From Methanobacteriota archaeon (GTDB lineage Archaea > Halobacteriota > Bog-38 > Methanoflorentales > Methanoflorentaceae), in contig OY970393.1 in assembly GCA_963720465.1 (NCBI GenBank), positions 736,001 through 800,000 of the forward strand: DNA of 64,000 bases. The letters run 5' to 3'. Made by a program: the position numbers and the translations under genes. This document shows positions 1 to 64,000 of the stretch, in pieces. Positions within the stretch are counted from its first letter, which is position 1, and every line of letters starts with the position of its first letter. The notes beneath the pieces were generated by a model, which ran no database searches, was not told where the DNA came from, and saw only the letters and a list, made by a program, of their open reading frames with translations.

Positions 1-64
1 CTGCACTCCTATGTTACTTGCTAATTATGATTCAAACAACCTCGTTGGATTTACAAAGGGCGAA

Positions 65-289
65 ATGGGCCTTTTGGAGACTTATCGCAGCAAAATCTCT
101 CTTCATCGCGCAAAAGCGGGTTATAGCTATCCTTTGATCCGACTGCCGCACATGTTCTCTCTGCTTGCGGGGTTACCCACAAGAATCTATCAGACAGTTT
201 ACGACGGAGCACTAGCCTTTCTCGTGCTTGTTTCACCTCAAGAAAAGACCTCAGAAAGTTTCAAATCCTCCGTCTTCACACGGCGTTAA
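65..289 (+). CDS. Small element-associated ORF (intN-like, possibly AbrB-like) ending in the tRNA-Val anticodon arm
   Basis: MGLLETYRSKISLHRAKAGYSYPLIRLPH...TRIYQTVYDGALAFLV; homologous to 11540-11700 and 54504-54665; last codons are ccgtcttcacacggcg (270-285). Confidence 0.65.
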   Translation: MGLLETYRSKISLHRAKAGYSYPLIRLPHMFSLLAGLPTRIYQTVYDGALAFLVLVSPQEKTSESFKSSVFTRR

Positions 290-450
290 TTTAGGCCGCA
301 AAACCCTTTGAAGCCCCCTGCTGACCATTGGATCACTGTCGCTCATAACGATCCTATCCGTGTCTTTCAGTACCCCGAAGCGCAGACCTGAATGACAATT
401 TGATCCTAGCTAGTAACTTTTTTTAACTTTTTTTTGACGGAAAAATTAAT

Positions 451-611
451 CGGCGTGATAGCGTAAGTGCTGTCGTTTCGCTGCGGCCGCTCTTTTGCCG
501 CGTGATCGCTTGAAAAACAAGGGAGTTATCAGAACTACCTTAACCTGTGCATTGCACGTTTACACATTGAGATAAAAACCGTCTGAACGGTCGCGTGCGT
601 TTCCTTCTTTT
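451..611 (+). repeat. ~160-bp dispersed repeat, copy 1 (inverted copy at 32071-32230)
   Basis: Shared blocks gaaaaaca-ggga-ttatca-aactacctta and tctgaacggtcgcgt...tccttctttt. Confidence 0.75.
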
Positions 612-695
612 TCATGATTCTAGCTGATAACCCTGTGATATTCAGCATGATTCATGTATCTGGTGCAGAACATGGAGAGGTAAAGGTTTTCTCTT

Positions 696-1313
696 ATGAT
701 TGGGCTCTTCGTCTTCGATCTCGGCAACGTCATCCTTCCCTTCGAGCACAGACAAATTACGGTGAAGCTCCACGAAGTCTCCCGAATACAGAACCGTTTT
801 ACACCTGATGACCTTTTCAGGTTTCTCTTTGATAAAGATCGGGGTTTCGTAAATCCCTACGAAGAAGGCCGCATATCGTCACTGGATTTTTTCGCGAAGA
901 TCAAAGAGAGATACAAACTGGATCTGAAATTTGAAGAATTCAAAGACATATGGAGCAACATCTTTGAAGAAGATCCCGAAGTTAACGCGATTATTACACA
1001 TCTGAAGAATAAAGGCTACCCGGTTTTTCTTCTCAGCAACACCAACGAACTCCATTTTTCCTACGTTATGGAACGTTATCCCATTATCCATTCCCTCGAC
1101 GAGTGGATTCTCTCATATGAGGTAGGCGCAAGAAAACCTAAGAAAAAGATATTTGATGTCGTCTTCGAGAAGACAGATATCGCACGGGAAGAAACGCTCT
1201 ATATTGATGATATTAAGGCATACGTGGAGGCCGCAAAGACGTATGGTCTTCAGGGTATGCATTTCAAAAACTCAAAAGATTTGTGGGAATTGCTGAAAGA
1301 AAAATGCATGTAA
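696..1313 (+). CDS. HAD-superfamily phosphatase (YihX-like)
   Basis: FDLGNV motif I, LSNTN motif II, KP and IDD motifs; ggagagg SD upstream. Confidence 0.9.
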   Translation: MIGLFVFDLGNVILPFEHRQITVKLHEVSRIQNRFTPDDLFRFLFDKDRGFVNPYEEGRISSLDFFAKIKERYKLDLKFEEFKDIWSNIFEEDPEVNAIITHLKNKGYPVFLLSNTNELHFSYVMERYPIIHSLDEWILSYEVGARKPKKKIFDVVFEKTDIAREETLYIDDIKAYVEAAKTYGLQGMHFKNSKDLWELLKEKCM

Positions 1314-1578
1314 GTAACAGATTCAGGTGTTATTTTTCAATATCAAGCACTGAACGACGCGATACCAAACAACTAAATTCTTAAGCGCGTCTAACAGTGC
1401 TTTCCGCTCAACTGAGTCAATCGGGTATATGTAAAAATCGACGCCTTCGCCCCTACCGCATCCTTTTCGTTCTATCTCAACGTAGGCATATAATTCCAAC
1501 TCAGCAATGAGTGGGCTCACTCGCTTTAATAAGCAGGTCGCTAAGATCATTCGTCGAAGATCGATAGCGAGACGCGGT

Positions 1579-1624
1579 CAGAAAATGCCTCTAAAAACGC
1601 TAAATCCTCCGTCCATATCAGGCG
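1579..1624 (+). mobile_element. Remnant of the intN-like ORF 3' end with degenerate att
   Basis: agaaaatgcctctaaaaacgctaaatcctccgtc...ggcg aligns with 241-285. Confidence 0.55.
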
Positions 1625-2383
1625 AGGGCCTCATCCTCACGGAGATCTAGCTAACGGAAATTCAAGAGCGAACAAAGTCCCCTTTTTTATGTAAACCTAA
1701 ATTCCAGCGCGATAGCGCAACGGCGCCAAGTGCTAGCGCAACCCCCCACGCGGGCCACGCTACCGGAGCTTGCTGTTCAGCTCGGCTCAGCTCGGAGCGA
1801 CAGCATTGAGCATCGTTAATCGAATCACATATCGTGCACTTAGCATCCCCATTCGCTGCCCCTTCTTGGATACCGGCGCTCACTTCGCTCGGATCACTAT
1901 ATGGCGGCGTATTGCTTGATTGCTTGAACTATCTCGTCTCCGTCGCTGTCTTTGTTGCTGTCCGCAGAGTTATGTCTGGCTGTCTGTTATCTCGGCCGTT
2001 CTAATATCCACTGTAAGTCCACATAACTATCCGATGAGTACTATAGAGCTTACCGATAGGGGCGACGAATCCTGCCGGGCCCACTATCCTTTTTTGCAAA
2101 ACTAGACGTGCGTAATGTTGAACTTGAGTAAAGCCCTGTAGCTAAAGACATAGAAGAAATGCTTAGCGAGGACGAAGAATAGAGCTGGCGTTCTTGCTAG
2201 CCGATGAATTGGACCTGACTCTTGTCTTCAGATTGAGATTAAGAAACAAACCGGGCCTAGCGCATAGCACCTGCGACAAGATTGCAGAGAATCTCATGCG
2301 GGCTGCGGTTACGATATATTTGCAATCCAGCTCGCAGGGGGTATCCTCTACCCGTTTAGGGTTGTACTCACGCCCAAATGCTT

Positions 2384-2950
2384 CTACCAGATATCTTCCG
2401 CGGTCTCTTGTGTCGTCGACCCGTTCTCCCCCGCACCGTTCGCGCATGCATCAAATGCCGACATCCCCAGTATCGAGCGGTTCTGCCGTGTGCCGTGCGC
2501 GTACGCGCCAATTTCGTTGGCGATTGGCCCAAGCGCCTTTGCCTTTGAGACGATCTTATGCATCGTTTCGGTGAACTTGATTCCCTCTGATGCGGAAATC
2601 TGATCCCAATAGAGCCGTTCGGGATTGATGCCGATTGCTTGTAAGTAGGCTTTGAGATAGGTCGTGCGCATATCGCACGCGTAGTTCCCTTTCAGGTAAT
2701 GGCAGTCGCCGAAGTGACAGCCGAGCACCATGACCATATCGGCGCCGGAAAGGAACGCTTTGACGATGAACAGCGGGTTTATTCGTCCCGTGCACATCAC
2801 CCGAATAACGCGCGCATTCGGCGGGTCCTGCATGCGCGCGGTACCCGCCCCATCCGCGCCCGCGTAAGAGCACCAGTTGCAGCAGAAGGTCAAGATACTA
2901 GGTTCCCATTGCCGCTCGTCCATTTCCGTAGCGTCTTCAGCTTGGCTCAT
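2384..2950 (-). CDS. mvhD: MvhD/FlpD [2Fe-2S] hydrogenase delta subunit (C-terminal tail probably non-native)
   Basis: FCCNWCSYAGAD, MCTGR, GCHFGDCHY, W.SASEG motifs. Confidence 0.93.
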   Translation of the reverse strand: MSQAEDATEMDERQWEPSILTFCCNWCSYAGADGAGTARMQDPPNARVIRVMCTGRINPLFIVKAFLSGADMVMVLGCHFGDCHYLKGNYACDMRTTYLKAYLQAIGINPERLYWDQISASEGIKFTETMHKIVSKAKALGPIANEIGAYAHGTRQNRSILGMSAFDACANGAGENGSTTQETAEDIW

Positions 2951-4116
2951 GCTTTCACCTCGGCAATTTTGGACAGAGGTATCGCGTCAGCCGTCGACTG
3001 TCCCGGCACATATCCCAGCGTCCCTTGAACCGACGATTGTACCATATGGGTGATCGTGGCAAGCGGGATCTTCTTCGGACACACGTTCTCGCACTGGCCG
3101 CAGTTCACACACGACGGACTCACGTGCATCAATCGCGTAAGGTGGAACATCGGGTCAGGCGGCACTGTGTCTTTAGGCACCACGAACTCTTGCTTCGTAA
3201 AGCATTCAACACACGAGCATATCGGGCACACGTCGATACACTCCCGACAGCCATCACACTTATCAAATTGGGCGAACAGTCTCTCGAATTTGTGCTCGCC
3301 GTCAAATTGGGCAAATTGCGTCGCCATGGCTTTGCGTGCCATCTTCACCATGATGCCGTCCAGCTTCTCGCGTAGGGCTATACCTTGCGGTGGCGCGTCC
3401 TTCAGCGTGATCGCGCCCGCTGCAATCGCAGTATCGAGGAGCTTTTGCCCCTTTTCCGTGCGCACTTCGACAAACGTGACTTTTCCTGCGTCGTCACCGA
3501 TGACGCCCCAGTTGCCGCACGCCAGATCGGCCATGCGCGGTATGTTGTATTCGCATCGTTGGCAGTTCGTGCGTCGGCCGTAACCCTCGGCTTCCAAGTC
3601 ATCGATGGAGAGCTCTTTGTGTTGGCCGTCCTTGGTTATGATGATGAGCTTTCCCTTATCGATCTCCTCTTTTACCACGTCCTCGGGATCAATGTCGAAG
3701 AACTGTCGAATCATCTCACGGGCAGGCCCGGGTAACATCGTCCCGCCGCAGTTGACGCCGATCATATAGACGTTGTCGAGATCGATCTGATTACGTTTGC
3801 TCAACTCGATAATGGCACGCGCGTCACACGGCTTACACGTCACCGCAATGCGCAAATCACGCGCACCATTGAAATCATTCTTTATCAATTTCGCGCTCAG
3901 CGTTGGGGCGCAGTGCAACGAGCCGGCAGCATCCGTTATCTCCTCTTTGGTGGTCGCAAAATAAGGAGCACCGTCATAGATGCTTTCACCTCTTTTGATC
4001 ACCAGCGCTCCGTCCACTAACTTCTGCTCTACCGCGGCTATGAGCACAGCGGTAATCACGCCCCCGCATTCTCCCTGTTCTTGTACTAGCTTATCTGTGG
4101 CTCTTCCGTAATACAT
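2947..4116 (-). CDS. fdhB: F420-binding formate dehydrogenase beta subunit (FrhB/FdhB family)
   Basis: GECGG, GSLHCAP, KPCD, GVNCGGT, RRTNCQRC, two 4Fe-4S motifs; start MYYGR at 4116 after an AT-rich promoter. Confidence 0.9.
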   Translation of the reverse strand: MYYGRATDKLVQEQGECGGVITAVLIAAVEQKLVDGALVIKRGESIYDGAPYFATTKEEITDAAGSLHCAPTLSAKLIKNDFNGARDLRIAVTCKPCDARAIIELSKRNQIDLDNVYMIGVNCGGTMLPGPAREMIRQFFDIDPEDVVKEEIDKGKLIIITKDGQHKELSIDDLEAEGYGRRTNCQRCEYNIPRMADLACGNWGVIGDDAGKVTFVEVRTEKGQKLLDTAIAAGAITLKDAPPQGIALREKLDGIMVKMARKAMATQFAQFDGEHKFERLFAQFDKCDGCRECIDVCPICSCVECFTKQEFVVPKDTVPPDPMFHLTRLMHVSPSCVNCGQCENVCPKKIPLATITHMVQSSVQGTLGYVPGQSTADAIPLSKIAEVKA

Positions 4117-4236
4117 ATGAGTCGCCTGATTATAATAAAAAATTATATATAATAATATATATATAATTAGTTGCTTTAAAGCTTTTCGATGCCAACGCAC
4201 CGCACTATGAGCTTTTACAAAAATTTAAAACGCGTA

Positions 4237-4648
4237 ATAGTGAGAAGAGCGTTGGTTCCGAAAAGCCAGTGCTGCAGGTCGAATCCTCCTAAGACAAAAT
4301 CCGAATGGAAAACTACGTACCTTTGCACCCACAGGTCGTTTCAGCTATTGAAGCTATGCTCGGCGACCGCAAGAACGAAGACCGCGCAGTTGGATATAAC
4401 AGCTTCCAAATGTGGATGAAGCGCCAAGAAATCCCTATGAGTCACTTTGAAGGCATTTTTTGCCAAGCGACTTGCGGAAATTCGCGGAGCAGCACGGCGA
4501 CACAATCGAATGGGAGCAGTCTAATCGAAAGTACGTGCTCACTCACGGCGTCGGAGGGGTAGATTGGAGCCATTACAAGCACCCTCTTCCCGAATCGGTG
4601 CATGATATTTATATGAAGTATTGGGGAGACGTGAGCTTGAAAACCTAA
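4237..4648 (+). pseudogene. Tyrosine recombinase, C-terminal remnant
   Basis: KPVLQVESS*DKIRMENYVPLHPQV...SDLRKFAEQHGD...THGVGGVDWSHYKHPLPE; homolog of 12430-12834; stop and frameshift. Confidence 0.85.
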
Positions 4649-4921
4649 CTGAACTGGCTTTTTTTTTGATTTTTTTTAGCTACAGTAAATGCTCTCGGCC
4701 AAACGCAGAAGTCCGGTGCAGTTTGTAAATTATCGTGCGTTTGACCACGGAAGGCATATTAGTCTATATTCTGTCCCTTATTTTACTTCGGTCAGTTGAA
4801 CGACTAGACCGCGACCTTCACGGTTAGGCTGAATGCCTCGCGGCGCGTGGAGCTGCCAGCGCAATAGCGCGACTCAAGCTCCAGCGGCGCATTAATAAAT
4901 CCTTTTTAACCAACGACCCGC

Positions 4922-6187
4922 TCATTGTCGGTATGTCTTCATCACGTAAGCGGCGATAACGAGTCCGACAATAACCAGTCCGACAATAACCAGTCCGACG
5001 ATATTGAGTTCGATAAAAATGGGCGTGACCTCAAAGCCGGACGTCGCATCTTGACTTGGGACCGCGGCTGCGTTGCTGATGGCGTAGACGTTGCCGTCAT
5101 TACTCCCCACGTAAATTACTGGGCTGACGACGGCAGGAGAAGAGAGCACGACGTTTGCGGTCGCGTAACTCCACAGCTTCGCCCCAGTGGTAGCGTTCAG
5201 GGCGTAGACGTTGCCGCCATCACTCCCCACGTACACCGTCCCGTTGGCAACGGCGGGGGATGAGTCAACATAGCTTCCGGTCGTGTAGTTCCACAGCTTC
5301 GCCCCAGTGGTAGCGTTCAGAGCGTAAGTGTTGTTATCATCGCTCCCCACGTAAACCGTGCCGTTGGCGACGGCGGGGGAGGAAGCAACCACATTTCTGG
5401 TCGTGTAGTTCCAGAGCTTCGCGCCTGTGGTGGCGTTGAGAGCGTAGATGTTATGGTCATTACTCCCTACGTAGACCACGCCGTTCACGACGGCAGGGGA
5501 GGAAAGCACAGAGTTTCTGGTCGTGTAGTTCCACAGCTTCGCAGCGGAGGTAGCGTTGAGAGCGTAGATGTTATGGTCATTACTCCCTACGTAGACCACG
5601 CCGTTCACGACGGCAGGGGAGGAAAGCACAGAGTTTCTGGTCGTGTAGTTCCAGAGCTTCGCTCCTGTGGTGGCGTTGAGAGCGTAGACTTTGCCATCTT
5701 CGCTGCCGACGATGACCACACCGTTCACGACGGCGGGGGAGGAGTGAACGTAGCTTTTGGTCGTGTAGTTCCAGAGCTTCGCGCCTGTGGTGGCGTTGAG
5801 GGCGTAGATGTTATGGTCATTACTCCCTACGTAGACCACGCCGTTGACGACGGCGGGGGAGGAAAGCACAGCGTCTCCGGTCGTGTAGTTCCACAGCTTC
5901 GCAGCGGAGGTAGCGTTGATAGCGTAGATGTTATGGTCATTACTCCCCACGTAGACCACCCCGTTGACGACGGCGGGTGAGGAACCCACATAGCCTCCCG
6001 TCGCGACGCTCCACGTCAGAGGGCCATTCGACCTCCCTGCCACAGGACAGTAGTCGCCGCTATGCGCCGCATTATACCGATATTGCATTGTATCGTGCTG
6101 TGCCACTGCAGGAACCGAAGAGCCTGCGAGCAAGACGGTAATGAGAAGAATGACTGCAGCAAATGAGACGATTTTGGATACGCGCAT
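4922..6187 (-). CDS. Secreted/membrane-anchored PQQ-like beta-propeller protein (BamB-like)
   Basis: Signal peptide, about eight 40-aa repeats SSPAVVNGVVYVGS.D..IYALNA.TG.KLW, C-terminal TM helix. Confidence 0.9.
   Translation of the reverse strand: MRVSKIVSFAAVILLITVLLAGSSVPAVAQHDTMQYRYNAAHSGDYCPVAGRSNGPLTWSVATGGYVGSSPAVVNGVVYVGSNDHNIYAINATSAAKLWNYTTGDAVLSSPAVVNGVVYVGSNDHNIYALNATTGAKLWNYTTKSYVHSSPAVVNGVVIVGSEDGKVYALNATTGAKLWNYTTRNSVLSSPAVVNGVVYVGSNDHNIYALNATSAAKLWNYTTRNSVLSSPAVVNGVVYVGSNDHNIYALNATTGAKLWNYTTRNVVASSPAVANGTVYVGSDDNNTYALNATTGAKLWNYTTGSYVDSSPAVANGTVYVGSDGGNVYALNATTGAKLWSYATANVVLSSPAVVSPVIYVGSNDGNVYAISNAAAVPSQDATSGFEVTPIFIELNIVGLVIVGLVIVGLVIAAYVMKTYRQ
5085..6010 (-). repeat. 120-bp coding tandem repeats (propeller blades)
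   Basis: Near-identical 120-nt units visible at the nucleotide level. Confidence 0.9.
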
Positions 6188-6289
6188 TGTTCTTAGAACG
6201 TTCGTTGACGCACCGAGAACGTGTCAGACATACGATAAAGGCTCCGATTTGAAAGCGATAGGAGAGGCAGCACTTAAGGAAATCTGCGC

Positions 6290-6547
6290 TCACGACTGTT
6301 CATACGCATAGCCGTATTCGCGAGCCTGACGTATTTGCACTTGTATCCTTTTGATAATCCGCCGCAACTGCTGACGTGTGCTGTCAGGAAGCGACGAGTC
6401 GTGCACGCGGTCTTGCAGGTACCGGTAAGCTTCCCAACTGGTCGAGCACTTCCTAAAAAGTTTTTCGGCAGCCATATCGGCATAGTCGTTTTTAAAGTCC
6501 GCAATTTCAAGAATGAGTTCATCGACCTCTATACAATCGTTATTCAC
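6290..6547 (-). CDS. Small helical hypothetical protein (a sliver of a paralog at 30479-30532)
   Basis: ORF; AEKLFRKCSTSWEAY motif recurs in the sliver. Confidence 0.6.
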   Translation of the reverse strand: MNNDCIEVDELILEIADFKNDYADMAAEKLFRKCSTSWEAYRYLQDRVHDSSLPDSTRQQLRRIIKRIQVQIRQAREYGYAYEQS

Positions 6548-6834
6548 GGTGTGAGATAGCGGGTTTATCTGGGTAATTGTTAGCTAGAAGTGGAGCGAAA
6601 ATGTAGTCAAATTCAGGCCATTGTGCACGACGTTTTAAAGCACGCAACAACGGCCTTTATTTGCCATCGCGCCGATTCTGGTAATCAGTTACTTAGTAAG
6701 CACATAACGCTGCATAGCGCCACCATGCTGGTGATAGTACGCGTGAAGAAGAATGGAAAATAGGACGAGACGAACCCGAAGGCGGAAACTCCCTTGTAAG
6801 AGACGAACATAAGATCGCCAAACAGAATGAAGAA

Positions 6835-7431
6835 TTGTGGGACTCGAGAGCCGAAACGTATGACACCCGTTTTAGTTTTACACGCTGGACACAGAAGAAA
6901 CTGGTCTCTCTACTGCAGTTGGGCGATAATCCTTATCTTCTGGACCTTGCGTGTGGCACGGGCTGGGCTCTCCAGTATGCTGCTAATCGAACCAATGGGC
7001 AAGGCGAGTTTTACGGCGTCGATAATTCATCAAAGATGATTGCACAGGCACAAGCCAAATCTCAAAGCTGCGGCAGCCTGCATTTTTATAAAGCAAGAGT
7101 TGAGGCGCTCCCCTTCGACGACGACTTCTTCCATGTCGTTATGTCTTCCAACGCCTTCCATCACTTTTCAAACCCCGAAAAGGCACTTAGAGAGGCGAAC
7201 AGAGTGTTGAAGCCGAAAGGTAAGCTATACATTTTGGATATCACAGCCAACAACCCCTTTATGAGGCTCTTGGACAGATTCAGCCGTAAGGTGGAGCCAG
7301 CCCACGTCAAACTGTATTCAAGAAAGGAGTTTGAGGCCTTATTTGGAAGAGCCGGGCTATGTTATATTACGAGTAAACGCATCATTCCAGCAATCGAAGT
7401 TCATATAGCTGAGAAATCAAAATGTCTTTAG
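6835..7431 (+). CDS. Class I SAM-dependent methyltransferase (UbiE-like); start uncertain
   Basis: LLDLACGTG, GVD.S..M, LPF.D..F, RVLKP.G. Confidence 0.85.
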   Translation: MWDSRAETYDTRFSFTRWTQKKLVSLLQLGDNPYLLDLACGTGWALQYAANRTNGQGEFYGVDNSSKMIAQAQAKSQSCGSLHFYKARVEALPFDDDFFHVVMSSNAFHHFSNPEKALREANRVLKPKGKLYILDITANNPFMRLLDRFSRKVEPAHVKLYSRKEFEALFGRAGLCYITSKRIIPAIEVHIAEKSKCL

Positions 7432-8351
7432 TTTTAAAGGAGTGAGAAAAAATAAATTGCGAAGAGAAACTAAAAATCCTGATGGATGCTTGCGAGCAGG
7501 CATTAATGTACGGTTGGGAAGATAATTTCAATTGGAGAGAGGACAAGCCTAGTGCTTTTTGGGATGAAAAAGAAGCTTGGACAATCATAAAAGAAGCGTT
7601 TGTTAAGGTTGAAGACGACAAAAAATGATAGCGCCATAACGTGTGAAAAAGGCGTTTGCTCAATGGGTTAACAGATATTTGACGTGTTTCCTTATCCGGT
7701 TCTACCTTCTTCCTTCCCTGAAATGTGAAACAAGAGCGTTGAGAGCTTCCACATCATCTAGGCTAATCTGGCACTTTTCAAAGGTTTTGGTTTTCACTTC
7801 TTCAAGCACACGGCTTAGCAAGTCAGCTTCGCCGTCTGTCAGAACTAACGCCTTGGTGAGTATTTTCTCCCTCCCACTCGGTGCTAATCACATGGATTGC
7901 ATAGCATATTGCATATTTGCTTTGTTCTGATGGCCTTTCTGTCGACAAAGCGGCCTCTATTTTAGCCTCGAGAAGCTTGAAGCTTTCAAATTTAAATGAA
8001 TCAACACAAGAAGCTCTGAATAGTCGAGAACGTCTGTAATGTAAGCAATATGGAACATGCTTTCTATCGCCGCGCAATCTGCAGCGAGTGTAGTTTCCGC
8101 ATCTCTTGCAGTTCACCGAGGGTGCATCCCTTGACGAACGACGCCACCTTGTCCAGTTCGTGATAGACGTTCTGCAGAGCACAGCGCAAAAAGACCATGC
8201 TGCGCGCGGTGTGAAACTGAATTTGTGATAAAAAAGAAGAGACTCGCAGGCGATTACGGGCGCTTCCTTCAATAATTTGAGAAAACTTCTTAAATGCACA
8301 AGTCTTTATAAGCAAATCCAGCGCGGCTGGTCAGCAAAGCAGGTGATTAAG

Positions 8352-8771
8352 ATGAAATTCAACTTAGATGTCGTTACGATTCTGTCGCACATCGATGAAC
8401 TATCGAGAGTCCACAGTACGATTGTGATGGCGGGATTAGCCGATACCCTTAAAAATGCCCAAGGGATTACGCTTTTTGCTCCTGAGAACGAAGCATTCGA
8501 TAAGCTTCAAGGAAGCACGATAATGAGTGCGCTCGAAGACGCTGACAAAGCGAAGAACATCTTGACCTATCACGTCGTTCCAGAGAGGCTTGTGGCCTCG
8601 AACTTGCGCAAGGAAAAAAGCGTTACTACCATGCAAGGCGCAACGCTCAAGATTGAGGAGCAGCGCTGGTTGCGCCACGGCATAAAGGTCAATGACGCGG
8701 TGGTAAAAGAGGCCGATATTGAAGGCAGCAACGGTGTCATCCACATTATTGATACTGTCTTAGTGCCGTAG
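8352..8771 (+). CDS. Fasciclin (FAS1) domain protein
   Basis: TLFAP.NEAF, LTYHVV, NGVIHIIDTVL; aggtga SD. Confidence 0.92.
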   Translation: MKFNLDVVTILSHIDELSRVHSTIVMAGLADTLKNAQGITLFAPENEAFDKLQGSTIMSALEDADKAKNILTYHVVPERLVASNLRKEKSVTTMQGATLKIEEQRWLRHGIKVNDAVVKEADIEGSNGVIHIIDTVLVP

Positions 8772-9309
8772 TATCGTGGCTTTACTCTCTCCTGCCGGGG
8801 CTAAAACACATGGACCGCATGACATGTTTCATGTGTGATTTTTTCTAATGGCGATATTAGCGTCAAAATGGCCGCCGGGTTAGTCTCTGATATAGCGCGG
8901 GGGCTCTACAGCGTCAAGGTGCGCTCGCGGCCCTGCTAGAATCGACGTGACAAACCCAGTGAGGGTCTGGGCAAGCTGGTCTTTCAAGCGCAAATGTGCG
9001 CAAATACGATCCTTTTGAGTTTATCCAATGAGTCGCTATATTTCACCCATGCAACCAACCGCTCCTTGGTTTTACCACGCCTGCTTATACTCATAAAATT
9101 GTGAAACCTTAAAGCGCCATAATCTGACAACTACGCATATATCTTTGTAACAGCGCTTTGTTACAACGGCCTGTCTGCAGGGTCGCAATTGACGAAAGAA
9201 GGCAATATTGACGAGATTAAGCAACACAAGCTATAAGAGCGAGCAACTCATAGCTTTTGCTAGGAAGCACGGAACTTCGGTTGCTCGAACGCGTCAAGTG
9301 GCGATTCTG

Positions 9310-10361
9310 ATGTCCACATCCGACTTCGGGCCGGTCTATACCGACGCTACTCTTTTTGATACACTATGCCAAACGCTGGAATCAGATCTCGCGAAAGAAG
9401 CGTGCAAAACTCTTAAGAAAGCTGTCGCTGATCCAATTTGCGCTGCTGTTAAACAGAGCATCCGCGATTCATTGCGCACTGAAGACGCGCACGACGGCAC
9501 AACGCATTATAGCGCTGAAACAACCCCCGCTCGGTTCGGCACCACGTTCGAGAACACGATATCCCGTGCAGTGTGTGCGGCGCTCAAGCAGGCGATGGAC
9601 GACACCGCGTGCAGCACTCTTAAGAGCACAATTCACCACAGCTTCGAGCTCGCGCTCGGGAGAGAGCACATAGAAGACGTGCGTTTCGTCCCCTCGATGA
9701 CTCCCCAACTTATCGACTCTTTCTGCACATCTCTTGAACAGATCACGGGAAATGCCGTATGCGCTGCATTGAAGCAGGCAATGGACGACACTGTTTGCGC
9801 CGCTCTTAAAAAGGGCGTCCAAAGCTCGTTCGCGCAGCTAGCGGGCCACAATCGCCGAGAGGATGACATCGCCGAGATTCCGGAGCTGTGGCTCGACCGC
9901 GAATTTACGTGGCGAGCGGCGGCTGATGACGATGGCGCTACAGACGCATTTGGCAGGGTAGAGGACGCCGTCGTTAAAGTGGTCTGCAATCGACTAAAAG
10001 CAGCAGTGACGAGCACGCTCTGCAGACTTCTCCAACAAACGATCAAAGATACTGTCGAAAAGCACTCGACGGAATGCAAGGCAAAATGTCAACGAGACGT
10101 TGAGCAGCCTAGGGCCTACGAACGATCACGAATACCCATGCGTCGATTGCACTCGTTTTTACGGTTGGTTTGGTCGTCGTGTTGCTTGCTGCCATACTAG
10201 CTCCAGGCGCTCTTCCCCCCACTACCGTTAGTAGCTCTAGCAGCCCCAATCCTCCTAGTAATAATATTATCCTAAGAAACCCCAGTGCCCCCAGGCCTCC
10301 CAGTAATGCCACTGCTACTGCCACTCCTACTGCCACGCCTACTGCCTCGCCCGTGATATAA
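9310..10361 (+). CDS. Cys-periodic helical repeat protein; probable frameshift before a C-terminal TM and Pro/Thr tail
   Basis: Ten CxxL/V motifs; alternative frame from ~10140 gives ASIALVFTVGLVVVLLAAILAPG...PTATPTASPVI. Confidence 0.5.
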
Positions 10362-10616
10362 GCGGCTGTCGAGATGCCTGTTAAGCACGTGTTAGGCGCT
10401 AATTTCAGCAATGGCAGGTGCAATGTTCCTTTGGCTGCCGACCTTTCATCCTGTTGGGATAGAATCACAAGCAATCAAGTAGCTGAACAAGTAGCGCTTA
10501 AATTATAGGCTCCCCCTTCCCTGGTAACCAGTGCGAGATTGCTTCTAGCAAAAAAACCTAATAGCATCGGGCAAACTAAACGCTTTATCTTGTCGGATGC
10601 ATTCTTTTTAGTTGTT

Positions 10617-11343
10617 ATGACCATCGCGATAGGAATTAACTTCGGAACCTACGTTTTGCTAGCTGCAGATACTCGCGCTAGTGGCTACAATCTGCATCGC
10701 AACGAAGAACAATGAAGATGATCAAGAGGAGATTTGTTGTACAAATATAGGAATAGTTAGTGGGGTAGGGAGCATCGAACTTCTTGAGCCCGTGAATGCT
10801 AAATTCAACCAGATAGTCGAACTGAGCTCTTCCGATGTACTCGAGAGAATCGTGCGCAAGGAAAGACGTCGTTTCTCAATGCGTTACCCGCAAGTTCCCG
10901 ATGAATACGCCGAGCAAGTCAAAAACACGTGGTGGATTTTCAGTTGTCGACAGCTTAATTATGACAAGAGAGAGCTTACGCTCGAGCTGCGTGTTATAGA
11001 TCTTCTCTCGAAACTTCTGAGGGCGGATAAAAAGAATCATCCTTATTTGTTGCCCGCATTCGGGGCGACTAAACAAGATTTACTTGATATTACAGGTTCT
11101 CTTAAGGGATCGATAAAATCTTATGAGGACTTTGAAAGCTTACGAGATAGCATCGAGTATCACTGGAAAAAAATTCACCTTCTAATACAAGACATTCACC
11201 CCAAGTTTTCTAGTATCAGCTCCTGTAGCCAGGTAGGTTTCTGTACGATAGACGGCATTATAAACAAGTCTAGGATTGCGAAAAATATTGATGGGATTCC
11301 ATCCTTGACAAAGGAACTGATTGCAGCGCCACGTCAAGCTTGA
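10617..11343 (+). pseudogene. Ntn-hydrolase/proteasome-beta-like protein, frameshifted
   Basis: MTIAIGINFGTYVLLAADTR N-terminus, then a shift into ORF 10681-11343 (GIVSGVG). Confidence 0.55.
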
Positions 11344-11503
11344 CCAAAAATAAGAGAGTCAGAAGCTGCATTTTTTGTCAGTTAGCTGATCGCCTTCGCG
11401 ACGACGCACTTCAGCGGGAGGAGCATACCTCATAGAGGCAAGCGCTACGCCAAAAGCACGTTGGTATAGCACAAAAAGCCCTTGAAACGCAGCGGCAGAG
11501 AAT

Positions 11504-11516
11504 CATAACGGTTATG
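11504..11516. promoter_or_regulatory. Palindrome CATAAC-G-GTTATG upstream of the element ORF (candidate operator)
   Basis: Perfect 6-bp inverted repeat 23 bp before ATG 11540. Confidence 0.35.
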
Positions 11517-11539
11517 TTTGACGGCACCTCCAGAAACGC

Positions 11540-11750
11540 ATGCAACCGATCTGCACGCATAAGATAAGCATCCAAAGCTCAAAGCCATCGCATGCCTACC
11601 CCATTATCGGGCTCCCTCGTGAGTTCCGCGAACTGGCTGGTGCAACCGCAGAGATCTATCAAACAAGCTATGACATGGAATCGCTTTCTTAGTGAAGATC
11701 GTCGATCGTTCTAAAAGGAAGCCCATCAAGGGCTCCAATTCAGGAAAGGA
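11540..11750 (+). pseudogene. intN-like ORF, frameshifted copy
   Basis: MQPICTHKISIQSSKPSHAYPIIGLPREFRELAGATAEIYQTSYD / GIAFLVKIV aligns with ORF 65-289. Confidence 0.75.
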
Positions 11751-11795
11751 GCCTTCACACGGCGGAGGTCGCCGGTTCGAATCCGGCCGAGGCCA
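11751..11795 (+). mobile_element. att site: 3' half of tRNA-Val(CAC)
   Basis: gcc-TTCACAC-ggcgg anticodon arm, aggtc, T-arm gccgg-TTCGAAT-ccggc, cgaggcca; no 5' half upstream. Confidence 0.85.
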
Positions 11796-11856
11796 TCGTT
11801 CTTTTTGGGATTTAGAAGAAGCAGCAGTCTCCATCGAGTTTCAAGATTCTGGGTGC

Positions 11857-11889
11857 AAGTTGTCTACTTCGAGCGAAAAGTTGTCTACT
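11857..11889 (+). repeat. 12-bp direct repeat AAGTTGTCTACT x2 at a 21-bp period
   Basis: 11857-11868 and 11878-11889, between att and the recombinase. Confidence 0.8.
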
Positions 11890-11899
11890 CCGCCTGTAG

Positions 11900-12834
11900 A
11901 TGGTCACGCCATCATTAGCAACATTATTACTTGATTTTAAGATCGGCAAACTATGTAGCTACACAGAAGCACGTGCAATAGGTTTGGCTCGGAAATCTGT
12001 CGATTGGATCAATCGCGCTTCAAAGATCTTCTAGCGAGCTACACACAGAAAGATCACTAAGGTTTCAATGGATCGTCTTCGGTCTTATGTGTTAGAGAAA
12101 TACCAGAGCTCGTGGTCAAAGAGTAAGATTCTAACTTTCGCAAAAGCATTTTTGGCATATCTCACGAAGACGCGGCTTGATACCTCGTATCAAGCTTTCA
12201 GCATCTTCCTTGAGCTGCCCAAAGTGGTCAAAGAGCGAGAGAATGTGACAAGCAGGATTGTCACTAAAAAAGACGTAGAGCGGATTCTTGACCATATACA
12301 TCGCGCAGAGTGTCACGGAATTATTAGCACGTCGAGAGCGGAGCAGTACACGGCATTCACTGTTTTTGGCGCATTCACAGGCCAGCGAAGCATGGCAACG
12401 ATGATGAAGCTCCCGTTGGCCAATTGGGCGAGGCCTTACGGGCTCCGAAACCAGTGCTGCAAATAGAGCCGTCTCAAGACAAGATTCGCATGGAACACTA
12501 TGTTCCATTGCACCCACAGGTTATTGAAACTCTTCAACCACTGCTCGACGGGCGGCATGATGATGAGCTGATGTTCCGCCACGGTTCGTTCTGGATGTGG
12601 GCCAAACGGCAGCGAATCCTCATGTCGCAGTTCAAAGGCCATTTCGTGCTCGGCGATCTTCGCAAGTTTTGCGAGCAGCATGGCGACGCCATCGGCTAGG
12701 ATCAGTCGAACCGCGCATATATTATGACGCACGGGGTGAGCGGCATCGATTGGAAGCACTATAAGCATCCGCTTCCTGAGAACGTGTATGACGTGTATAT
12801 AAAGCATTGGCAAAATACCCAGCTAGGCAACTAA
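11900..12834 (+). pseudogene. Tyrosine recombinase/integrase, near full-length, inactivated
   Basis: FTGQR (R), QDKI (K), GDLRKF, THG, HYKH (Y); TAG at 12032 and 12697, 1-bp frameshift near 12412. Confidence 0.88.
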
Positions 12835-13186
12835 GTCTCGGCAATGTTCAGCAGCTAGCATAATACTTGTGCGTTGAACTCTGAGCACTTAATCGTTCTG
12901 ACTAGCCGCGCGCGGCTTAGCACAAATTATATGTTATGATCATAATCTCCTCGAAACGCTGCTGTATCAGTCACCACTTGAAGTGGTAAGATCTCAGCAT
13001 CAATTCAAGAATGTGAGTACCACATTAACACGACGGCAGTTTATCCAAGGCTCAATGATCAGGGCCTGCAGGACGTGCGGATGAGCCGGGCTAACGTCGT
13101 CCCTTAATTTTTTATATCGTTAATCCGAATGACAATTCATCAACCGGAAATGGAGAATTCAAGATACTTGATTGAGGGATGAGGAT

Positions 13187-13669
13187 ATGGCAGAAGGCAC
13201 TTCGAAGGCAGGCAGCACCAAGGTGTTGCTAAACACCAGCATGGGGGACATCACCCTGGAGCTTTTTAATGACATGCCCATTACCGCAGGCAACTTCCGA
13301 AAGCTGGTGGAGAAGGGATTCTACGACGGCACCATCTTCCACCGGATCATCGACGGTTTCATGATACAGGGCGGGGACTCCACGGGCACTGGCCGGGGTG
13401 GACCGGGGTACGCTATCAACGATGAGTTCTCTCATCACAACCGCAACGACCGGGGGACCATTGCCATGGCCAACGCCGGTCCGAACACGGGCGGCAGCCA
13501 GTTCTTTATCAACCTGGTAAACAACAACTACCTGGACCAAGCTCATCCGGTCTTCGGCAAGGTTATTGCGGGAATGGATGTGGCTGAGAAGATGGGCAAA
13601 GTGAAGACTGACGCTATGGACCGGCCGGCGAAAGAGGTGAAGATAATAGGTGCGAAGATCGCAGATTAA
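13187..13669 (+). CDS. Cyclophilin-type peptidyl-prolyl isomerase
   Basis: FHRIIDGFMIQGGD, AMANAGPNTGGSQFFIN, HPVFG. Confidence 0.95.
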   Translation: MAEGTSKAGSTKVLLNTSMGDITLELFNDMPITAGNFRKLVEKGFYDGTIFHRIIDGFMIQGGDSTGTGRGGPGYAINDEFSHHNRNDRGTIAMANAGPNTGGSQFFINLVNNNYLDQAHPVFGKVIAGMDVAEKMGKVKTDAMDRPAKEVKIIGAKIAD

Positions 13670-13874
13670 TTTTTTTAAGCTAGAAATAGGGCGTGTACTT
13701 TCTTGACTTGATATTTATCCGTTACTGCCGCTCGTCATAGGTTTGGGAGCAGCGATGGATTCCAGTCTTTGTGCATCGAAATCTTGGCGTAGGCAGCAAA
13801 GGAACTGCGATCGGCCCATAAGGCGTCGCAAGATATTATTACGAGAACGGTAACTCCCCTTCTGGAGGACGCAC

Positions 13875-14201
13875 ATGAGAAAGCTCAATGAGAAGGATGT
13901 GGAGATCTTAAGGAAGCTTGCCCCGGAGGCGAGCATACCCACCCATTATCGCTCCATCCTGCCACCGGTCTCCATGCATTTTGCAGCCGACGATGAGGAT
14001 TTACAGGACCGGCTAAAGAGGCTCTCAACAGAGGACCTCAAGTATCTGGCCGACCGCATCCTGGACGGCTCAGAGTGCTTGTTGTGCATCTCCCCAGAGG
14101 CTGCCGGGACGTTTCTAGACCTGCTGGAGGAGAGACTGCCCGGCGATACTGCGAAAAGCATAAGAGAGCAGTACAATTCGGCCACAGGATATGATGTCTA
14201 A
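13875..14201 (+). CDS. Hypothetical protein
   Basis: ORF with ggagg SD. Confidence 0.7.
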   Translation: MRKLNEKDVEILRKLAPEASIPTHYRSILPPVSMHFAADDEDLQDRLKRLSTEDLKYLADRILDGSECLLCISPEAAGTFLDLLEERLPGDTAKSIREQYNSATGYDV

Positions 14202-14266
14202 AGGATCTCTTTTCTCGGAAATCCTACGCGGCTCTGATACTGGGACCAAACCAGGATTTGAGAGCG

Positions 14267-14362
14267 ATGGATACGTCAAAGATGCTCAGCCTCCGTCTTT
14301 ATAATTCGGGTCTGGGTCATTCCCCGTTCGAAAATGCCATCGATGCAGTCTCCCACTTGGGT
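14267..14362 (+). pseudogene. N-terminal fragment resembling an AlkZ/YcaQ-like winged-helix protein
   Basis: LRLYNSGL...AIDAVSHLG, then abrupt loss of similarity. Confidence 0.45.
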
Positions 14363-14841
14363 CACGTTTTTCCCGACGGGCCCGCGCCGAGGCGCTCCGC
14401 GCTGCACAGCTTGCAGTCAAAGCGAAGTACCCTGATCCCTACTTCTGGGGGGTGTTCATCTGTCAGGGTGATCCCGCTCCACTCTCGTAAGAGGATGATC
14501 AAGCGACAAGCCTATTTTTCAGACCGAATGAAAACGATCCATATACAGGTAGATCACGTGCCCGGGTGCGAGACAAATTAGCCAACCGCGTTGGAAAGTT
14601 GATCTGACCATGTGCGTTGATCAAGATCCTTTATACGGCGTCTCGCAGAAGGAGCGAGTAAACTTAGTACTTGGCTGAAGAATGTATTGGCTAAAATACG
14701 TAGACGGATTCTGCTCACTTGGGTTAGACGTTGCATGTGCACCAACAAAGGAGAAAAACGCATCAGGTCATGTTCTCGAGCACAACTAGCAGCTGGACTA
14801 GTAAACAATTTGAATAAAAAAAGCGGGTTAAGGAGGTTAAT

Positions 14842-16263
14842 ATGACCAATAAGTTCCGCAAGGAGACAGATAGTTTAGGTGAAGTTAACGTACCTTCTGA
14901 CAAGTTGTGGGGGGCGCAAACACAACGTTCGTTGGAGCATTTCAGTATCGGCGGCGACTTAATGCCAAGAGAAATGATTGAATCCTACGCTATATTAAAA
15001 AAGGCAGCGGCTATAGTGAATTTCCAGCTCGGCCAGCTGACTGAGGACCGCCGGGATTTGATAGTCCAAGTGTGTGATGAAATTCTAGCCGGTCAACATC
15101 AGGATCAGTTTCCTCTTTATGTGTGGATGACTGGAAGCGGGACTCATTTCAACATGAATGTGAATGAAGTAATTTCCAATCGCTGCTCACAGTTAACGGG
15201 AAATCCGCTGGGCAGTAAAATGCCAGTGCATCCCAATGATCATGTTAATAGGTCCCAGTCTTCAAATGACTCATTTCCATCTGCCATGCATGTCGCCGCA
15301 GTAAAAAACATAAATCAACGATTGATACCGTCCGTGAAACATTTACGTGATTCATTGCACGCCAAGGCAGAAGAATGGAAGAAGATTGTAAAGGTTGGTC
15401 GTACCCATATGCAGGATGCTACTCCCATCACTTTGGGACAGGAATTTTCTGGTTATGCGGGTCTGTTAGATGGTAATCTAGAACGTTTAGAGAATAACAT
15501 GCAAGACGTGTATCATTTGGCTTTGGGAGGCACTGCTGTCGGGACGGGAATTAATGCCCCTCCGGGATTTGATAAAAAAGTGGCAGCTGAAATCGCAAGA
15601 CAAACTGGCCTTCCCTTTATAACCGCGCCCAACAAATTCGCCGTTCAAGGTTCTCATGATGCTCTGGTTATGCTGAGCGGCAGCCTAAAAACCCTGGCAA
15701 TCTCTCTATTTAAAATTGCTAATGATATTCGTATCTTAAGTTCTGGGCCGCGTTGTGGGTTAAATGAACTCAATATTCCATCTAATGAGCCCGGGTCTTC
15801 CATCATGCCCGGGAAAGTCAATCCGTCCCAATGTGAAGCTCTGGCCATGGTGGCCATTCAGGTGATGGCTAATGATACGGCAGTGGCTTTTGGCGGAGGG
15901 GGTGGTTATCTGGAGATGAATGTCTATAAACCGCTGATAATCCACAACATCATGCATTCCGTCCGAATTATGGCAGACGCATGCCATAACTTCCGGTTGT
16001 TCCTGGTGGAGGGGACTGAAGCTAATAAAAAGCAGATCAACAACTTCTTAGAACGATCGCTCACGCTAGTGACTGCCCTTAGCCCTGTTATTGGTTATGA
16101 CAAAGCATCAAAAGTGGCCCACTATGCACTGGATAATGATCTAACGCTTAAGGAAGCTGTTTTGGAGCTTGAATGTCTTCAGGAGGACGAATTTGACCGT
16201 GTGGCCGATCCAGGGAAGATGGTGTATCCCCGTGTCGCTCAGTATGGAGGCGAGGATAAATAG
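14842..16263 (+). CDS. fumC: Class II fumarate hydratase
   Basis: [11 protein letters not shown] signature, [15 protein letters not shown]; aggaggt SD. Confidence 0.97.
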
Positions 16264-16337
16264 ACGGTGGAAACGGTCAAAAACGTTTATTCAATAATGA
16301 TGAGTCCTTTTTTCGCGTTGAAAATGGGGGTCTTATA

Positions 16338-18041
16338 GTGATTCATCGCCACGATGTTCTCATCATCGGAGGAGGATTAACTGGACTTCGAGCTGCCCTG
16401 CGTGTCTCAGATGCCGGTCTAAACGGGGCGGTAGTTTCCAAGGTCCATCCGTTGCGTTCTCATTCGGTGGCAGCCCAGGGTGGGATGAATGCCTCACTGG
16501 GGAATGTCAAAGGCGAGGACGGTACGAAGGACAGCTGGAAAAACCACGCTTATGATACGGTGAAAGGATCGGATTATCTAGCCGACCAGGACGCCGTTGA
16601 ACGCTTGTGTCGTGAGGCCCCTAGCGCCGTCATCGAACTGGAACACATGGGAACGGTGTGGTCAAGACTGGCAGACGGAAAAATTGCACAGCGCCCTTTC
16701 GGAGGGGCAGGATTTCCCAGAACGTGTTACGCAGCAGATCGCACCGGTCACAACGCGCTCCACACCCTCTACGAGCACCTATCGGGTCGGCAAATCCCGG
16801 TCTATGAAGAGTTTTTTGTAACATCACTAGTAACTAAAGACGGACGTTGCATTGGATGCACGGCTTTGGAGCTCATGACCGGCCAGGTCCACGGCTTCCT
16901 CGCAAAGGCAGTCCTTATGGCCTCTGGCGGCTTTGGCCGGATATTCAACAAGTCGACAAACGCGTTAATTAACACCGGAGACGGTCCGGCACTAGCGCTC
17001 CGTGCGGGTGCACTACTCAAGGATATGGAGTTTGTCCAGTTCCATCCTACCACCCTCTATGGGACGAACATTTTAATCACAGAAGGGGCCCGCGGCGAAG
17101 GAGGTATCCTCCTCAACCAGAATGGAGAGCGGTTCATGGAACGCTACGCTCCCAATTCGGTTGACCTTGCCCCGCGTGATGTGGTGGCACGGTCTATCGA
17201 ACAGGAAATCGCAGAGGGAAGAGGTTATGATGGAGGTTATGTACACCTTGACCTGCGCCATCTGGGTGCTGATCGGATCACGGAACGGTTGCCAGGAATA
17301 AGGCAGATAGCCATGGATTTTGCGGGTGTCGATCCGATCCAAGATCCGGTACCAGTCCAGCCTGGTCAGCACTACTCAATGGGCGGTATTGATGCGGATA
17401 TCAACGGCGCAACCGCGCTTCCGGGTCTCTATGCTGCAGGTGAATGTGCCTGCATCAGTGTCCATGGGGCCAACCGGTTGGGTGGAAATTCTCTCGTGGA
17501 AACGGTGGTATTCGGACGGCTAGTGGCCGAGAAGATCATTGAGGATGTAGAGGAGATGACCCTTGCCAATGATGAGCCGGTAAAAGCCGCCATAAAGAGT
17601 ACAAATGATAGAATCGAAGGAATACTTCGACGTGAAGGAGGAGAACCCGTCTTTAGGATTAAGGATATGATGACCAATACCATGTCCAACAAATTCGGAA
17701 TATTCCGTGAAAAACAGAAGATGCGGGAAGGTCTCGACGAGATTAAAAAAATACAGGAACAAGTTGGTCACGTTTCAGTCCAGAATAAGGAGCGCAAACT
17801 AAACCAGGCACTTATCAGGTTCTTAGAGCTGGAGGGAATGCTCCTGCTGGCTGAGGCAGTCGCGCGTGGTGCGCTTGCCCGGGAGGAGAGCCGAGGTTCC
17901 CACAAGAGGACCGATTATCCTGAACGTGACGATCTTAACTTCCTAAAACACACTCTGGTGGGATTGCGAGACGACGCAATACATGTTTCATATAAGCCCG
18001 TTACGTTAGGCGTGTTTGAGCCAAGGGAGCGCGTTTATTAA
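16338..18041 (+). CDS. sdhA: Succinate dehydrogenase/fumarate reductase flavoprotein
   Basis: RSHSVAAQGG FAD-His motif, QFHPT, HYSMGG, HGANRLGGNSL. Confidence 0.95.
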   Translation: MIHRHDVLIIGGGLTGLRAALRVSDAGLNGAVVSKVHPLRSHSVAAQGGMNASLGNVKGEDGTKDSWKNHAYDTVKGSDYLADQDAVERLCREAPSAVIELEHMGTVWSRLADGKIAQRPFGGAGFPRTCYAADRTGHNALHTLYEHLSGRQIPVYEEFFVTSLVTKDGRCIGCTALELMTGQVHGFLAKAVLMASGGFGRIFNKSTNALINTGDGPALALRAGALLKDMEFVQFHPTTLYGTNILITEGARGEGGILLNQNGERFMERYAPNSVDLAPRDVVARSIEQEIAEGRGYDGGYVHLDLRHLGADRITERLPGIRQIAMDFAGVDPIQDPVPVQPGQHYSMGGIDADINGATALPGLYAAGECACISVHGANRLGGNSLVETVVFGRLVAEKIIEDVEEMTLANDEPVKAAIKSTNDRIEGILRREGGEPVFRIKDMMTNTMSNKFGIFREKQKMREGLDEIKKIQEQVGHVSVQNKERKLNQALIRFLELEGMLLLAEAVARGALAREESRGSHKRTDYPERDDLNFLKHTLVGLRDDAIHVSYKPVTLGVFEPRERVY

Positions 18042-18805
18042 TGAAACTCAAAGTGTACCGATACCATGAGGGAATGGCTGCGCCCCGTTACGATACCTTT
18101 CAGCTGGTGCCAAGTCCAGCAATGACGGTGTTAGAGGCTTTAGTCCAGTTCCAGGAAAAACTCGACGATTCGCTCGCATTTCGTTATTCCTGCCGTGGAG
18201 CAGTCTGTGGAACTTGTGCGATGTTAATCAACAGAGTCCCCCGGCTTGCGTGCCGTACCCAAGTGGAATCTCTCCTGAAGGGAAATCTCAAGGTCGCTAT
18301 TGCCCCATACCCGGCTATTGGGGAAACTGTGCCCTGGGACCCCGAAGAAGAGGTTTTAGTAGAGCCCCTCCCCCATTTGCCTGTAATTAGGGATCTCATT
18401 GTGGACATGGGCATATTTTTCCAGTACTACCGGTTCATAGCACCAGTCTTCCGACCATCGGATCCAGATCCTGAAAAGGAGCGAATTATGGATCCTGCTG
18501 CAGTTAAGAAGCTAGAGACGTATACCAACTGTGTTCTCTGTGCCGCTTGTCACGCGGCCTGTCCCGTTGTAGGACAAAATCCCGAATACCTTGGACCTGC
18601 TGCCCTAGCCAAACTCTACCGGTTCCACGTTGACCCTAGGGATGTTGATGGAGACTCAACACTAAAACGAGCAGATATCCCCAATGGGTGGTGGGCCTGT
18701 GACTTGTATGGGAACTGTAATCGGGTGTGTCCCAAAGGCGTTCCCCCGAGAACCGCTATCGAAAAAGCTGTGGCAGCACTAAACAAAGAAAAAAAAGAAG
18801 CTTAA
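18041..18805 (+). CDS. sdhB: Succinate dehydrogenase/fumarate reductase Fe-S subunit
   Basis: SCRGAVCGTC, CVLCAACHAACP, CDLYGNCNRVCP. Confidence 0.93.
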   Translation: MKLKVYRYHEGMAAPRYDTFQLVPSPAMTVLEALVQFQEKLDDSLAFRYSCRGAVCGTCAMLINRVPRLACRTQVESLLKGNLKVAIAPYPAIGETVPWDPEEEVLVEPLPHLPVIRDLIVDMGIFFQYYRFIAPVFRPSDPDPEKERIMDPAAVKKLETYTNCVLCAACHAACPVVGQNPEYLGPAALAKLYRFHVDPRDVDGDSTLKRADIPNGWWACDLYGNCNRVCPKGVPPRTAIEKAVAALNKEKKEA

Positions 18806-19081
18806 TAGACAAAATTTGTCCCAAAAAAGATCCTTTTCGAAATGGAATCTATCCTTATTTTCATTGATTTGGCAGGAAATCTGAAATGAAATAACGCGTA
18901 TGAAATGCCATCTTTTTGTTTATAATGCGGAAAGGAAGATCAAAAAATGAACCTTAAACCCGGCAGTAAGGGGAGGATATTCCAGATACCTACCGTGCTC
19001 TGTCTGCGGAGCAAAATCCTATCTGCATCCAGTTAGCAATGACAGAGTCTCCGCAAAAAGGGTGGACAAGGGGGGAAACCT

Positions 19082-20133
19082 GTGGAAAGGGATTTGACTT
19101 ATTACCGTCATCGAGCCAGGGAGATGCTCGCTCGCGTGTGTGGTGTTTACCCAGTGTGCGACGGTGACCCGGATCATCTATGCACCGGACAAAAATATGG
19201 AGCGCCTATCGGCTTAGGGGGCGCAGGACAGGCCAAGACATTTGAGGCAAACTATAGAGCCCTGCAACAGTACCGGCTGAAAATGCGGGTGATCAAGGCC
19301 CATCACGAACCAGAAATGTCCGTTTCAATCTTTGGGAAGGAGCTCGCCGCCCCGGTTATGGGGGCGGCCATCTCCGGCGTGAAAAACAACATGAATGATG
19401 CCATGCCCGAAGAAGAATTTTATTGGGGTCTGTTAAAGGGAGCTCAGGCGTTCGGGACTATCGGCATGGTGGGAAACACCCCTACCAGTCCCGAAGACTT
19501 GGGGGTCACCACCGTAGGGAAGAACGAGGGATGGGGAATCCCATTCTTCAAACCCCAGTCCCAGGATCGGTTAATTAAGCTCTTCCAGCTGGCAGAGAAA
19601 CTGGATGTGATTGCCATTGGCGTTGATCTGGAAGGTGCGGGGTCTACTTCTTGGATCACTCCCGAGAAAAGGGTTTACCGGAAAAGTGAGGATAATTTAA
19701 AGGAATTAGTAGAGTGCACCAGTAAACCCGTGATCTTCAAGGGTATTATGAGCACGGAAGACGCGGTTAAGGTGGTGGATTCCGGTGCCAGTGCATGTTA
19801 CGTATCTAATCACGGGGGCAGAGTCCTAGACTGCGGCCAGGGAGTGGCAGAGGTACTCCTGATATAGCAGAGGAGATTTCAGGAAAGATCCCTATACTGG
19901 CGGATGGAACGGTGCGAACGGGATTTGACGTCCTCAAGATCAGGGCGCTTGGCGCGGATGTAGCCCTGATCGGCCGGCCCCTCGCACAAGTGTGTATTGG
20001 TGGGGGATACATGGCCGTGAAGATGTATTTTGATTATGTTAAGGATGATCTTCGCCGAGCCATGCTATTGACAGGATGCGATACGCTCAAAGACGCAAAC
20101 ATGAGTATTTTGGATAGATTGGGGCATCTGTAA
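19082..20133 (+). pseudogene. FMN-dependent alpha-hydroxy-acid oxidase/dehydrogenase with one frameshift (~19858)
   Basis: KGIM, VSNHGGRVLD, then ILADG.VRTG.DV.K..ALGA...GRP in the shifted frame. Confidence 0.85.
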
Positions 20134-20140
20134 TCCAATA

Positions 20141-20166
20141 TTCAAAGAACGTTTTGTTTCTTTGAA
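20141..20166. terminator. Hairpin downstream of the oxidase gene
   Basis: ttcaaagaa...ttctttgaa. Confidence 0.4.
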
Positions 20167-20424
20167 AGAATCTATTCCTGAGATGTGACTCGGACACAGT
20201 CTCGCTGTCCGGCTTATCAAAGACATTCGGACAACTTACCGTCGTCGTAACCGTTCAAACGAAACGGGCGTAAGGTGTAGCACAAAGTCGCAAAAAAAGC
20301 AGGCGCAATATAGATGCGTCCCGCAGCGGCTTTGATGGCGGGATGATGTAGTCAAGGTATTGCCAGTGAAAGGGTGGACAATCACCTCCTGTCCACTCTT
20401 TTGCATCGCTCAGCACGTGCCAAT

Positions 20425-20632
20425 TCAGAAATACCCTCTCCCACCGTCTATGAAAAAAATGGCGATGGTAGGTATGAACGTCTCAGGGAGGGCCGTACCG
20501 ATTGCAGCTAGTATATCCCACCACACTCTCCGAGAGCTTGAATTTGCGCCCGATCCACTCGATCCCGTTGGTGGAGAGATCACAGCTGATGAAGACGAGC
20601 AGAATGCTGATGAGGAAGAGTGCAATATTCAT
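20425..20632 (-). pseudogene. Na+/Ca2+ antiporter (CaCA family), N-terminal fragment
   Basis: NGIEWIG...SESVVG / ILAAIGTALPE alpha-repeat; frameshifted and truncated. Confidence 0.75.
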
Positions 20633-20801
20633 GCGTGCCCCTCTATGATGCAACCTCCAGTTAAATAGCTTTCTCGCCTCTGAACTGAAATTAGGAGCAG
20701 GAATGTAGACTAACGATGATTCGGCGGGCAAACTTGATAAAACGAGCAATACATGACTAGACTCTCGAAGTTGCGCAGAAATCTCTCTTGGAGAAGCAAA
20801 A

Positions 20802-21236
20802 ATGAAAAAACACGCAATCTTAGGAATCTGCGTGATCGCAGCGATCTTGATCGCCGGCTGTACGCAAAGTACGCAAAGCGGACAGACGGCAGGATTGGGA
20901 AATCATGTTATCAGCACTGCGAATCAGAACAACGTCACCGTCAAAAATTATCAGTTTAATCCTCAGTTCTTGACGATTCCGCAAGGAGCAAACGTGACGT
21001 GGATCAATCAGGATTCGTCGAGTGGTGCATACGGCGGATCAACTTCGATTCAGCATCAAATAACCTCAAATAATTCGGCGTTTGCACAGTCAGCGCCTCT
21101 TAACAACGGAGACAGTTACACGGTGCAGTTCAATCAAACCGGGACGTTCCCGTATCATTGCGCGATTCACACCTATATGACGGGAACGATCACCGTCGTC
21201 GCAAGGAACGTGACAACGACAACAGCGGCAATGTAA
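20802..21236 (+). CDS. Cupredoxin (plastocyanin/halocyanin-like) lipoprotein
   Basis: Lipobox IAGC, F.P..L.I..G.NVTW.N, H ligand, YHCAIH.YM. Confidence 0.9.
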   Translation: MKKHAILGICVIAAILIAGCTQSTQSGQTAGLGNHVISTANQNNVTVKNYQFNPQFLTIPQGANVTWINQDSSSGAYGGSTSIQHQITSNNSAFAQSAPLNNGDSYTVQFNQTGTFPYHCAIHTYMTGTITVVARNVTTTTAAM

Positions 21237-21743
21237 AGAGATTAAGAAAGAAATGGTCGGATTAAGATTCGTCCCTCACGGCGGGGGTGTTAAGCGACGT
21301 CAGATGGCTCAAGTCTCTGGGATTCGATTCCTCGCCATAATCACGCAAATGGATGGTATTATGAGCACGCAAGACGCGCAATCATCGTCGAAAACGCTAT
21401 TGCTTGACGTATGTTGGATACGAACTGCAAGCGGAGATATTGATTAAGGAGGGCATAGGGGAGTCTGTTGACGGAACTATGCCACAATGCTATCATTTGA
21501 GACCACCACTAAGTGAAGCAGGGCAAAGGATAGGGTTGGTCAAGCATATATGATTGACCCGATGCGAGAGGACGTTTTTAGGACAATTTTACATGTTTTG
21601 AGAAGTGATGGCCGCGGCCACAACGCTGGTTGATTTTCAACTTTTACGGTTAGTAGTATCGTAACAAGAGAGCGCGGCCAAAACAAATAGAAGCAATATG
21701 TGGCCGCTGCGAAGTCACGCCGCTTTTTCTTAAGGTTGCTCCT

Positions 21744-21776
21744 CGTCTTCACACGGTAGTGACACGTTTCGTATCC
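21744..21776 (+). mobile_element. Degenerate tRNA-Val att copy
   Basis: cgtcttcacacgg identical to 271-283, followed by ttcgtatcc (cf. ttcgaatcc). Confidence 0.45.
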
Positions 21777-21784
21777 CTGCTGTC

Positions 21785-22357
21785 TTATCTGCCAAACTGG
21801 TCGGCGAACTGTCGAACAATGCCATCAGATAGAATATCAGCCAGCTCAATGATCTGCAACAGAGCCTCATCGAACTGTTCAATGTCGGCTGTATAATCGC
21901 CAGAGAGTCTCTGCTCTGCTTCATTTTCCGAAAGGCGCAAGTGCTCGTACAACATGTCTTGCGTCTCCTTCTCAGGCCAGTACGGATTAACGCCGCTCAG
22001 GAACGTGGCGATCTGATCGGCGTTCAGGTACCATCGTCGCTCGGCGTCTTCTGCCTGTGAGGTGTTCTCTGTCTTGACCACCTTGAACACTGCAGCCGCT
22101 TGAATGGTATGTTCGAGAAGCAGCCCTTTGAGCGTATTGCCCACGGCCTCTCCGTAGAAAGGCTTCAGAGCGTCGCCGATTTCCTCCTGATTCGCACGGA
22201 TACGCTGTACAGTAGCATCCAGATCTCTCAAATCAGCGGCCACGCTTATGATGTAGCACCGCGCCCAGACGACGTGATCTTCCCAGAGCTTCCGCATCAT
22301 GAGCCGTAGGTCAAGTTCAGCCTCTGTGAGCATCCCTCCAGTTGCAATCGTAGCCAT
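21785..22357 (-). CDS. Conserved helical-bundle hypothetical protein
   Basis: MRKLWEDHV.W, LL.EH, W..NAD.IA.FL...NPYW, ML.EHL. Confidence 0.75.
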   Translation of the reverse strand: MATIATGGMLTEAELDLRLMMRKLWEDHVVWARCYIISVAADLRDLDATVQRIRANQEEIGDALKPFYGEAVGNTLKGLLLEHTIQAAAVFKVVKTENTSQAEDAERRWYLNADQIATFLSGVNPYWPEKETQDMLYEHLRLSENEAEQRLSGDYTADIEQFDEALLQIIELADILSDGIVRQFADQFGR

Positions 22358-22567
22358 GATCCTTCCGTTCGGGCTTTATTTTGTTCCTCATTTGGATTTG
22401 TAATTACCCCAACTAATCAGCATCTGACGACGTCTGCCTCGCTCAGACCACGGTCTTTAGTACTCGAACTGAGCGCATGTCTTGCGCATTAGGGGGCGGT
22501 GTCGGCTGGAAGCTCGCAAGCGCGCGTGGAAAGAAACACTTATGTCACCTCGCGCCACCGTACCCCC

Positions 22568-22639
22568 GCAACACCACGAACGCTTCTCCTTACGGGCAGT
22601 GGTGTAGCAAACTGCCGGAGTCATGTCTATGACTCCGGC
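22568..22639 (+). ncRNA. Candidate 72-nt structured RNA, copy 1
   Basis: 66/72 identical to 32447-32518(-); two stems; TATA-like gaaacacttatg ~25 nt upstream. Confidence 0.55.
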
Positions 22640-22763
22640 GCCCGTTATTTAGCCCACATTAGGCCGGGACGCTCAATATCGAGCATATACGTTTGATGGA
22701 AAAAACGTGTAATTATCGGCTTCGACGCGGCTGCAGATGCTTTTTCGCAGCTGTGGCAAAAAC

Positions 22764-22970
22764 TCAGCGTCTTCGACGTAAAAGGCGCCGCAGGCGGAAC
22801 AGAAATTTTTTCTTTGCTTGAGTGGGAACGATCTGAGGAGGGACGATCTCGAGTTTGTTGCCGCAGTTATGACAGAACTTCGCCTCTTGAACATGCGCAA
22901 CGCCACACGCCGGACAGATGTACCTATCTTGATCTAAAGCTATTTCAGCGTCGCGCAAGCTGTCGTCCAA
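22764..22970 (-). CDS. Zinc-ribbon protein
   Basis: CPACG...AKFCHNCG; a further FCSACG...F..CG ribbon in the shifted frame. Confidence 0.65.
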   Translation of the reverse strand: MDDSLRDAEIALDQDRYICPACGVAHVQEAKFCHNCGNKLEIVPPQIVPTQAKKKFLFRLRRLLRRRR

Positions 22971-23389
22971 TGCACCTCACCTCGCACAGAACTTAGCATC
23001 ATCGCTGACTTGCTCATTGCAGGAACGGCAGATTTTGGCAGTCATCCGACATCAGTCCGAATTTTGTCCTGAGAACTGTATGATGGCATTGACAAGATAA
23101 AAAGTTCTCTTCTCGTCTCTTTGCTGCATGATTTTCTTGGTATCATCTACAACGTCTACCGCTAAATTATACGGCGGCTACTGCTTCGAACAAACGGCAA
23201 ACTGACGATGAAACCCCCTCCATAAATAACGACGTACATTTCGGCCTGCGGCGAAGGTAAAGGCTCCGGAGCTTATCATACTCCACCGGTCGCTCCTGAA
23301 GGCGCGAGGACTCCACCGTCGCGTAAGCAGATCTTCAATCAATATGCGTTGCAGCTGGTTTTTCCATAACGAACCTCAAGATGCGAGGT

Positions 23390-24490
23390 CTATTTCTCAA
23401 CACCCCACGCCTTGTAATGTATCTCACGCAGCGTTTCCGGCTTGTCAGCAAGACACTGAGGCGCGCGAAACGAGCCGGTCACCCCCATCGCTTCATCGGT
23501 CTTCCGGATTGATTTCCACGGATCTTTCTCGAGTTCGGCCACCGCGCGAATGCAGTCAACGTTCTCTAAGACGATGTCGGCCTCTTGATGAATACCTTGC
23601 ATATAGAAGACTTCGTTGCCGACAACGTTGACGCTCTCCTCCCAGATCGCTATCTCCCATAAGTCGTAGCGCGGACGCCCCATATCTCTCGCAAGCTCCA
23701 TAATTTCTGCCGTCGATCCTAGGCCGTCACTTGCCCGCACGAGCATGATGCGGCGCAAGCCGTAGAACTCAGTTAACAGGTCCTCCTTGGATAGCGGGCG
23801 CTCAACTTCGACCATGACGTTGTGCTGATGCATAAGCGTGGTCGGCACCAAAACCGCCATCGTCGTGATGTCCCATCCGGGCATGACGGTATTCACGTCT
23901 GGCCCGTGATGCGACGGGACTGTTGACGGTTTTGGGATGATGGCGTTGATCGGCCCCTTCTTCACTTGCACGGGGTCTGCTGCCCCTCGGACGAGGACCA
24001 CCCTAACTTTTTTGATGCCAGCCGCTTTGTCCACCGCGTATAACGTTCGACAGAGCCCCGTGGTGTTGCAGGATACCACCCGCACGTAATCCTTGCCGAT
24101 CGCGCTTTCATAGTTACAATACGTGTTGAACGAAGCGCCGATGGCCGCGTGCTTCTCACCGCCTTCAAAAATGGCCTTGATACCCGTCTTCTTGTACCGG
24201 TCTTCGAGATTCTTCGCACCCGTTCCTTCGGGAGTAGCGTCAACGACTACGTCTGCCTCGCGGAGCATGTCTGTCGTCGTACCCGCGACGTCTAAGCCTG
24301 CCGCCCTGAAAGACGCGATGCTGGCTCCCTCGGCGACGTAAAGAGGGTACCCTTTCATTGCTGCGACGTAGGCCTCAAAATTCGGGTGAGTTTTCGACAC
24401 GCCGACGAGTTTCATATCGTCCTGTTTCGCAACCGCGTCAGCGACGCGCTTACCAAGGTTTCCGTACCCATTTATCGCAACGTTAACCAT
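23390..24490 (-). CDS. gap: Archaeal type II phosphorylating glyceraldehyde-3-phosphate dehydrogenase
   Basis: [32 protein letters not shown]. Confidence 0.96.
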
Positions 24491-24792
24491 ACGCCGACCT
24501 TCCTAGCTATGCTAGCGTCACCGTGAGCTTCGATAAACCTTCCTCGCCCAAAAGCAGATCTCACGTTCGAAAAACCTTCTTTGGAGTGCTCGCGCCTCGC
24601 ATTAATGAACGGTGATTGTCAGAACGCTGCTCGTTGAAGCGCCGTACGTCGCAGAGCCGGCTTAGGTGACCTTCAGTCGAACGTCCGTTGGCGCAAGTGG
24701 CGTGAACCCGTGTGAGACGTATCTGAAACTATCCGTCGTCCTTGTGGCAAAATTTATCCACGGTGCGCGTCAAAGGACAAACGACATTGACG

Positions 24793-26127
24793 CTAAACAA
24801 ACGTAAACGAATCTATTACCTCTTGCGCTTGTGACAGGTACTTATCAAAGTCGTTAGGCACCGCTTCGTAGGTAATCCCGTACCCATTTTTATTGTTTAT
24901 GACAAAGACCTGCATCGCCTTGACTTGCGTATCATTGAGCCGAACGGGAATGGTTGCTTGCCAAACTACTCTGGAGGCGCGGCGATTCGCGAAGGTAATC
25001 TCTTCACTTGAGATGAGTGTGAAATCTTTGAGATTCGTCAAATTTTCGAGGTTAGAGTTGATGAAGTCGTCAAGAGTCGCGCCTGGCATAAGGTCGGCGG
25101 TCTCGATGTTGATGGCGCCCACGTTGGCGTGAGCTGCGTAGATGTAGAGTTTGACGGCCGTGGATGGATCAGTCGTATCGATCAACCATTCCCCGGGATA
25201 GGTAACGCTGAATCCTGTATCGCTCGAGAATGTCATCTCGTGTTCGCCTGTTTGGTTCGCGAGCAGAGTCTCGTCTCTCAGGAGCGTGAGCATCCGCAAC
25301 ATCGCATAGTTGGTCAGAGGTCCGGTATAATGCAATACATAACGCACTCTGGAAGAAAACAACTTTTGGAGTTCTTCGTCGGTCTTTAGGTCTGCCACAG
25401 AGAAGGGGCCATATGCCCAAATGACGTTATTAAGCGCCCCGAGGAATCTCAGAATGCAGTAGTATGTGCAGGCGGCGAGCGTATCTAAAGAGATGTACTC
25501 ACGATCGAGTTGCCTGCAGATGGTCTCGATATCGTTCAGGTCATGCGCTGATAAAAAGCCGCCTCTCAGGAAGTAGTCCTCACCATAAATTCTTAGTCCT
25601 ATTTTTTGCCACTCTACGAGATCTCTAAGGCTATATCCCCTAGCTTCGTGCTCTTTTATGACGTCTGCCACCTCAGGCCGTTCAATTGCGTCTTGTATCT
25701 TCTTTCCCAGCGTCGAATGGTCAAAGATGACGGCAAAAAAGAAGCCAGCACCCCCATAATCACGGTACCCTAATTCAAGTTCCTCATCAGATGTGATTGC
25801 CGTGTATATGTTTTGCATCCTCTCCGAGGTTATTTCCACGTCTTCGGAATACGGCGCATTGCGCGATTTTGATGGCAAGAAGCGACGCAGTAGGGTTTGT
25901 ATTTGTGGCCGATCTAATGCGATTGTCCTGAGGACGTGCGAACGCACATACATATGCGTAAAATCATAGAGGTCTCCTATCCTGTTCTCCTTTTTCCATT
26001 TATCAACAAAATACGAGCTTTCAGGTCCAAGGAGTTGAATTTGCGGCACGATCATTATGTCCCTCGGTCCTTGCATTTTCTGGCTCATTGTCGCCTCCAT
26101 CATCTTTTTCGGGCCCAAGCATCGCAT
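24793..26127 (-). CDS. Hypothetical protein with a C-terminal PsbP-like domain
   Basis: GFSVTYP.EW...GY.ITY.A...FDKY...QEVIDSF. Confidence 0.65.
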   Translation of the reverse strand: MRCLGPKKMMEATMSQKMQGPRDIMIVPQIQLLGPESSYFVDKWKKENRIGDLYDFTHMYVRSHVLRTIALDRPQIQTLLRRFLPSKSRNAPYSEDVEITSERMQNIYTAITSDEELELGYRDYGGAGFFFAVIFDHSTLGKKIQDAIERPEVADVIKEHEARGYSLRDLVEWQKIGLRIYGEDYFLRGGFLSAHDLNDIETICRQLDREYISLDTLAACTYYCILRFLGALNNVIWAYGPFSVADLKTDEELQKLFSSRVRYVLHYTGPLTNYAMLRMLTLLRDETLLANQTGEHEMTFSSDTGFSVTYPGEWLIDTTDPSTAVKLYIYAAHANVGAINIETADLMPGATLDDFINSNLENLTNLKDFTLISSEEITFANRRASRVVWQATIPVRLNDTQVKAMQVFVINNKNGYGITYEAVPNDFDKYLSQAQEVIDSFTFV

Positions 26128-26315
26128 TGCGCTGTCAAATGTGCTATCGCTTCGTCAAGGGAAACCTTCTCGCCTCTCTCGTCCTGAAGCCGCCGCCATG
26201 GTGGTCGTTATTGCAAGCCCCCAAGTGATAACTCCTCGATTTGTGGCCACATGGCTTATAGCCAAGGGTGTCGCGTTTCACCCGTTCGAATTTCAATTAC
26301 CTTGAGTTACAAAGG

Positions 26316-26867
26316 TCATTCATGTACTTGGGTGGTTCTTAAAAACCCGACGGAGTCGTTGTATCTGAGCCCAAAATCCCACTTTATATTATCACTTGTC
26401 AAATCGGGAATACTGCTGCTTGTCAGATCGAAAGTAGTTGGAAGCTTACCTGTCTCTCGTAGTTCGCGGCTTCCCGTTGTATCTGTAACGCGGCACTTGT
26501 TATGATACGAAAGCTGGTAAGGAGAGACACCTACACATATCTCATAGAAAAACTCTGGATAATCTGCAGAATGCGCCTTATTTTTATTAACGTCACGCAA
26601 TAAGCCGGAGAGTTTAACAGTGATAGACGCACGGTAATGAGCCTCGCCTGAAACGGATTTTTCGCTACTCGTAACGCTTGCCGGCGTGTGGCGCGTATCA
26701 AGTTCTACTTTTAGCTCGTTAAGTGCAGGAATGATGATAGCGTCAAGTATAGTCTTGGCTTGCGCGCTGTTTTTTTCGAATTTATTTTCTTCGACTGCTT
26801 TTTCTGTTGGTAGGCGCCTGATTTCGTCCGTTGTCTCGATTATTAACGACTTCCATTCCTCATCCAT
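26316..26867 (-). CDS. Hypothetical protein (distant homolog of 40196-40612)
   Basis: IIPALNEL..EL, F.YEI, I.DLTSD.I..D. Confidence 0.65.
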   Translation of the reverse strand: MDEEWKSLIIETTDEIRRLPTEKAVEENKFEKNSAQAKTILDAIIIPALNELKVELDTRHTPASVTSSEKSVSGEAHYRASITVKLSGLLRDVNKNKAHSADYPEFFYEICVGVSPYQLSYHNKCRVTDTTGSRELRETGKLPTTFDLTSSSIPDLTSDNIKWDFGLRYNDSVGFLRTTQVHE

Positions 26868-27770
26868 AAAATCACCATGAGTACAACGAATTTACTTATA
26901 TATTGACATAAGTTGACGCCCGAGATTTTGTGGCACCAAAACAATGGGTGTTAAAGCCTGAAATTTTGAATACTCACTCGCAACTACATTTTAAAGGTTT
27001 TTCGAATTTTTGCAAAACGAAGTAAACGAACTGAGCACAACGAAATCAGAAAAAACCTCTGCACGTTGTCTTTCATCAAATTTTTTTTTCTGAGCGTGCA
27101 CTTTTCAACTTTTCAAGGATTCGCGGCTAGGGCTCGTATGTCGCAAAGGTCGCCAATACAGATAGCAGCGACATTTTTTAGGTTTCCTTTTTCACCATCT
27201 GTTAACTTTTTAACTTTTCAAACCTTGTCGAACCCTCTTCTATCGGCACGTGCTCTGCTATCTCATCCATTTAATTTTTCTGTATCTTGAGTTCAAGCAA
27301 TTTCCTGTAAGCACTCCTTCTTATCGCTCTCGACTGCCTCACGCGTCCTGATTTCGGTGAACGGCCTGCTCTCTTTGTTTTAGTTGACATGGTGCCCCCC
27401 TATCTTGGAGCTTGGAGGTTTAGTTTTTACACATATGGACGTGGAGGTGCGGTCCACGCAGCCTTTTTGATGCAGTTCTTTTCATGAAATATGATGCTGG
27501 GGCAGCATATTGAGCGGCTCCATGAAGGCGCACACACTCATACATTACGACAATATCATCTAGATGGTAATGGCGACCATAACCTTGTAGAAGGAGATGC
27601 GTCAAAAAGCTGATTGCTATCGTGAATGTAGAAAACTCCTAACACCGACTTTTTCTGTATCGGCCTGTAACAGTACCTATAAGGTACTCTCACGCGGGTG
27701 CATTCTGCAAACAAGGAGCTAGCACTGCGCTGAGGCAGTTCCATCAACTGTTTTAAAGAGTGTGTTCGAT

Positions 27771-28814
27771 ATGAAAAAAAGTGACAAATCAAGAGGCGCA
27801 AACGAGGAAGAAGACCTCGTCATAACGCCAGCAGGGCCGATGCCAAAGGACCGGGTTCATGCAGTCGGACAGGATGAGGCAATCCGAGTAGAGAAGTCTG
27901 GAAAAGCGGTTATCACGTCCCGCGAAGAAGCGTCGTCTCCCAAGGACGTAGCAAATGATTTCGTCTTGACTCCTGGCGGCTGGCGGGCTAGATTTCTTGT
28001 CCACTTGATCGAGCCCGATCATGTCCTAAGGGTGGAAGACGGACTGCTACAGAAGCGTGACCCGTCTGGAAGGGTCGTCGCTGAATTTGGACAGATCCAA
28101 CCCAGCCAGACGGAAGAGCCTTTAATGCCTAGAAACGTAGCCCTCAAGCCTTGGGAAGTTTCCGCACTCGGAAGCGGTTGGATTGAGTATGCATTTTGGA
28201 ACAACAACACTGGAACCCCCGTATCACACTTCGAGGTTACATGGACCGTCCCACCAGCGCCATCGGCACAGGAGGGCCAAACGATCTTTCTCTTTAATGG
28301 AATCCAGAACTCCACAATGATCTATCAGCCTGTGCTGCAGTGGGGGGTATCGGCAGCAGGGGGCGGTAAATATTGGTCAGTGGCAAGCTGGTACGCGGGC
28401 CGCCAAGGACAAGCATTCTACAGCACACCTGTCCCAGTTAACCCGGGTGATGTCTTAGTCGGGCTTATCCGCATTACCACGCGAAATCCGACCGGGACCT
28501 TCGACTATCTCTGTCAGTTCTCTGGGATTGCTAACGCCGATCTTCCCGTACAAAACGTCCCAGAGCTCACATGGTGTTGTGTAACTCTGGAAGCCTACGG
28601 GCTTACCTCGTGTTTGCAATATCCAAAAGTTTGTACGGTATTCCAAGGGATTAACGTTCAAACCGGCACGACGCACCCAGCGCTGACGTGGACGCCGCAA
28701 ATCAGCTGCAACGATTGTGGACAAGATGTCATAGGGCTGAGCAACACAAACCCTGGCGGCGGGATGAATATGTGCTACGGAAAGTCTTTGCCTCCTCGAG
28801 CCACCCCATCTTGA
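27771..28814 (+). CDS. Glutamic peptidase (G1/neprosin)-like protein
   Basis: W.VPPAP, IFLFNGIQ, QPVLQWG, TLEAY; duplicated V.TP.G...VH pro-region. Confidence 0.6.
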   Translation: MKKSDKSRGANEEEDLVITPAGPMPKDRVHAVGQDEAIRVEKSGKAVITSREEASSPKDVANDFVLTPGGWRARFLVHLIEPDHVLRVEDGLLQKRDPSGRVVAEFGQIQPSQTEEPLMPRNVALKPWEVSALGSGWIEYAFWNNNTGTPVSHFEVTWTVPPAPSAQEGQTIFLFNGIQNSTMIYQPVLQWGVSAAGGGKYWSVASWYAGRQGQAFYSTPVPVNPGDVLVGLIRITTRNPTGTFDYLCQFSGIANADLPVQNVPELTWCCVTLEAYGLTSCLQYPKVCTVFQGINVQTGTTHPALTWTPQISCNDCGQDVIGLSNTNPGGGMNMCYGKSLPPRATPS

Positions 28815-28997
28815 CTGCCCCCGCCTCGATCTCGAGAGCCACTCAGCTAGGGTTGTTGCGTCACTCGAAAAAAGAAAGACGAGGAGCGCTTCAGCTCAAC
28901 GCCGTGAACGCGAAGCAATGATCCCTGTCGATCCGGTGAAAGAGGGCACGAGACAGGGAGAGTTTGCGGTAATTTCAGCGCAAAAGGAGGTGATAAC

Positions 28998-29318
28998 GTG
29001 AAGATAGGCATCATCATCTATTCAAATGACGCGGAAACAGTGTGGAACGCCTTCCGATTCGGCAATTACGCCGTGAAAGAGGGGGATAGCGTAGCAACGT
29101 TCCTCATTGCCAAGGGCGTGGAGAGCGAAACCCTTGATACCGACACATTCAAGATCACGGAACAGATGCGCTCCTTAATTGAGGGCGGCGGCACGATATC
29201 TGCCTGCGAGACGTGTCTCGCCATCCACCACTTGGGGGGCTCTGAATTGTGTCCGATATCAACGCTTACAGATTTGCACGCTATAGTGAAGGAGAGCGAC
29301 AAGATCATTACTTTCTAA
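28998..29318 (+). CDS. DsrE/DsrF-family protein
   Basis: WNAFRF, FL..KGVE, ACETCL, SDKIITF; ggaggtga SD. Confidence 0.9.
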   Translation: MKIGIIIYSNDAETVWNAFRFGNYAVKEGDSVATFLIAKGVESETLDTDTFKITEQMRSLIEGGGTISACETCLAIHHLGGSELCPISTLTDLHAIVKESDKIITF

Positions 29319-29517
29319 GCGCGGCTGGGACGTGATTGACCCTTAGGTAATCGGGTCAGTTTTCGGGTTTTTTGAGCTGCGATGGCCACTCGGCAGCGCC
29401 TTTTATACAGAAGTAACCTCCCTTGAGGTCGTAATCAACATACACCTGACATCCGGGGCCGTTGCATCCCTGCATCGCAGCCGTCTTTTGACTCTTGCCC
29501 GTGGTGCAAAACACCAC

Positions 29518-29731
29518 GTGAGATTCCGACGACATTAGAAAATGTGATGAGGTGTCTCTGCTGTAAGACCTGCCCGACGTTCAAGCACACCCTCTGTGGG
29601 GGGCGTATTGCGCGACGGGCAAAAACGAAACGACACCCGAAAAGAGGGAATGCGACTGCCGGAACTGCCTCATCTACCTACAGTACGCGCTCACTGGGGA
29701 CTACTTTTGTATTTACGGCGCGTCAGAATAG
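29518..29731 (+). pseudogene. DUF2769-like Cys-rich protein, frameshifted
   Basis: EN...CLC..CPTF / YCATGK / CDCRNC..Y..Y.L...YFC..G; paralog of 39685-39939. Confidence 0.8.
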
Positions 29732-29832
29732 CCGTGGAGGCAACGAAAAAAGATAACATACGTTCTCAGCAGCTGGAAAACGCGTGATGACTTTTTATAC
29801 GATCGAATGGAGCTTCGTAATAGGGGTTCTCT

Positions 29833-29949
29833 ATGGACGCAAAAGATGAGAAGAAGGAAGAGTACTACAAGGGCAAGGAAGTAAAGGGCAAGCTCGAGAA
29901 AAAGAAGGAAGAGTACTACAAGGGCAAGGAAGTCAAAGGCGAAAAATAG
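29833..29949 (+). CDS. 38-aa charged peptide with an internal tandem repeat
   Basis: MDAKDEKKEEYYKGKEVKGKLEKKKEEYYKGKEVKGEK*; tttttata TATA upstream. Confidence 0.55.
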   Translation: MDAKDEKKEEYYKGKEVKGKLEKKKEEYYKGKEVKGEK

Positions 29950-29970
29950 CCGTCTGCGTAGGCGAAGAAC

Positions 29971-30342
29971 GTGACTAACGACGACAAACCCGGCTGGTAC
30001 TCGGTCAGTGTCGAGTACAAGCCCATTCCGTCAGAGCTGCGTCCAGGTCGCGGTGAGTGGTACTTCCAAGCTACGCTCATACACGAGTATCGCGATCCAT
30101 CGGGCGGGATACAGACCGAAAAAACGCCGCTCGGCAGCATTGATGTCGACCACATTGATTCGGTCGAACTGCGGCAGGCATTCTACGCGGCAACTGAAGA
30201 CGCGCTTGACGCGCTACAGTTACCGCACGAAACGCGCGAGCAGATCGCTGCCGAACTTAGGCTCGTGGTTCGGCCGCCTACTGAAGATACCGGGAAGCGG
30301 CCGCGAATAGGATTAGGTGCGCTGCTACCTGACGAGAAATAA
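29971..30342 (+). CDS. Hypothetical protein
   Basis: ORF with plausible composition. Confidence 0.6.
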   Translation: MTNDDKPGWYSVSVEYKPIPSELRPGRGEWYFQATLIHEYRDPSGGIQTEKTPLGSIDVDHIDSVELRQAFYAATEDALDALQLPHETREQIAAELRLVVRPPTEDTGKRPRIGLGALLPDEK

Positions 30343-30577
30343 AGGCGTTGCCTTCTCACGGGCCGTCTGGGCTAAAATAAAAAGGCCCGAGCCGAAGCTT
30401 GCGCCATTAGAACGCAGATCATTTCGCGGGCTTTGTGCAGTCAGCTGACGTTTGCCCCGCGTGCACTGTACAGGCATTGTAGGCCTCCCAGCTAGTAGAG
30501 CACTTCCACAAAAAGTTTTTCGGTGCCCACGTAGCCAGAGCGCGAGTAAAGTATTAAGACTTTCAGCTGAATTAATA

Positions 30578-30717
30578 GTAGCTACGCTGTCTGCGGCACT
30601 TTGGCAGCGAGAGAAGCTTATCGCGCCTCCCGTATTTTAGGGCGTTGCTTTAACCGGTTGCTAGCAGCCCTGAGCGATCTTCGATTGCTCCTAGCTGCGG
30701 GGGGAGAGAGGGACATA
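30578..30717 (+). ncRNA. Candidate structured 5' leader of the DUF2111 gene, copy 1
   Basis: Stems covary with the copy at 39091-39232. Confidence 0.55.
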
Positions 30718-31116
30718 ATGGAACAATATGAGTTTTCATCAGACTCTACGAGCAGCGATTTAATCCCAATCGCATTGGCAGTTCACGCCGTATTAGGCGG
30801 CCTGCCCGTTACGATGCGAAGCCAGAACCATCGCGGCGTTCAAATTGAAGACGGCAAAGTGAAAAGTCGGAACTATACGGGCCCTATACTCGAACGAGTT
30901 CTTGCCGAGAACACATTGATAAAGACGCGGCCGCAAGCGGGGGAATACACGAACGTACCGGTCATAGTTGCCCCCATTCAGGACAGTAGAGGTTCGGCAA
31001 TGGCTGCCATTGGCGTTGTCGATGTCACTGGAATATTCGACCTGGCGGATGCTATGAGCCAGCAATCGCAGATCATCAACCAACTGCGTTATTGCGCCGT
31101 GCCTGCGAGCAAGTAA
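30718..31116 (+). CDS. DUF2111-family protein, copy 1
   Basis: LPVTMRS...GV.IE.G.V....YTGPILE.V, VPV.VAPI, AAIGVVD. Confidence 0.85.
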   Translation: MEQYEFSSDSTSSDLIPIALAVHAVLGGLPVTMRSQNHRGVQIEDGKVKSRNYTGPILERVLAENTLIKTRPQAGEYTNVPVIVAPIQDSRGSAMAAIGVVDVTGIFDLADAMSQQSQIINQLRYCAVPASK

Positions 31117-31198
31117 AGGAAAGAGGCGGTTAATATCCCCTAACATCTGCTGGGCGCGACCCTACACAACCTGCGGCCCCCAACGACGAGACGCAGAT

Positions 31199-31903
31199 TT
31201 ACTCCTCAAGGGGCGTAACGAAGCAGGATGCCAGCTTGCTGTTAATGAGCTTCTGTTCGTGGAAAAGGCGCGCTGTGAGGTGGTACATGCCTTCTTCACT
31301 CGCGTAAAGCTCGCTTGCGAATCGCTTCGTGCCGCCTTTTGCGATGAAGTCGACATCGATCACGTCCATGAGCGTGTGGGCTTTCGACGGGGGAGTTGCG
31401 GCGATTTCGAGCCGTAGCTTTGACACGTCGCGGTGGGCGTACACGACCGTTTCCGTCTCGATTGTTTCTTCGTATGCCCAGTAGGGCCGATTCACGAAGA
31501 AGGTCTGGATCTCGGCGGGATCTTCAATGATTCGAACCTCATGATGGGGAGAGTACCAGCTCACGAAAGCACCGTAGCGGTACGCCGTGACGTGCAGATA
31601 GACCCATCCAGTGTGGTTGGCAAAAACGTGAAAGTTGAGCGTTGCCGTGTCTTGAGGGCGCAACTCTTTCACGTAATGAAACGAGCCGCTTGGCAAAATG
31701 TCGATATCGTGCGAGTTAGTGGTATACAGCGTCGCGCTTACGTCGACGAGGGAGTCCGTTGACACGTTCTTCAGCTGGACGGTGATCCAGTGGCGCCCCC
31801 GTTCGAGCACCTTGGGCGTAACGATTGCCTCGAAGGCATACTTGCGTTGTTCTTCTCGTTCTTTCGCGGCGATTCTCTTCTCTTTTTTCTTTTCGTCGGC
31901 CAT
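31199..31903 (-). CDS. Hypothetical beta-sandwich-like protein
   Basis: 234-aa ORF. Confidence 0.7.
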   Translation of the reverse strand: MADEKKKEKRIAAKEREEQRKYAFEAIVTPKVLERGRHWITVQLKNVSTDSLVDVSATLYTTNSHDIDILPSGSFHYVKELRPQDTATLNFHVFANHTGWVYLHVTAYRYGAFVSWYSPHHEVRIIEDPAEIQTFFVNRPYWAYEETIETETVVYAHRDVSKLRLEIAATPPSKAHTLMDVIDVDFIAKGGTKRFASELYASEEGMYHLTARLFHEQKLINSKLASCFVTPLEE

Positions 31904-32070
31904 AGTATCATCAAATTACGTAGCGCATGGAAGGTAATAAGACATACGCAAGGAAAAAACAGATGACGAAGGAGAAACACGCTGCGCTATCATAGCAAGC
32001 CTCCCCGCAAGATATTGTGTTAAGGTCGGGGTTTGCTGTCGAAACGGCGTTATAGGCCATAATTCGGCAC

Positions 32071-32230
32071 AAAAGAAGGATGTATACGCGACCGTTCAGA
32101 AGGCGTTTATTTCAAAGTACGAGCGTGCACGTTGCTGCTAAGGTAGTTTTGATAATTCCCGTGTTTTTCGACCCATCACACCACAAAGATGGCTGGCCCG
32201 CTAAACAACAGCACCCAATCTGTCACACCG
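32071..32230 (-). repeat. ~160-bp dispersed repeat, copy 2
   Basis: Reverse complement aligns with 451-611. Confidence 0.75.
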
Positions 32231-32282
32231 CCGTTAGACCTTTTTAACTCTTTCCTAGGCGGTCCGCTTTGTCATTTCTTCA

Positions 32283-32409
32283 TCATTTTTTTTCAAGGGC
32301 CTCTATGCGTTCCCCCATCGAGCCCTTACACGCTCTGAACTCTTGACAGCACTTCTCGAGCTCGTCTACGCGCTTCTTTAAGTCATTTATTTCGTTTTTC
32401 GTATTCCAT
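32283..32409 (-). pseudogene. Small coiled-coil ORF with a frameshift in an A-run
   Basis: ggaggtga SD; MEYE/NEINDLKKRVDELEKCCQEFRACKGSMGERIEALEKK. Confidence 0.5.
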
Positions 32410-32446
32410 TTTTTTCACCTCCACGTATAAGTGCTAGAAATTGGGG

Positions 32447-32518
32447 GCCGGAGCCATACACATGACGCCGGCAGTTTGCTCCACCACTGCCCGTAAGGAG
32501 ATGTGTTCGTGGTGTTGC
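32447..32518 (-). ncRNA. Candidate 72-nt structured RNA, copy 2
   Basis: See copy 1; lies 5' of the small coiled-coil ORF. Confidence 0.55.
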
Positions 32519-32633
32519 GGAAGTAAGGACGCACGAAGCGGCATAACATTTCCCTTAGGGTAGAGGTTAACGCACGCCTCGATACGCCGTGCGGCGATGA
32601 CGGATATACAAGACGTCCATAAGGGTGCCCGCG

Positions 32634-33266
32634 TTAGCGGCTGGAGAGAGAGTCCGCGATCCGTTTCTTCATCTCACGAGCGGCGCGTGTGATGTCCGGT
32701 TGCGCGACAATCGCTGATATAACAGCGATTCCGTCAGCTCCTGCCTCCAGAACATCACGGACATTATTCAGCCCGATGCCGCCAATAGCCACGACTGGGA
32801 CCTCGACTGCCCTCTTGATTTGCCTGATTCCGACGATGCCACAAGCGGCTCCTGCATCGGGTTTTGATGCGGTAGGAAAAACAGGACTTGCCGCGACGTA
32901 ATTTGCCCCTTGCTGGACTGCGAGAATCGCATCTGCAGCACAACTCACCGAGGCGCCGATAATGAACTCACGGGGAGCGCGAGCGCGTGCCTCATGAACC
33001 TGCAGGTCGCTCTGACCTAAGTGAACGCCGTCGGCCCCGCAGGAGAGTGCCACGTCAAGCCAGTCGTTGACCACAAAAAGCACATTCGCATCCCGCGTCA
33101 CCTTCCGCATGTGTCGCCCAGTTACAACGAGATCCTGCTTATCACATTTCTTGTCTCTAAGTTGGATTGCGTCAGCTCCGCCTTCAATCGCGAGCCGTGC
33201 TATTTCCTCGTGAGACAGCCCGCCCGCCAGCGTTGGGTCCGTTATCACGTAGAGTTCGTAGCCCAT
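32634..33266 (-). CDS. thiE: Thiamine-phosphate synthase
   Basis: QLRDK, VND, DGVHLGQSD, PVVAIGGI. Confidence 0.95.
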   Translation of the reverse strand: MGYELYVITDPTLAGGLSHEEIARLAIEGGADAIQLRDKKCDKQDLVVTGRHMRKVTRDANVLFVVNDWLDVALSCGADGVHLGQSDLQVHEARARAPREFIIGASVSCAADAILAVQQGANYVAASPVFPTASKPDAGAACGIVGIRQIKRAVEVPVVAIGGIGLNNVRDVLEAGADGIAVISAIVAQPDITRAAREMKKRIADSLSSR

Positions 33267-34071
33267 AGCTTAGATTGACCGCACCTTCGCTCGCCGGAGT
33301 AACGTCTTCTGGCAGAAGACCCGCGACCTCGTCCATTAACGCCGTCCGGAACGAATACGGCCCTGAAGTCCGGCGGGCTGCCCCCTCACCTGCAATCCCG
33401 AACGCAGCCAATGCTGCTGTAGATGATGTCACATGGTCCGAGCAGACCGCCGCAAAGGCTGCTACTAGGGACGCCGCCATGCAGCCTGTTCCTGAGAGCT
33501 TCCCCATCATTGCATGGCCATTCTCCACAGTAGCCGAGCGGGTTCCGTCTGTGACAATGTCCTTAGCGCCACTGATGACCACGGTAAGGCCCGTCCGTCG
33601 CGCATACTCCTTGCCTATGTCCAGCGCATCTCCATTGAGACCTCGCGAATCAACACCGCTGACGATGCCTCCCGCATCCGCAAGTACACCGATCTCTCCG
33701 GCGTTGCCCTTTAGCACAGAAACTCTGATCTGTCTTATAAGCAATCGTGCGCTTTCTGTCCGCATCCTCGTCGCTCCTGCACCAACCGGGTCTAAAATGA
33801 CGGGAATACCACAGGAATTGGCGGTGCGTCCAGCTTTTAACATGGAATTAACCTGATTACGCGATAGAGTCCCCAGGTTAAGCACAAGCGCATCCGCCCT
33901 TGAAACCATCTCCTCGACTTCTTCAGGCGCCTCTGCCATGACCGGGGCAGCGCCGATCGAAAGCGTGACGTTTGCGCAATCATTGATCGTTACGCTATTG
34001 GTAATGTGGTGTATAAGTGGTCGCTTTGCCCGGATCTCGTCGATTAGGCTAGCGAATGTTTGGGGCGTCAT
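33184..34071 (-). CDS. thiM: Hydroxyethylthiazole kinase (3' end overlaps thiE; possible frameshift)
   Basis: HHITNSVT.NDCAN, LDPVGAGA, KGNAGEI, GTGC. Confidence 0.93.
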   Translation of the reverse strand: MTPQTFASLIDEIRAKRPLIHHITNSVTINDCANVTLSIGAAPVMAEAPEEVEEMVSRADALVLNLGTLSRNQVNSMLKAGRTANSCGIPVILDPVGAGATRMRTESARLLIRQIRVSVLKGNAGEIGVLADAGGIVSGVDSRGLNGDALDIGKEYARRTGLTVVISGAKDIVTDGTRSATVENGHAMMGKLSGTGCMAASLVAAFAAVCSDHVTSSTAALAAFGIAGEGAARRTSGPYSFRTALMDEVAGLLPEDVTPASEGAVNLSYGLRTLRDNGPNAGGRAVSRGNSTARD

Positions 34072-34194
34072 GCAGGATCTCTTGAATATCTGTATAACGC
34101 GGTATATATCCACTACCTAGCGAATATGCTCTCTTCAAACACGGTGATTCTGAGGTTCGACACCTCTGTTTGTCGCGGAAGGTAACGAAAAGGG

Positions 34195-34998
34195 ATGAAG
34201 GTTCATTTGAACAACGTCGAGGAAACGCTATTGATCCCGTTATGGGGTCGAGCACAATCAAACAGCGCGCACAATTCGCTGCTTAACGACGCGAAAGCGA
34301 TTGAGATCATTGACCGAATCGACTATGACTTCTCAAAACTCCTCGGCGTCAGATTCTCAGACGAGATTTCTGGTTCGTTATACGGGCAAAGCAGTTCGAC
34401 GATAAGATACAAGCTTACATTACCGAGCACCCACGCGGAACAGTCGTGAACATCGGCGCTGGACTTGACACCACGTTTTACCGCATCGACAATGGGTCGA
34501 TTCGGTGGTATGACATTGACCTTCCAAACGTCATCGATATCAGAAGACGGTTGCTTCCTGAAACCGACAGAACAACATCGATAGCGCGATCCATTTTCGA
34601 TTCGAGCTGGTATTCTGAAATCAAACACACGCAAGACGGCCTGTTTCTGATGGCGGCGGGCGTCTTATTTTATTTTGATGCGGCGCAGGTACGACAGTTT
34701 TTTTGTCGTTGGCAGACGACCTTCCCGGCGCTGAAATTGTGTTTGATACGTTGCCTAAACTCGCTGTTACTTTCACGAACTGGAATGTGAGGAAAGCGGG
34801 AATGAAAGGGGCTACCGTCAAATGGGCACTAAGAGATGCGAATGAAATCACGAAGGGGACAGCCGCATTACCGTGATCGATCAGGTTCCGTTCTTCAGAA
34901 ATATCCCAAGAGATCCTTCATGGGGCATAGGCACTCGCAGATTCATGGATTTCAGCGACAAGTTCAAGATCTTGAATATTTTCCATTTACGAGTATAA
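34195..34998 (+). pseudogene. LCM/TcmP-like SAM O-methyltransferase with three frameshifts
   Basis: ETLLIPLWGRA, NIGAGLDT.FYR.DNG, DLP.VI. Confidence 0.85.
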
Positions 34999-35057
34999 TA
35001 ATCAGCATTTCCATAGCGTGTCAAACTGGTTGAAGGTTCGCCTGAAGGCCCCAATTT

Positions 35058-35462
35058 TTGAGCAGACAATACGCGGCTGCAACAACAGAGGCGCAGAAAT
35101 CCATGATATTGGCGGCATGGCAGGCAATACTTGTTAATACGAACCAACGTGCTGCTGGCGGTTTCAATCTGGGGTTCTTTTTAATCTCTGTAGGTGGTCT
35201 CTTAGTCTCAGCTGTCATGTTGCGCAGCAATATCTTTAGCAAAGCAACAGCATATGTGGGAATTCTAGCTTTTGCAATCTCATTATCCGATTACGTCAGA
35301 ATAATTGTTGCACCATCGGCGCTCACCCTCACCCTCGTCATCGCCCTCGCATCCGCCGTATTTTTGATTATCTGGTTGATCTTAGTTGGCCGAAAGCTAC
35401 TCCAGATAGGCGAGCCATCTCGAAAGAACGGGCGCTTTAGTTTACAGATCAGACCACTTTAA
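35058..35462 (+). pseudogene. Membrane protein C-terminal fragment (DUF4386-like)
   Basis: LS.QYAAA.TEAQK, MLRS.IFSK.TAY.GILA; lacks the N-terminus. Confidence 0.6.
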
Positions 35463-35587
35463 CTGACGGACAGGATTCGAGTTCTGCAGATGTTTTTTAC
35501 ATCCTCTTTAACTAAGTCATTCGAACGTTACTCTATATGTAAAGGAACTGATTTTTCCTCGGTCGTCGTGCCAACATGCAAGCAAGG

Positions 35588-35778
35588 CTCGGTTTAGAAT
35601 TTCTGAGGCTGTGTAACCGTTCGGTGCCCGGGTCGATGCTTGGATTAAAAAAACAAAGAGGTAACTAAGGCTGTTAACCGCCCCGCACTTTTAAAATGTC
35701 ACATGAACTTATTTTGGTCAAAGCATCGAACCTTTTTGAACCGGAGCGGTCACACAACCTTAGCAATTGTAGACCGAG
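35588..35778. repeat. Long imperfect inverted repeat (~65-bp arms), MITE-like or hairpin
   Basis: ctcggtttagaatttctgaggctgtgtaaccg vs cggtcacacaaccttagcaattgtagaccgag; inner tcgatgctt/aagcatcga. Confidence 0.75.
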
Positions 35779-35831
35779 ACAAAATATAGACCAATGAAAG
35801 CTATTTGAGCGTCAATAACAAATTTGTTACA

Positions 35832-36866
35832 ATGTCTGTACTTCCAGCACACCAGACGACGATGATTGGCAGTATGCCCCATTTGACCCCCAAAGAGGCT
35901 CTTCAAGCGCTTGAACGAGTTCCACTCACTATCCCAGCCTGGCCGCAGTTGCCGAGACGGTCATTTAAGGAAGCCATGATTCCTCAGTACACCGAAGCGT
36001 TTCCGGGTATTCGAGTTGATGAGGTCGCGAAGCGCATCTGGGTGCAGGTTGATGACGACCTGCCCAATGCCATGGTTGAGTTTTATGAACACCTTGTCGC
36101 GGAGCATGTGGACGCCTTTGCGATTTCTGAAGAGTACGCCGCCGGCCTGCATGGTATGCTGCGACAGTTGGCCACTGCCAATATGAAACTTCCATTTCTG
36201 AAAGGGCACGTTACAGGCCCCTTTACGTTCGGTTTAGGGCTGGCGGATCAAGAACACCGCTCGGTCTGGTTCGACGAACAATATCGCGATGTTGTGCTGA
36301 AAGGGATGGGCATGAAGGCGCTCTGGCAAATTCAGCAATTGCAGCCCTACACTGAGCAGGTGGTGATCTTCTTCGATGAGCCGGTGCTTTCCGCGTTAGG
36401 CACGGCCGCATACATGACGATTCAGAATGAAGATGTGATTAATGGGCTGAATGAAGTCCTTGAAATCTCTCACAATGCCGGCGCGTTGGTGGGCGTTCAT
36501 TGCTGCGGCAACATGGAGTGGGGCCTGCTTGCCAGTACCAAGATCGACATCATTGCCTTTGACGCGTATTCTTATGGCGCTAAAGTGGCGCTCTATCCTG
36601 ACAAAATCCAGGCCTTTTTGAAACGCGACGGGATCTTGGCTTCGGGCCTAGTGCCGACCGGTAAAGCCGAGAAACTGCGCGCCGAAACTCCCGATAGCCT
36701 CAAGACGAAACATGAAAGCCTTATCCAGGAATTTGTCGGCAAAGGGATTGCTGAAAATCTGTTACGTGAACAATTTCTTTTCACGCCGTCCTGCGGCATG
36801 GGCACACTCTCAGAAAGCGATACGGCGATAGTGCTGAAACTGCTTGCTGCCACCCAAACCTTTTAG
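35832..36866 (+). CDS. Methionine synthase-like protein (MetE C-terminal/core domain)
   Basis: IGSMPH, WPQLP, KGHVTGPFT, DEP, HCCG, TPSCG Zn ligands. Confidence 0.85.
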   Translation: MSVLPAHQTTMIGSMPHLTPKEALQALERVPLTIPAWPQLPRRSFKEAMIPQYTEAFPGIRVDEVAKRIWVQVDDDLPNAMVEFYEHLVAEHVDAFAISEEYAAGLHGMLRQLATANMKLPFLKGHVTGPFTFGLGLADQEHRSVWFDEQYRDVVLKGMGMKALWQIQQLQPYTEQVVIFFDEPVLSALGTAAYMTIQNEDVINGLNEVLEISHNAGALVGVHCCGNMEWGLLASTKIDIIAFDAYSYGAKVALYPDKIQAFLKRDGILASGLVPTGKAEKLRAETPDSLKTKHESLIQEFVGKGIAENLLREQFLFTPSCGMGTLSESDTAIVLKLLAATQTF

Positions 36867-36883
36867 GATTAGCAGCGTTTTTC

Positions 36884-36912
36884 AGCCTGGGGACGCCATA
36901 TATCTCCAGGCT
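36884..36912. terminator. Hairpin after the MetE-like gene
   Basis: agcctgggga...tctccaggct. Confidence 0.45.
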
Positions 36913-37050
36913 TGCAGACGAGCGGTGATCTTACCCCGGAAGCATGAAGCGTTGGCCTGGCCTGTAAGCGCGTCGGCCGGGGCATTGACGTAAATTGCGC
37001 TGACTCGTTCACCTACTGCGTTACACGCCGCGCTCGCCGTTTCGAGGCGA

Positions 37051-37266
37051 TTAGCTAAAGTAAGCCACTAGGTTGTCCCAATAAAACTCGACCCACCCGG
37101 ACTCGAGATCTGCGCACAGATCTTCTGGAATGCAGGCCTGAGTAAAAACCGCCTCTGGCGCGAACCGCTCCATAACATATCCGAGGATTTTCGCCGGCCC
37201 GCCTTCTTCGAAGTCTATACGATTGCCTACTTCGGTCGGAACCTCCATATATACTAAGTAACGCAC
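37051..37266 (-). pseudogene. Chimeric ORF: unrelated N-terminus fused to an SRPBCC C-terminus
   Basis: Last 97 nt align with 63667-63763. Confidence 0.7.
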
Positions 37267-37465
37267 GATCGATCACCTCTCGCACAAGTCAACGTTCAAA
37301 AATAAGTCCTTTCACCCAGATTTCCCGCTATTTCGTCTGATTAAAAAGGTAATACGCAGGTTTGATTCCGTGCTTTCCGCGGCAAAAAAGCATCTCGAAC
37401 ACAGTTCCCGGCCAACGTGTGTAAGTATTAGCGTCACAAAGAGGCAAAAAATTAGGAGGATAATA

Positions 37466-37840
37466 ATGCCACAAGGAAGAGTAATGTATTTTGAGCTGCC
37501 TGCCGATGATCCAGCGCGGGCGATAGCGTTTTACGAGAAGGTGTTTGGCTGGACCATCACGAAGTGGGATGCGCCTATGGACTACTGGCTAGTCACGACA
37601 GGACCCGATGACGAACCGGGAATCAATGGTGCGATAATGCCGCGCAGAATGCCTGAGCAGGTGACGGTGAACACGATCAGCGTAGCGTCTGTCGACGACT
37701 TTACGAAAAAGATCGTGGACGCCGGCGGAAACGTCATGGTGCCAAAAATGGCGGTCGCAGGTCAGGGTTATCTCGCCTACTGCACGGACACAGAAGGGAA
37801 CGTTTTTGGCGTCATGGAGATGGACCCGTCTGCGAAATAG
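37466..37840 (+). CDS. VOC/glyoxalase-family protein
   Basis: FELPADD..RA..FY..VFGW, PGINGA, DTEGN.FG. Confidence 0.92.
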
Positions 37841-37875
37841 GATCTGCCGGGTTCATTGGACACGGGGGATCATCT

Positions 37876-38376
37876 ATGAAAAAAAAGAATCCTGCCAAGA
37901 TTACTGCAGAACCTGGAAAACAGGAGCTCCTCATCGCCCGAGAATTTGACGCCCCGCGAGAGCTCGTCTTTAAGGCATTCACCGATCCGGATCTCTATGT
38001 GCAGTGGATCGGTCCGCGAAGGCTCACTACGACTCTCGAAATATTCGAGCCGCGAAATGGTGGAAGCTGGCGATACGTTCAGACGGATCAGGACGACAAC
38101 AAATTTGCTTTTCACGGGGTAAACCATGAGGTCTTAGCTCCGCAGAGGATAATTGGCACTTTTGAGTTTGAAGGGCTCCCGGAAACAGGGCACGTTCTCC
38201 TCCAAACGGCGAGATTTGAGGAATTGCCAGGTAACCGGACAAAGCTAGCGGCTCAATCAGTCTTTCAGTCTTTGGAGGATCGCGATGGGATGATGCAATC
38301 AGATATGGAAGAAGGGGTAAACGATTCGTACGAACGTCTCGATGAGCTGCTGGAAAAACTGCAAAAAAGAACATAA
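37876..38376 (+). CDS. SRPBCC (AHSA1-like) protein
   Basis: [17 protein letters not shown]...W.GP. Confidence 0.92.
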
Positions 38377-38418
38377 AAGTAAGCAGGGGTTTGTTAATCC
38401 TGTTGTGAGTTGCACTTG

Positions 38419-38477
38419 GCACGCTATAATGAAGGAGAGCGACAAGACCATTACTTTCTAAGCGGGCTGGAATGTGA
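38419..38477 (+). repeat. Sliver copy of the dsrE 3' end and flank (29276-29335)
   Basis: gcacgctata-tgaaggagagcgacaaga-cattactttctaagcg. Confidence 0.9.
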
Positions 38478-38625
38478 GCCAAATTAGCCGTCTGGCGTTC
38501 AATAATTCAATTTTGTCGGCCCCCGAACAAAGGTGTTCTTGCTCAACGGAGTGGTTCTATTCACGCGAAAAGTATTCTTGACGACAGTAATAGAGCGCAA
38601 AAAGGCACAAAAAAGAGACGGTACC

Positions 38626-39072
38626 ATGACGCTGCCGATACGTATCGAAAAGGATGAAATTCCGTTTTTTATTGCGGGATGCGCCGTTGAAGCAATACAA
38701 TGGGAAGTTGAAGGAATGCGGTACGAGGAGTGGCATGCCGAACGTGAACGAGGGGACGACCCGTCTGCCACGTGGCGCGATGAGATTGTGGTACCGTACC
38801 TCCAGCGCCGGTTTGAAGCGCTGGAAGTTCACAAAGATGGCCGTCTCTTCGGCATCCGACGCGAAACGCAAGAGCTGATCGATGAAGGTTTTTTGCGATC
38901 CAGAACTGCTCGAGGAATGTTTGCTCGCCAAATGTCCGGGACAAGGATGGCGGTTTGCATTAGGATGCTGTCGCAAACAACACTCGAAGTAACGCTCCTC
39001 CATAAAGGGCGGGCCTTGAGGCAGCCCCTAGTCTATTCGCGCGCAGCTGGCAAACTGCGAGTAAAGCCTTAA
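38626..39072 (+). CDS. Hypothetical protein
   Basis: ORF. Confidence 0.5.
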   Translation: MTLPIRIEKDEIPFFIAGCAVEAIQWEVEGMRYEEWHAERERGDDPSATWRDEIVVPYLQRRFEALEVHKDGRLFGIRRETQELIDEGFLRSRTARGMFARQMSGTRMAVCIRMLSQTTLEVTLLHKGRALRQPLVYSRAAGKLRVKP

Positions 39073-39090
39073 ATCTTTATAACTGAATTA

Positions 39091-39232
39091 GTAGCCGTTA
39101 CGTTGTCCGCTGTGCTTTGACACCGCGAGAGGCTTATCCGCGCCTGCGAGTGTTGGCGCCTTTAACCGATCGATTACGATCTTGGTCGGGTTCTTTTGCT
39201 GTCCTTGCTGCGGGGGAAGGGAGAACAACATA
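39091..39232 (+). ncRNA. Candidate structured 5' leader of the DUF2111 gene, copy 2
   Basis: Covarying stems; last stem covers the purine-rich SD region. Confidence 0.55.
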
Positions 39233-39631
39233 ATGGAACAATATGAGTTTTCATCAGACTCTACGAGCAGCGATTTAATCCCAATCGCATTGGCAGTTCA
39301 CGCCGTATTAGGCGGCCTGCCCGTTACGATGCGAAGCCAGAACCATCGCGGCGTTCAAATTGAAGACGGCAAAGTGAAAAGTCGGAACTATACGGGCCCT
39401 ATACTCGAACGAGTTCTTGCCGAGAACACATTGATAAAGACGCGGCCGCAAGCGGGGGAATACACGAACGTACCGGTCATAGTTGCCCCCATTCAGGACA
39501 GTAGAGGTTCGGCAATGGCTGCCATTGGCGTTGTCGATGTCACTGGAATATTCGACCTGGCGGATGCTATGAGCCAGCAATCGCAGATCATCAACCAACT
39601 GCGTTATTGCGCCGTGCCTGCGAGCAAGTAA
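39233..39631 (+). CDS. DUF2111-family protein, copy 2 (identical to copy 1)
   Basis: 399/399 nt identical. Confidence 0.85.
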   Translation: MEQYEFSSDSTSSDLIPIALAVHAVLGGLPVTMRSQNHRGVQIEDGKVKSRNYTGPILERVLAENTLIKTRPQAGEYTNVPVIVAPIQDSRGSAMAAIGVVDVTGIFDLADAMSQQSQIINQLRYCAVPASK

Positions 39632-39684
39632 GGGGACTCGGAGGCGATCGATATCGAAGAAATATGGATTGAGAATTTTGGTCA

Positions 39685-39939
39685 CTACTCGGCGGCGCCG
39701 TGAATACAATAGTAGCCTCTAGTCAGTCCGTATTGTGTGTAGACGGGGCACTTGCGGCAGCCGCATCCCAGCATTTCAGGAGGCTTTTTACTCTTACCGG
39801 TTGCGCAATGAATCCACCCGCTGCAGCGGGTAAGCTGGAACGTCGGGCAAGTCGTGCAGCAGAGACATCTGACCACGTTTTCTGATGTAATCGGAACCGT
39901 CACGAAAACCCCTTCACCAGGTAGCCTAGGCTCGTACAA
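39685..39939 (-). CDS. DUF2769-like Cys-rich protein
   Basis: CLC..CPTF...HCATGKS...GCGC.KCPVY..Y.L...YYC..G. Confidence 0.8.
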   Translation of the reverse strand: MYEPRLPGEGVFVTVPITSENVVRCLCCTTCPTFQLTRCSGWIHCATGKSKKPPEMLGCGCRKCPVYTQYGLTRGYYCIHGAAE

Positions 39940-40195
39940 TAGCCCTTTTGCTCTCTCCCTTGAGACGTTAACGGCTATATCTGAAATGTCCAGGATCTAA
40001 TAAATATTACCTTCAACCGCTTCGCCGTCGTTATTAATTTGCCTGCAGAAACAGGACGATGACAAAGCCAAGGAGCAATATGACACTAGATAATGCGCAC
40101 TGCCGTGGTGATCGTGCTGGCTACGACGCTGCGCTTCAGGAATGAAACTTTGGGGGATGTTCAGCGGCGTGGACCATCAATTGTTTTCCATTATC

Positions 40196-40612
40196 TCAAA
40201 GGAAGCCGTTATACAGCTTTTTGATATCTTTGAAAATATCCTCTTTTGAAATTTCGTTGATATCACGAGGATAACGGTCTTCTTGACTAGGCCCCCGTCC
40301 ACCTCTATAGGTGCCACACGGTCCGTGTCGCCAAATTATACGCTTTACGATATAACCACCACTTGAAGACGCAGGTTCCGCCCAAATCGAATAGCGAAAT
40401 TTTCGTCGTCCCCTCTCAGCTTTCGCATGAAAGTTGTTTATCAATCTGTTATCAAGCCAAGAAATTGGGTGTCCTGGATCATCATGAATCTGGAGATCTG
40501 TCTCCCGGCCGCGTTCTTTTGGTTCGGCGTCACGGTCTTTGAGTGCGGGATTAACCACGGACTTAAAGAACTGTATAATCTCTTCCTTCGGATATTCTTT
40601 CAGTATCAACAC
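40196..40612 (-). CDS. Hypothetical protein (distant homolog of 26316-26867)
   Basis: FF.SVVNPAL, FRYSI, DI.EISKEDI..D. Confidence 0.6.
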   Translation of the reverse strand: MLILKEYPKEEIIQFFKSVVNPALKDRDAEPKERGRETDLQIHDDPGHPISWLDNRLINNFHAKAERGRRKFRYSIWAEPASSSGGYIVKRIIWRHGPCGTYRGGRGPSQEDRYPRDINEISKEDIFKDIKKLYNGFL

Positions 40613-41842
40613 CTCAGATGCATCCTACGCGTCAATCTGCTCTATTTTAGCTCGAAGTAATCAAGTGTGTCGTGCGGCGAAGCGTCAGACCGGCGCAGAA
40701 CCTGATGCAAGGGACACAGGCGTTGCAGGGTTCGTGAGGGGCTTTCTTTATCAAAAACTGATCGTTTTCAAAGGGTTAAAATAGTATTAACAAGATAATC
40801 TATTCTTTGGTCAAAGCCCTAAGGCAGCTTATACCGTTTGCAGTGATTCAGCCGGTCGCACCCGGGTTTATTTTCTTGCGATCCTGTATCAAGTCTTTGG
40901 GCATTTGACCACCAGCAGTCTCTTGCTACAACGCGCCGAACTCCCAATAGAGTGGGATCGATCTGCCCCCTTCCTCCCTAACTTTTCTTCACTTTCAACA
41001 CGTTTTCGCCGCAGGATTATCACCCGGAGCGCAATAGTGGAGTTGTGCAAGCAACCTAGCCCAGAACCAGTATAGGCGAGACGAATCAGGCCGTCTACAA
41101 GCTGTTTGTCGCCTACATTCACACAATACCGCTGGAAGAGCTAATAGAAAGTTGAACGGGCCCGGCTAGATGCCAAACTAAGGTATGTGGTAATACACGG
41201 GGCTGCCTGCAGCTACTGCCTCGGCAGGGCTGAACGCCTTGAAGGATCGTACCTACGGACGTTTGCTCTCGAGTTGAAAGAACAGCTTGCCCAGACTCTC
41301 GCTGCGTTTGTCACATCGGTTCCAACAGGGCCGCATAAGCGCTTAGACGCGAAAGAGGGTGAATAGTTCGCTAAAGGCGATCCGTTTGTATTGCTGGCAT
41401 GGTCAGTAAATGGCACATCTCACAATGGGCTAATCTGCTAAAAGAATAAAGCAATCTAGGCAAACTAATAAGAGGGCTTTTCCCGATGGGAGCCCCGAAG
41501 CTATCCAGTAAATCTTGCACATTAGACCCATGGAAGGGACCATGACATACACTACGAACCTATATGAAAGATGCATTTAAAAGGATAGTCTGAAGATGAA
41601 TGTCATAGCCAAATACGGATTTATTTTTTTTGTTGGCTCTATCTTAGCGGTAGGAGGCATTTGCGGTCTTATGTTCCTATTGGCCCCCATATTCGGCACG
41701 TTCTGAATTCTTGACAAGTATCTCACGCCTTATCTGGGCGTTGTAGAGACCTTTCTTTTTGAGGCTTCGGTTGAGTTACGCGCTTGCGTGCGCCACTAAT
41801 CTAAAAGCCGATGAGCGCAGCCCACGTGAACTCCTAAACAGA

Positions 41843-42889
41843 CTATTCGCTCTTACTCGCAAAGAGCTTAAGATACTCCTCGTAGCCCTGCTTCTCCAGA
41901 TCCTCTTTCGGGATAAACCGAAGCGCCGCCGAGTTCATGCAGTAACGTTGCCCAGTCGGCGGGGGCCCGTCGGGAAAAACGTGACCCAGGTGGGAATCTC
42001 CGTGCTTGCTTCTCACTTCAGTCCTCACCGCGAAGAGCTTCCGGTCCTTTCTCGTCGTAACGTTCTCCGGTTCCAGGGGTTTCGTAAAGCTTGGCCATCC
42101 CGTCCCGGAGTCGTACTTGTCGAGCGAGCTGAAGAGAGGCTCTCCGGATACGATGTCAACGTAAATACCTTCCCTCTTGTTGTCATGGTACTCATTTTGG
42201 AAGGGCGGCTCCGTGCCTTCGTGCTGCGTCACCTCGTATTGAAGCGGTGTAAGCATCTTTTTCAGGGTAGCGTCATCGGGCTTGCGATAGGCCTTCGTTC
42301 CCCCCGGATTGCCGCCGGGGTTGCTGCCCGCCTTCTTCTCCTTTCCCCAGGTCTCATCGAGGAACCGGTCGCGGCCGGAGCCCAACCGGTAGATCTTATA
42401 CCGTAAGGGGCTCTTCTTGTGGTAATCCTGGTGGTAGAACTCAGCCTCGTAGAACTTTGAGAATTTCACAATCGACGTGACTATAGGCTTCTTGAACGGA
42501 CCGGATTGTTTAAGATCAGCCTTCGATTTCTCCGCGATGCGCTTCTGTTCCTCGTCGTGGTAGAAAATCGCTGTTCTGTACTGAGGGCCTCGGTCCGCAA
42601 ACTGCCCGCCCGGATCCGTCGGATCTATATGACGCCAGAAGATATTCAAGACCTGCTCATAATTCACCTTTGAAGGATCGTAGTATACCTGTATGGCTTC
42701 GTGGTGCCCGGTCTTTCCCGTTGAGACTTCCGCGTAGGTGGGGTTTTCCTTCTGACCACCCGTATAGCCAGATATGACTTTTATAACGCCGGATACCTTT
42801 TCAAAATCGGCCGCTAAGCACCAGAAGCAGCCACCCGCGAGGGTTGCGACCTTCAAATTTGTCTGCTCTTCTTGCATAGGATTGTTCAC
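41843..42889 (-). CDS. msrAB: Fused methionine sulfoxide reductase MsrA/MsrB
   Basis: AGGCFWC, AE.YHQDY, GWPSF, HLGHVF.DGP, RYCMNS. Confidence 0.96.
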
Positions 42890-43197
42890 CGGTTTTGTTT
42901 TTTTGCCTCTATCCTAATACTCGCTTAGCGCGAATATCAGCGAAAACATGATGATAAGGATTTTCATGGGAATTCCGTGTCTCGTTTCACCCAAGGCCCT
43001 GACAGAGTAAGGAGAGTACAGTTAGTAACAATTCCCATCGGCAAATCCTTCACCGCGCGTTCAACATCAGCCTAGTTTGAGTAAGCACAGTCATCGCCTA
43101 TATCGGCGAACGTCACTTTCTTTTAATCGCTCAACTCGACGCTAAAACTACTCGCATTATGAAATTACTGTAGGCGTAGTTCAAAAACCTCCAAGAT

Positions 43198-43718
43198 TCA
43201 GAGGACCCTAGACGCGAACGGGATCTTCAGAACCAGATAGGCTGCCGCAAAACAGAGCGGAACCGTGATCACCGCTGCCAGACCGAACTTGAGCAGGTGC
43301 TCGAGAGAGAGTCCCATCAGCGCAACGGCAACGAATACGATGATTGGGGCCTGGATGACATAGACGGTGTAGGAGTGTCGCTGTAGGAATCGGGTGAAGC
43401 TGCCCGACCAGTTGAACCGGTCACGGAAGAGCGTGACCAGTCCGAGGGTCATTCCCACCGCAACGGTCGAATCCCACAGCGCATAGACCGCAGACTGCCA
43501 GGACCCGTAGCCTGTACATTTATGACGCCTCCGCTGATCGCAATGGGAAAGACAATGATCGTCGCGACCAGCACGGCGAGCGCCAGTGGGTCGTTGAGGG
43601 TCGGCTCCACGTAATAGAAGGCCCCCGCCGCAGTGTAAACGATTGCCAGGTGGTGCAGCACCACCAGCGTGATCAGCCAGGTCCGCAGGTTGTCGGCGAA
43701 ATAGAGGCGACCGGACAA
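43198..43718 (-). pseudogene. Acyltransferase-3 (OpgC-like) with a large internal deletion
   Basis: RLYFADNLR..L..LVVLHH N-terminus joined directly to the C-terminal helices (SYTVYVI.API). Confidence 0.75.
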
Positions 43719-43748
43719 GTTTCTTGGCGGAGGAGGTGTTTCTGCCGC

Positions 43749-44081
43749 TTAAGGCCGCGGGGGCTTGAGCGATTCGTACAAATTGTCGAAATATACTTTT
43801 AGTTCTTCGATCATCGGTTCTAATTTTTCAATAAAAGCCGTTCCCCCCAGCCGTGTTATTTCGTGTTCAGCCTCGCCGATATCTTGATCTAGCTGCGTGA
43901 CTAGGTTTAACGCCTCATCACGTAAGGCGACCGCATCGGTAAGCATAGCCATTGCTTTTCGTATGACGTCTTCTGCCTCGGTCGTAGAAAGCGACTCGTA
44001 CCGCTTCATCCACCACGCGATATCGTCTTTATGCCGGTACTTTGCGCCGGCTACGCCCCCGCGCAGAGATGGCATCTTCAT
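43749..44081 (-). CDS. Hypothetical coiled-coil protein
   Basis: ORF. Confidence 0.45.
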   Translation of the reverse strand: MKMPSLRGGVAGAKYRHKDDIAWWMKRYESLSTTEAEDVIRKAMAMLTDAVALRDEALNLVTQLDQDIGEAEHEITRLGGTAFIEKLEPMIEELKVYFDNLYESLKPPRP

Positions 44082-44155
44082 CTATTCCACCTTGTCTTGC
44101 AACATCGGCTCATCCGCCTGTTACGAGGACCCTAGAACGGTATGTCGATTGACGT

Positions 44156-44695
44156 CTACAGTATTACCGGCGTGATATTGACGTCAGTCGTAACAAAGCT
44201 GTATTCCAACTCAGAAACCGGCCGCCCAAAGAACGCAGCCGGAAAGTCCTGCGTTAAAAGCGCATTGTGTATTTCGACATCGTAATATCGGCCGTATTTA
44301 GTGTGTGCGAAAGTGCCCTTTATGGCCACGCAGGGTAAAGAGAAGTCGCTAAGCTGACGTAAAGTGAATTTTTCATAGAGCATAGCATGTAGTTCTTCCG
44401 GACCGGGATCCCATTTACTATAACTAGCAGGGCCTATCGTCTCTTTTGGATCAAGTATAACAGAGAAATCCCCTTCGACAAAAACTCGCAGCAGTTCGAT
44501 CTTCGCTTTGTTATCCGGACTATCGTCAAATACATATGTTTTAATAACCTTAAAAGACGCCTTTTCTAGTTGTGGATAATGACCATCGCTAGTTTTAATA
44601 ATCAACTCCGTGGTCTTATGCTTCTGGTCTTTCACTAGAGTATATTCGTCTTGAACAACGTAACTTCCACTTTCGGGTGCATACAATTCGTACAT
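44156..44695 (-). CDS. Hypothetical protein
   Basis: ORF. Confidence 0.55.
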   Translation of the reverse strand: MYELYAPESGSYVVQDEYTLVKDQKHKTTELIIKTSDGHYPQLEKASFKVIKTYVFDDSPDNKAKIELLRVFVEGDFSVILDPKETIGPASYSKWDPGPEELHAMLYEKFTLRQLSDFSLPCVAIKGTFAHTKYGRYYDVEIHNALLTQDFPAAFFGRPVSELEYSFVTTDVNITPVIL

Positions 44696-45043
44696 ATTCT
44701 CACCAGCGATGTTAATGCGCAGTCATGTGTCTGATTAGAACGAAGAATGTTTTGCTCAGAAAGGACAGCAGATATAGAATGCAATATGTGCGCCAGTTTC
44801 GTCTCACGACTCTGTCTCGACAAGCACGTACAAACGCGCTAGCGTTGTTGTTTTTGCTCATTCCGGCAGTTGAAAAAGCAGAGAAATCAAATTTAAACGT
44901 TTGCTGGCATTTTTGCTTATAGCCACCTTTGCAGCGCTTGTGCTGTGCCCCGATTAACGGCATTATGGAAGATTAAATAACTTGGAACACAAGAACTAGT
45001 TACAGCGACGCTGAGATTGTAAAGCAAAGGAGTAATTTTTGAT

Positions 45044-46201
45044 ATGTCTCCGTCTTCTACCGATGATAATGAAAAATTGAGCGATGAAAAATCAAAGAGA
45101 TATGTTCGTCCAATAAACGAGTTATGGGCAATGTGGGGCCCTAGAGTCAGAATGAGGATTTACCCCTTCACTTATGCGGTATACGAAGATGTGGAACGGG
45201 TGATGACTAGTCTCACGACTTATGACAGAGACAAGTGGGCAGCCGCGTGGAGCTCGATAGCCAAACCATATGAAGAAAAAGCAGCCCAAGCGGACAAAAC
45301 AGGCGATGCCCAAAACGCGAAAGAAAACTATCTCCGAGCCTACCAATACTACAGACTTGCTCGGTACCCAACTATTAATTCGGACGGAAAAAAGCAAGCC
45401 TACAGGAAGTCACAGGAGATGCTCTTTAAGGCTTCGCAATTCTTTGACATTCCACTGGAACGCGTTGAAATACCATTCATCGGAAAAACGGGGGAAGGCA
45501 ACAAGATTGTTGCTTATTTGCGATTGCCAAAAAAGGGCTCGGCGCCTTTTCCCGTGCTTGTAAGCTGGGGTGGAATCGACGGTTTCAAGGAAGAACAGCT
45601 AAATGACCCTGCTCTGGAGCATGGCCTAGCCACTTGTGCAATTGATGGGCCTGGAGTTGGTGACTCGCCACTCAAAGGCTCAGAGGATGCGGAAAGACTA
45701 TTCGGAGCAGTCTTCGACTGGATTGCGACGAATGAGACCTTGGACTCTCATCGGATTGGAGTCTGGGGTTATAGTACTGGCGGTTATTGGGCAGTGAAGG
45801 TTGCCCATATTTACAAAGACAAAATAGCCTGCGCTGTAAGTCAGGGTGGACCCGTCCACTATGCTTTCGAGCTGGACTGGATCCATAAGCAAGACACAGG
45901 AGAATACCCTTTTGAATTCTTCGAAACTATCACTTACGCCTTCGGATTGCCCGGTTACAAGGAATGGGTAGAATACGCACCTAAGCTCTCTCTGCTTAAA
46001 CAAGGCATCTTAGACAAGCCAAGTGCACCCCTATTACTTATCAACGGAATACACGATTCAGTGTTTCCAATCAAAGACTATTACTTGCTCCTTGAACATG
46101 GCAGTCCAAAATGCGCTAGATTTTATGAAGCTGGACACATGGGATTCACCCGCGACACGTTTGACACTATTATGAACTGGATGTACGAAAAGTTAGGCTG
46201 A
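45044..46201 (+). CDS. Alpha/beta hydrolase (FrsA/DUF1100-like)
   Basis: GGIDGFKE, DGPGVG, GYSTGG nucleophile elbow, NG..D, GHMG. Confidence 0.9.
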   Translation: MSPSSTDDNEKLSDEKSKRYVRPINELWAMWGPRVRMRIYPFTYAVYEDVERVMTSLTTYDRDKWAAAWSSIAKPYEEKAAQADKTGDAQNAKENYLRAYQYYRLARYPTINSDGKKQAYRKSQEMLFKASQFFDIPLERVEIPFIGKTGEGNKIVAYLRLPKKGSAPFPVLVSWGGIDGFKEEQLNDPALEHGLATCAIDGPGVGDSPLKGSEDAERLFGAVFDWIATNETLDSHRIGVWGYSTGGYWAVKVAHIYKDKIACAVSQGGPVHYAFELDWIHKQDTGEYPFEFFETITYAFGLPGYKEWVEYAPKLSLLKQGILDKPSAPLLLINGIHDSVFPIKDYYLLLEHGSPKCARFYEAGHMGFTRDTFDTIMNWMYEKLG

Positions 46202-46495
46202 AAAATGGCGCTGAAATGCTGGGCTCATTGTTGACTTTTATTCAGTCGCTAATAATAACAAAAACGGGAAGCTAGCTGCAGCCGCAGCAGGAATGAAAGA
46301 AGACATTAAGGAGGGAAATAGTAAATGCCACATCCACTTTTGGCAGCACTGAGAATTACCGTAAGCATCGTCGTAGTCGTTGTACTGATCTGGGGGGCCT
46401 ACACGCTGACGCAGATACGCAAAACTCTTGAGCAGCTTCGGAAGCCGTAGCTGCCTTGCATGATTTTTTTGAGCGGTTCTACTGTCTCCCCGATT

Positions 46496-46616
46496 GAATT
46501 CCAAGTCTCTCCAATATCGCATATACACGTCATACACGTGCTGGGGGAGCGGATGCAGATTATTACTCCACTGAACTCCCGCAGCTGTGGTGAAACACAC
46601 GATCGATTCGACTTAT
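46496..46616 (-). pseudogene. Tyrosine recombinase, extreme C-terminal remnant
   Basis: GVQW...HPLPQHVYDVYMRYWRD; shares acgtgtatgacgtgtatat with 12782-12800. Confidence 0.85.
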
Positions 46617-47159
46617 TCTTCTGATCACCCAGCGCTGCACGGCAATTTTGATTGCAGAGTAGGATCTTTGCACTCCCCGTGTGGCAAATCTATTCTGCAA
46701 GAAGTTCTAGGCGCAAAATACCAGCTTATTTTACATTGTGCTGCGTTAGATAGCTAGATATGCGTTATTATCTAAAAATAGCGAACCTAGTAGGCGCTAA
46801 GGTGCGCAACGCTCACATTGTAAATCTTGTCCTCGCGCCTTGCAGCCAGTTGAATGCTAGACAGCGAAGCCTTTGTAAGGCGACTGACAAGAAATGCATA
46901 GGTAACCCTTATCGATAGATAGAACAGCAGGTTTACTTTTCTTTTTGCTTAGCTCCTGATCTTATTATTTTTTTGATTTTGACGGCTTATAGGCCTTCTA
47001 TCGAGGTAATATAGCTGAGCCCTCCAACAGCTCTAAATTTAAAAATAAACGATAAAAGAGCTGATAGAAAGAATAACTAGAAAACGCTGCAGTATGTTGA
47101 AACCTATACCTAAAGAAAAAAAAAGAAAGAGATTTTATGTATTCAAGGTTATGACTGAA

Positions 47160-47318
47160 TTATCGTGTGAATAAGGCAGCAATTCCACCTAAGAACAATA
47201 TGATAATTGCGAGCCAAGCTAGCCAAATTACCAAAAATGGAAACAGCGCTAAGATGATTGCGAGTATAACAGCAAGTAGTATCATCCCACCGCCACTCAG
47301 TTGTCTTCTCTCAGCCAT
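47160..47318 (-). CDS. 52-aa two-TM membrane protein
   Basis: ggaggtga SD; MAERRQLSGGGMILLAV...AALFTR. Confidence 0.75.
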   Translation of the reverse strand: MAERRQLSGGGMILLAVILAIILALFPFLVIWLAWLAIIILFLGGIAALFTR

Positions 47319-47676
47319 GATTTTCACCTCCCTGCTGAATTTTAGTTAGAGCTTTATATTTATCTGTTTCTTTATTGAGTGGAAAACACTGAATTTACGA
47401 GTTTCTTTCGGGTTCAGACGTTCGCCGCAATGCGGGTAGCCGAATTTGAAGGTAAATCTTGCATTTTTGTCGAAAGCCGACCAATTTTAGCCGTTCTATG
47501 CACCGAAAGCGATTAGGGCAACTCCTATAATAACAAATAGGGATATGAACTCCTTCATTTTTCTTCCATCATGTTTCTATTCTTTATTACTATTATAGCA
47601 ATTGTAGGCGCCATTGTATGCTCCAAGGGACGACAAAATGTGCAGCAAAAGAAAAAGAAAAGGGGCCAAAGCCCCT

Positions 47677-48192
47677 TCACGCGGTCACTACGACGGTGTG
47701 CGCTGCGCGGTCTCCTATCCGCTGTCTCGTATCCGACGTCCATATAAGAATTGCACCGAGCAAGAACGGAATAACGTACGGTATTGCGTCGATGATCAGC
47801 AGTAAGGAACGCACAAGTGCATCAACATAGCCAATCTTTGAGCCATCCTCTTTGACCACTTTTATCTTCATGGCCATCATGCCCACCGTCTGTCCATACG
47901 CTCCCAAGAGGAGAGTGAAATAGATGAGCACAACGAGTGCTGATATGGTGCTGCCGAGTCCTGCGAGCGAATTTGCTGTGCTGGATACGTGAAAGGTTCC
48001 ATTGGCAAAACTCGCGCTATTGAAGACGGGCGTTTGCAAAGGACTGGCGAAAACTGCCGCAATAATGCCTGCAATAATGACATCAATAAGAAGAGCTACG
48101 AATCTGACACCGACGCTACGGTACTGCAGCGGGGCTGGGGCCATTTCAGGGGCTGGGGCCATTTCAGGGGCTGGGGTCATTTCATTTGCCAT
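47677..48192 (-). CDS. RDD-family membrane protein
   Basis: RFVALLID, GQTVGM, QRIGDRAA.T.VV; N-terminal 18-bp (EMAPAP) x3 tandem repeat. Confidence 0.92.
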   Translation of the reverse strand: MANEMTPAPEMAPAPEMAPAPLQYRSVGVRFVALLIDVIIAGIIAAVFASPLQTPVFNSASFANGTFHVSSTANSLAGLGSTISALVVLIYFTLLLGAYGQTVGMMAMKIKVVKEDGSKIGYVDALVRSLLLIIDAIPYVIPFLLGAILIWTSDTRQRIGDRAAHTVVVTA

Positions 48193-49500
48193 TCGTTCAC
48201 CTCCTTTGTGGCTGTCGCCTAGTTGTGTGTCTTTAGGTAAAAACATATGGATCGGATAGAAGCACCCGTCGCTACTTGTTGCACGACGCGCGATGCTGCA
48301 CCATGCTGTAAAAAGGCAGTGGGCGCCAACGTGATGGTCAATCCGACCTTACCCGAGCGAATTTTTCCAATTGCTATACATCGCTGTTGTGCCTGTGTTT
48401 ATGATCGTCGCCCACTGAGCGCGCTATGCGACAGAAACCCAAGGCTGAACCCAATCATGGCGGCCCAACTGAGTGCGAGGGGGTCGCCGCACTGCCAAAC
48501 AAGCCGAGATTAAACCCATCAACGACATAGGTAATCGGCGAAAAATAGACGGCGATCCGTGCAAACCCCAGCCCTGATTGTCAAAAAATGGAAGCCAGAA
48601 CAGCTGCCTTAAGTTTCAGTTATGCACCAGCCCTAATTCTTTCAGCGACTTTCGCTCGTCCTGATGGGCGATAAGCACGATATTTTAGGCTCTCGCCCGA
48701 TCCGGTGCACGACATAAGAATCATCAAACTCAACAAGCTTATCGCCAGTCTTGCGGAACGTCGCTCCCGCGAACCGTAACAAGTGAATAGTGGTTGCTTA
48801 TCTGTGTTTCCTCTAATGACGCAATCTTCAATGATGTCTGCCTGATGCTCTTATAAAACCCGCTTGCTTGGCGCGTTCCCTTTGACCAATAGCAAGCGCA
48901 GAGAAGATATATCCATTTTTAGATTTCCTTTGATGCAGAGCCTCTTTTTTGGCCTATTGCTTCAAGGAAGTCGATCGCACAAAAGCCGGTTACATCTATC
49001 CAATGACAAGATTGCCGTGCATTAGCAGCGCTCAAACCGAAACATAACGTTCCTTGCGTGGGGGGTCTTCCTTCGTTTTTTTTTAAGTGTTTGACTTGAC
49101 CTTAAGCTGTCATCGGCCACTATGAGGGCTCACTCCCACCGTAATTATTAAATAGAATGATTAATAATGACAGAATCACTATGATGAACAACCTTCTAAC
49201 GATTTCAGAGAAGGCAACCCAAACGGCAAACCTGTTTGGCATAGACTCAGAGAGAAGATCGCGGCTATCCGCTGCACTAGCCATTACCGTGTGCCTAGGC
49301 AGTATCTGTTCGTGGAGCCTCATCCGGGCACCGCGTCAGAAGCTTTTTTCGATAGATGCGGCAGCACGTTCATTAGCGTTCATCGTATTTCTACGGTCTT
49401 TGCCATTCTAAAGCCGCTTGCTGAACGGCCCTTGGCAAATGACAGTTGCTGCATTTGAGTGGATACACACGTGACTAAAAAAATTCAGGAGAGTAAACGT

Positions 49501-50097
49501 ATGACAAACGAATCAGAAGAGATCGACGTCACCCATGTGAGGAACCTGGACGTGACCGCAAACCCAGCGGCGCTCGGGCTGACGGCCTTCGGGATGACGA
49601 CCGTCCTTTTGAACTTAAGCAATGCGGGGTACTTTGCGCTCGGTTCGATGATCCTCGCGATGGGGATCTTCTACGGAGGCCTCGCCCAGATTATTGCCGG
49701 GATCATGGAGTGGAAGAAGAACAACACGTTCGGGATGACCGCATTCCTGTCTTTCGGGTTTTTCTGGGAGACTCTTGTCGCCCTTCTGATCCTTCCGAAA
49801 CTAGGGCTCGCGGATGCGGCAAGCGCGAATGCGTTGGCGGCATATTTTGTGATGTGGGGGATCTTTACGCTCGTCATGTTCATCGGGTCGCTCAAAGCAA
49901 ACCGGGCATTGCAGGTTGTCCTTGGCTTACTTACCGTTCTGTTCTTCCTACTGGCAATCGGTGAGATGACAGGGAACGCCAACATAGTCACGATTGCCGG
50001 CTATGAAGGGATCCTCACCGGTTTCGTGGCAATCTATGCCGGCCTCGCGCAGGTATTAAACGAGATGTACAAGAGGACCGTTGCTCCGCTGGGGTGA
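49501..50097 (+). CDS. satP: Acetate uptake transporter (SatP/GPR1/FUN34/YaaH)
   Basis: [27 protein letters not shown]. Confidence 0.93.
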
Positions 50098-50228
50098 ATA
50101 GAACTCCCTGCATCACTCGCAGGGATTCTCTTTTTATTTTCTGAAAACCGGTGCTTTTGCGCAGATGAATATTTTGCTGGAACGAAGCAAATAATCGATT
50201 TTACGAGAACCAACAAAGGAGTGGCATT

Positions 50229-52175
50229 ATGGAGGCAGAAGGAGATAAACACCAAAAAATGAAAAGCGAACGGCAGGAGGACGTCTCAGTTCTCCTTAAA
50301 GAAGAGCGTCTCTTCACTCCGCGGAAGGAAGTGACCGATCTCGCGCACGTGCAAGACTGGGATACCGAGCTCGCTGCAGGGGAGGACATCGAAGCGTACT
50401 GGGCTGAAAAGGCACAGCAGTTCGAATGGTTTGCGCCGTGGACACAGACTCTGGACACGAGTGGGGCACCATTTTACAAATGGTTTGTCGGCGGCAAAAC
50501 GAACATCGCGTACAACGCTGTCGACCGCCATGTCCGGACTGATAAACGATACAAGCTCGCCATCCTCTACGTCAACGAGCGCGGCGACGAGCGGAAGGTC
50601 ACCTACTATGAGCTGTATCGGGAGGTCAACAAGGCAGCAAACGCGCTCAAAAAACTGGGAGTGAAAAAAGGGGATCGCGTTGCGCTCTACCTACCGCCGT
50701 GCGTTGAATCGGTCGTTTCCATGCTTGCCTGCGCGAAGATTGGGGCCGTGCATAACGTCGTGTATGCCGGGTTCAGCGTGCACGCCTTAGCAGAGCGAAT
50801 TAACGACGCGAAGGCAAAGGTGCTGATAACGGCGGACGGAACGTTCAGGCGGGGGCAGGTGATCGACCTGAAACAGGTCTCAGACGAGGCGGTCAGCAGC
50901 TGTCCGAGCATCGAGACGACGATCGTCGTAAAGCACGCGGGGAATCCGGTAACGATGTCAGACCTTAGCGGAAAAGAGGTGTTTTTCCACACCCTGGTCG
51001 AGGGCGAACCGGCCGAATGTCGGGTCGAGTCCATGGACGCTGAAGACATCCTTTACATCCTGTACACCTCGGGCAGCACAGGGAAGCCAAAGGGCGTCGT
51101 GCACACCACAGGCGGCTACATGGTCGAGACCGCGACTTCGCTCAAAGACGTCTTTGATATCCACGACGATGACCTGTGGTGGTGCACGGCGGACATCGGG
51201 TGGGTCACGGGACACAGCTACGTCGTGTACGCACCGCTGCTCCTGGGGACCACAACGCTCGTCTACGAGGGCGCCCCCGACTACCCGCAACCTGACGCAT
51301 TCTGGAGCATCGTCGAACGGTACGGGGTCACGAAGTTCTACACCGCCCCGACGGCGATTCGGCACTTGATGCGGTTTGGCGACAAGTGGCCCCAGTGTCG
51401 TGACTTGCGATCACTCAGAATACTCGGCACCGTCGGCGAGCCAATCAACCCGGAGGCGTGGATGTGGTACTACACGCACGTCGGTAATGAGCGCTGCCCG
51501 ATCATGGACACGTGGTGGCAAACCGAAACGGGAAGCTTTATGATATCCCCCTTGCCGACGGCTCCGCTGAAACCTGGATCGGCGACCAAGCCACTACCGG
51601 GGATCCGCGCAGACGTGGTCGATAAGGACGGGAAACCGGTGCCTCCCGGGAAGGGTGGATTTCTCATCATAACCACGCCGTGGCCTTCGATGCTCAGGAC
51701 GCTCTACAAGGATCCTGAACGGTACGTGAAAACGTCCTGGGAAGTGATTCCCGGTGGCGCGTACTGTCCCGGGGACATTGCACGAAAGGACAAGGACGGG
51801 TACCTCTGGATTCAAGGGAGGGCCGATGACGTGCTCAAGATCGCCGGCCATCGAATCGGAACGAGCGAGGTGGAATCTGCCTTCGTCAGCCATGCGACTG
51901 TGTCAGAGGCCGCGGTTATCGGGAAACCTGACCCGATACGAAACGAGGTTATTAAAGCGTTTCTCATCCTCAAAGAAGGACAATTGGGTGATGCGCACTT
52001 GATGGAGGAGCTTAAGAAACATGTGCGACACGAGTTAGGGCCGGTTGCCGTGGTCGGAGAAATCGTCTTCGTCCAAGCCCTTCCTAAGACGCGCAGCGGA
52101 AAGATCATGCGGAGGGTTCTCAAAGCACGAGAGCTTGGCATTGACGCCGGTGATGTGACTACGCTCGTGGAATGA
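50229..52175 (+). CDS. acs: AMP-forming acetyl-CoA synthetase
   Basis: [29 protein letters not shown]. Confidence 0.97.
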
Positions 52176-52626
52176 GCTTCTGCCAGCTTTTTGCAGGATT
52201 AAACGGCCTTAAAGTTACGCCAAAAGGCAATTCGGTGACGTGAAAAAAGGGCATTTACTCCTCCGTTGATCGAAATTAGCTATCAAAAACGGCCATCTCC
52301 TGCGCATTCGGCTAAAAAGTGGCTGTCGCTTCACCGTGTCACTTGGAGATATCGCTCGTTGGTCATACGTTTCGCCTCAATCGCGCGGCTAGGTAAACCG
52401 TTTCCGACGCGGGCGGATCTACTTCCGGCATTAGTAACTCTTGTCTCGCGCAATGCCCGCCGTAGAAATGGCGCGTCATCACTTTGCTGTGATCTCTTTC
52501 GTTCCTCCTATACAGACCGCATCAAAAGCCGTTCTTAAAAAATCACAACAGTTTTTGGTTTCCTTAGCTCCGATAGGCAAATCAGAGATATCACAAATGG
52601 TAGGAGTAGAGAGCGCTTCTCAAACT

Positions 52627-54024
52627 CTATCGTTTTCTCATGAGAATGTATATTGCTCCCACTACAAGCGCTGGTATGCCTAAGCCTAGGAGCGAGAACT
52701 CACCGACGGGCTGGGGCGGCAAACTCGCCACGCTACTCGTCTGTGCGCTCGCCTGTTCTGTCGGCACTGCAATTCCAGGCACCGAGGCATTCGTCGTGTC
52801 AGTTGTCACGGGAGCAAGCTGTGTTGCCTGTGGACTTGGCGTTGAAGCTGCTGTTACGACAGTTGGCTTTGCGGTTGCTGTTACGACCGTTGGCTTTGCG
52901 GTTGCTTTTACGACCGTTGGCTTTGCGGTTGCTACGACCGTTGGCTTTGCGGTTGCTTTTACGACCGTTGGCTTTGCGGTTGCTACGACCGTTGGCTTTG
53001 CGGTTGCTGTTACGACCGTTGGCTTTGCGGTTGCTACGACCGTTGGCTTTGCGGTTGCTTTTACGACCGTCGACTTTGCGGTTGCTGTTACGACAGTTGG
53101 CTTTGTGGTGGGAGTCTTTGCAACGAGCTTCTGCGTTGGCGTGGGCGTCACCTTAGGTGCGGGTGTAGCAGTCGGCTTGATGGTCGGCGTCGCGGTTGTC
53201 CATGCCAGTTTATCGGTGTTCCAGCTTCCACCACTGCTAAAATCAACGATCGAATTGTATTGCCGGTATACAAAGAAGCCGCCGTTGAGCCAGGCAGTCT
53301 TGACTGATGCGATGCTGTTCCCGTCTGAAGCCGTATTTCCGAGGTTCGCGCCGCCTACTGCGTCGTTGTACCACGATCCGGTTCCGCTAAGCGCGCCGCC
53401 AGTCTCGTCCCAATGGGTTTGATGCACAGGGGCGTTTCCGTCCTCACCGATCCAGACCGTCGGATATGGTTCGTGTCCCGGCCCTGCACTGGTGTCCCAC
53501 GAAATTTGAACGTAATAATTGTGGCCTGCGCGGAGTACGGTATCAGTTGGGATGTACCACCGCGCCCCGCTGCCGCCGGTCGTGGCGCGGTAGATCGTCA
53601 GTTCGCTGTGGCTGGCGCCGTAGTTGGTGTCAATTTCAATCATGAAACCGCCATACGCTTTGTCCCAAATTTTCTGGAAGCGCTGGCCGGGTACTACTCC
53701 GGCGAAATGAAACCCTATCTCCCACGAAACGACGTTCTGGTTGTTGGTTGCGGTGCCCGCCGGGATGCCGATAAAATCATTTTGCCCGATGGTACCCCAA
53801 TATGGGTAGCCGTTTGATTGGGTCTGAAATAAGCTGGGGGTGCTGACGTACGCGTTATAGCTGGTTCCTGCCGTTCCCTGGTTGACCCACGTTGATCCCG
53901 CTTGGGGGACGTAATATATCGTGGGGCTAGGCTGTGCTGCCACTAGGGTGGTTGTAACGCCTGTAAATAATACAGTAATGAGGAGGGTGACTACACAAAT
54001 TGAAACGATATTGTGTGCGCGCAT
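52627..54024 (-). CDS. Secreted surface protein: beta-rich domain, Thr/Pro linker, C-terminal sorting-like anchor
   Basis: Signal peptide; (TAKPTVV) repeats; GEF-TM-RKR tail. Confidence 0.85.
   Translation of the reverse strand: MRAHNIVSICVVTLLITVLFTGVTTTLVAAQPSPTIYYVPQAGSTWVNQGTAGTSYNAYVSTPSLFQTQSNGYPYWGTIGQNDFIGIPAGTATNNQNVVSWEIGFHFAGVVPGQRFQKIWDKAYGGFMIEIDTNYGASHSELTIYRATTGGSGARWYIPTDTVLRAGHNYYVQISWDTSAGPGHEPYPTVWIGEDGNAPVHQTHWDETGGALSGTGSWYNDAVGGANLGNTASDGNSIASVKTAWLNGGFFVYRQYNSIVDFSSGGSWNTDKLAWTTATPTIKPTATPAPKVTPTPTQKLVAKTPTTKPTVVTATAKSTVVKATAKPTVVATAKPTVVTATAKPTVVATAKPTVVKATAKPTVVATAKPTVVKATAKPTVVTATAKPTVVTAASTPSPQATQLAPVTTDTTNASVPGIAVPTEQASAQTSSVASLPPQPVGEFSLLGLGIPALVVGAIYILMRKR
52846..53104 (-). 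repeat. 24/27-bp coding tandem repeats
   Basis: acgaccgttggctttgcggttgct units, about ten copies. Confidence 0.95.
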
Positions 54025-54086
54025 AGGTTGCCTCGGAAAGACGTGTTTGACGTAAAATGTTGCTTAACGAAAAACGCGTTACAGAA

Positions 54087-54100
54087 GTATATAAAAGCTT
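54087..54100 (-). promoter_or_regulatory. Archaeal TATA box
   Basis: aagcTTTTATATac ~65 bp upstream of the start. Confidence 0.6.
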
Positions 54101-54503
54101 TGGTTGTGCGTGACCATAAAAACGATGCTGCGGTGTTCAAATGGCCAAAAAATGGCTACGATCGAACGATTAAACTTCCGCCTGGTCGCCTTTCTGTGTT
54201 CCACCGCCCGCGTCGCAGCCGCTTAGCCGGTGCCTCTTCTTTCTTAGCGGGTTCTTCCTCTTCGGAGTGCTGCGCAGTCAGTCTTTGAAACGCAGCTAGC
54301 CGGTACGCGCAAACCCGCCGTGAGAGCAACAATCCATACGGCAAGCGTTTCCAAGATGATTGCGCGCGTTGCTGTTCATTTGTTCTTAGTCGTCGAAGGC
54401 TAATCATAACGACTAAATGACAGTGTCGACTTTCCACGACTGGAGTTGAATCAAAATGGTGACCACCACGCCATACGGCGTTCATAAGAACCCTGCTCGG
54501 CAC

Positions 54504-54665
54504 GAGGTTCAGCGCGGGACGATAAGTGCCACGACGCGAAAGCAGGATACGACTATCCGACGATTCGGCTTCCCTTCACGTTATCAGGGATTATTGGGTT
54601 GCAGACGCGTATCTACCAGACGGTTCACGAACAGGGCACTTGCGTCCCTTGTGGTTGTCTCGCCG
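54504..54665 (+). pseudogene. intN-like ORF remnant
   Basis: HDAKAGYDYPTIRLPFTLSGIIGLQTRIYQTVHE / ALASLVVVSP aligns with ORF 65-289. Confidence 0.85.
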
Positions 54666-54773
54666 ACGTCAACAAGCACTGCAGATAAACACAATTCACG
54701 GGCCCAAAACGGGTTACTGCAAACGTCTTTAGAACCAGACGTTCTCTTCGGACCATAAAAAAGAGGTTGACTT

Positions 54774-55701
54774 ATGGGAAAGATCTGCGACGATCTCACC
54801 AAGACCGTTGGCAATACGCCTCTGGTCAGATTGAATAGAGTTACTAAGGGCCTGGATGCAACTGTCGTTGCCAAGGTTGATACTTCAACCCCCTAGGAAG
54901 CGTCAAAGACCGAATAGGCGTGGCCATGATCGAAGCAGCCGAGAAAGAGGGCATATTAGAGATGACACCATTATCTTGGAGCCGACGAGTGGAAGTACCG
55001 GCATAGCTCTAGCCTTCGTCTGCGCTGCTAAGTGCTACAAGCTAGTTCTGGTTATGCCTGAGACGATGTCGATCGAACGGCGCAAGCTTCTCAAAGCGCT
55101 GGGGGCGGACTTGGTGCTGACTCCGGGCCCCTTAGGAATGAAAGGGACAATTGCGACTGCAGAAGATATGCTGGCCAAGAACCCGAGCTACTATTACCTT
55201 CTCCAACAGTTTAGGAGTCCTTCCAATCCAGAGATTCACAAGAAGACTACTGCCGAGGAAATATGGCGCGATACGGACGGCAAGGTCGACATAGTAGTGG
55301 CAGGTGTGGGCACGGGCGGAACGATCACGGGCATTGCTGATATGATAAAGTCCCGCAAGAGCGGCTTTAAAGCTATTGCCGTCGAGCCTGCCGCGTCCCC
55401 TGTTCTGGAGGGCGGAACGCCAGGACCTCACAAGATACAGGGAATCGGTGCAGGCTTTATTCCGGATGTTCTGCGGCTAGATCTGATTGATGAGGCCATC
55501 CCGGTAACAAATGGAGATGCCTTCGCTACATCCCGCAGACTGGCCAACGAGGAAGGATTAGTCATAGGAATATCGTATGGGGCCGCAACCTAGGCTGCTT
55601 TGAAGGTAGCCGCAAGACCTGAAAACAAAGGTAAGCTGATAGTGGTAATACTTCCCGATACTGGCGAGCGATATCTCAGCACAGAGCTCTTCGAGATTTA
55701 A
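54774..55701 (+). pseudogene. cysK: Cysteine synthase A; frameshift near 54880 and TAG at 55591
   Basis: [43 protein letters not shown]. Confidence 0.93.
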
Positions 55702-55713
55702 GAGGTGGCCGGA

Positions 55714-55797
55714 AGATAAACATTAGAGAGGATATCCAGACGGTTTGCTAAAGATCCTACTGCCAAAACCACTTTAGAGGTTATCACTTGCTATCCG
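55714..55797 (+). pseudogene. cysE: Serine O-acetyltransferase, N-terminal fragment
   Basis: IREDIQTV / AKDPTAKTTLEVITCYP directly after cysK, then truncated. Confidence 0.7.
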
Positions 55798-55974
55798 CCT
55801 GCAAAAGCAACACGTAAAGCAAAGATCGAATGCCCTACAGATAAGAGTCTAGCTCCGCACTATGCAGCGATGCTTCTATGATCAGCCTACGGAGGGCTGT
55901 GCTTTCCGCCTACTGTATCAACTTGCCGCCTTAGCAACTCTTCTTGTGTTGTGAGCTTCTTTTTACACGCGTCT

Positions 55975-56718
55975 TTAAAACAATACGTTTACCGGAATCC
56001 CCTCCCTCTCGAAACCTCTCTTCAACTCGTCGCCCTTTTCAGCAAAGAACCGATCCTCGATAGCCCACTCCAGGTTGTTTTCCCGGTAGATGCGGTTTGC
56101 ATAGTGATAGTTCAGCCGGTCCACCAGGACGAAATCAACGGCACCCGCAAGTTCGCGAGGCAGCCTTTCAGCTCCGGGCAGGAGCGGAGCGATCATGACA
56201 AAAGTCTTGATCCCTTCGGCATGAAGCGATTTCAGGGCATTGATCCGTTCCTTGATCATCGAGGCCCCTGGTTCAAAGATCCGTCGGATCTTTTCCTCAG
56301 CCGTAGTTATGGAAAAGCCGACCTCCACTTTCCTAGATGTTTTAAGGATGTCGATATCTCGCAGCACGAGAGTGGACTTAGTCTGAATCGTTACCGGCCA
56401 ATCGCTCCCCAAAAGGATTTCAAGACATTTCCGGGTCAGCAGGTACTTCTTCTCTGCAGGTTGATACGGATCGCATACACCGCTTACCCAGACCCTCCCC
56501 ATTGGCTTCCTTGTTATTTCCTTCGCTAACAGCTCCGGAGCATTGATCTTGACGTCAACAAACTCGCCCCACGGTTCCCGGTGACCGGTGAACCGCTTCA
56601 TGAACGCAGCGTAACAATATCTGCAGGCATGGCTACATCCCCTATATGGGTTCATGGCGTAATCATAGACCTGGGATTTCGAAAGGACGGATTTTGCAGA
56701 TATTTCTTGGATCTTCAT
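55975..56718 (-). CDS. Radical SAM protein (spore photoproduct lyase-like family)
   Basis: NPYRGCSHACRYCYA, DPYQPAE, TKS. Confidence 0.9.
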   Translation of the reverse strand: MKIQEISAKSVLSKSQVYDYAMNPYRGCSHACRYCYAAFMKRFTGHREPWGEFVDVKINAPELLAKEITRKPMGRVWVSGVCDPYQPAEKKYLLTRKCLEILLGSDWPVTIQTKSTLVLRDIDILKTSRKVEVGFSITTAEEKIRRIFEPGASMIKERINALKSLHAEGIKTFVMIAPLLPGAERLPRELAGAVDFVLVDRLNYHYANRIYRENNLEWAIEDRFFAEKGDELKRGFEREGIPVNVLF

Positions 56719-57154
56719 TCGATCTCATCATATTTAGCGCGGGATTCGCACTACCGTGTTTGTCGGAGAAGTCGTTGCGACACGCAGTGAGCCGCAAAAG
56801 GCGGAGTACCTGTATGTCACGTCGAATTACAAAATATTTAGCTTGGAGGGCGCAGAAGTCCCTTTGGGCGATCACAAGCAGTAACCTAAGGCACGGGCGA
56901 TGTTAAGTTGGCAGGAACGGTTCCTACAGCCAGAAGACGAGGACGAAGTCAGCTCAGAGATCTAGCTTCGTGGACCGAGATGGGAACATCCATTCGCGTG
57001 AGTTCCTTTCGGAAGATCGGTCGCTGTGTCGAATTGAGCCTTCAAAGCGTTCAGTGTTAATAGGTCGGTCCCAGCCTCAACAGGAGGACTATAACCTAAT
57101 AAAAGCTTGTTCGCGAAAAAAGGAGGAACGCCTACCCTTTCAGTACACCTTTAT

Positions 57155-57295
57155 TCAGGTCCACTCGTGGCCTTTTTCACACCTGTGCTTCCCTTCGTGC
57201 TTTGCGTCTTCGTGCGAGCACACAATCTCGCCACCACACTCAGGGCACGTGACAGTGCACTTAATGATTTCATTTTGCTCGTCATCCTCTGCCAT
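57155..57295 (-). CDS. 46-aa Cys/His zinc-finger-like peptide
   Basis: C...CPECG...C...H...H.C..GH.W; gaggtg SD and tttata TATA. Confidence 0.7.
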   Translation of the reverse strand: MAEDDEQNEIIKCTVTCPECGGEIVCSHEDAKHEGKHRCEKGHEWT

Positions 57296-57585
57296 TGTTC
57301 CACCTCTTGGACTACTAATTAAAGCGTAGTAGAGTATAAAGTAGTGTGGTAAATTCAGCTACCCTTGGCGGTAATCAGCAGGTACCCCCATCTTTCTGTT
57401 ACATTATACCGAGGCACTGTCGACTCGAAGTGAACCCAGATGGGTGCATTATCTAACTCAGGATGCGCTGCAAAAAAAGCCGAGCACGTGCCCGCAAATG
57501 TGTCAGGTGGATTCTCAGAGACCCACAGCAGCGTTTCAATGCTTACGGCAATAGCGATTTAAGTCTAAAAAAGGAGTTTAGCATA

Positions 57586-58113
57586 ATGAATTTTAGAGTG
57601 AGACGATGCTTAACGCTTCTTTTCTTTGTTTTTCTTATTGTAGTGAGTGCTTTAGTTAACGCACAAATAGGGATAGGCGTTTCACCAGCCCGTATTGATT
57701 TCGGCACGGTCGTACGTGGAGGTAGTGTAGAGCGAGACGTGATACTCTACAACACCGGCGGCAATTCGACGCTCGCTTATTCTATCAACTTCACGAATGT
57801 TACGAATACGAGCGGACAGCTAAGCGCGAGCCCAGCAAGCTTGACAATCGCTCCAAACTCAAACGTAACGGTGGCCGTGAGGCTTGACGTACCGAGCGAC
57901 GCCAAGGACGGCAATTTTAGCTCAAGCATGCTCATTAATACGTCGTCGGCGGTGCGCCCAGCGCTACGTGCTAACATCACTTACACAGTCCAAGGTAACG
58001 CACCTGCACAAACAGAGCAAGGCGTAGACGTGCCTCTCGTTGCTGGGGCTCTTGGAGTCTTTGCGCTCGTGGCTATTGGAGCGGTTTATGTTATCTTACT
58101 AAGGGGAAAATGA
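57586..58113 (+). CDS. Secreted Ig-like protein with a C-terminal TM
   Basis: Signal peptide, GIGVSPA.IDFG, many N-x-S/T sequons. Confidence 0.8.
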   Translation: MNFRVRRCLTLLFFVFLIVVSALVNAQIGIGVSPARIDFGTVVRGGSVERDVILYNTGGNSTLAYSINFTNVTNTSGQLSASPASLTIAPNSNVTVAVRLDVPSDAKDGNFSSSMLINTSSAVRPALRANITYTVQGNAPAQTEQGVDVPLVAGALGVFALVAIGAVYVILLRGK

Positions 58114-58454
58114 AGACCAGCACTCATACCGATATTGAAACGACACGCGAGGCTATTGCTGACGGTGAGATACAGCAACATTTGAGTAGAGCATGCGTAA
58201 GGTGAACCGCTTGAGATGCTTCACGAAACAGAGTATATCGCCATTCACTTAGCACAAATCGTAATACTTTGACGTCATCCGACTGAATTCAGAAAAGCAA
58301 AAAAGCAAAAACGCCGGAGCGGCCATAATCATTTCACAAAATGATGATAGCAGCATGATCTTAACGACGTCGAAAGCGCCAAATGTATAAAGTCCGCCGC
58401 ATACAATAACAGTCGGTACACGCTGAGCTAGGCGGTTAAGGAGGCGCTCTGTTT

Positions 58455-58598
58455 ATGACGGCTATGATACCGCAATGTTATTTCTGTAAGCTCCACGAAC
58501 AAGGTATAAAATGCGCCAAATACGACCAAATCGCCCCCGAAATATTGGTTAATCAAAGGAACTGCCCGTTCAAAGAAGATACCGACCCGAATGGGTAA
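58455..58598 (+). CDS. 47-aa Cys-rich peptide
   Basis: aaggagg SD; PQCYFCKLH...C....I.PEI......CP. Confidence 0.55.
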   Translation: MTAMIPQCYFCKLHEQGIKCAKYDQIAPEILVNQRNCPFKEDTDPNG

Positions 58599-58926
58599 AC
58601 GATGACCGACAACGATAATAACCGATTATAGCGGTTATTATAACAAACTATGGAAAGAGGGCGTAATTGAAACGCCGTTTTATAAAACGGCGAATGAGCG
58701 GTATAACGACGTATATGTTGGCGTTACTCGACAAGCCGCAAAGCAATATAAGAACACGATTGTGCGGAGGCTCACGAGTTCGCATCATGGTTTTTTGACA
58801 TTACCCTCATCATCTGGGCGATTATAAGGTTGTACGAACAGTTCAGATGGGATATGACCTCCAAAACCATGGCCCCGTTGGAACTTCCGATGGGTCCTAG
58901 TTTGCATGGGCTCAAACCTTATTGGA

Positions 58927-59757
58927 TTAATGATTAATTACCTGTAGCCATTTTGGGTATTTTTGTGCCCACAATAGCTCGAAAGTAGAGGTGAGATACC
59001 CGGCGTAAGCTCGGTCATCAATCCAAAGCACAGTAAGGGGGTTGCCTCGCGAGACTAGTCGGACGTCGCCGTTAATAACGCTAAAACAGGTCTTTGTATT
59101 TGATACTGCAAAAGATAGCCCGTGGTAGTGATCTAAGTAGCGCATATCTGCACCTATGTCCAGGAATTCCTGTACTGGTTCTACCGGTTCGATCCCAGTA
59201 CACGGCGCATCTTTACACGAAATATCTGCGATACCCCGTATGTAGACGCCACGTGCCGCGACTTCTTTCCATGCTTCAGTCGCGCCGCCAAATAAAGATA
59301 GCACCCTTGCAGGAAAGACAAAGACGCCCTCGTCCTTTATTGAGCCCGCACTAGACAGAGACGTGGCTACAAGTTCTTTCAAGTTTTTAATGATGTTGAA
59401 TGTGGCAACTTCCTCAACGGGGGGAAACCGCTGCTGCTTTGAAAGCTCATGCAGCTCCTGCTTTCGCGCCTCCATCTCACGCAGTTCGCTCTCACGCTTC
59501 TTTAGCGGAGTCGAGCGCCGCGTCGAGGTCGACAGCAGTGTAAATTGTGGGTGAATCAAGCGACGGACGCACCATGACCTTCTCGATGAGGCTAATGAGT
59601 GTCCGACGCGCATCCTCTCGGTACGTCTTCAACGACTTAGCGAGAGGGGATGGGGTTTTAGGCCCGTACTTGAGCAAATGGAGGTAGAGCTGTGCCTCTT
59701 TTTCGCTAAGCCCAAAATCAATCAAGCGGCGGTGAATTCGTCATCAGTGGTCGTCAT
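58927..59757 (-). pseudogene. TrmB-family transcriptional regulator, frameshifted
   Basis: LIDFGLSEKEAQLYLHLLKYGP wHTH; C-terminal YL.STFELLW. Confidence 0.85.
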
Positions 59758-59930
59758 TGATCACAATGTAAGTGTGTAAAACACAGATATAGGTTAGCTT
59801 AACGAAGGGTGGTCAAGCACGCAATGTTGAGCGTTACGGGGGGGGCAATCCACTGCGTCAGTAACACTGAGCCCTATCCTTAAACGTGGTCGGATCTTAC
59901 TGTGCGGGTCTTCTCGCCTTCCCGTTGTCC

Positions 59931-62030
59931 CTAAGTTGCGAGCTTAAGTAACCGCGAGTTGACCGCGACGATAACAGTGCTTGCTGACATAAGCACCGCA
60001 CCTGCAGCTGGCGTCAGTATGATGCCAAAGGGATAGAGGATACCCGCCGCGAGCGGTATAGCAACGGCGTTGTAGCCAGTCGCCCACCCAAGGTTTTGCA
60101 CCATCTTCCGATACGTGCTGCGCGCCAACCTCACAATAGCGACGACATCGAGGGGCGTGTTCCGCACGAGGATGACGTCACCTGCCTCTACCGCCACATC
60201 TGTGCCCGCCCCGATCGCAATGCCCACATCAGCCTGCGCGATCGCAGGAGCGTCGTTGATGCCATCACCGACCATGGCGACAACGAGACCGCGGGACTGC
60301 ACTTCCTTTACTTTCACCACCTTGTCCTGCGGCAGAACCTCGGCAAAGTACTCGTCAAGCCCCACCTCATCTGCCACCCACTGCGCCACCTGCCGGTTGT
60401 CGCCAGTGAGCATCAGGCTGCGTATACCCATCTCGTTGAGCGCAGCAATCGCCTGCTTCGATTCAGGGCGAATTATGTCGGCAAGGGCAATGGCGCCGGC
60501 TACTACCTCATCGATGACCACGAACACCACTGTTTTGCCCTGGGCAGTTAGTCGCTCAATTCGCTCATCGGTGACCGTGAGACCCTGCTCCTTCAGGTAT
60601 CCTGGACTGACAACCCGTACCGGCTTGCCATCAACTGTACCTTGAACGCCTTTTCCCGGCAGCGCCTTGAACGCTTCAACCTCCAGGGATGCCGCCGGTT
60701 GTGCTGACGCAGCTACTCCCTGGGCGATCGGGTGCTCAGAGCGTTCTTCAAGCGCTGCAGCATACGACAAAAGGGCGTTCTCGTCTGTGTCACCGGTGAA
60801 GGTAACGACATCCGTCACGCCAAAGCGTCCTTCTGTCAGCGTTCCTGTCTTGTCAAAAATGACGGCCTGCACATTTCTCGCTTGCTCGAATGCGGCACGA
60901 TTTCTAACGAGGAGCCCGTTTTGGGCTCCAAGAGCTGTCGAAATAGCGACGACCAACGGTATGGCAAGCCCCAACGCGTGCGGACACGTAATCACCATCA
61001 CCGTCACCGCGCGCTCAAGACCAAAGTCGACGCTCGTTTTGATGAGCAGCTCCCACACGAGAAACGTGAGCCCTCCGCCGACAAGAGCGATAATGACGAG
61101 TGCCAGCGCCGCACGGTCAGCCAAGTCCTGCGTCCGCGACTTGCTCTCCTGTGCCTGCTTCACGAGATCGATAACCTGTGAGAGGAACGAATCTTTGCCC
61201 GTCTTCTCGACCTCCACCGTGATGGCACCTTCCCCGTTGATAGCCCCCCCGATGACTGTTGCACCGGCCTTTTTAGTCACCGGCGTTGACTCCCCGGTGA
61301 GCATCGATTCGTTTACCAAGGTCGCGCCATCAACGACCTCGCCGTCAGCAGGAACCTTCTCGCCTGGCTTCACGCGGACGTAATCCCCAACGATGAGTGA
61401 GTCCAAAGGAACGTCGCGCACGCTTCCGTCGGGAAGCAGTTTGTGGGCGTCAGAGGGCATGATCTTCGCCAGCTCTTCAAGCGCGTTCGACGCCCCCAGA
61501 ATAGAACGCATTTCGATCCAATGACCGAGGAGCATGATGTCAATTAGGGTGCTGAGCTCCCAAAAGAGCACACCGCCACTTAGCCCGAACGTGATCGCCG
61601 TGCTGTAGAGGTACGCCGTGGTGATGGCGACAGCGATGAGCGTCATCATGCCAGGGAGTCGCGCCCGCAGCTCGTTGACAATCCCCTTCAGGAAGGGATA
61701 GCCGCCGTAAACGTACACAAACGATGCTAAAATGAAGAGAACGTATTGATCGCCGGGGAAGCGGAGCGCTCCATTGAGGCCTGCAAACGATTGAATTGAG
61801 GGGGACAGGAGCAGGATTGGTATGGTGACGATGAGCGACACCCAGAACCGTCGTCGGAAATCGGCTACGTCGTGACCCGCGTGGCGAGAGTACGTCGGTG
61901 CCCCTTTTTCCGGTGCTGGGTGCGATGGGCCGGCATGGGCACCGTGCTCTGCGTGGTTATGCCCTGCCGCGTGCATCGCTTCTTGCATTCCGTAGTCTTC
62001 GTGTCCTTGGTGGGGATGCTTACCGTTCAT
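59931..62030 (-). CDS. copB: Copper-exporting P1B-type ATPase with a His-rich N-terminus
   Basis: CPHALGLA, DKTGT, TGES, HP, GDGIND, MSAST. Confidence 0.93.
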   Translation of the reverse strand: MNGKHPHQGHEDYGMQEAMHAAGHNHAEHGAHAGPSHPAPEKGAPTYSRHAGHDVADFRRRFWVSLIVTIPILLLSPSIQSFAGLNGALRFPGDQYVLFILASFVYVYGGYPFLKGIVNELRARLPGMMTLIAVAITTAYLYSTAITFGLSGGVLFWELSTLIDIMLLGHWIEMRSILGASNALEELAKIMPSDAHKLLPDGSVRDVPLDSLIVGDYVRVKPGEKVPADGEVVDGATLVNESMLTGESTPVTKKAGATVIGGAINGEGAITVEVEKTGKDSFLSQVIDLVKQAQESKSRTQDLADRAALALVIIALVGGGLTFLVWELLIKTSVDFGLERAVTVMVITCPHALGLAIPLVVAISTALGAQNGLLVRNRAAFEQARNVQAVIFDKTGTLTEGRFGVTDVVTFTGDTDENALLSYAAALEERSEHPIAQGVAASAQPAASLEVEAFKALPGKGVQGTVDGKPVRVVSPGYLKEQGLTVTDERIERLTAQGKTVVFVVIDEVVAGAIALADIIRPESKQAIAALNEMGIRSLMLTGDNRQVAQWVADEVGLDEYFAEVLPQDKVVKVKEVQSRGLVVAMVGDGINDAPAIAQADVGIAIGAGTDVAVEAGDVILVRNTPLDVVAIVRLARSTYRKMVQNLGWATGYNAVAIPLAAGILYPFGIILTPAAGAVLMSASTVIVAVNSRLLKLAT

Positions 62031-62286
62031 CGTCAGCTTCAGATCGCCTGCTTTTTTAATCGTCAGACGTTACATAGTTTCCCCTGTCTTAGCTCTGAGA
62101 CAAAGCGAGAGACCGGACCACTGAGCAAGTATTTATTGTGGCCGGCGTCTACCTGTGGGGGGCACTTTGGCGCGGTCGCTACCGGAGCGCCTGACGATCA
62201 GGCGTCGCAGGAGCGCAGGGGTTTGGCAAAAAAAGTGGTAACGCTCGCCATGAAATTGCAAAGCGGGTAGCGCGCGTTAAGAGGCT

Positions 62287-63063
62287 TTACCCGAACCAGC
62301 GAAGGAGTGGAAGAAAAACCCATTCCCATCCGGGAGCGACGTACCTGCGCCTGGGCCACCGGGATTCCACAGCTTTCACCACTTGTCTTGCGATGCTCCA
62401 CGTGCTTGGTAACTCGAGCTTCATGACCCACTCCCCCTTGCGGCGAACATACGTCATGTGATCTTTGTACAGGCTCTTTGCGCCCATCCACTCGTATTTC
62501 TGCGACATGAAGCGCTCATTGAAGCCTGTCTTGTACACCCCAGGGTTGACGATGATGACTTTGATGCCAAAGGGTTTCAACTCCGTTCGTAACGAGGACG
62601 CAATGCTCTCGAGTGCGAATTTGGTGATCCCATAGGGCGCGTAAAAGGGCGTGGGAGTAAGCCCTGCCATTGAGCCCATAAATATAACCCTCCCCTCGCC
62701 CTTTGCGATGAGCTTCGGCACGACTCTTTGTGTTAACCGTAACACTGAAAACACGTTGGTCTCACAGACGGCCTTAACTCTTTCAAGATCTATTTCTACT
62801 AAAGGCCCTGAATCGCCGATCGCTGCATTGTTGATTAGGACGTCAATATCCCAGTTATCTACTTTGTTGACGTCGCTCGATTTCGTTATATCAAGTGTGT
62901 CTACTATGAAGTTCTCGCCACACGACTGCAAGGCGGTTCGCACGTCATTGACCGAGATCTCACGGTGAACGGTTGCATACACCGTGTGTCCTCTTTTCAG
63001 GAGCCGGCAGGCCACATCGAGCCCTATGCCGCCCCTGCAGCCTGTTATGAGAATGCTTGCCAT
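62287..63063 (-). CDS. Short-chain dehydrogenase/reductase
   Basis: TGCRGGIG, NNA, YGITK. Confidence 0.92.
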   Translation of the reverse strand: MASILITGCRGGIGLDVACRLLKRGHTVYATVHREISVNDVRTALQSCGENFIVDTLDITKSSDVNKVDNWDIDVLINNAAIGDSGPLVEIDLERVKAVCETNVFSVLRLTQRVVPKLIAKGEGRVIFMGSMAGLTPTPFYAPYGITKFALESIASSLRTELKPFGIKVIIVNPGVYKTGFNERFMSQKYEWMGAKSLYKDHMTYVRRKGEWVMKLELPSTWSIARQVVKAVESRWPRRRYVAPGWEWVFLPLLRWFG

Positions 63064-63373
63064 GCGACACGGATCGCCTCTCTGGTACTATTTTCACGGC
63101 ATGTATAAAGCTACGTCGCACCCAGTAATGCTCGCGCAAATTTGCGCTCGGTAGACGACTGATCGGTTGTGGTGCGAGCTTAGTCTATTTTCGGCTGTGC
63201 GCGTACCCAGATTTCCCGCTAAACATCGTGCCGTTCGCGGAGTTTATTCTTCAATTGCGCTTGGAGAGAACAAGCGCCAACTAGGACAAACGCCGTTCCC
63301 TACGCGAATGCATCGATTTGTCGCTCGTTCCGCGCGCAGATCTTTCATTTCTTGAACTCCAAACTCCAAGACC

Positions 63374-63763
63374 ATGAAAACCAAAACCCTTCACCAATCG
63401 GTTTTACTGAAAGCAACGCCTCACGAGGTCTACGAGGCCCTAATGGATTCTAAGAAGCACACAGCGTTTACTCATTCCCCAGCGGTTATACGTAGGGAAG
63501 TTGGAGCTGAGTTCAGTGCCTTCGACGGCTGGGCCTCTGGAACGACCATTGAACTGATTCCAGACAAGAAGATCGTGCAAAAATGGCGAGCCTCTGACTG
63601 GCCCCCAGGTCATTATTCCACGGTGACGTTCGAGCTGCAGGCGGAAGGTCATGACACCAGATTAGATTTTACCCAGGCCGGTATCGCTGAAGATCTTTAT
63701 CCAGATCTCAAAGCTGGGTGGGTCGAATACTATTGGGACAACCTAGCGGCTTATTTTGGCTAA
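63374..63763 (+). CDS. SRPBCC/Aha1-like protein
   Basis: EVYEALMD, KKIVQKWR..DW, GW..YYW. Confidence 0.9.
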   Translation: MKTKTLHQSVLLKATPHEVYEALMDSKKHTAFTHSPAVIRREVGAEFSAFDGWASGTTIELIPDKKIVQKWRASDWPPGHYSTVTFELQAEGHDTRLDFTQAGIAEDLYPDLKAGWVEYYWDNLAAYFG

Positions 63764-63855
63764 CACATTGAAACTGCGGCCACGCTCCGTTGCAGCAGAG
63801 TACTGCTCCTTATCCAACAAGTCGAAAATACCTCGTGCCTCGGAAGCGCTTCTTC

Positions 63856-64000
63856 CTAACTCCGCGCCAATATGCCTCGCGTTGAATAGAGATAAACAGT
63901 AGGTGCTAAGTTAGCGAAAATGAGCGTGAGAGCAGCTCCGGAAATACCGATCAAGGGAATCAAAACCACGTCTAGGCTGATGAGCACTGCCAGCGCAAGA
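63856..64000 (-). CDS. 3' end of a probable flippase (Wzx-like), running off the window
   Basis: LDVVLIPLIGISGAAL motif. Confidence 0.5.
   Translation of the reverse strand, partial: LALAVLISLDVVLIPLIGISGAALTLIFANLAPTVYLYSTRGILARS

Follow-up and report, generated by a model that had tools for sequence, protein, structure and literature searches.

The 64,000-nucleotide stretch of archaeal DNA analysed here (the window) is a mosaic of gene cassettes interspersed with pieces of one tyrosine-integrase family, and we consider it fairly probable that small elements, each an integrase with its cargo, integrated serially at tRNA sites and that deletions removing the att site then fixed the cargo. 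Five N-terminal and three C-terminal pieces of the family lie in the window, together with one likely att-core remnant. Matches by tblastn and HMM confirm that the scattered small-ORF pieces and recombinase tails listed in a preliminary description of this DNA are genuine remnants of one integrase family.

The best preserved N-terminal piece, Int(N), is a 74-aa small ORF at 65-289 (+) with the motif AKAGYSYPLIRLP...TRIYQTV. The ORF has 30 or more further tblastn matches across the genome (E down to 1e-32) and matches the N-piece HMM with an E of 2.8e-38. The ORF stops inside att, which is cut after TTCACACGGCG and followed by TTAATTTAGG..., and it terminates in ...AATCCTCCGTCTTCACACGGCG, diverging afterwards. 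As AATCCTCCGTCTTCACACGGCG is the anticodon loop and 3' stem strand of tRNA-Val(CAC), the earlier remark that the cut in this piece comes directly behind the anticodon arm holds to the letter. A decayed copy at 54488-54698 (+; tblastn 1e-14, HMM 2.9e-18) ends 60 bp left of the boundary (54758-54761) of a PALP (cysteine-synthase-like) cassette, and the N-piece remnant DRTKAGYIYPMTRLP at 48973-49032 (+; HMM E 0.005) ends 29 bp left of an acetate-transporter/acetyl-CoA synthetase cassette boundary (49061). At 1579-1630 (+), on the right edge of a HAD-hydrolase cassette, lies a short remnant of the N-piece 3' end with an anticodon-arm-like hairpin, AATCCTCCGTC-CATATCA-GGCG. The 11-mer AATCCTCCGTC occurs 10 times in the genome, twice within the window, the piece has a 77-bp paralogue at 1282226 of the source genome, and a contig of a relative (G002:C91) matches window 648-1624 as a single unit; we rate the small-ORF piece described at 1579-1624 as a likely remnant, short of proof. 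All five N pieces of the window are on the plus strand, as are the three N pieces listed upstream from 721 kb.

Two of the C-terminal, Int(C), pieces are tails: a 5'-truncated, frameshifted one at 4254-4647 (+), covering positions 624-1018 of the 1019 in the DNA HMM (E 1.2e-76), and another at 46493-46618 (-; HMM 884-1011, E 1.9e-12), at the equivalent place of which the relative G009:C18 carries an integrase 5' part adjoining the same hydrolase cassette. The third belongs to a near full-length, unsplit integrase pseudogene of the junction type N-att-C at 11540-12835 (+), recognised by tblastn and the DNA HMM. Its Int(N) part spans 11540-11700 (HMM E 7e-8), its att, at 11751-11796, is a 3' part of tRNA-Val(CAC) that agrees with the genomic copy of this tRNA at every one of 41 nt (tRNA positions 30-70), and its near full-length Int(C) part, at 11909-12835, carries frameshifts and stops (HMM 95-1018, E 9e-231). 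This pseudogene and the N remnant at 48973-49032 were absent from the preliminary list of pieces. ARAGORN found no tRNA gene in the window; its intron-permissive mode called a "tRNA-Trp" with a 488-nt intron at 747219-747795 of the source genome (window 11219-11795), which we treat as an artefact because its 3' half is the att site. The two att-like pieces previously listed as doubtful fared differently. The one reported at 21744-21776 corresponds to CCTCGTCTTCACACGG at 21736-21760 (+), which is probably a real att-core remnant, given that its 13-mer CGTCTTCACACGG has just 5 genome copies against about 0.07 expected by our own arithmetic (the shorter TCTTCACAC, with 20 copies, is at about chance level). 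The other, at 21270-21288, is unsupported: it has no tRNA or other Rfam match and is conserved inside a block common to the window and the relative G002. A tRNA-like reading of 21262-21345 was rejected, having neither Rfam nor ARAGORN support.

Judged from its sequence, the integrase gene has the split ("suicidal", SSV-like) layout Int(N)-att-Int(C). The att site, half of a tRNA gene interrupted at the anticodon arm, sits within the integrase ORF, so that integration would separate Int(N) from Int(C). The tRNA differs by subfamily, being the 3' half of tRNA-Val in that of the window and tRNA-Asp or tRNA-His in others. In the unsplit homologue P0123 a single ORF runs from the N piece through FTRRRSPVRIRPSPS, a translated tRNA-Val half, to the Int start, reading ...KSSAFTRRRSPVRIRPSPS... 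across the tRNA half, and the unsplit ORF of P0002, which likewise continues through a tRNA half, spans ...EIRTRVVASTGP-IFEYKPQNE. Split halves occupy the two ends of an element at 2276.6-2298.5 kb of the source genome, N at one end and C at the other: the N ORF (2276606-2277121, -) overlaps tRNA-His and has the C-terminal end VVASTGP*, and Int at 2298532 (-) begins VASTGR. Elsewhere in this genome an Int ORF (1558660-1560180, -) begins within tRNA-Val(TAC) and a further N ORF extends into tRNA-Asp. The family thus has the arrangement of type I (SSV-type) integrases, with attP in the ORF and Int(N) and Int(C) at opposite element ends beside a tRNA.

By its predicted fold and conserved residues the integrase is a member of the tyrosine recombinase superfamily. 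Positions R195, K227, R288, H311 and Y321 are invariant in all 36 homologues aligned, and by position and the motif R...K...xxR...H/W...Y we take them to have the catalytic roles of a tyrosine recombinase. An AF2 model of the integrase (pLDDT 78) shows a two-domain fold with a catalytic domain like those of XerA, Cre and lambda Int; the model of the N piece is poor (pLDDT 54). When the integrase model was compared with the PDB by Foldseek, XerA (4a8e) was the best match (E 8e-5), followed by Tn1549 Int, IntI, Cre and lambda Int, and almost all of the matches listed were tyrosine recombinases, 8 of them with E <= 1e-3. At the sequence level the integrase matches PHROG integrase families at 1e-5, the family matched no Pfam or NCBIfam model, and its profile found no solved structure among PDB sequences. 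An assignment to the Int-pTN3 family did not hold up: PF16795 (Phage_integr_3) recognises none of the 36 family members at E <= 1, the source-genome protein matches no Pfam family, and PF00589 has no match in the source-genome integrase at E <= 1 and one among the 36 members (E 0.077). The fold and the split-gene layout are the only features that the family has in common with Int-pTN3.

The integrase family occurs in a lineage of peat and wetland methanogens and was present in all 23 genomes searched in the host family, with 4-83 first-look candidates each as compared to 2-12 elsewhere. Window 2001-12000 is 90-95% represented in four sequencing runs, all from a single study, and 21-28% of its words occur in many runs from peat and wetland. 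In the source genome we counted 67 Int-derived loci by DNA HMM (9 full, 4 5'-parts and 54 3'-tails) and 32-39 N-derived loci. Across the source genome and the relatives' loci, 201 of 233 HMM matches end at HMM 1000-1019, and fragment starts follow a bimodal distribution, most falling near 0-120 or 620-960 and few in the interval. Tails form arrays, among them those at 329-336 kb, 364-387 kb and 2292-2313 kb of the source genome, with single-ORF cassettes between them, and are overwhelmingly co-oriented: in relatives' loci 63 share the strand of the anchor integrase and 4 are on the opposite one, and among consecutive source-genome matches 38 are co-oriented and 2 opposite. Conservation in the tails is codon-periodic and equal to that of intact genes, so the tails are fragments of many different integrases, bearing out the earlier view that the copies are diverged and represent multiple events. 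The remnants are not uniformly distributed either. With a mean of 2.7 and a variance of 18.8 per 64 kb they are over-dispersed, they are enriched in DNA that is non-syntenic and rich in repeats, and their count correlates with paralogous DNA (rho 0.58-0.59, also with remnants masked).

The cassette-like mosaic noted previously is real: compared with same-genus genomes the window is mosaic at a scale of 0.3-3 kb, whereas collinearity extends for 20 kb in a control region. In the closed genome of the relative G011, synteny around the window is limited to scattered blocks. A segment at 4248-6465, consisting of a tail and a PQQ beta-propeller gene, is present in the window and replaced by 217 bp in G009:C58, where 6221-7403 corresponds to window 7659-6466 and 7621-9755 to window 4247-2113 (locus L079). 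Three comparisons (G009:C58, G010:C9 and a source-genome paralogue) break at 4247-4255, just before the tail at 4254-4647. The only long stretch in conserved order with relatives is a fumarase/succinate-dehydrogenase-like block at 14797-21328 (6.5 kb), which is 98% identical to G002; because the control region of G002 is only 86-89% identical, the block is a candidate for recent transfer. Window 1-14.8 kb reads as several co-oriented decayed elements, for instance from the tail at 4254 through cargo to the N piece at 11549 and the att at 11796.

We infer that integrations built this mosaic and that a deletion step fixed the cargo. Integration at a tRNA would part Int(N) from Int(C) and leave them at the two ends of the element. 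Small elements, with an integrase and one or a few cargo genes, would then integrate successively at the same site, each new arrival making an N-att-C junction gene such as that at window 11540-12835. The cargo would be immobilised once deletions had taken away att together with the neighbouring 5' portion of Int(C), leaving captured genes along with 3' tails and truncated N pieces. The window itself is best read as part of a hyperplastic region, with co-oriented decayed elements to 14.8 kb and a mosaic with sparse remnants beyond. Consistent with serial integration, some units of tail and cargo match a full integrase with the same cargo in other genomes, and 11 of 121 tails have at least 150 bp of downstream DNA in common with a full-length integrase locus elsewhere. 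The bimodal fragment starts run against the mechanism, as random deletion does not predict them. Moreover, the relatives' loci contain 75 full-length Int(C) starts, of which only 14 are preceded by a detectable N piece, and N pieces are rare within tail arrays, so that extra deletions or undetected N subfamilies must be assumed. Nor was any circle or excised copy of an element observed.

A more far-reaching version, which we put forward tentatively and think unlikely, is that the lineage runs a genome-wide cassette exchange, in which minimal split-integrase units are stacked head to tail at tRNA anticodon-arm sites, fixed by att loss, and move metabolic genes between species (the 14797-21328 block being an example), with tails that may still serve as recombination or promoter sequences. 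A promoter role for the tail is plausible for one cassette (cassette X), whose tail contains TTTATATA upstream of a co-oriented ORF. In one array, however, a by-eye count put only 3 of 7 cassette ORFs in the orientation of the tails. If tails still work in either way, the arrays would be a working archaeal counterpart of the integron.

The remnants could instead be bystanders, the mosaic arising mainly by processes such as homologous recombination after DNA uptake, other mobile elements, or gene-family duplication and loss, with debris accumulating where insertions are tolerated. We judge this unlikely, although several observations fit it. Many repeat-rich bins are free of remnants (in the top quartile, 3 of 10 at a bin size of 64 kb and 14 of 29 at 20 kb), and about 43 kb of the window (21-64 kb) contains only four small ones. 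No remnant can be recognised at the majority of the window's cassette boundaries. The coincidence of cargo boundaries with remnants that the preliminary description led one to expect was not significant when checked in the window: 3 of 8 remnants lie within 70 bp of an independent boundary versus 1.7 expected by randomisation (P 0.23). Where two copies of a cassette are compared, their homology frequently breaks off at the end of an ORF, many ends falling at start or stop codons, which could be explained by intergenic divergence as well as by discrete mobile units. Against the bystander reading, no transposase or other recombinase was seen among the 81 window ORFs scanned, the remnants track repeat density even after masking, tail-and-cargo units match full integrases with the same cargo in other genomes, as described above, and the indel relative to G009 starts exactly at a tail.

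It seems very doubtful that the arrays are an integron-like platform, in which the integrase 3' tail would be the recombination site, either specific or homology-dependent as in Int-pTN3, and tail-carrying cassettes would be excised and inserted behind the integrase. As the preliminary description had it, Int-pTN3 does recombine short homologous sequences with low specificity, the published segments being about 100 bp long (PMC5495485), but by sequence our family is not a pTN3 relative. Co-oriented tail arrays with single-ORF cassettes do lie downstream of full integrases, one cassette was found behind tails in four arrays, and truncation points are concentrated in the last ~240 bp. The tail is the only repeated boundary element found, no common motif having appeared at the 50 or more clustered homology ends in the window, but its conservation is solely of the coding type, with the codon-position pattern of intact genes, and we therefore rejected it as a conserved DNA site. 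The shared unit is a tail followed by cargo, and the right edge of cassette X does not lie in a tail. To the eye CATCCGCTGCCTGAGCACG resembles the att core, but no consistent half-site upstream of short tails backs this up. The only hints of promiscuous recombination by the split integrase are att sites that break off at the anticodon arm and continue into other DNA, one such junction recurring in three copies.

Returning to serial integration and decay, its closest parallels are the type I ("suicidal", SSV-type) archaeal integrases, which comprise the SSV1, pTN3 and pT26-2 families (PMC8371274; Badel et al. 2020, PMC7253208). PF16795 is given as the domain of the SSV, pTN3-like and pT26-2-like families, and the system is described as a hyperthermophile one, with five Methanosarcinales integrases in addition (PMC8371274). 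As in those accounts, att lies here inside an integrase ORF overlapping a tRNA, int(N) and int(C) stand at the element ends, a single family covers several tRNA specificities, and hybrid junction genes are found. In contrast, our family is without PF16795 and known from sequence alone, its hosts are mesophilic peat and wetland methanogens, and it leaves dozens of fragments per genome. Badel et al. 2020 (PMC7253208) state that they never saw identical tandem insertions, whereas here we find both tandem arrays and N-att-C junction genes. The units are also gene-sized, stand in long co-oriented arrays and are common to species in different orders, unlike in the gene capture in archaeal chromosomes set out by She et al. 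in 2001 and 2004. There, elements trapped once the integrase gene has been partitioned reportedly decay, and their genes are said to persist in the chromosome beside int fragments and tRNA pieces. In Prochlorococcus, tycheposons with a tyrosine recombinase and cargo are described as integrating repeatedly at tRNA genes and pushing older ones into an island (bioRxiv 10.1101/2020.12.28.424599). Their islands, as described, resemble ours in that broken integrase genes and parts of tRNAs are scattered through them. Unlike our elements, tycheposons belong to bacteria and keep att apart from the integrase gene, whereas the integrase here is predicted to be split by integration; they also carry a module for replication. 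With the integron our arrays share mostly single-gene cassettes, one orientation relative to a tyrosine recombinase gene, and cassettes common to arrays, but we identified no attC-like element, the repeated unit is a recombinase gene fragment upstream of cargo, and integron IntI is just one of many fold matches (2a3v). By analogy, the outcome is best read as gene capture of a known kind, as in Sulfolobus and tycheposon islands, at unusual density.

A family that Pfam does not recognise thus has a split-gene layout in mesophilic methanogens of peat and wetland, each genome containing dozens of its copies and fragments, and it marks regions where species differ by the reshuffling of single genes, including those of central metabolism. 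Should the link prove causal, it would provide a concrete mechanism for gene acquisition and exchange in uncultured peatland methanogens, as well as naturally occurring stages, from integration through junction to decay, in which to study how captured genes become fixed.

Most pieces of the window that a preliminary description had taken for remnants of one element are real copies of one integrase family, as confirmed by tblastn and HMM matches. The N-terminal half, Int(N), is represented by a 74-aa ORF at 65-289 (motif AKAGYSYPLIRLP...TRIYQTV), for which tblastn detects more than 30 further copies across the genome, and by a decayed copy at 54488-54698. Pieces at 4254-4647 (+) and 46493-46618 (-), here called tails, match the 3' end of a protein of ~340 aa, Int(C), with about nine near full-length genomic copies. 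We also identified pieces that had not been listed, a broken, near full-length integrase copy at 11540-12835 (+) and an N remnant at 48973-49032. A probable N-end remnant at 1579-1630 accompanies a HAD cassette. The first N piece (65-289) ends directly after TTCACACGGCG and is there joined to other DNA, a junction that recurs in two further copies, and the N pieces between 721 and 791 kb of the genome are all on the + strand. Regarding the two att-like pieces that had been called doubtful, the one at 21736-21760 holds a 13-mer of the attachment (att) core with only five genomic copies, and no support was found for the one at 21270-21288. A vague tRNA likeness of 21262-21345 was not supported by ARAGORN or Rfam.

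The layout is the one known from type I or 'suicidal' integrases, whose gene is split by integration (SSV1, pTN3, pT26-2; PMC8371274 and PMC7253208). In P0123, an unsplit database homologue, the ORF runs from an N piece through FTRRRSPVRIRPSPS, the translated 3' half of a tRNA-Val, to where the catalytic protein begins; in P0002, another such homologue, the end of a different N subfamily is joined to the start of the matching C part. In the host genome, one N ORF ends in VVASTGP* over a tRNA-His, with an integrase ORF starting VASTGR 22 kb away, another N ORF extends into a tRNA-Asp, another integrase ORF starts within a tRNA-Val(TAC), and a tRNA-Val 3' part beginning in the anticodon loop comes after eight N pieces. 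At the sequence level, the att core can be read as CCTCCGTC-TTCACAC-GGCGGAGG, with inverted arms flanking the anticodon loop. In the N pieces at genome positions 69095, 71903 and 177829, ~80-100 bp break the att after TTCACACG, and it resumes as a second anticodon-arm-like hairpin, CGCC-TATATCA-GGCG(A/G)AGG.

No Pfam or NCBIfam model matches the integrase protein at E <= 1, and PHROG integrase families match it at 1e-5 only. When a structure predicted by AlphaFold from 36 homologues (pLDDT 78) was compared with the PDB, its matches were all tyrosine recombinases (XerA, Tn1549 Int, IntI, Cre and lambda Int), and R195, K227, R288, H311 and Y321 are invariant across these homologues, so that the predicted structure and the conserved residues identify the protein as a tyrosine recombinase. 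The sequence evidence does not support membership of the pTN3 family, because PF16795, given in PMC8371274 as the domain of SSV, pTN3-like and pT26-2-like integrases, is matched by none of the 36 members, and the family profile found no PDB sequence.

The strongest evidence is provided by genome-wide arrays rather than by the window itself. The host genome, a single contig of 2.31 Mb (51.7% G+C), contains 67 integrase loci detected by DNA HMM (9 full, 4 5'-parts and 54 consisting of a 3' tail only) and 32-39 N loci (tblastn and protein HMM). When these integrase loci were pooled with 71 loci from relatives (n=233 hits), 201 of the 233 hits reached the 3' end of the gene, and the start points were bimodal, at 0-120 or 620-960 of 1019 with almost none between, a pattern that is not explained by random deletion. 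The tails form co-oriented arrays with a spacing of 0.3-2 kb, often downstream of a full copy and separated by single ORFs on either strand; consecutive hits had the same orientation in 38 cases and opposite orientation in 2 in the host genome, and tails in the relatives' loci were oriented alike in 63 cases versus 4.

Codon-position conservation in the tails (0.81, 0.83, 0.64) equals that of intact genes (0.80, 0.86, 0.61), which indicates that the tails derive, with little decay, from many different integrase genes and do not represent a conserved DNA site. Furthermore, for 11 of 121 tails, 150 bp or more of the DNA that follows recurs at a full-length integrase locus elsewhere in the same or in another genome, which supports the view that a tail with its cargo is a truncated element of integrase and cargo; for 19 such DNA recurs at other tails only, and for 91 it recurs nowhere in the limited set of loci compared. 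The coding-type conservation and the unit structure, a tail followed by cargo, make it less likely that the tails themselves are recombination sites of an integron-like system, which might use a homology-dependent activity of the pTN3-like kind (PMC5495485). Three copies of one integrase subfamily, at genome positions 1558447-1559660(-), 1901705-1902932(+) and 2104214-2105374(+), each consist of a full gene, a similar spacer of 37-70 bp and a tail of a different subfamily, which looks like a fossil tail inherited within the element.

The window, positions 736001-800000 of the genome, encodes methanogen-like archaeal genes (MvhD/FlpD, FrhB-like, DUF2111, archaeal-type GAPDH, acetyl-CoA synthetase), and no tRNA genes or Rfam families were found within it. 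An FMN-dependent dehydrogenase gene at 19082-20133 lies in two ORFs (19082-19867 and 19912-20133) and is probably a pseudogene; there are also an LCM methyltransferase gene fragment (34446-34790), acyltransferase gene pieces (43198-43718) and a PALP enzyme without its N-terminus (54856-55593). At 4922-6187(-), a beta-propeller gene of the PQQ type, which contains internal repeats, attracts up to 64 paralogous alignments from the rest of the genome. Four small multi-copy units, at 6279-6642, 7645-7934, 40983-41361 and 59366-59873 (14, 5, 11 and 6 own-genome copies), each correspond to about one short ORF without Pfam match, and also occur in relatives and adjoining integrase arrays (e.g. genome positions 362654-363475). 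Two stretches of ~110 bp, 22534-22646 and 32443-32546, align to common sites in relatives but in opposite orientation, and thus constitute an inverted repeat whose arms are 10 kb apart, and two paralogous DUF2111 genes (30542-31119 and 39041-39634) lie <9 kb apart with similar upstream DNA.

Paralogous DNA makes up ~17% of the genome versus 36-37% of the two 64-kb bins covering the window (40% of the window by separate blastn). Remnants are not uniformly distributed: their per-bin counts are over-dispersed, 54-59 of 99 remnants fall into top-quartile bins, and the counts correlate with paralogous DNA (rho 0.59; 0.58 with remnants masked; 0.45 in 20-kb bins), which served as a proxy for 'accessory', synteny being compared at two places only. 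Comparison with genomes of the same genus divides the window into segments of 0.3-3 kb, most of them 85-97% identical to scattered places, with many matches to one relative, G011, concentrated in one 90-kb region, whereas three relatives, at 86-94% identity, remain collinear with a repeat-poor control (genome positions 200-220 kb) over its 20 kb. The sole part kept as a block, 14797-21328, comprises fumarase, succinate-dehydrogenase/fumarate-reductase-like and cupredoxin genes; its 98% identity to the relative G002 exceeds the 86-89% of G002 in the control region, which suggests a recent transfer between species. At about 21320, G002 (contig C28, 1315-1608) has ~290 bp extra, with a 10-bp direct repeat, GGGATTCGAT, at either end.

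Cassette boundaries coincide with remnants in several clean cases. In G009:C58, a relative's contig, window position 4247 is joined to 6466 without the tail and the PQQ gene, and homology to G010:C9 and to an own paralogue also breaks at 4249-4255; in G009:C18, an integrase 5' part occupies the position of the 46493-46618 tail, and 29 bp and 60 bp, respectively, separate the N remnants at 48973 and 54488 from cassette edges. Nevertheless, the coincidence within the window is only suggestive, since boundaries are dense here, randomisation with the alignments compared gave 3 of 8 remnants within 70 bp of a boundary versus 1.7 expected (P 0.23), and many homology ends fall at start or stop codons, as intergenic divergence alone would produce.

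We consider serial integration of small split-integrase elements at the tRNA anticodon-arm site, followed by att-removing deletions, the most likely explanation. The mobile unit would consist of the split integrase and one or few genes, and every newcomer would form an N-att-C junction gene with the Int(C) of the older element; such junctions are present at window 11540-12835, at genome positions 721421-722557 and, as a fusion of N to tail, at 335057-335393. The deletions would begin on the 5' side of Int(C), which would explain why little survives besides 3' tails and cut N pieces. The terminal Int(C) beside the tRNA, lacking an N partner, remains whole. The window could then be read as co-oriented units: N 65-289 as the end of an element to its left; the HAD cassette with its N-end remnant; a 7.5-kb unit from tail 4254 through cargo to N 11549 and att 11796; and Int(C) 11909-12835 with a cyclophilin cassette. 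A simple version of this mechanism is opposed by the bimodal starts, the rarity of N pieces within tail arrays (among the 75 full-length Int(C) starts in the relatives' loci, only 14 had a detectable N upstream) and the half of repeat-rich 20-kb bins that contain no remnant. A further rival explanation is that the integrase debris is a bystander and other processes do the shuffling. The preliminary observation is confirmed and its interpretation partly supported: repeated integration and accretion are supported, pTN3 membership is not, and promiscuous recombination would be a possible contribution.

Gene capture by partitioned integrases has reportedly been described in Sulfolobus by She et al., and the capture proposed here matches it. 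The proposed island building likewise matches tycheposons at tRNA genes, where later arrivals displace earlier ones towards the interior of the island, with broken integrases and partial tRNAs left behind (bioRxiv 10.1101/2020.12.28.424599). A full-text search, with subscription journals outside its scope, found no published account of Methanoflorens integrases or methanogen suicidal integrases. The integrase was found in 23 of 23 genomes searched of the host family (4-83 first-look candidates each) and in 21 of 277 of other families (2-12 each); related proteins occur in MAGs of bog, fen and peat origin, and records of Methanoregula, Methanospirillum and Archaeoglobus gave weaker matches. The present case differs in that the family is not recognised by Pfam, its hosts are mesophilic, and their genomes combine high copy number with junction genes and tandem arrays.

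What the first reader, a model, noticed from the sequence alone, without database searches (positions are those of the whole stretch)
11482..12834. Tripartite element (small ORF + tRNA-Val 3' half + tyrosine recombinase) in an unsplit attP-like arrangement
Seen: a ~70-codon ORF (KIS....K....YP.I.LP..F..LAG....IYQT.YD..AFLV) runs into the anticodon-to-acceptor half of tRNA-Val(CAC). It is followed by a 12-bp direct repeat and a recombinase with R, K, D-L-R, H and Y at the catalytic positions (Asp where HxxR normally has His). Established: SSV1/pTN3-type archaeal integrases carry a tRNA-derived attP inside the gene, so integration separates intN and intC. Inference: both halves are adjacent here with no host tRNA, which fits a hybrid junction between tandemly integrated elements, or a module that spreads without using its att. 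The N-terminal ORF pattern resembles an AbrB/SpoVT swapped hairpin and could be a separate directionality factor. I do not recognise this as a described family.
Basis: partly seen in the sequence, partly recalled or inferred. Interest (0 to 1): 0.8.

Follow-up and report, generated by a model that had tools for sequence, protein, structure and literature searches.

The report
Broken, unsplit self-splitting archaeal integrase gene
This is a decayed copy of an archaeal integrase gene that carries its own tRNA-derived attachment site inside its reading frame, left whole in the chromosome instead of split, and it belongs to a large family that the standard integrase models do not detect.

Summary
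The three parts are real and form one gene, not three units. The small ORF (11540-11703) is the N-terminal domain of a tyrosine integrase. The 46-nt tRNA-Val(CAC) 3' part (11751-11796) is the attachment site inside the reading frame. The recombinase (11918-12834) is the rest of the protein.

An intact 450-aa homolog, P0219, reads through all three parts. In relatives the gene is split across a 2.47-kb element flanked by perfect 53-bp tRNA-half repeats (L082). This is the SSV-type "suicidal" layout.

The window copy is a pseudogene. It has three frameshifts and two TGG>TAG stops.

The family is greatly expanded here: 32 N-terminal and 57 C-terminal loci in 2.3 Mb. Pfam PF00589 and PF16795 hit none of the 57 loci.

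Unsplit chromosomal copies are common: 19 of 65 assessable loci in other genomes. Only 1 of those 19 is in one open frame. This fits junctions of serial insertions at one att site, where only inactive copies persist.

The AbrB fold was not confirmed. The small ORF is not a separate directionality factor. The residue at the HxxR His position is Gly, not Asp.

The origin of this particular junction stays uncertain, because the element that should lie to its right is missing.

The parts
11451..11539 (+). Conserved upstream region of the integrase gene (probable promoter and 5' leader). Similarity to other copies of the family begins here.
   Evidence: 11451-11586 matches genome 346448-346584 at 82%; several matches in relatives start at query 2452, which is window 11451.
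11540..11703 (+). It is broken by a 1-nt deletion near 11676.
   Evidence: The HMM hit at genome 747540-747674 has E 5.5e-25. The same domain is the N-terminus of the intact 450-aa P0219.
11704..11750 (+). Linker between the N-domain and att, in the same frame as att.
   Evidence: frame starting at 11401; the linker is conserved in two paralogous copies.
11751..11796 (+). att: the 3' part of tRNA-Val(CAC), from anticodon stem to acceptor end, lying inside the reading frame (translated SHGGGRRFESGRGH).
   Evidence: 45 of 46 identical to tRNA-Val(CAC) at c191891-191964; no tRNA gene in the window; 17.9 bits, below threshold; homologs encode the same peptide.
11797..11899 (+). Variable leader of the C-part. 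It holds two 15-nt near-palindromic direct repeats (11857-11871 and 11878-11892) and a 2-nt deletion near 11895.
   Evidence: family D2; the repeats are identical in the G011 copy although the leader around them diverges; 17 of 77 copies carry such pairs, spaced 18 or 21 nt.
11918..12834 (+). Int(C): core-binding domain plus catalytic domain. It is a pseudogene: TAG at 12032-12034, a 1-nt deletion near 12415, and TAG at 12697-12699. Catalytic codons are Arg 12386-12388, Lys 12481-12483, GDLR 12652-12663, His 12730-12732 and Tyr 12760-12762. The natural stop is at 12832-12834.
   Evidence: HMM hit at genome 747918-748825 in 4 pieces; alignment to the intact G011 copy; motifs; phrog_1 'integrase', E 3.5e-6, for the intact paralog P0001; lambda Int, probability 0.96, from a low-confidence model.
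12838..12927 (-). Remnant of the 5' end (about 8 codons plus the upstream region) of a second-type Int(N) gene in reverse orientation. It abuts the 3' end of the integrase.
   Evidence: minus-strand matches to the regions just upstream of four other Int(N) genes (729.2, 2112.9, 69.0 and 359.1 kb). I read the reverse strand by eye; it begins MLAAEH, like the leaders aligned.

Best explanation
**What it is.** The locus is one gene. It is an unsplit, now dead copy of a tyrosine integrase whose attachment site lies inside its own reading frame (the 'suicidal', SSV-type architecture).

The domain order is:
- an N-terminal beta-rich domain of about 55 aa (the 'small ORF')
- a linker
- the 46-nt 3' part of tRNA-Val(CAC), translated as part of the protein
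- a variable leader carrying two near-palindromic 15-nt repeats
- a four-helix core-binding domain
- a catalytic domain with R, K, (G)xxR, H and Y

**How the family works (shown).** On a free element the gene is whole. Recombination between its internal att and the identical 3' part of a tRNA gene inserts the element. The C-part is then left beside the restored tRNA, and the N-part plus a tRNA-half copy is left at the far end.

**How this copy arose (inferred).** A whole copy inside a chromosome arises when a second element inserts into an att half that a first element left behind. The junction is then N-part(first)-att-C-part(second). A junction that encodes a working enzyme would promote excision and be lost, so the copies that persist are the broken ones.

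The window copy has five point lesions and is inert. The body of the right-hand element has since been lost. Only about 190 bp of element debris separates the gene from conserved host DNA (cyclophilin).

My odds: about 0.9 for the identity of the parts and about 0.55 for the serial-insertion origin.
For: **Identity of the parts**
- The integrase beside tRNA-Val(TAC) is open for 508 codons from inside the tRNA.
- Five of the 13 metagenome homologs that I fetched begin inside a tRNA-Val (MTSP..H...FES..AH).
- 15 of 32 N-domain loci in this genome are followed within 330 nt by tRNA-like sequence: 9 sense and 6 antisense.
- P0219 (= the L072 ORF) is one 450-aa ORF with the N-domain, an att remnant and the catalytic part.
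- L082 is a 2.47-kb element between perfect 53-bp Val(TAC)-half repeats. Its C-part (2231..3403) and N-part (4515..4802) read att in the same frame.
- A second split pair in this genome uses a non-tRNA att. A 26-nt repeat lies at 2104073 and 2113329, with 25 of 26 identical.

**Tyrosine recombinase**
- R, K, R, H and Y are invariant in 15 sequences.
- phrog_1 'integrase' matches at E 3.5e-6.
- Foldseek's best hits are lambda Int and Tn1549 Int at probability 0.96, and core-binding domains at TM 0.63-0.68.
- The nearest Atlas clusters that carry a Pfam family carry PF00589.

**Pseudogene**
- Five lesions were mapped against intact relatives.
- Both stops align with TGG in the G011 copy.

**Serial insertion**
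- L058 has the order N-att-[C ... N-att], with a 44-bp att repeat of 42 of 44 identical.
- The copy at 1533.7 kb lies at the far end of an element that starts at tRNA-Val(TAC) at 1560.2 kb.
- Three convergent N-domain pairs share one att.
- DNA left of the gene (window 9000-11450) has almost no match in five relatives, so it is accessory DNA.

**Survival of broken copies**
- 19 of 65 assessable loci in other genomes are unsplit, and only 1 of those 19 is in one stop-free frame.
- All 3 unsplit copies in this genome are broken.
Against: - No element body lies to the right of the C-part. Conserved DNA starts at 13023.
- No tRNA-Val(CAC)-plus-C-part junction lies upstream on the same strand. The real tRNA-Val(CAC) is 556 kb away, on the other strand and unoccupied.
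- The left 'element' holds ordinary-looking genes (HAD hydrolase, MvhD, an FrhB-like protein, a methyltransferase) rather than plasmid or virus genes.
- The frame offsets of the 19 unsplit copies (0/1/2 = 3/9/7) do not differ significantly from random (P = 0.079). 'Selection against in-frame copies' is therefore not shown statistically, and the 79 loci come from few, related assemblies.
- N-domain, att and leader are in one frame in the window copy. It could have been a working whole gene that arrived by another route.
- Short-read contigs of four runs (one study, possibly the source) do not bridge the att with 31 nt on both sides. The junction therefore rests on the assembly itself.
- The catalytic-domain model has low confidence (pLDDT 30-55).
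Confidence: 0.6

Rival explanations
1. The unsplit junction arose by rearrangement, not by a second insertion. Recombination (site-specific or homologous) between the att of an N-part end of one element and the att of a tRNA-plus-C-part end of another, lying in inverted orientation, would invert the DNA between them. It would leave N-att-C at one breakpoint and an empty tRNA-Val(CAC) at the other.
For: - The genome's only tRNA-Val(CAC) (c191891-191964) is on the opposite strand and has no integrase beside it.
- In all five relatives tested, similarity to the tRNA-Val(CAC) region stops at or within about 120 nt beyond the tRNA's 3' end.
- In G011 a C-part lies about 0.8 kb beyond that tRNA (positions; the record-named locus L054 shows tRNA-Val(cac) followed directly by the C-part).
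- Synteny next to the window locus is broken relative to relatives. The cyclophilin block 13023-14241 and the fumarase block from 14805 lie apart in G002 and G011.
- Inversions between integrated elements with such integrases are described in Thermococcus (review PMC8371274, section 31, read).
Against: - No second breakpoint was identified.
- The flanks of tRNA-Val(CAC) were not shown to match the flanks of the window locus.
- An inversion would still leave an element body to the right of the C-part, and none is there.
Confidence: 0.2
2. A mobile element carrying a whole, working copy of this gene entered the chromosome by another route (a different recombinase, a secondary site or homologous recombination). 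Its own att was never used, and the gene then decayed in place.
For: - N-domain, att and leader are in one frame in the window copy, and the five lesions are all small.
- An intact unsplit copy (the L072 ORF) sits in a 2.74-Mb record.
- The genome has 10 conventional PF00589 integrase matches that could move other elements.
- Several N-parts keep only the first ~16 nt of att and then diverge, which suggests recombination with non-tRNA sites.
Against: - No flanking repeats or other att were found around the locus.
- No conventional integrase lies nearby (coordinates).
- The surroundings are a patchwork of fragments of this same family.
Confidence: 0.1
3. The contiguity is an assembly artefact. 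The att sequence recurs many times in the genome, and two different junctions were joined through it.
For: - The att and its flanks are repeated.
- The summed depth of contigs over 11692-11873 is 5 to 20 times that of the flanks.
- No short-read contig bridges the att with 31 nt on both sides.
Against: - The repeat is only about 60 nt long and the genome is a single 2.31-Mb contig.
- The same unsplit order is seen at 19 loci in other assemblies and at 2-3 further places in this genome.
- Contigs 11560-11780 and 11762-13261 overlap consistently in four runs.
Confidence: 0.04
4. The small ORF is an independent gene (an AbrB-like directionality factor or regulator) that merely sits upstream of a conventional integrase with a neighbouring att.
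For: - After integration the N-part stands alone with its own start and upstream region, and many such ORFs are called as proteins (168 hits of at least 145 aa).
- The review reports that int(N) fragments of some SSV-type elements are transcribed (PMC8371274, section 30).
- The motif IRLP..F..LAG resembles the AbrB/MazE loop-helix by eye.
Against: - Single-ORF homologs exist.
- N-parts have no stop before att and read through it.
- The two halves of L082 are in one frame across att.
- AbrB tests failed.
Confidence: 0.04

Closest known systems
SSV1/SSV2, pTN3 and pT26-2 integrases (archaeal type I, 'suicidal' integrases)
   Same: - attP lies inside the integrase reading frame and is a copy of the 3' part of a tRNA gene.
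- Integration splits the gene into int(N) and int(C) at the two ends of the element.
- The att translation varies and is read in different frames in different lineages.
- Hybrid N/C combinations occur (Badel 2020, PMC7253208, passages; review PMC8371274, sections 9, 30 and 31).
   Different: - No detectable PF16795 domain and no PDB sequence match.
- The hosts are mesophilic methanogen lineages of peat and sediment (record titles), not hyperthermophiles.
- att is used in either orientation, a whole tRNA-Asp can be embedded in the gene, and non-tRNA att sites occur.
- Unsplit chromosomal copies are common. The 2020 paper says tandem insertions that reconstitute such a gene were never observed.
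Lambda Int and Tn1549/Tn916-type integrases
   Same: Three-part layout: a small N-terminal DNA-binding-like domain, a four-helix core-binding domain and a catalytic domain. These were the best fold matches. Paired repeats near att could act like arm-type sites; that is my inference.
   Different: - att lies inside the gene.
- The His of HxxR is Gly.
- The N-domain shows no significant fold match to arm-binding domains (3rmp only at E 5.4).
- The repeats lie within the coding leader.
AbrB/MazE/SpoVT swapped-hairpin domains (PF04014)
   Same: Similar size, a beta-beta-alpha-beta-beta order in the model, and an I-x-L/I-P-x-x-F/I-x-x-x-L-G motif at the loop-helix. hhalign aligns the two motifs in the expected register.
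   Different: - PF04014 finds seven other genes in this genome but none of the 32 N-domain loci.
- hhalign probability is 2.4%.
- Foldseek finds nothing below E = 1 (MazE 2mru TM 0.37/0.45).

Membership tests
Tyrosine recombinase superfamily | Catalytic R ... K ... H-x-x-R ... H/W ... Y in order, with typical spacing | tested here: met
   R156, K188, R248, H271 and Y281 (P0001 numbering) are invariant in 15 sequences. The spacings R248-H271 = 23 and H271-Y281 = 10 resemble those I recall for lambda Int (22 and 9). The first His of HxxR is Gly (GDLR). The window carries all the motifs.
Tyrosine recombinase superfamily | Match to curated sequence models (Pfam PF00589, NCBIfam) | tested here: not met
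   PF00589 gives E 0.013 and 15.7 bits against a cut-off of 27.1 for P0001, and E 0.12 for P0013. It hits none of the 57 C-part loci in a six-frame scan of the genome, while finding 10 other integrases. NCBIfam gives nothing. phrog_1 'integrase' does match at E 3.5e-6.
Tyrosine recombinase superfamily | Fold: core-binding helical domain plus catalytic domain | tested here: inconclusive
   The model of P0001 has pLDDT above 85 for residues 1-100 but 30-55 for the catalytic part. Foldseek gives lambda Int at E 8.8e-3 and probability 0.96, Tn1549 Int at probability 0.96-0.97, and core-binding domains at TM 0.63-0.68.
Type I ('suicidal', SSV-type) integrases | attP inside the int ORF; integration yields int(C) beside the target and int(N) at the far end, flanked by att direct repeats | tested here: met
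   L082 has perfect 53-bp repeats and both halves in one frame. This genome has the 2104.07/2113.33 kb pair with a 26-nt repeat. The C-part is open through tRNA-Val(TAC). P0219 is a whole ORF.
Type I ('suicidal', SSV-type) integrases | Phage_integr_3 domain (PF16795), which the review gives for the SSV, pTN3 and pT26-2 families | tested here: not met
   No PF16795 hit for P0001 at E up to 10 or for five homologs at E up to 1. The six-frame scan of the genome gives two weak hits (E 0.24 and 0.51), neither at a locus of this family. One Atlas neighbour cluster (rank 18, score 0.97) carries PF16795; this is a lead only.
AbrB/SpoVT/MazE swapped-hairpin domain | Match to PF04014, or profile or fold similarity to solved members | tested here: not met
   
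Recombination directionality factor as a separate gene | A small independent ORF with its own stop, not part of the integrase | tested here: not met
   N-parts read through att without a stop, and single-ORF homologs exist.

The most novel reading that the evidence does not exclude
This is an unrecognised lineage of self-splitting integrases in mesophilic methanogens. Its architecture may have arisen independently of the SSV/pTN3/pT26-2 group. It includes 2.5-3 kb elements made of little more than the integrase gene.

Its many unsplit but frame-broken chromosomal copies would be the natural tandem or hybrid junctions that Badel et al. (2020) predicted but reported as never observed. The N-terminal domain would be a dimeric DNA binder that recognises the paired near-palindromic repeats encoded in the gene's own leader.
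Probability: 0.4. Interest if true: 0.7.

Novelty: new variant of a known kind. Interest (0 to 1): 0.55.

Why it matters
Self-splitting integrases pose a known puzzle: an element that destroys its own integrase on entry should be trapped. The proposed way out is reconstitution of whole or hybrid genes from the halves of neighbouring elements. That idea rested on indirect evidence, and tandem junctions were reported as never seen.

This genus offers many such junctions, both clean split elements and broken whole copies. They occur in mesophilic methanogens that matter for peat methane. At least one cultured relative is a candidate host: Methanoculleus sediminis S3Fa (L079) has a C-part beside an antisense tRNA-Val.

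The standard integrase models miss the family. Surveys of mobile elements in these genomes are therefore likely to undercount it. The family's fragments also mark rearrangement hot spots.

The window copy itself is a dead relic with no present function.

Tried and rejected
- **Free forms on viral contigs.** A scan of viral contigs with P0001 found no relative.
- **Fused forms above 532 aa.** None found. The whole gene turned out to be about 430-530 aa.
- **AbrB fold.** Pfam scan of 16 N-domains gave nothing relevant. The PDB profile search gave only a chance match to Emg1. Foldseek on a pLDDT-74 model gave nothing below E = 1. hhalign against seven AbrB/MazE domains of this genome gave probability 2.4%.
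- **Catalytic-domain structure.** The model was too poor to compare with SSV1 Int.
- **Programmed frameshift at att.** Rejected: frame offsets in the 19 unsplit copies are mixed (3/9/7).
- **Terminal inverted repeats around the gene.** None found.
- **Large duplications in 700-760 kb.** Only the 270-bp N-part-plus-att repeat, at 89% identity.
- **Antisense reading of the C-terminus as an N-domain.** Rejected from the ORF list.
- **Inversion test with tRNA-Val(CAC) flanks.** Inconclusive.
- **RNA.** No RNA holder is listed.
- **Reads.** Contigs of four runs showed no joints, and none bridged the att.
- **Pyrrolysine reading of the two TAGs.** Not tested. Both align with TGG in the intact G011 copy, and the frameshifts break the gene anyway.
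Full report
**What is in the window**

The window is positions 736001-800000 of a single 2.31-Mb contig with 51.7% G+C. Genes nearby (MvhD, an FrhB-like protein) point to a methanogen-type archaeon. Homologs of the integrase carry source names such as 'Halobacteriota archaeon'.

Read in three frames, the finding consists of:
- a 46-nt stretch (11751-11796) that matches the genome's own tRNA-Val(CAC), at c191891-191964, in 45 of 46 positions from the anticodon stem to the acceptor end
- two 15-nt direct repeats at 11857-11871 and 11878-11892
- a recombinase-like reading frame that ends at 12834

ARAGORN finds no tRNA gene anywhere in the window. Rfam's tRNA model stays below threshold at 17.9 bits against 29. 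So the tRNA piece is a 3' part only.

**The three parts are one gene**

Three lines of evidence show this.

First, the intact paralog beside tRNA-Val(TAC) (genome 1558.7-1560.2 kb) is open for 508 codons from inside the tRNA. Five of the 13 metagenome homologs that I fetched (of 719 hits at E <= 0.001) begin at an ATG inside a tRNA-Val and encode a peptide such as SHGGGRRFESGRAH (P0062) from it.

Second, every copy of the small ORF that I inspected in this genome runs, without a stop of its own, into a tRNA piece or an att remnant. By HMM census there are 32 such N-domain loci. Of these, 15 are followed within 330 nt by tRNA-like sequence: 9 in sense and 6 in antisense orientation.

Third, whole genes exist. 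P0219, which is the ORF of locus L072 in a 2.74-Mb record, is one 450-aa protein with the N-domain, an att remnant, the helical domain and the catalytic domain. P0128 and P0175 read from the N-domain through att into the C-part.

The small ORF is therefore the integrase's N-terminal domain, not a separate directionality factor.

**The family splits itself on integration**

Locus L082 holds a 2.47-kb element between two perfect 53-bp copies of the tRNA-Val(TAC) 3' part. The C-part (2231..3403) lies directly after the left copy. The N-part (4515..4802) runs into the right copy. Both read att in the same frame, so excision would restore one ORF.

In this genome a C-part at 2104.07 kb and an N-part at 2113.33 kb are flanked by a 26-nt repeat that is not tRNA-derived, with 25 of 26 identical.

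This is the architecture described for the SSV1, pTN3 and pT26-2 integrases (PMC7253208, passages; PMC8371274, sections 9, 30 and 31).

**It is a tyrosine recombinase, but a very divergent one**

A 15-sequence alignment has invariant R (TGQR), K (QDK), R (GDLR), H (THG) and Y (HY). The residue at the canonical His position of HxxR is Gly.

Results against the standard libraries:
- Pfam PF00589 reaches only E 0.013, below its cut-off.
- PF16795, the domain the review gives for all known suicidal families, is not found.
- In six-frame scans of the genome, PF00589 finds 10 other integrases and PF16795 finds two weak hits. Neither touches any of the 57 loci of this family.
- NCBIfam and PDB sequences give nothing.

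Positive evidence:
- phrog_1 'integrase' matches at E 3.5e-6.
- Atlas neighbours that carry a Pfam family carry PF00589.
- A partly confident model (residues 1-100 with pLDDT above 85; catalytic part poor) has lambda Int and Tn1549 Int as best fold matches, and its first domain matches core-binding domains at TM 0.63-0.68.

**The window copy is dead**

I aligned it to the intact 366-codon C-part of relative G011 (88% mean column identity) and to two paralogous N-part copies. This maps five lesions:
- a 1-nt deletion near 11676
- a 2-nt deletion near 11895
- TGG>TAG at 12032-12034
- a 1-nt deletion near 12415
- TGG>TAG at 12697-12699

N-domain (after the first lesion), linker, att and leader share one frame. 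The gene may therefore once have been whole and in frame.

The two 15-nt repeats are identical in the G011 copy, although the leader around them has diverged. Among 77 5'-complete copies examined, 17 carry such a pair. The pairs are always spaced 18 or 21 nt, and the middle of the repeat differs between copies but matches within a copy. Each repeat is nearly palindromic. I infer a protein-binding site, perhaps for the N-domain. This is untested.

**The AbrB idea**

The N-domain model (16 sequences, pLDDT 74.5) has a strand, a loop, a short helix and a beta-hairpin. No test confirms a swapped-hairpin fold:
- Foldseek finds nothing below E = 1.
- PF04014 finds seven other genes but no N-domain locus.
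- hhalign against those seven gives probability 2.4%, although in the expected register.

**How common the unsplit state is**

In this genome the HMM census gives 57 C-part loci:
- 12 are 5'-complete
- 6 are partial
- 39 are short 3'-terminal remnants

Three of the 12 have an N-domain within 900 nt upstream on the same strand: the window copy, one at 721.5 kb and one at 1533.7 kb.

ARAGORN mis-calls the 721.5-kb junction as a 92-nt tRNA-Leu. There the N-part, att and the start of the C-part are in one frame, followed by one frameshift and a truncation. A fourth N-part, at 730.9 kb and 89% identical to the window's, is followed by a C-part leader remnant.

In other genomes, 65 of the 79 loci fetched were assessable:
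- 19 are unsplit (3 with a complete tRNA-Asp between the parts)
- 11 have a tRNA gene and no N-domain
- 35 have neither

Only 1 of the 19 is in one stop-free frame. The frame offsets are 0/1/2 = 3/9/7, which is not significantly different from chance (P = 0.079). These loci come from a limited number of related assemblies and are not independent.

**Origin of the window junction**

Serial insertion at one att is shown elsewhere:
- L058 has N-att followed by a complete 3.1-kb element (C ... N-att) with a 44-bp att repeat.
- The 1533.7-kb copy lies at the far end of an element that begins at tRNA-Val(TAC).
- Three pairs of convergent N-parts share one att.

Badel et al. (2020) predicted such junctions, argued that working ones would excise, and stated that tandem insertions were never observed. 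The present data fit that prediction, with broken copies as the survivors.

For the window copy itself the case is incomplete. DNA to its left is strain-specific but holds ordinary-looking genes. To its right, about 190 bp of debris is followed by conserved DNA from 13023. That debris includes a reversed 5' remnant of another N-part gene.

An inversion between distant att sites is a serious rival. The only tRNA-Val(CAC) is unoccupied and inverted relative to the window att, and in relatives similarity stops at or within about 120 nt beyond that tRNA's 3' end; a C-part lies about 0.8 kb beyond it in G011, from the positions.

Short-read contigs from four runs of one study cover the locus but do not bridge the att. 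They show no alternative joints.

**Verdict**

It is wrong on the role of the small ORF and on one catalytic residue, and it missed that the gene is broken.

The locus is an inert relic. Its interest lies in the family: an att-in-gene integrase lineage of mesophilic methanogens that the standard integrase models do not detect, with abundant unsplit junctions.

Noticed in passing
Genome 330-395 kb, 1538-1559 kb and 2292-2313 kb; in the window 4293-4642 (+) and 46493-46585 (-): 39 of the 57 C-part loci are short 3'-terminal remnants (25-75 codons). They end at the natural stop and are cut at variable 5' points. They lie in same-strand arrays spaced about 0.8-3 kb apart. In other genomes such remnants follow directly after full-length genes (for example L052, L054, L092, L107). 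I have no explanation. They could be debris of serial insertions or a second recombination target at the gene's 3' end.
   Followed up: partly
Genome 721463-722539 (locus L033, 916..1982): ARAGORN calls a 92-nt tRNA-Leu(CAA) at 721630-721721. This is in fact an N-part/att/C-part junction of the same family, with the anticodon arm of tRNA-Val read as a variable arm.
   Followed up: yes
Window 71-253 (+) and 54530-54634 (+): Two further N-domain copies lie in the window. The first keeps only the first ~16-20 nt of att (up to the anticodon loop) and then diverges at the same point as the copy at 729.3 kb. This suggests recombination with a non-tRNA site and places the crossover near the anticodon loop.
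   Followed up: partly
Loci L083, L093 and L096; genome 346538-347464: In one subfamily a complete tRNA-Asp gene lies between the N-part and the C-part. L096 is open from the N-domain through the whole tRNA into the C-part, with one stop. In this genome tRNA-Asp is flanked by a sense N-part on one side and an antisense N-part on the other.
   Followed up: partly
Locus L082, 2319-4784: A 2.47-kb element with perfect 53-bp att repeats carries the split integrase, one 200-aa zinc-ribbon/membrane-like ORF, and a short fragment resembling the C-terminus of a conventional tyrosine recombinase. This is about the smallest self-integrating unit imaginable.
   Followed up: partly
Window 13023-14241 and 14805 onward: Synteny with relatives is broken on both sides of the cyclophilin block. 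The closest relative (98.4% identical from 14805) has other DNA upstream of fumarase, and cyclophilin lies elsewhere in three relatives. In G002 a tRNA-Asp-derived att lies about 175 nt from cyclophilin.
   Followed up: partly
Window 14351-14390 and 41956-41995 (-): A 40-nt sequence recurs at 90-100% identity in this genome and in most relatives searched. Its nature is unknown.
   Followed up: no
Window 13022-13077: A 56-nt sequence at the edge of the conserved block has many copies at about 80% identity in relatives (up to seven in G007) and two weak copies in this genome. It includes a short palindrome (CAGGGCCTGCAGG).
   Followed up: no
Window 9208-10200 (+) and 10681-11343 (+): Two ORFs (330 and 220 aa) have no Pfam match and almost no DNA match in five relatives. 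The first has internal repeats (CAALKQAMDDT...).
   Followed up: no

Follow-up and report, generated by a model that had tools for sequence, protein, structure and literature searches.

Among the small RNAs known to act on ribosome binding sites, two groups come closest to the RNAs reported here. The cia-dependent small RNAs (csRNAs) of streptococci are described as several similar two-hairpin sRNAs per genome, with an anti-Shine-Dalgarno (anti-SD) sequence in an unpaired region (PMC3091779); blocking of translation initiation by this sequence is described as a proposal and, in some members, as demonstrated (PMC3091779; PMC4507080). In the archaeon Methanosarcina mazei, sRNA162 is described as a 191-nt RNA that masks a ribosome binding site (RBS) and pairs through its linker (PMC3510493), and a review presents sRNA154 and sRNA41 of the same organism as RBS-masking archaeal sRNAs (PMC5867862). 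What is known of archaeal regulatory RNAs comes from a handful of cultured models, and the family presented here comes from an uncultured methanogen. Its lineage, Bog-38, is equated in a preprint with Ca. Methanoflorentaceae or Rice Cluster II and presented there as a key methanogen of northern peatlands (10.1101/2025.08.21.671631). Literature searches returned no paper pairing Methanoflorens with sRNA, and, among the matches listed, all papers on Bog-38 archaea deal, by their titles, with ecology or metabolism.

The window, i.e., the whole stretch of DNA that was analyzed, is 64,000 nucleotides long and covers C1:736001-800000 of a genome assembled into a single contig (C1; 2,313,764 bp, 51.7% G+C). 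The genome has mcrA, and its host is therefore a methanogen. The original prediction described, in this window, a two-copy non-coding element with a switch-like fold, regarded as an undescribed archaeal sRNA or a cis-regulatory leader. Our analyses indicate that the copies are very probably members of a real structured RNA gene family. The best reading available to us, for which belief and doubt weigh about equally, is that they are lineage-specific sibling small RNA genes, probably trans-acting through an anti-SD motif. The features on which the argument depends are given below, in window positions unless C1 is stated.

22566-22644, + strand: copy 1 of the small RNA (match to covariance model R1, 100.2 bits, E 7e-23)
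22528-22547, + strand: promoter-like element of copy 1, with the BRE-like GGAAAGAAAC, rich in purines and A, and then the TATA-like ACTTATGT, in which TTATG is at 22540-22544
22568-22577/22599-22608, + strand: stem P1 of copy 1, GCAACACCAC/GTGGTGTAGC (inverted repeat I2)
22578-22598, + strand: P1 loop of copy 1
22586-22591, + strand: CUCCUU in the P1 loop of copy 1, anti-SD-like, the exact complement of AAGGAG
22609-22613, + strand: linker between P1 and P2 of copy 1
22614-22624/22629-22639, + strand: stem P2 of copy 1, GCCGGAGTCAT/ATGACTCCGGC (inverted repeat I3)
22645-22650, + strand: T-rich TTATTT directly 3′ of P2 of copy 1, possibly an archaeal oligo-T terminator
32442-32520, - strand: copy 2 of the small RNA (R1 match, 92.4 bits)
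32539-32556, - strand: promoter-like element of copy 2, GGGAAATG followed by TTATGCCG, with TTATG at 32546-32542, in register -26 as in copy 1
32500-32495, - strand: CUCCUU in the P1 loop of copy 2
32283-32409, - strand: conserved small protein gene downstream of copy 2 (from translations), whose frame breaks after codon 5-8
C1:1916185, C1:1301098, C1:1644144, C1:902010 and C1:716041: further copies, outside the window
C1:1311331-1311348 and C1:1544315-1544332: examples of the palindrome TTAGCCGCATGCGG

Both copies lie where they had been placed, and the claim that their cores are more alike than their flanks was borne out: blastn gives 91% identity across 78 nt, and the alignment decays in both flanks. 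The two stems were recovered mechanically as inverted repeats, P2 of copy 2 differing from that of copy 1 by one U-A to U-G change and one mismatch, and the GGCAGT/ACTGCC sequences from which an alternative fold had been drawn are present. A TATA-like box had been noted upstream; in both copies, TTATG starts exactly 26 nt 5′ of a conserved CCGCAAC. Copy 1 has a minimum free energy of -36.3 kcal/mol (z = -4.85; 0/200 shuffles as good), and copy 2 alone gives z = -1.39, with 16 of 200 shuffles as good. The sequence 3′ of P2 is only TTATTT in copy 1 and only ATTTCT in copy 2.

No Rfam family accounts for the element. A scan of the 64-kb window with the 4227 models of Rfam 15 gave no match at gathering score, c-di-GMP-I/GEMM, mini-ykkC and HgcC included. 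The resemblance to GEMM-type riboswitches that had been suggested finds no echo in Rfam even at E values up to 10 over 22400-22800 and 32300-32700, where the only match of any kind lies outside the element. This match, 19 nt at 22411-22429 (+) to the 3′ part of the C/D-box model sR36, scores 10.3 bits (E 4.3), where the gathering score is 55, and is most likely due to chance.

The number of copies had been underestimated. Copy 1 matched seven places in the genome by blastn, apart from the P2 palindrome matching its own opposite strand. The covariance model R1, built from an alignment (A3) of these seven places, returned eight matches at 33.9-100.2 bits, the seven known ones scoring 65.9-100.2 bits and the eighth, a weak copy at C1:1305464-1305542, scoring 33.9 bits. 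The copy at C1:716041 has a damaged P1 and a promoter box off register, and it may be in decay. Similarity among paralogues is limited to about -35 to +80 of the RNA start, that is, to promoter and RNA, with a single pair excepted: the copies at C1:1301098 and C1:1644144 (loci L010 and L012) have 290 nt in common at 91% identity, about 205 nt upstream included. Both are without a T-run 3′ of P2, and the pair looks like a recent segmental duplication.

Outside the source genome, R1 matched 14 of 23 further genomes from its family (12/17 in the same genus and, weakly, 2/6 in the sister genus) and none of 17 genomes from 12 other families. An alignment of 35 of the 38 R1 matches (A4; the three left out had no stored locus) was used to build a broader covariance model, R2, which returned the same 14 of 23 genomes. 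With an even sample of the phylum, R2 matched 12 of 18 genomes of its own family and 0 of 132 from 25 other families; many of the genomes in these surveys are incomplete. Two related genomes, G008 (91% complete, 10 contigs) and G018 (87%, 1 contig), gave no R2 match and, since such near-complete relatives have no copy, the function of the RNA is dispensable.

A pattern scan of 185,579 species genomes yielded 40 stretches, 12 of which score 33.8-97.9 bits with R1; all of these are uncultured archaeal MAGs, and the titles of their records name bogs, fens or peat experiments. The other 28 stretches are bacterial, score below 24 bits or have no score with R1, and were discarded as chance pattern matches. 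The same pattern occurred in 113 stretches of metagenome contigs and, among the 80 loci listed, at least 48 match R2 at 49-97.6 bits; these 48 matches amount to 34 distinct sequences, four of them already known. In all these searches, the RNA family turned up only in a single lineage of uncultured methanogens from peat.

The promoter-like box keeps a fixed register in most of the family. TTAT[AG] is found at -30 to -22 of the model start in 25 of the 35 members, at exactly -26 in 19, compared with 1.4% of random 13-nt windows, and most of the ten members without it have a variant form, for example ATATATCG. In 22 of the 25, the box comes after an A-rich, BRE-like stretch, and a conserved CCTTAC lies a few bases 5′ of the RNA. 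The distance from TATA box to transcription start has a usual value in archaea; because of this usual distance, the start is predicted at about the G or A of CCGCAAC. In copy 1, it would fall near 22568-22570, which agrees with the earlier guess. Farther upstream, at -60 to -40 and 5′ of the BRE, a GCAAGC-like motif (TTGCAAGC, CGCAAGCAG; e.g., window 22509-22516) occurs in 15 of the 35 members versus 11% of random windows, a frequency that partly reflects orthology; it could be the site of a shared regulator.

At the 3′ end, TTTT lies within 25 nt of the model end in 16 of the 35 members, compared with 9% of random windows. A block TTTTAGCCGCATGCGG..ATTGCCG is conserved 3′ of the copies in many relatives, where the palindrome often comes after the T-run behind small RNA genes. 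The core palindrome, TTAGCCGCATGCGG, is found about 40 times in the source genome at up to two mismatches, against a rough expectation of about 15; only three of these sites are at RNA copies (two copies) and most are elsewhere. We considered and rejected a third hairpin or extension of the RNA 3′ of the T-run, for which no consistent structure was found and whose palindrome is genome-wide. The palindrome is read here as a generic intergenic or terminator-like element, outside the RNA gene, and may be widespread in the lineage as an element of terminator or REP type.

The two stems of the original prediction (P1 and P2, together called Fold 1) covary in the further copies. In A4, standard pairs fill 93.2% of the P1 and P2 cells and 10 of the 18 pairs change on both sides, neither value being reached by any of 500 shuffles, and sliding the 3′ partners by 1-3 columns lowers pairing to 35-54%; A4 was fitted to the covariance model, which favors pair counts, and the slid-partner controls share the same bias. 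Compensations in P2 recur among the 34 distinct sequences of the metagenomic set, in which P1 was fixed by the search pattern, and in five of them a G-C has become U-A.

Fold 1 had been proposed to alternate with a second fold, Fold 2, made of six pairs between GGCAGU and ACUGCC, so that the element would act as a two-state switch. The six pairs can indeed form in 93% of A4 cells and both partners are highly conserved, but this pairability follows from the conservation of the sequence and not from covariation. On A4, Fold 2 shows no covariation beyond chance, with one double-changed pair (reached by 152/500 shuffles) and a covariation score reached by 95/500. The 5′ partner is missing from four to five diverged members, and UGCC is already explained as the base of P2. 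Moreover, at least one metagenomic member, L102, has UGCC changed to CGCA with a double compensation on the far strand, which keeps P2 and breaks Fold 2. The term “switch-like” is, therefore, not supported, and a switch of this kind is very improbable.

The genomic surroundings of the copies bear on two further alternatives. Around the eight copies, 56 ORFs were scanned, and their Pfam matches point to unrelated families: thiE/thiM lie upstream of copy 2, copy 1 has GAPDH and a cupredoxin nearby, and the other families include C_GCAxxG_C_C, DUF1638 and histidine kinases. No transposase family is present among these ORFs. A dispersed DNA repeat without RNA function (a MITE, an IS end or a REP-like element) would account for the dispersal of the element in multiple copies, for the 290 nt shared by one pair with upstream flank included, and for the genome-wide palindrome behind many copies in relatives. 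Nevertheless, the unit is bounded neither by terminal inverted repeats nor by flanking direct repeats, its similarity ends at the promoter and at P2, and searches of plasmid and phage collections with the element gave no match; compensatory changes in two helices, together with a fixed promoter register, are unexpected for a repeat maintained at the DNA level. Identity with an IS or MITE end, named in the original prediction as a possible refutation, is hardly credible on this evidence.

A cis-acting 5′ leader (riboswitch, attenuator or SD sequestrator) controlling the gene downstream of each copy is the second of these alternatives. Several copies are indeed followed, at 76-370 nt, by a gene on the same strand; in five orthologous loci, a C_GCAxxG_C_C gene has stayed about 150-175 nt downstream of the RNA; and the C1:1301098 and C1:1644144 copies, which have no T-run, include one with an ORF within 41 nt. 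Several copies per genome and conserved junction bases are, likewise, riboswitch-like traits. However, the next gene after copy 1 is a frame-shifted zinc-ribbon gene that runs toward it on the - strand; with a convergent gene there, copy 1 has nothing to lead into and cannot be a leader. Same-strand downstream ORFs, where present, begin anywhere from 1 to 433 nt away, and the families downstream are unrelated (C_GCAxxG_C_C, DUF1638, unknowns). A T-run often intervenes, followed in many relatives by the genome-wide palindrome, and no riboswitch model matches. We consider leader function improbable.

The zinc-ribbon gene deserves a remark of its own. Its fragments, with repeated C..C...C..C motifs, occupy two - strand frames at window c. 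22700-23100, convergent with copy 1, and the gene looks frame-shifted. A 337-nt stretch at these fragments has 78% identity to the region upstream of the weak copy at C1:1305464.

Copy 2 had been described as leading into an SD sequence and a small coiled-coil ORF. The SD (GGAGGTG, 32422-32416, -) and a conserved gene are there, but an intact ORF is not: the frame opened by the ATG at 32409 stops after eight codons, and the frame that would give the coiled coil lies one base out of step and lacks a start codon. The encoded protein would have about 45 amino acids, of the type M[DN]YE.EI..LKKRI.ELE.CC.EFRAC.G..GERI..LE. Of 23 related genomes, 13 have homologues (E <= 0.01), the seven best being 64-82% identical, and the source genome has a paralogue at C1:1411262-1411381 (-). 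Among the matches listed, no homologue adjoins a copy of the RNA; in other genomes, and likewise at its own paralogue, the gene stands without the RNA, which also counts against a leader. From these sequence comparisons, the small gene probably just neighbors the RNA and is not part of it, and the copy in the window was apparently broken by a 1-nt indel at an A-run. Two short ORFs of the window, at 19607-19864 (+) and 34195-34787 (+), cover only positions 206-263 of 350 of FMN_dh and only positions 89-182 of 187 of LCM, respectively. Two such partial-domain ORFs, two broken genes and 91% completeness in one contig suggest many homopolymer indel errors or pseudogenes in the assembly.

Heterogeneous downstream genes, the convergent gene at copy 1 and the promoter-like boxes of the copies themselves thus argue for independent RNA genes. 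Where the original prediction had left a choice between an undescribed archaeal sRNA and a cis-regulatory leader, the sRNA is upheld (no Rfam match, own promoter-like boxes, covariation of Fold 1, restriction to one lineage), and the leader is unlikely in view of the convergent gene at copy 1 and the variety of genes and distances downstream of the others.

The P1 loop of these RNAs is about 21 nt long and has CUCCUU in the copies of the source genome. CTCC or CCTC is found in the P1 loop of 29 of the 35 A4 members and in 52 of 65 distinct sequences overall, six A4 members being without either, and the motif is predicted to be unpaired (mean probability 0.80 vs 0.44 for all bases). The 16S rRNA of the source genome ends in GGAUCACCUCCU. 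The loops of three diverged members match this tail over 9, 8 and 7 nt (GAUCACCUC, GAUCACCU and ACCUCCU), whereas in 500 shuffles matches this long arose 0, 1 and 6 times, respectively; in most other members the match is only 5 nt, a length that about 20% of loops also attain after shuffling. Paralogues differ in the bases 5′ of CUCC (AACGCUU, AACACAU, AACGUUU, ACGGCUU), and UUACGGGCA 3′ of it is constant.

The gene starts of the source genome carry the counterpart of this motif. GGAG, GAGG, AGGA or GGTG lies just 5′ of 92 of 257 unambiguous ATG starts, compared with 34 of 257 for a control region, and AAGGAG is the top hexamer at -20 to -3 of 582 ATG starts, with 19 occurrences against three in a control region. 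These frequencies indicate that the host organism uses SD-led initiation. The exposed CUCCUU loop suggests, without proof, that the RNAs block ribosome binding sites on mRNAs.

It is reasonable to hypothesize the following course of events. Each RNA gene would be an independent transcription unit with a BRE/TATA-type promoter, giving a transcript of about 80 nt whose first base would be about the G or A of CCGCAAC. This RNA would consist of P1 (GC.ACACCAC/GUGGUG..GC), which closes a loop of about 21 nt, then the conserved linker GCAAAC and the GC-rich hairpin P2, with a T-rich stretch behind. In the P1 loop, the unpaired CUCCUU (or CCUC) would copy the anti-SD core of the 16S tail and pair in trans with the SD regions of mRNAs, which would hinder ribosome binding; the variable bases 5′ of CUCC may give each paralogue its own target preference. 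The analyses above show the family with its copy number and distribution, the promoter-like box, the two covarying helices and the conserved motif in the loop; transcription and its strand, the RNA ends, trans action and SD masking are what we infer from the arrangement of these elements, and for SD masking in trans as the mechanism our belief stays a little below our doubt.

Predicted targets of the individual loops did not stand out from shuffled controls. RNAduplex was applied to 13171 candidate start regions, and on the 1191 of them that bear GGAG the loops were also run with shuffled flanks; there, 1, 8, 4, 8 and 4 of 12 shuffled loops that kept CUCC did at least as well as the five real loops. 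Anchored pairing counts over 1389 GGAG sites gave real maxima that 21%, 11%, 25%, 62% and 0.7% of 300 shuffles reach, the last value belonging to the degenerate copy at C1:716041 and, as one of five tests, not being trusted. The most attractive single candidate is the start region of a CBS-domain gene (C1:1598817, - strand): GUAAGGAGA and GCGUUCG, right next to the AUG, could pair with the copy 1 loop across one bulge (9+7 complementary bases). The site is identical in 6/6 genomes, but these are so closely related (94-96% protein identity) that the identity carries no weight. A site at an ABC-2-type permease gene was set aside as not conserved, AAGGAGA being replaced by AGGGGGA in 4/4 relatives.

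SD masking leaves the conserved GGGCA and GCAAAC unexplained. These other unpaired stretches are conserved at least as well as CUCCUU, to the point of being nearly invariant, and simple SD masking does not need them. Together with the absence of target enrichment in the predictions above, they raise the alternative of a structured RNA that works chiefly with a protein or ribonucleoprotein, for which it would serve as decoy, sponge or cofactor; GGGCA, GCAAAC and CUCCUU would then be protein contacts, possibly for a factor that recognizes the 16S 3′ tail. A possible protein site is also invoked for the conserved nonamer of the csRNAs in the paper describing them (PMC3091779). Against a protein partner, no candidate protein is linked to the loci, whose neighbors differ from copy to copy, and the likeness of the RNA to the 16S 3′ end plus spacer is at shuffle level, 60-95% of 300 shuffles scoring as high in local alignment. 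We regard this alternative as unlikely. The same alignments led us to reject a derivation of the RNA from the 16S 3′ end plus spacer.

Returning to sibling anti-SD sRNA genes, a wider statement may be ventured, tentatively and with more doubt than belief: the dominant methanogens of northern peatlands would carry five to eight sibling sRNAs that imitate the anti-SD tail of 16S rRNA and compete with ribosomes for AAGGAG-type sites. If this is true, translation initiation would be subject to a global brake that can be tuned, and, within the literature searched, no multi-copy family of anti-SD sRNAs would have been described in Archaea before. If confirmed, it would also offer a first handle on post-transcriptional control in peat methanogens of the Bog-38 lineage. 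The family is delimited, covaries, and has a recognizable promoter and an exposed motif, so it is directly testable in existing peat metatranscriptomes, and the covariance models R1 and R2 can be used for its annotation.

Finally, we compare the family with the described systems. With c-di-GMP-I (GEMM) and other Rfam riboswitches it has in common its small size, conserved unpaired junction bases and several copies per genome, but it matches no Rfam model and its copies have no common class of downstream gene. The sRNAs 162, 154 and 41 of M. mazei are, like these RNAs, intergenic methanogen sRNAs with hairpins and a single-stranded region, which in their case masks an RBS; going by their descriptions only, they are single-copy and confined to Methanosarcina, whereas the RNAs of the peat methanogens are about 80 nt long, occur seven to eight per genome, belong to another lineage and carry the motif in a hairpin loop.

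The csRNAs are closer in organization, being described as several sibling genes, each with a similar promoter of its own, typically two stem-loops and an unpaired anti-SD. What we find in the peat methanogen and its relatives resembles this organization: eight paralogous model matches in the source genome, a promoter-like box in fixed register in 25/35 members and, in the P1 loop of 29/35, an anti-SD motif that is predicted to be unpaired. Unlike our family, the csRNAs are bacterial, and there is no sequence relationship between the two. As described, the csRNAs have a known common regulator, CiaR, whereas the present family is known here from its sequence alone, and their anti-SD/anti-AUG motif lies between the hairpins, whereas that of the peat-methanogen RNAs is in the loop of the first hairpin. 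Sibling anti-SD sRNAs are, in this sense, already known from bacteria, and the RNAs reported here would be a new family of them in an uncultured archaeal lineage.

Follow-up and report, generated by a model that had tools for sequence, protein, structure and literature searches.

The stretches of ~175 nt that precede two identical DUF2111 genes in a methanogen genome are, on balance, best explained as an archaeal promoter and a downstream 5' untranslated region (UTR) of ~135 nt, long but not unusual for methanogen mRNAs, and not as a ligand-sensing aptamer. An earlier note, made from the DNA letters alone, had proposed a structured leader of ~140 nt that would act as a cis-regulatory RNA. The long leader between promoter and start codon is indeed very likely, one of its hairpins (H1) recurs among relatives and another (H3) carries two compensatory base pairs, whereas a dedicated regulatory RNA is disfavored by the covariation analysis, folding stability, structure conservation index (SCI), evolutionary rate, losses of the leader and the lack of an Rfam match.

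Two identical genes under dissimilar upstream stretches

The window, that is, the whole 64-kb stretch of DNA that was analyzed, belongs to a genome that is represented by a single contig (G000; 2.31 Mb, 51.7% G+C), contains mcrA and comes from a class with 24 species genomes in only two genera. Both upstream stretches lie where they had been placed before (30542-30717 and 39057-39232), each ending just before the ATG of a DUF2111 gene (Table 1). The two loci are identical over 404 nt (30713-31116 and 39228-39631), with the identity ending only a few bases from the start codon at one end and the stop codon at the other, and the ~175 nt upstream of the genes are only ~67–69% alike. Leaders resembling that of copy 1 are designated A and those resembling copies 2 and 3 are designated B. 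Among 14 genes, coding sequences diverge to the same extent between genes that share a leader type (12.1% and 10.8%) and between genes of different types (11.8%). Identical coding parts under two old leader types suggest that gene conversion has acted repeatedly on the coding part alone, or that leaders have been swapped.

Table 1. Features of the two DUF2111 loci (positions in the window; functions of promoter elements are putative)
Feature	Position	Strand	Description
Promoter, copy 1	30545..30560	+	BRE-like AGTAAAGT 30545-30552; TATA-like 8-mer 30553-30560
TATA-to-start block, copy 1	30563..30584	+	GAATTA and imperfect AGCTG/TAGCT inverted repeat
H1, copy 1	30585..30609	+	7 bp (30585-30591 with 30603-30609); 11-nt loop ending in TTG (30601-30603)
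H2, copy 1	30623..30645	+	GC-rich, 5 bp (30623-30627 with 30641-30645)
TTTAACC, copy 1	30649-30655	+	directly 5' of H3
H3, copy 1	30656..30669	+	5 bp (30656-30660 with 30665-30669); 4-nt loop
H4, copy 1	30672..30690	+	8 bp, 3-nt loop; predicted from the minimum free energy (MFE) fold; A family only
SD pairing, copy 1	30688..30711	+	CU-rich 30688-30692 can pair with G-rich 30702-30706; GAGG 30708-30711, 6 nt before ATG
DUF2111 gene, copy 1	30718..31116	+	132 aa; ATG 30718; Pfam PF09884, E 5e-33
Promoter, copy 2	39060..39075	+	BRE-like 39060-39067; TATA-like 8-mer 39068-39075
H1, copy 2	39101..39125	+	39101-39107 with 39119-39125; one U.C mismatch, 6/7 pairs; loop TTG 39117-39119
H2, copy 2	39140..39159	+	5 bp (39140-39144 with 39155-39159); 10-nt loop
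TTTAACC, copy 2	39161-39167	+	directly 5' of H3
H3, copy 2	39166..39190	+	local 39168-39172 with 39177-39181; mutually exclusive longer pairing 39166-39171 with 39185-39190
SD pairing, copy 2	39202..39223	+	CU-rich 39202-39206 can pair with AAGGG 39217-39221; SD GGAG 39220-39223
DUF2111 gene, copy 2	39233..39631	+	132 aa; ATG 39233; identical to copy 1

A third copy of the gene, located outside the window on the minus strand (G000:C1:670036-670421, in locus L006, 670036-670584), is interrupted by stops and has its own version of the upstream stretch, with a B-type leader. The counterpart of this copy in another species (G009:C34, L047) is likewise broken, and the leaders of the pair are still 95% alike; the break may be recent, or the promoter with its leader may be useful by itself. 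Two repeats flank both DUF2111 loci in the window, a 49-nt direct repeat (29273-29321 and 38416-38464; 94%) and an 86-nt inverted repeat (29524-29609 and 39811-39896; 78%), and these may be remnants of a larger duplication. A 39-nt unit at 29851-29940 is repeated 51 nt apart.

The AlphaFold2 model of the DUF2111 protein is of low confidence (mean pLDDT 63, core 70–86), and the Foldseek matches to it are weak (TM 0.4–0.49) and involve GAF, PAS and Cache-like sensor domains. Comparison of the protein sequence with the PDB gave no match (best E 0.16), and no paper was found in a literature search for 'DUF2111'. As a lead taken from the model, the protein might bind a small molecule. Autoregulation by an RNA-binding DUF2111 protein was also considered and is unsupported, the low-confidence model resembling small-molecule sensor domains and not RNA-binding folds.

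Promoter and predicted transcription start

Both upstream stretches start with AGTAAAG(T/C), which is followed by an A/T-rich 8-mer. This is the arrangement of an archaeal BRE/TATA pair, in which a purine-rich BRE lies directly 5' of an A/T-rich 8-mer, ~25–30 nt before the start. The motif is kept in the A and B families of leaders as well as in the shorter S family (see below), and several tRNA promoters of this genome share its layout, with AAAGC followed by an 8-mer such as ATTTATAT or TTAAGAGT. The BRE/TATA blocks of these tRNA genes are located 29–36 nt before the mature tRNA 5' ends, and in a methanogen with mapped starts, the reported distance from the TATA box to the transcription start is 19–22 nt (PMC5378194). 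From these two spacings, transcription is predicted to start at ~30580-30584 in copy 1 and at ~39095-39100 in copy 2. The first ~40 nt of the upstream stretches (30545-30584; 39060-39100) are accordingly best read as promoter DNA, not RNA, and the RNA leader would therefore comprise ~135 nt rather than the full 176.

The best conserved part of the upstream stretch is the block between the TATA-like 8-mer and the predicted start, with pairwise identity of 0.86 and 0.79 per 10-nt window, compared with 0.76 at four-fold sites of the corresponding 14 genes. This block, which contains the imperfect inverted repeat, is probably a promoter-proximal element or an operator; an operator for a repressor is possible.

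Folding, covariation and rate of change

Structure beyond chance is not borne out by the folding energies. The predicted leaders fold with -47.9 kcal/mol (copy 1) and -46.0 kcal/mol (copy 2), which corresponds to z-scores of +0.23 and -0.65, with 116 and 46 of the 200 dinucleotide shuffles, respectively, folding at least as well. The single-sequence MFE folds differ between the copies, the RNAalifold consensus retains only H1, part of H2, and H3, and the SCI amounts to 0.40 with 6 sequences, 0.26 with 19 and 0.28 with the 12 B leaders, which are 83% alike.

Covariation was assessed in unfitted alignments and in an alignment fitted to a covariance model. In the unfitted alignment of the 12 distinct B leaders, none of the 28 pairs shows a double change, 89.4% of the positions are paired (shuffles, 89.5%), and the covariation score of 0.067 compares with 0.068. 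Covariation within this clade thus equals that of shuffles. When 19 A and B leaders are aligned without fitting, the register is kept only in H3 and in the inner five pairs of H1; for these, 93.7% of the cells pair, compared with 89.9% in shuffles (reached in 0 of 500), and two pairs carry double changes, a number that 462 of the 500 shuffles attain. Insignificant covariation in a larger alignment had been named beforehand as the outcome that would speak against the proposal, and this is largely what the two unfitted alignments give. Both double-change pairs are in H3, where they compensate both substitutions of the 5' arm, and both split A from B, so that they represent one event on the tree. 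In the model-fitted alignment (26 distinct rows), double changes occur at 15 pairs, against which 1 of 500 shuffles holds up, and 87.9% of the cells pair vs 80.0% in shuffles, but this alignment is biased to structure, re-registering the GC-rich H2 and including partly matching rows, and its signal is mostly the single A/B split.

In orthologous pairs, the leaders diverge by 6–30% and the four-fold sites by 9–33%; with the leader changing about as fast as four-fold sites, there is no visible purifying selection on the leader as a whole. Downstream of H1, the pairwise identity per 10-nt window is 0.38–0.74, compared with the above 0.76 at four-fold sites. A search of the whole window with Rfam 15 at gathering score yielded no matches, and in the E-value mode around both copies, the only hits have E-values of 0.68–2.4, far below gathering scores. 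None of the hallmarks of riboswitches, namely a family match, helices backed by covariation and a core conserved over a wide taxon range, was found, and a riboswitch is unlikely.

Hairpin H1

The leader is predicted to open with hairpin H1, which across the families consists of 6–9 uninterrupted pairs closing a loop of 9–11 nt and starts 8–11 nt past a GAATTA-like box. H1 is the best hairpin at this place in 5/7 A, 8/12 B, 3/8 S and 6/9 T leaders. In random windows of the genome, a hairpin of at least 7 bp occurs at the H1 offset with p = 0.04, and one of at least 6 bp with p = 0.095. The stem sequences differ among A/B, S and T, that of T being unrelated; A/B and S share a 4-bp core, the helix being in effect slid by two pairs. 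The loop is partly conserved across the families. H1, H2, H3 and the pairing of the CU-rich stretch with the Shine-Dalgarno (SD) region, all listed in the earlier note, were found in the sequence, except that in copy 2, H1 forms only six of the seven pairs; in the B-family relatives of copy 2, one extra base in the 3' arm allows full pairing with a bulge. The stem contains one G.U pair in A, B and S, and three in T; on the opposite strand, these become C.A mismatches, so the hairpin makes sense only in RNA of the sense strand.

This recurrence suggests that selection may act on H1 as a 5'-terminal RNA hairpin. Within the families, a hand tally gives ~7 stem changes that keep pairing, all of them one-sided, vs ~7–8 that break it, and a C.A mismatch in mid-stem in 5/8 S leaders; with conservative and disruptive changes about equally frequent, selection even on H1 is not proven. 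In the kink-turn consensus, a 3-nt bulge precedes tandem sheared G.A pairs to which both strands contribute. A kink-turn (the L7Ae-binding motif) beside H1 was considered by eye and discarded: the 3' side reads (A/C)GAGA, GA is missing on the 5' side, where H1 is preceded by a single A, and the flanking pairs do not fit.

Stems downstream of H1 and the Shine-Dalgarno region

H2 is kept mostly by sequence. As read from the alignment, one of its G-C pairs is replaced by A-U in L066 and two pairs are mismatched in another leader (L116), and in the B family, 93.8% of its cells are paired, with no double change. The TTTAACC that precedes H3, taken for invariant when only the two copies were compared, varies in the larger set. 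H3 itself is perfect in 12 of the 19 distinct leaders. Between the two copies, three of its five pairs have changed, as had been noticed, two of them on both sides and one on one side. Copy 2 can form H3 in two mutually exclusive ways; among the 12 B sequences, pairing reaches 90.0% in the local form and 86.1% in the longer one, and neither covaries above shuffles. H4, which appears in the MFE fold of copy 1, is unsupported: it has no counterpart in the B family, and in L066, 3/6 core pairs are broken, as read from the alignment.

The final stem that had been drawn over the SD region can form in both copies, where a CU-rich stretch can pair with the G-rich SD. The 3' end of the 16S rRNA, at the rRNA spacer before tRNA-Ala, reads ...GGATCACCTCCT. 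In the B family, this helix (helix 5) is 84.7% paired, with no double change. The register of the pairing differs between A and B, and the pairing is absent in S and T, which have a small hairpin upstream of a free SD region. The outer stem (AGCT/AGCT) was rejected: only 73.8–78.8% of it is paired, and its reported change between the copies is a register shift in copy 2 rather than a change in place, with the 5' arm lying at or before the predicted transcript start.

Distribution of the leaders among relatives

The DUF2111 protein is encoded in 25 of 41 related genomes (the source genome included) and in 13 of the 17 other genomes of its own genus. A BLAST search of the source genome with the leader DNA found only the query itself; the diverged copies surfaced by protein search, covariance model or nhmmer. 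The matches of two covariance models built on the leader are confined to one genus (g1), with 8/17 other genomes for model R1 and 6/17 for R2, and none of the 6 genomes of the other genus (g2) has a match to either. A scan of metagenome contigs revealed 474 relatives, and 80 loci of these were fetched.

Altogether, 75 upstream regions, 61 of them distinct, were examined and sorted by eye. Full leaders of type B account for 12 distinct regions and those of type A for 6, to which one A leader cut by a contig end, one A fragment before another gene (L041) and two regions that retain no more than the final ~65 nt of the A type (L064-type, L077) can be added. The shorter S type is represented by 10 distinct regions, the T type by 13 and the U type by two; one region is very divergent (L068), eight have other upstream sequences and two come from the AT-rich sister genus, where a TATA-like run lies ~30 nt before the ATG. 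The remaining three regions (L072, L096/L097 and L100) have no leader, the gene abutting the upstream gene; L010 is a fourth such case. In all these leaderless loci, ~280 nt, including the promoter and the leader, are missing, from a run that matches 30410-30421 to the SD region, and DUF2111 directly follows a homologue of the 123-aa ORF 29971-30342. DUF2111 and the 123-aa protein may work together.

The portable promoter–H1–H2 module

Part of the upstream stretch also occurs in front of a different gene. A 145-nt piece that extends from ~60 nt before the TATA-like 8-mer to the inside of H2 is 89–92% identical upstream of a small Cys-rich, zinc-ribbon-like gene (G000:C1:1543878-1544200; L052, L133). 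The module there is of the B type and includes the promoter, H1 and half of H2; the same arrangement with the zinc-ribbon gene is found in four other species. The gene itself matches the Pfam double zinc ribbon with E 0.01, below the cut-off. An nhmmer search with the module detects only 4 sites in the genome, the three DUF2111 loci and the one zinc-ribbon gene, and with this restriction the idea of a regulon was dropped.

In another genome (G013), the zinc-ribbon gene has a different upstream sequence, follows another ORF and has its own ATG. The junction of the two upstream versions falls within the H2 loop, where they have a short run in common, and the switch between them looks like recombination at microhomology. 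A fragment that, from its translation read by eye, is a candidate tyrosine recombinase remnant adjoins the zinc-ribbon gene. Elsewhere, a promoter-less A leader (G003:C169:6772-6938; L041) precedes what appears to be a truncated methyltransferase gene (the C-terminal part), and this leader is probably a recombination scar.

Expression

Four metatranscriptomes, available as assembled contigs only, include relatives at 90–99% likeness; such contigs reveal neither the ends of transcripts nor their strand. A B-type leader and its gene are spanned in one piece by one contig in each of two runs; in one of these runs, the contig extends 1.6 kb upstream and hence shows no start. The bin with the copy 1 leader (30517-30833) is without contig cover, which in assembled contigs is uninformative. 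In each of the four metatranscriptomes, a neighboring gene on the minus strand (31199-31903; 234 aa), which has a weak CARDB match below the cut-off (E 0.0059), far exceeds all others in contig depth, with values of up to ~17,000. The contigs reach ~90 nt past the ATG of this gene, to about 31995, which hints at another long leader.

Interpretation

Under the reading favored here, the BRE/TATA elements, together with the conserved block that follows, would direct initiation at ~30580-30584 (39095-39100 in copy 2). The resulting leader of ~135 nt would open directly with the 7-bp H1, the sole element kept across several leader families, which, by analogy, might act as a 5'-terminal stem-loop that affects the lifetime of the mRNA or the access of ribosomes. 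H2, H3 and the CU-rich stretch appear weakly constrained and may tune translation, and the leader as a whole would drift near-neutrally and be dispensable in some lineages. Methanogen 5' UTRs are reported to be mostly 20–150 nt long, with 24% longer than 150 nt, and long ones are reported to add to transcript stability in the cold (PMC5378194). Long leaders being the rule in the two methanogens for which mapped starts are described (PMC5378194), the length of the present leader is by itself unremarkable.

It is doubtful, by comparison, that the leader is a dedicated cis-regulatory RNA that binds a protein, for instance at the H1 loop, or masks the SD by temperature or a ligand, and in this manner controls translation of DUF2111. 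The mutually exclusive pairings of the B-family H3 and the CU-rich stretches that can pair with the SD in A and B would suit such a device, but the register of masking in A is not that of B, and masking is absent in S and T. The two compensatory pairs in H3 and the excess of the model-fitted alignment over shuffles speak for such an RNA, yet covariation is absent within the B family, there is no excess stability, the SCI is low and the rate of evolution is near neutral. H1 is kept in several families, with its loop partly conserved; against this, the leader has been lost or truncated in several orthologues, is confined to one genus and has no Rfam match, and the likeness of the low-confidence DUF2111 model is to sensor domains for small molecules rather than to RNA-binding folds. 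Several of these observations fit the opposite extreme, a neutral spacer in which nothing beyond the promoter and the SD is selected and the hairpins persist thanks to the kinship of the copies and the ease with which GC-rich stems form: shuffles fold as well as the real sequence, the leader changes at the rate of four-fold sites, the B family shows no covariation, disruptive changes in H1 are as common as conservative ones in the hand tally, and a hairpin of at least 6 bp at the H1 offset is fairly easy to obtain from random windows (p = 0.095). Nevertheless, we consider this account improbable because H1 occurs at the same place with different stems in A/B, S and T, an unlikely coincidence even given the 4-bp core shared by A/B and S, and because both substitutions in the 5' arm of H3 are compensated.

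A somewhat remoter prospect is a fast-evolving regulatory leader specific to this genus, in which H1, with its conserved loop, and switchable H3/SD pairings would be bound by a protein or sense a physical signal, with the A and B types deliberately kept separate and gene conversion maintaining identical coding parts; one protein would then be under two different post-transcriptional programs. Hardly credible at all is an upstream reading frame or an N-terminal extension that would begin at the TTG in the H1 loop (30601; 39117), which was rejected. In copy 1, an open frame leads from this TTG to the ATG, and in the zinc-ribbon gene, it is the sole in-frame ATG, GTG or TTG from the promoter-like block to the first Cys pair (a further GTG lies upstream of the promoter-like block). 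In copy 2, by contrast, the frame is closed by a TAA, which overlaps with the ATG. Of the 18 distinct leaders of full length, 16 have the TTG (in L060, outside the H1 loop) and two lack it at the H1 loop; only 8 of these 16 are in frame with the ATG, 7 of them also open, and the reading frames of the S family vary from 8 to 34 codons. Since the TTG frames shift among relatives, there is no conserved peptide, and the coding alternative is largely refuted.

If the reading as a promoter with an ordinary long 5' UTR holds, its significance is modest: it provides a worked anatomy of a promoter and 5' UTR in a poorly studied class of methanogens, and H1 becomes a concrete hairpin for work on the protection of archaeal mRNA 5' ends. 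The comparison also illustrates that stems common to two paralogues are weak evidence for a structured RNA. For the annotation of these genomes, it is useful to know of the concerted evolution of coding parts under two old leader types and of a promoter-leader cassette recombined onto another gene.

Comparison with known systems

The A and B leaders share with translational riboswitches and RNA thermometers a CU-rich stretch, 10–14 nt upstream, that can pair with the SD. They differ from these in having no conserved aptamer core, no Rfam match and no excess folding energy, in a pairing register that is not conserved between families and in the limitation of the element to one genus. A closer parallel is offered by the 5'-terminal stem-loops that stabilize bacterial mRNAs, such as ompA of Escherichia coli, and aprE and hbs of Bacillus subtilis: there, as predicted here, a hairpin lies within a few nucleotides of the 5' end and is followed by a long leader and an SD.

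The first ~40 nt of the present stretches match the layout of archaeal promoters, for which a BRE, a TATA box and a promoter-proximal element are named in Thermococcus (PMC5316973); compared with such promoters, the stretch from TATA to start is conserved to an unusual degree here and contains an imperfect inverted repeat. The nearest counterparts of the whole arrangement are the long, in part structured 5' UTRs described for mRNAs of Methanosarcinales (Methanosarcina mazei and Methanolobus psychrophilus), in which BRE/TATA elements are likewise followed by a leader of ~100–150 nt with predicted stem-loops, some of which mask the ribosome-binding site. These organisms belong to another archaeal class, and the start in the present case is predicted from the sequence, whereas the leader described here can be traced through paralogues and ~60 distinct relatives.
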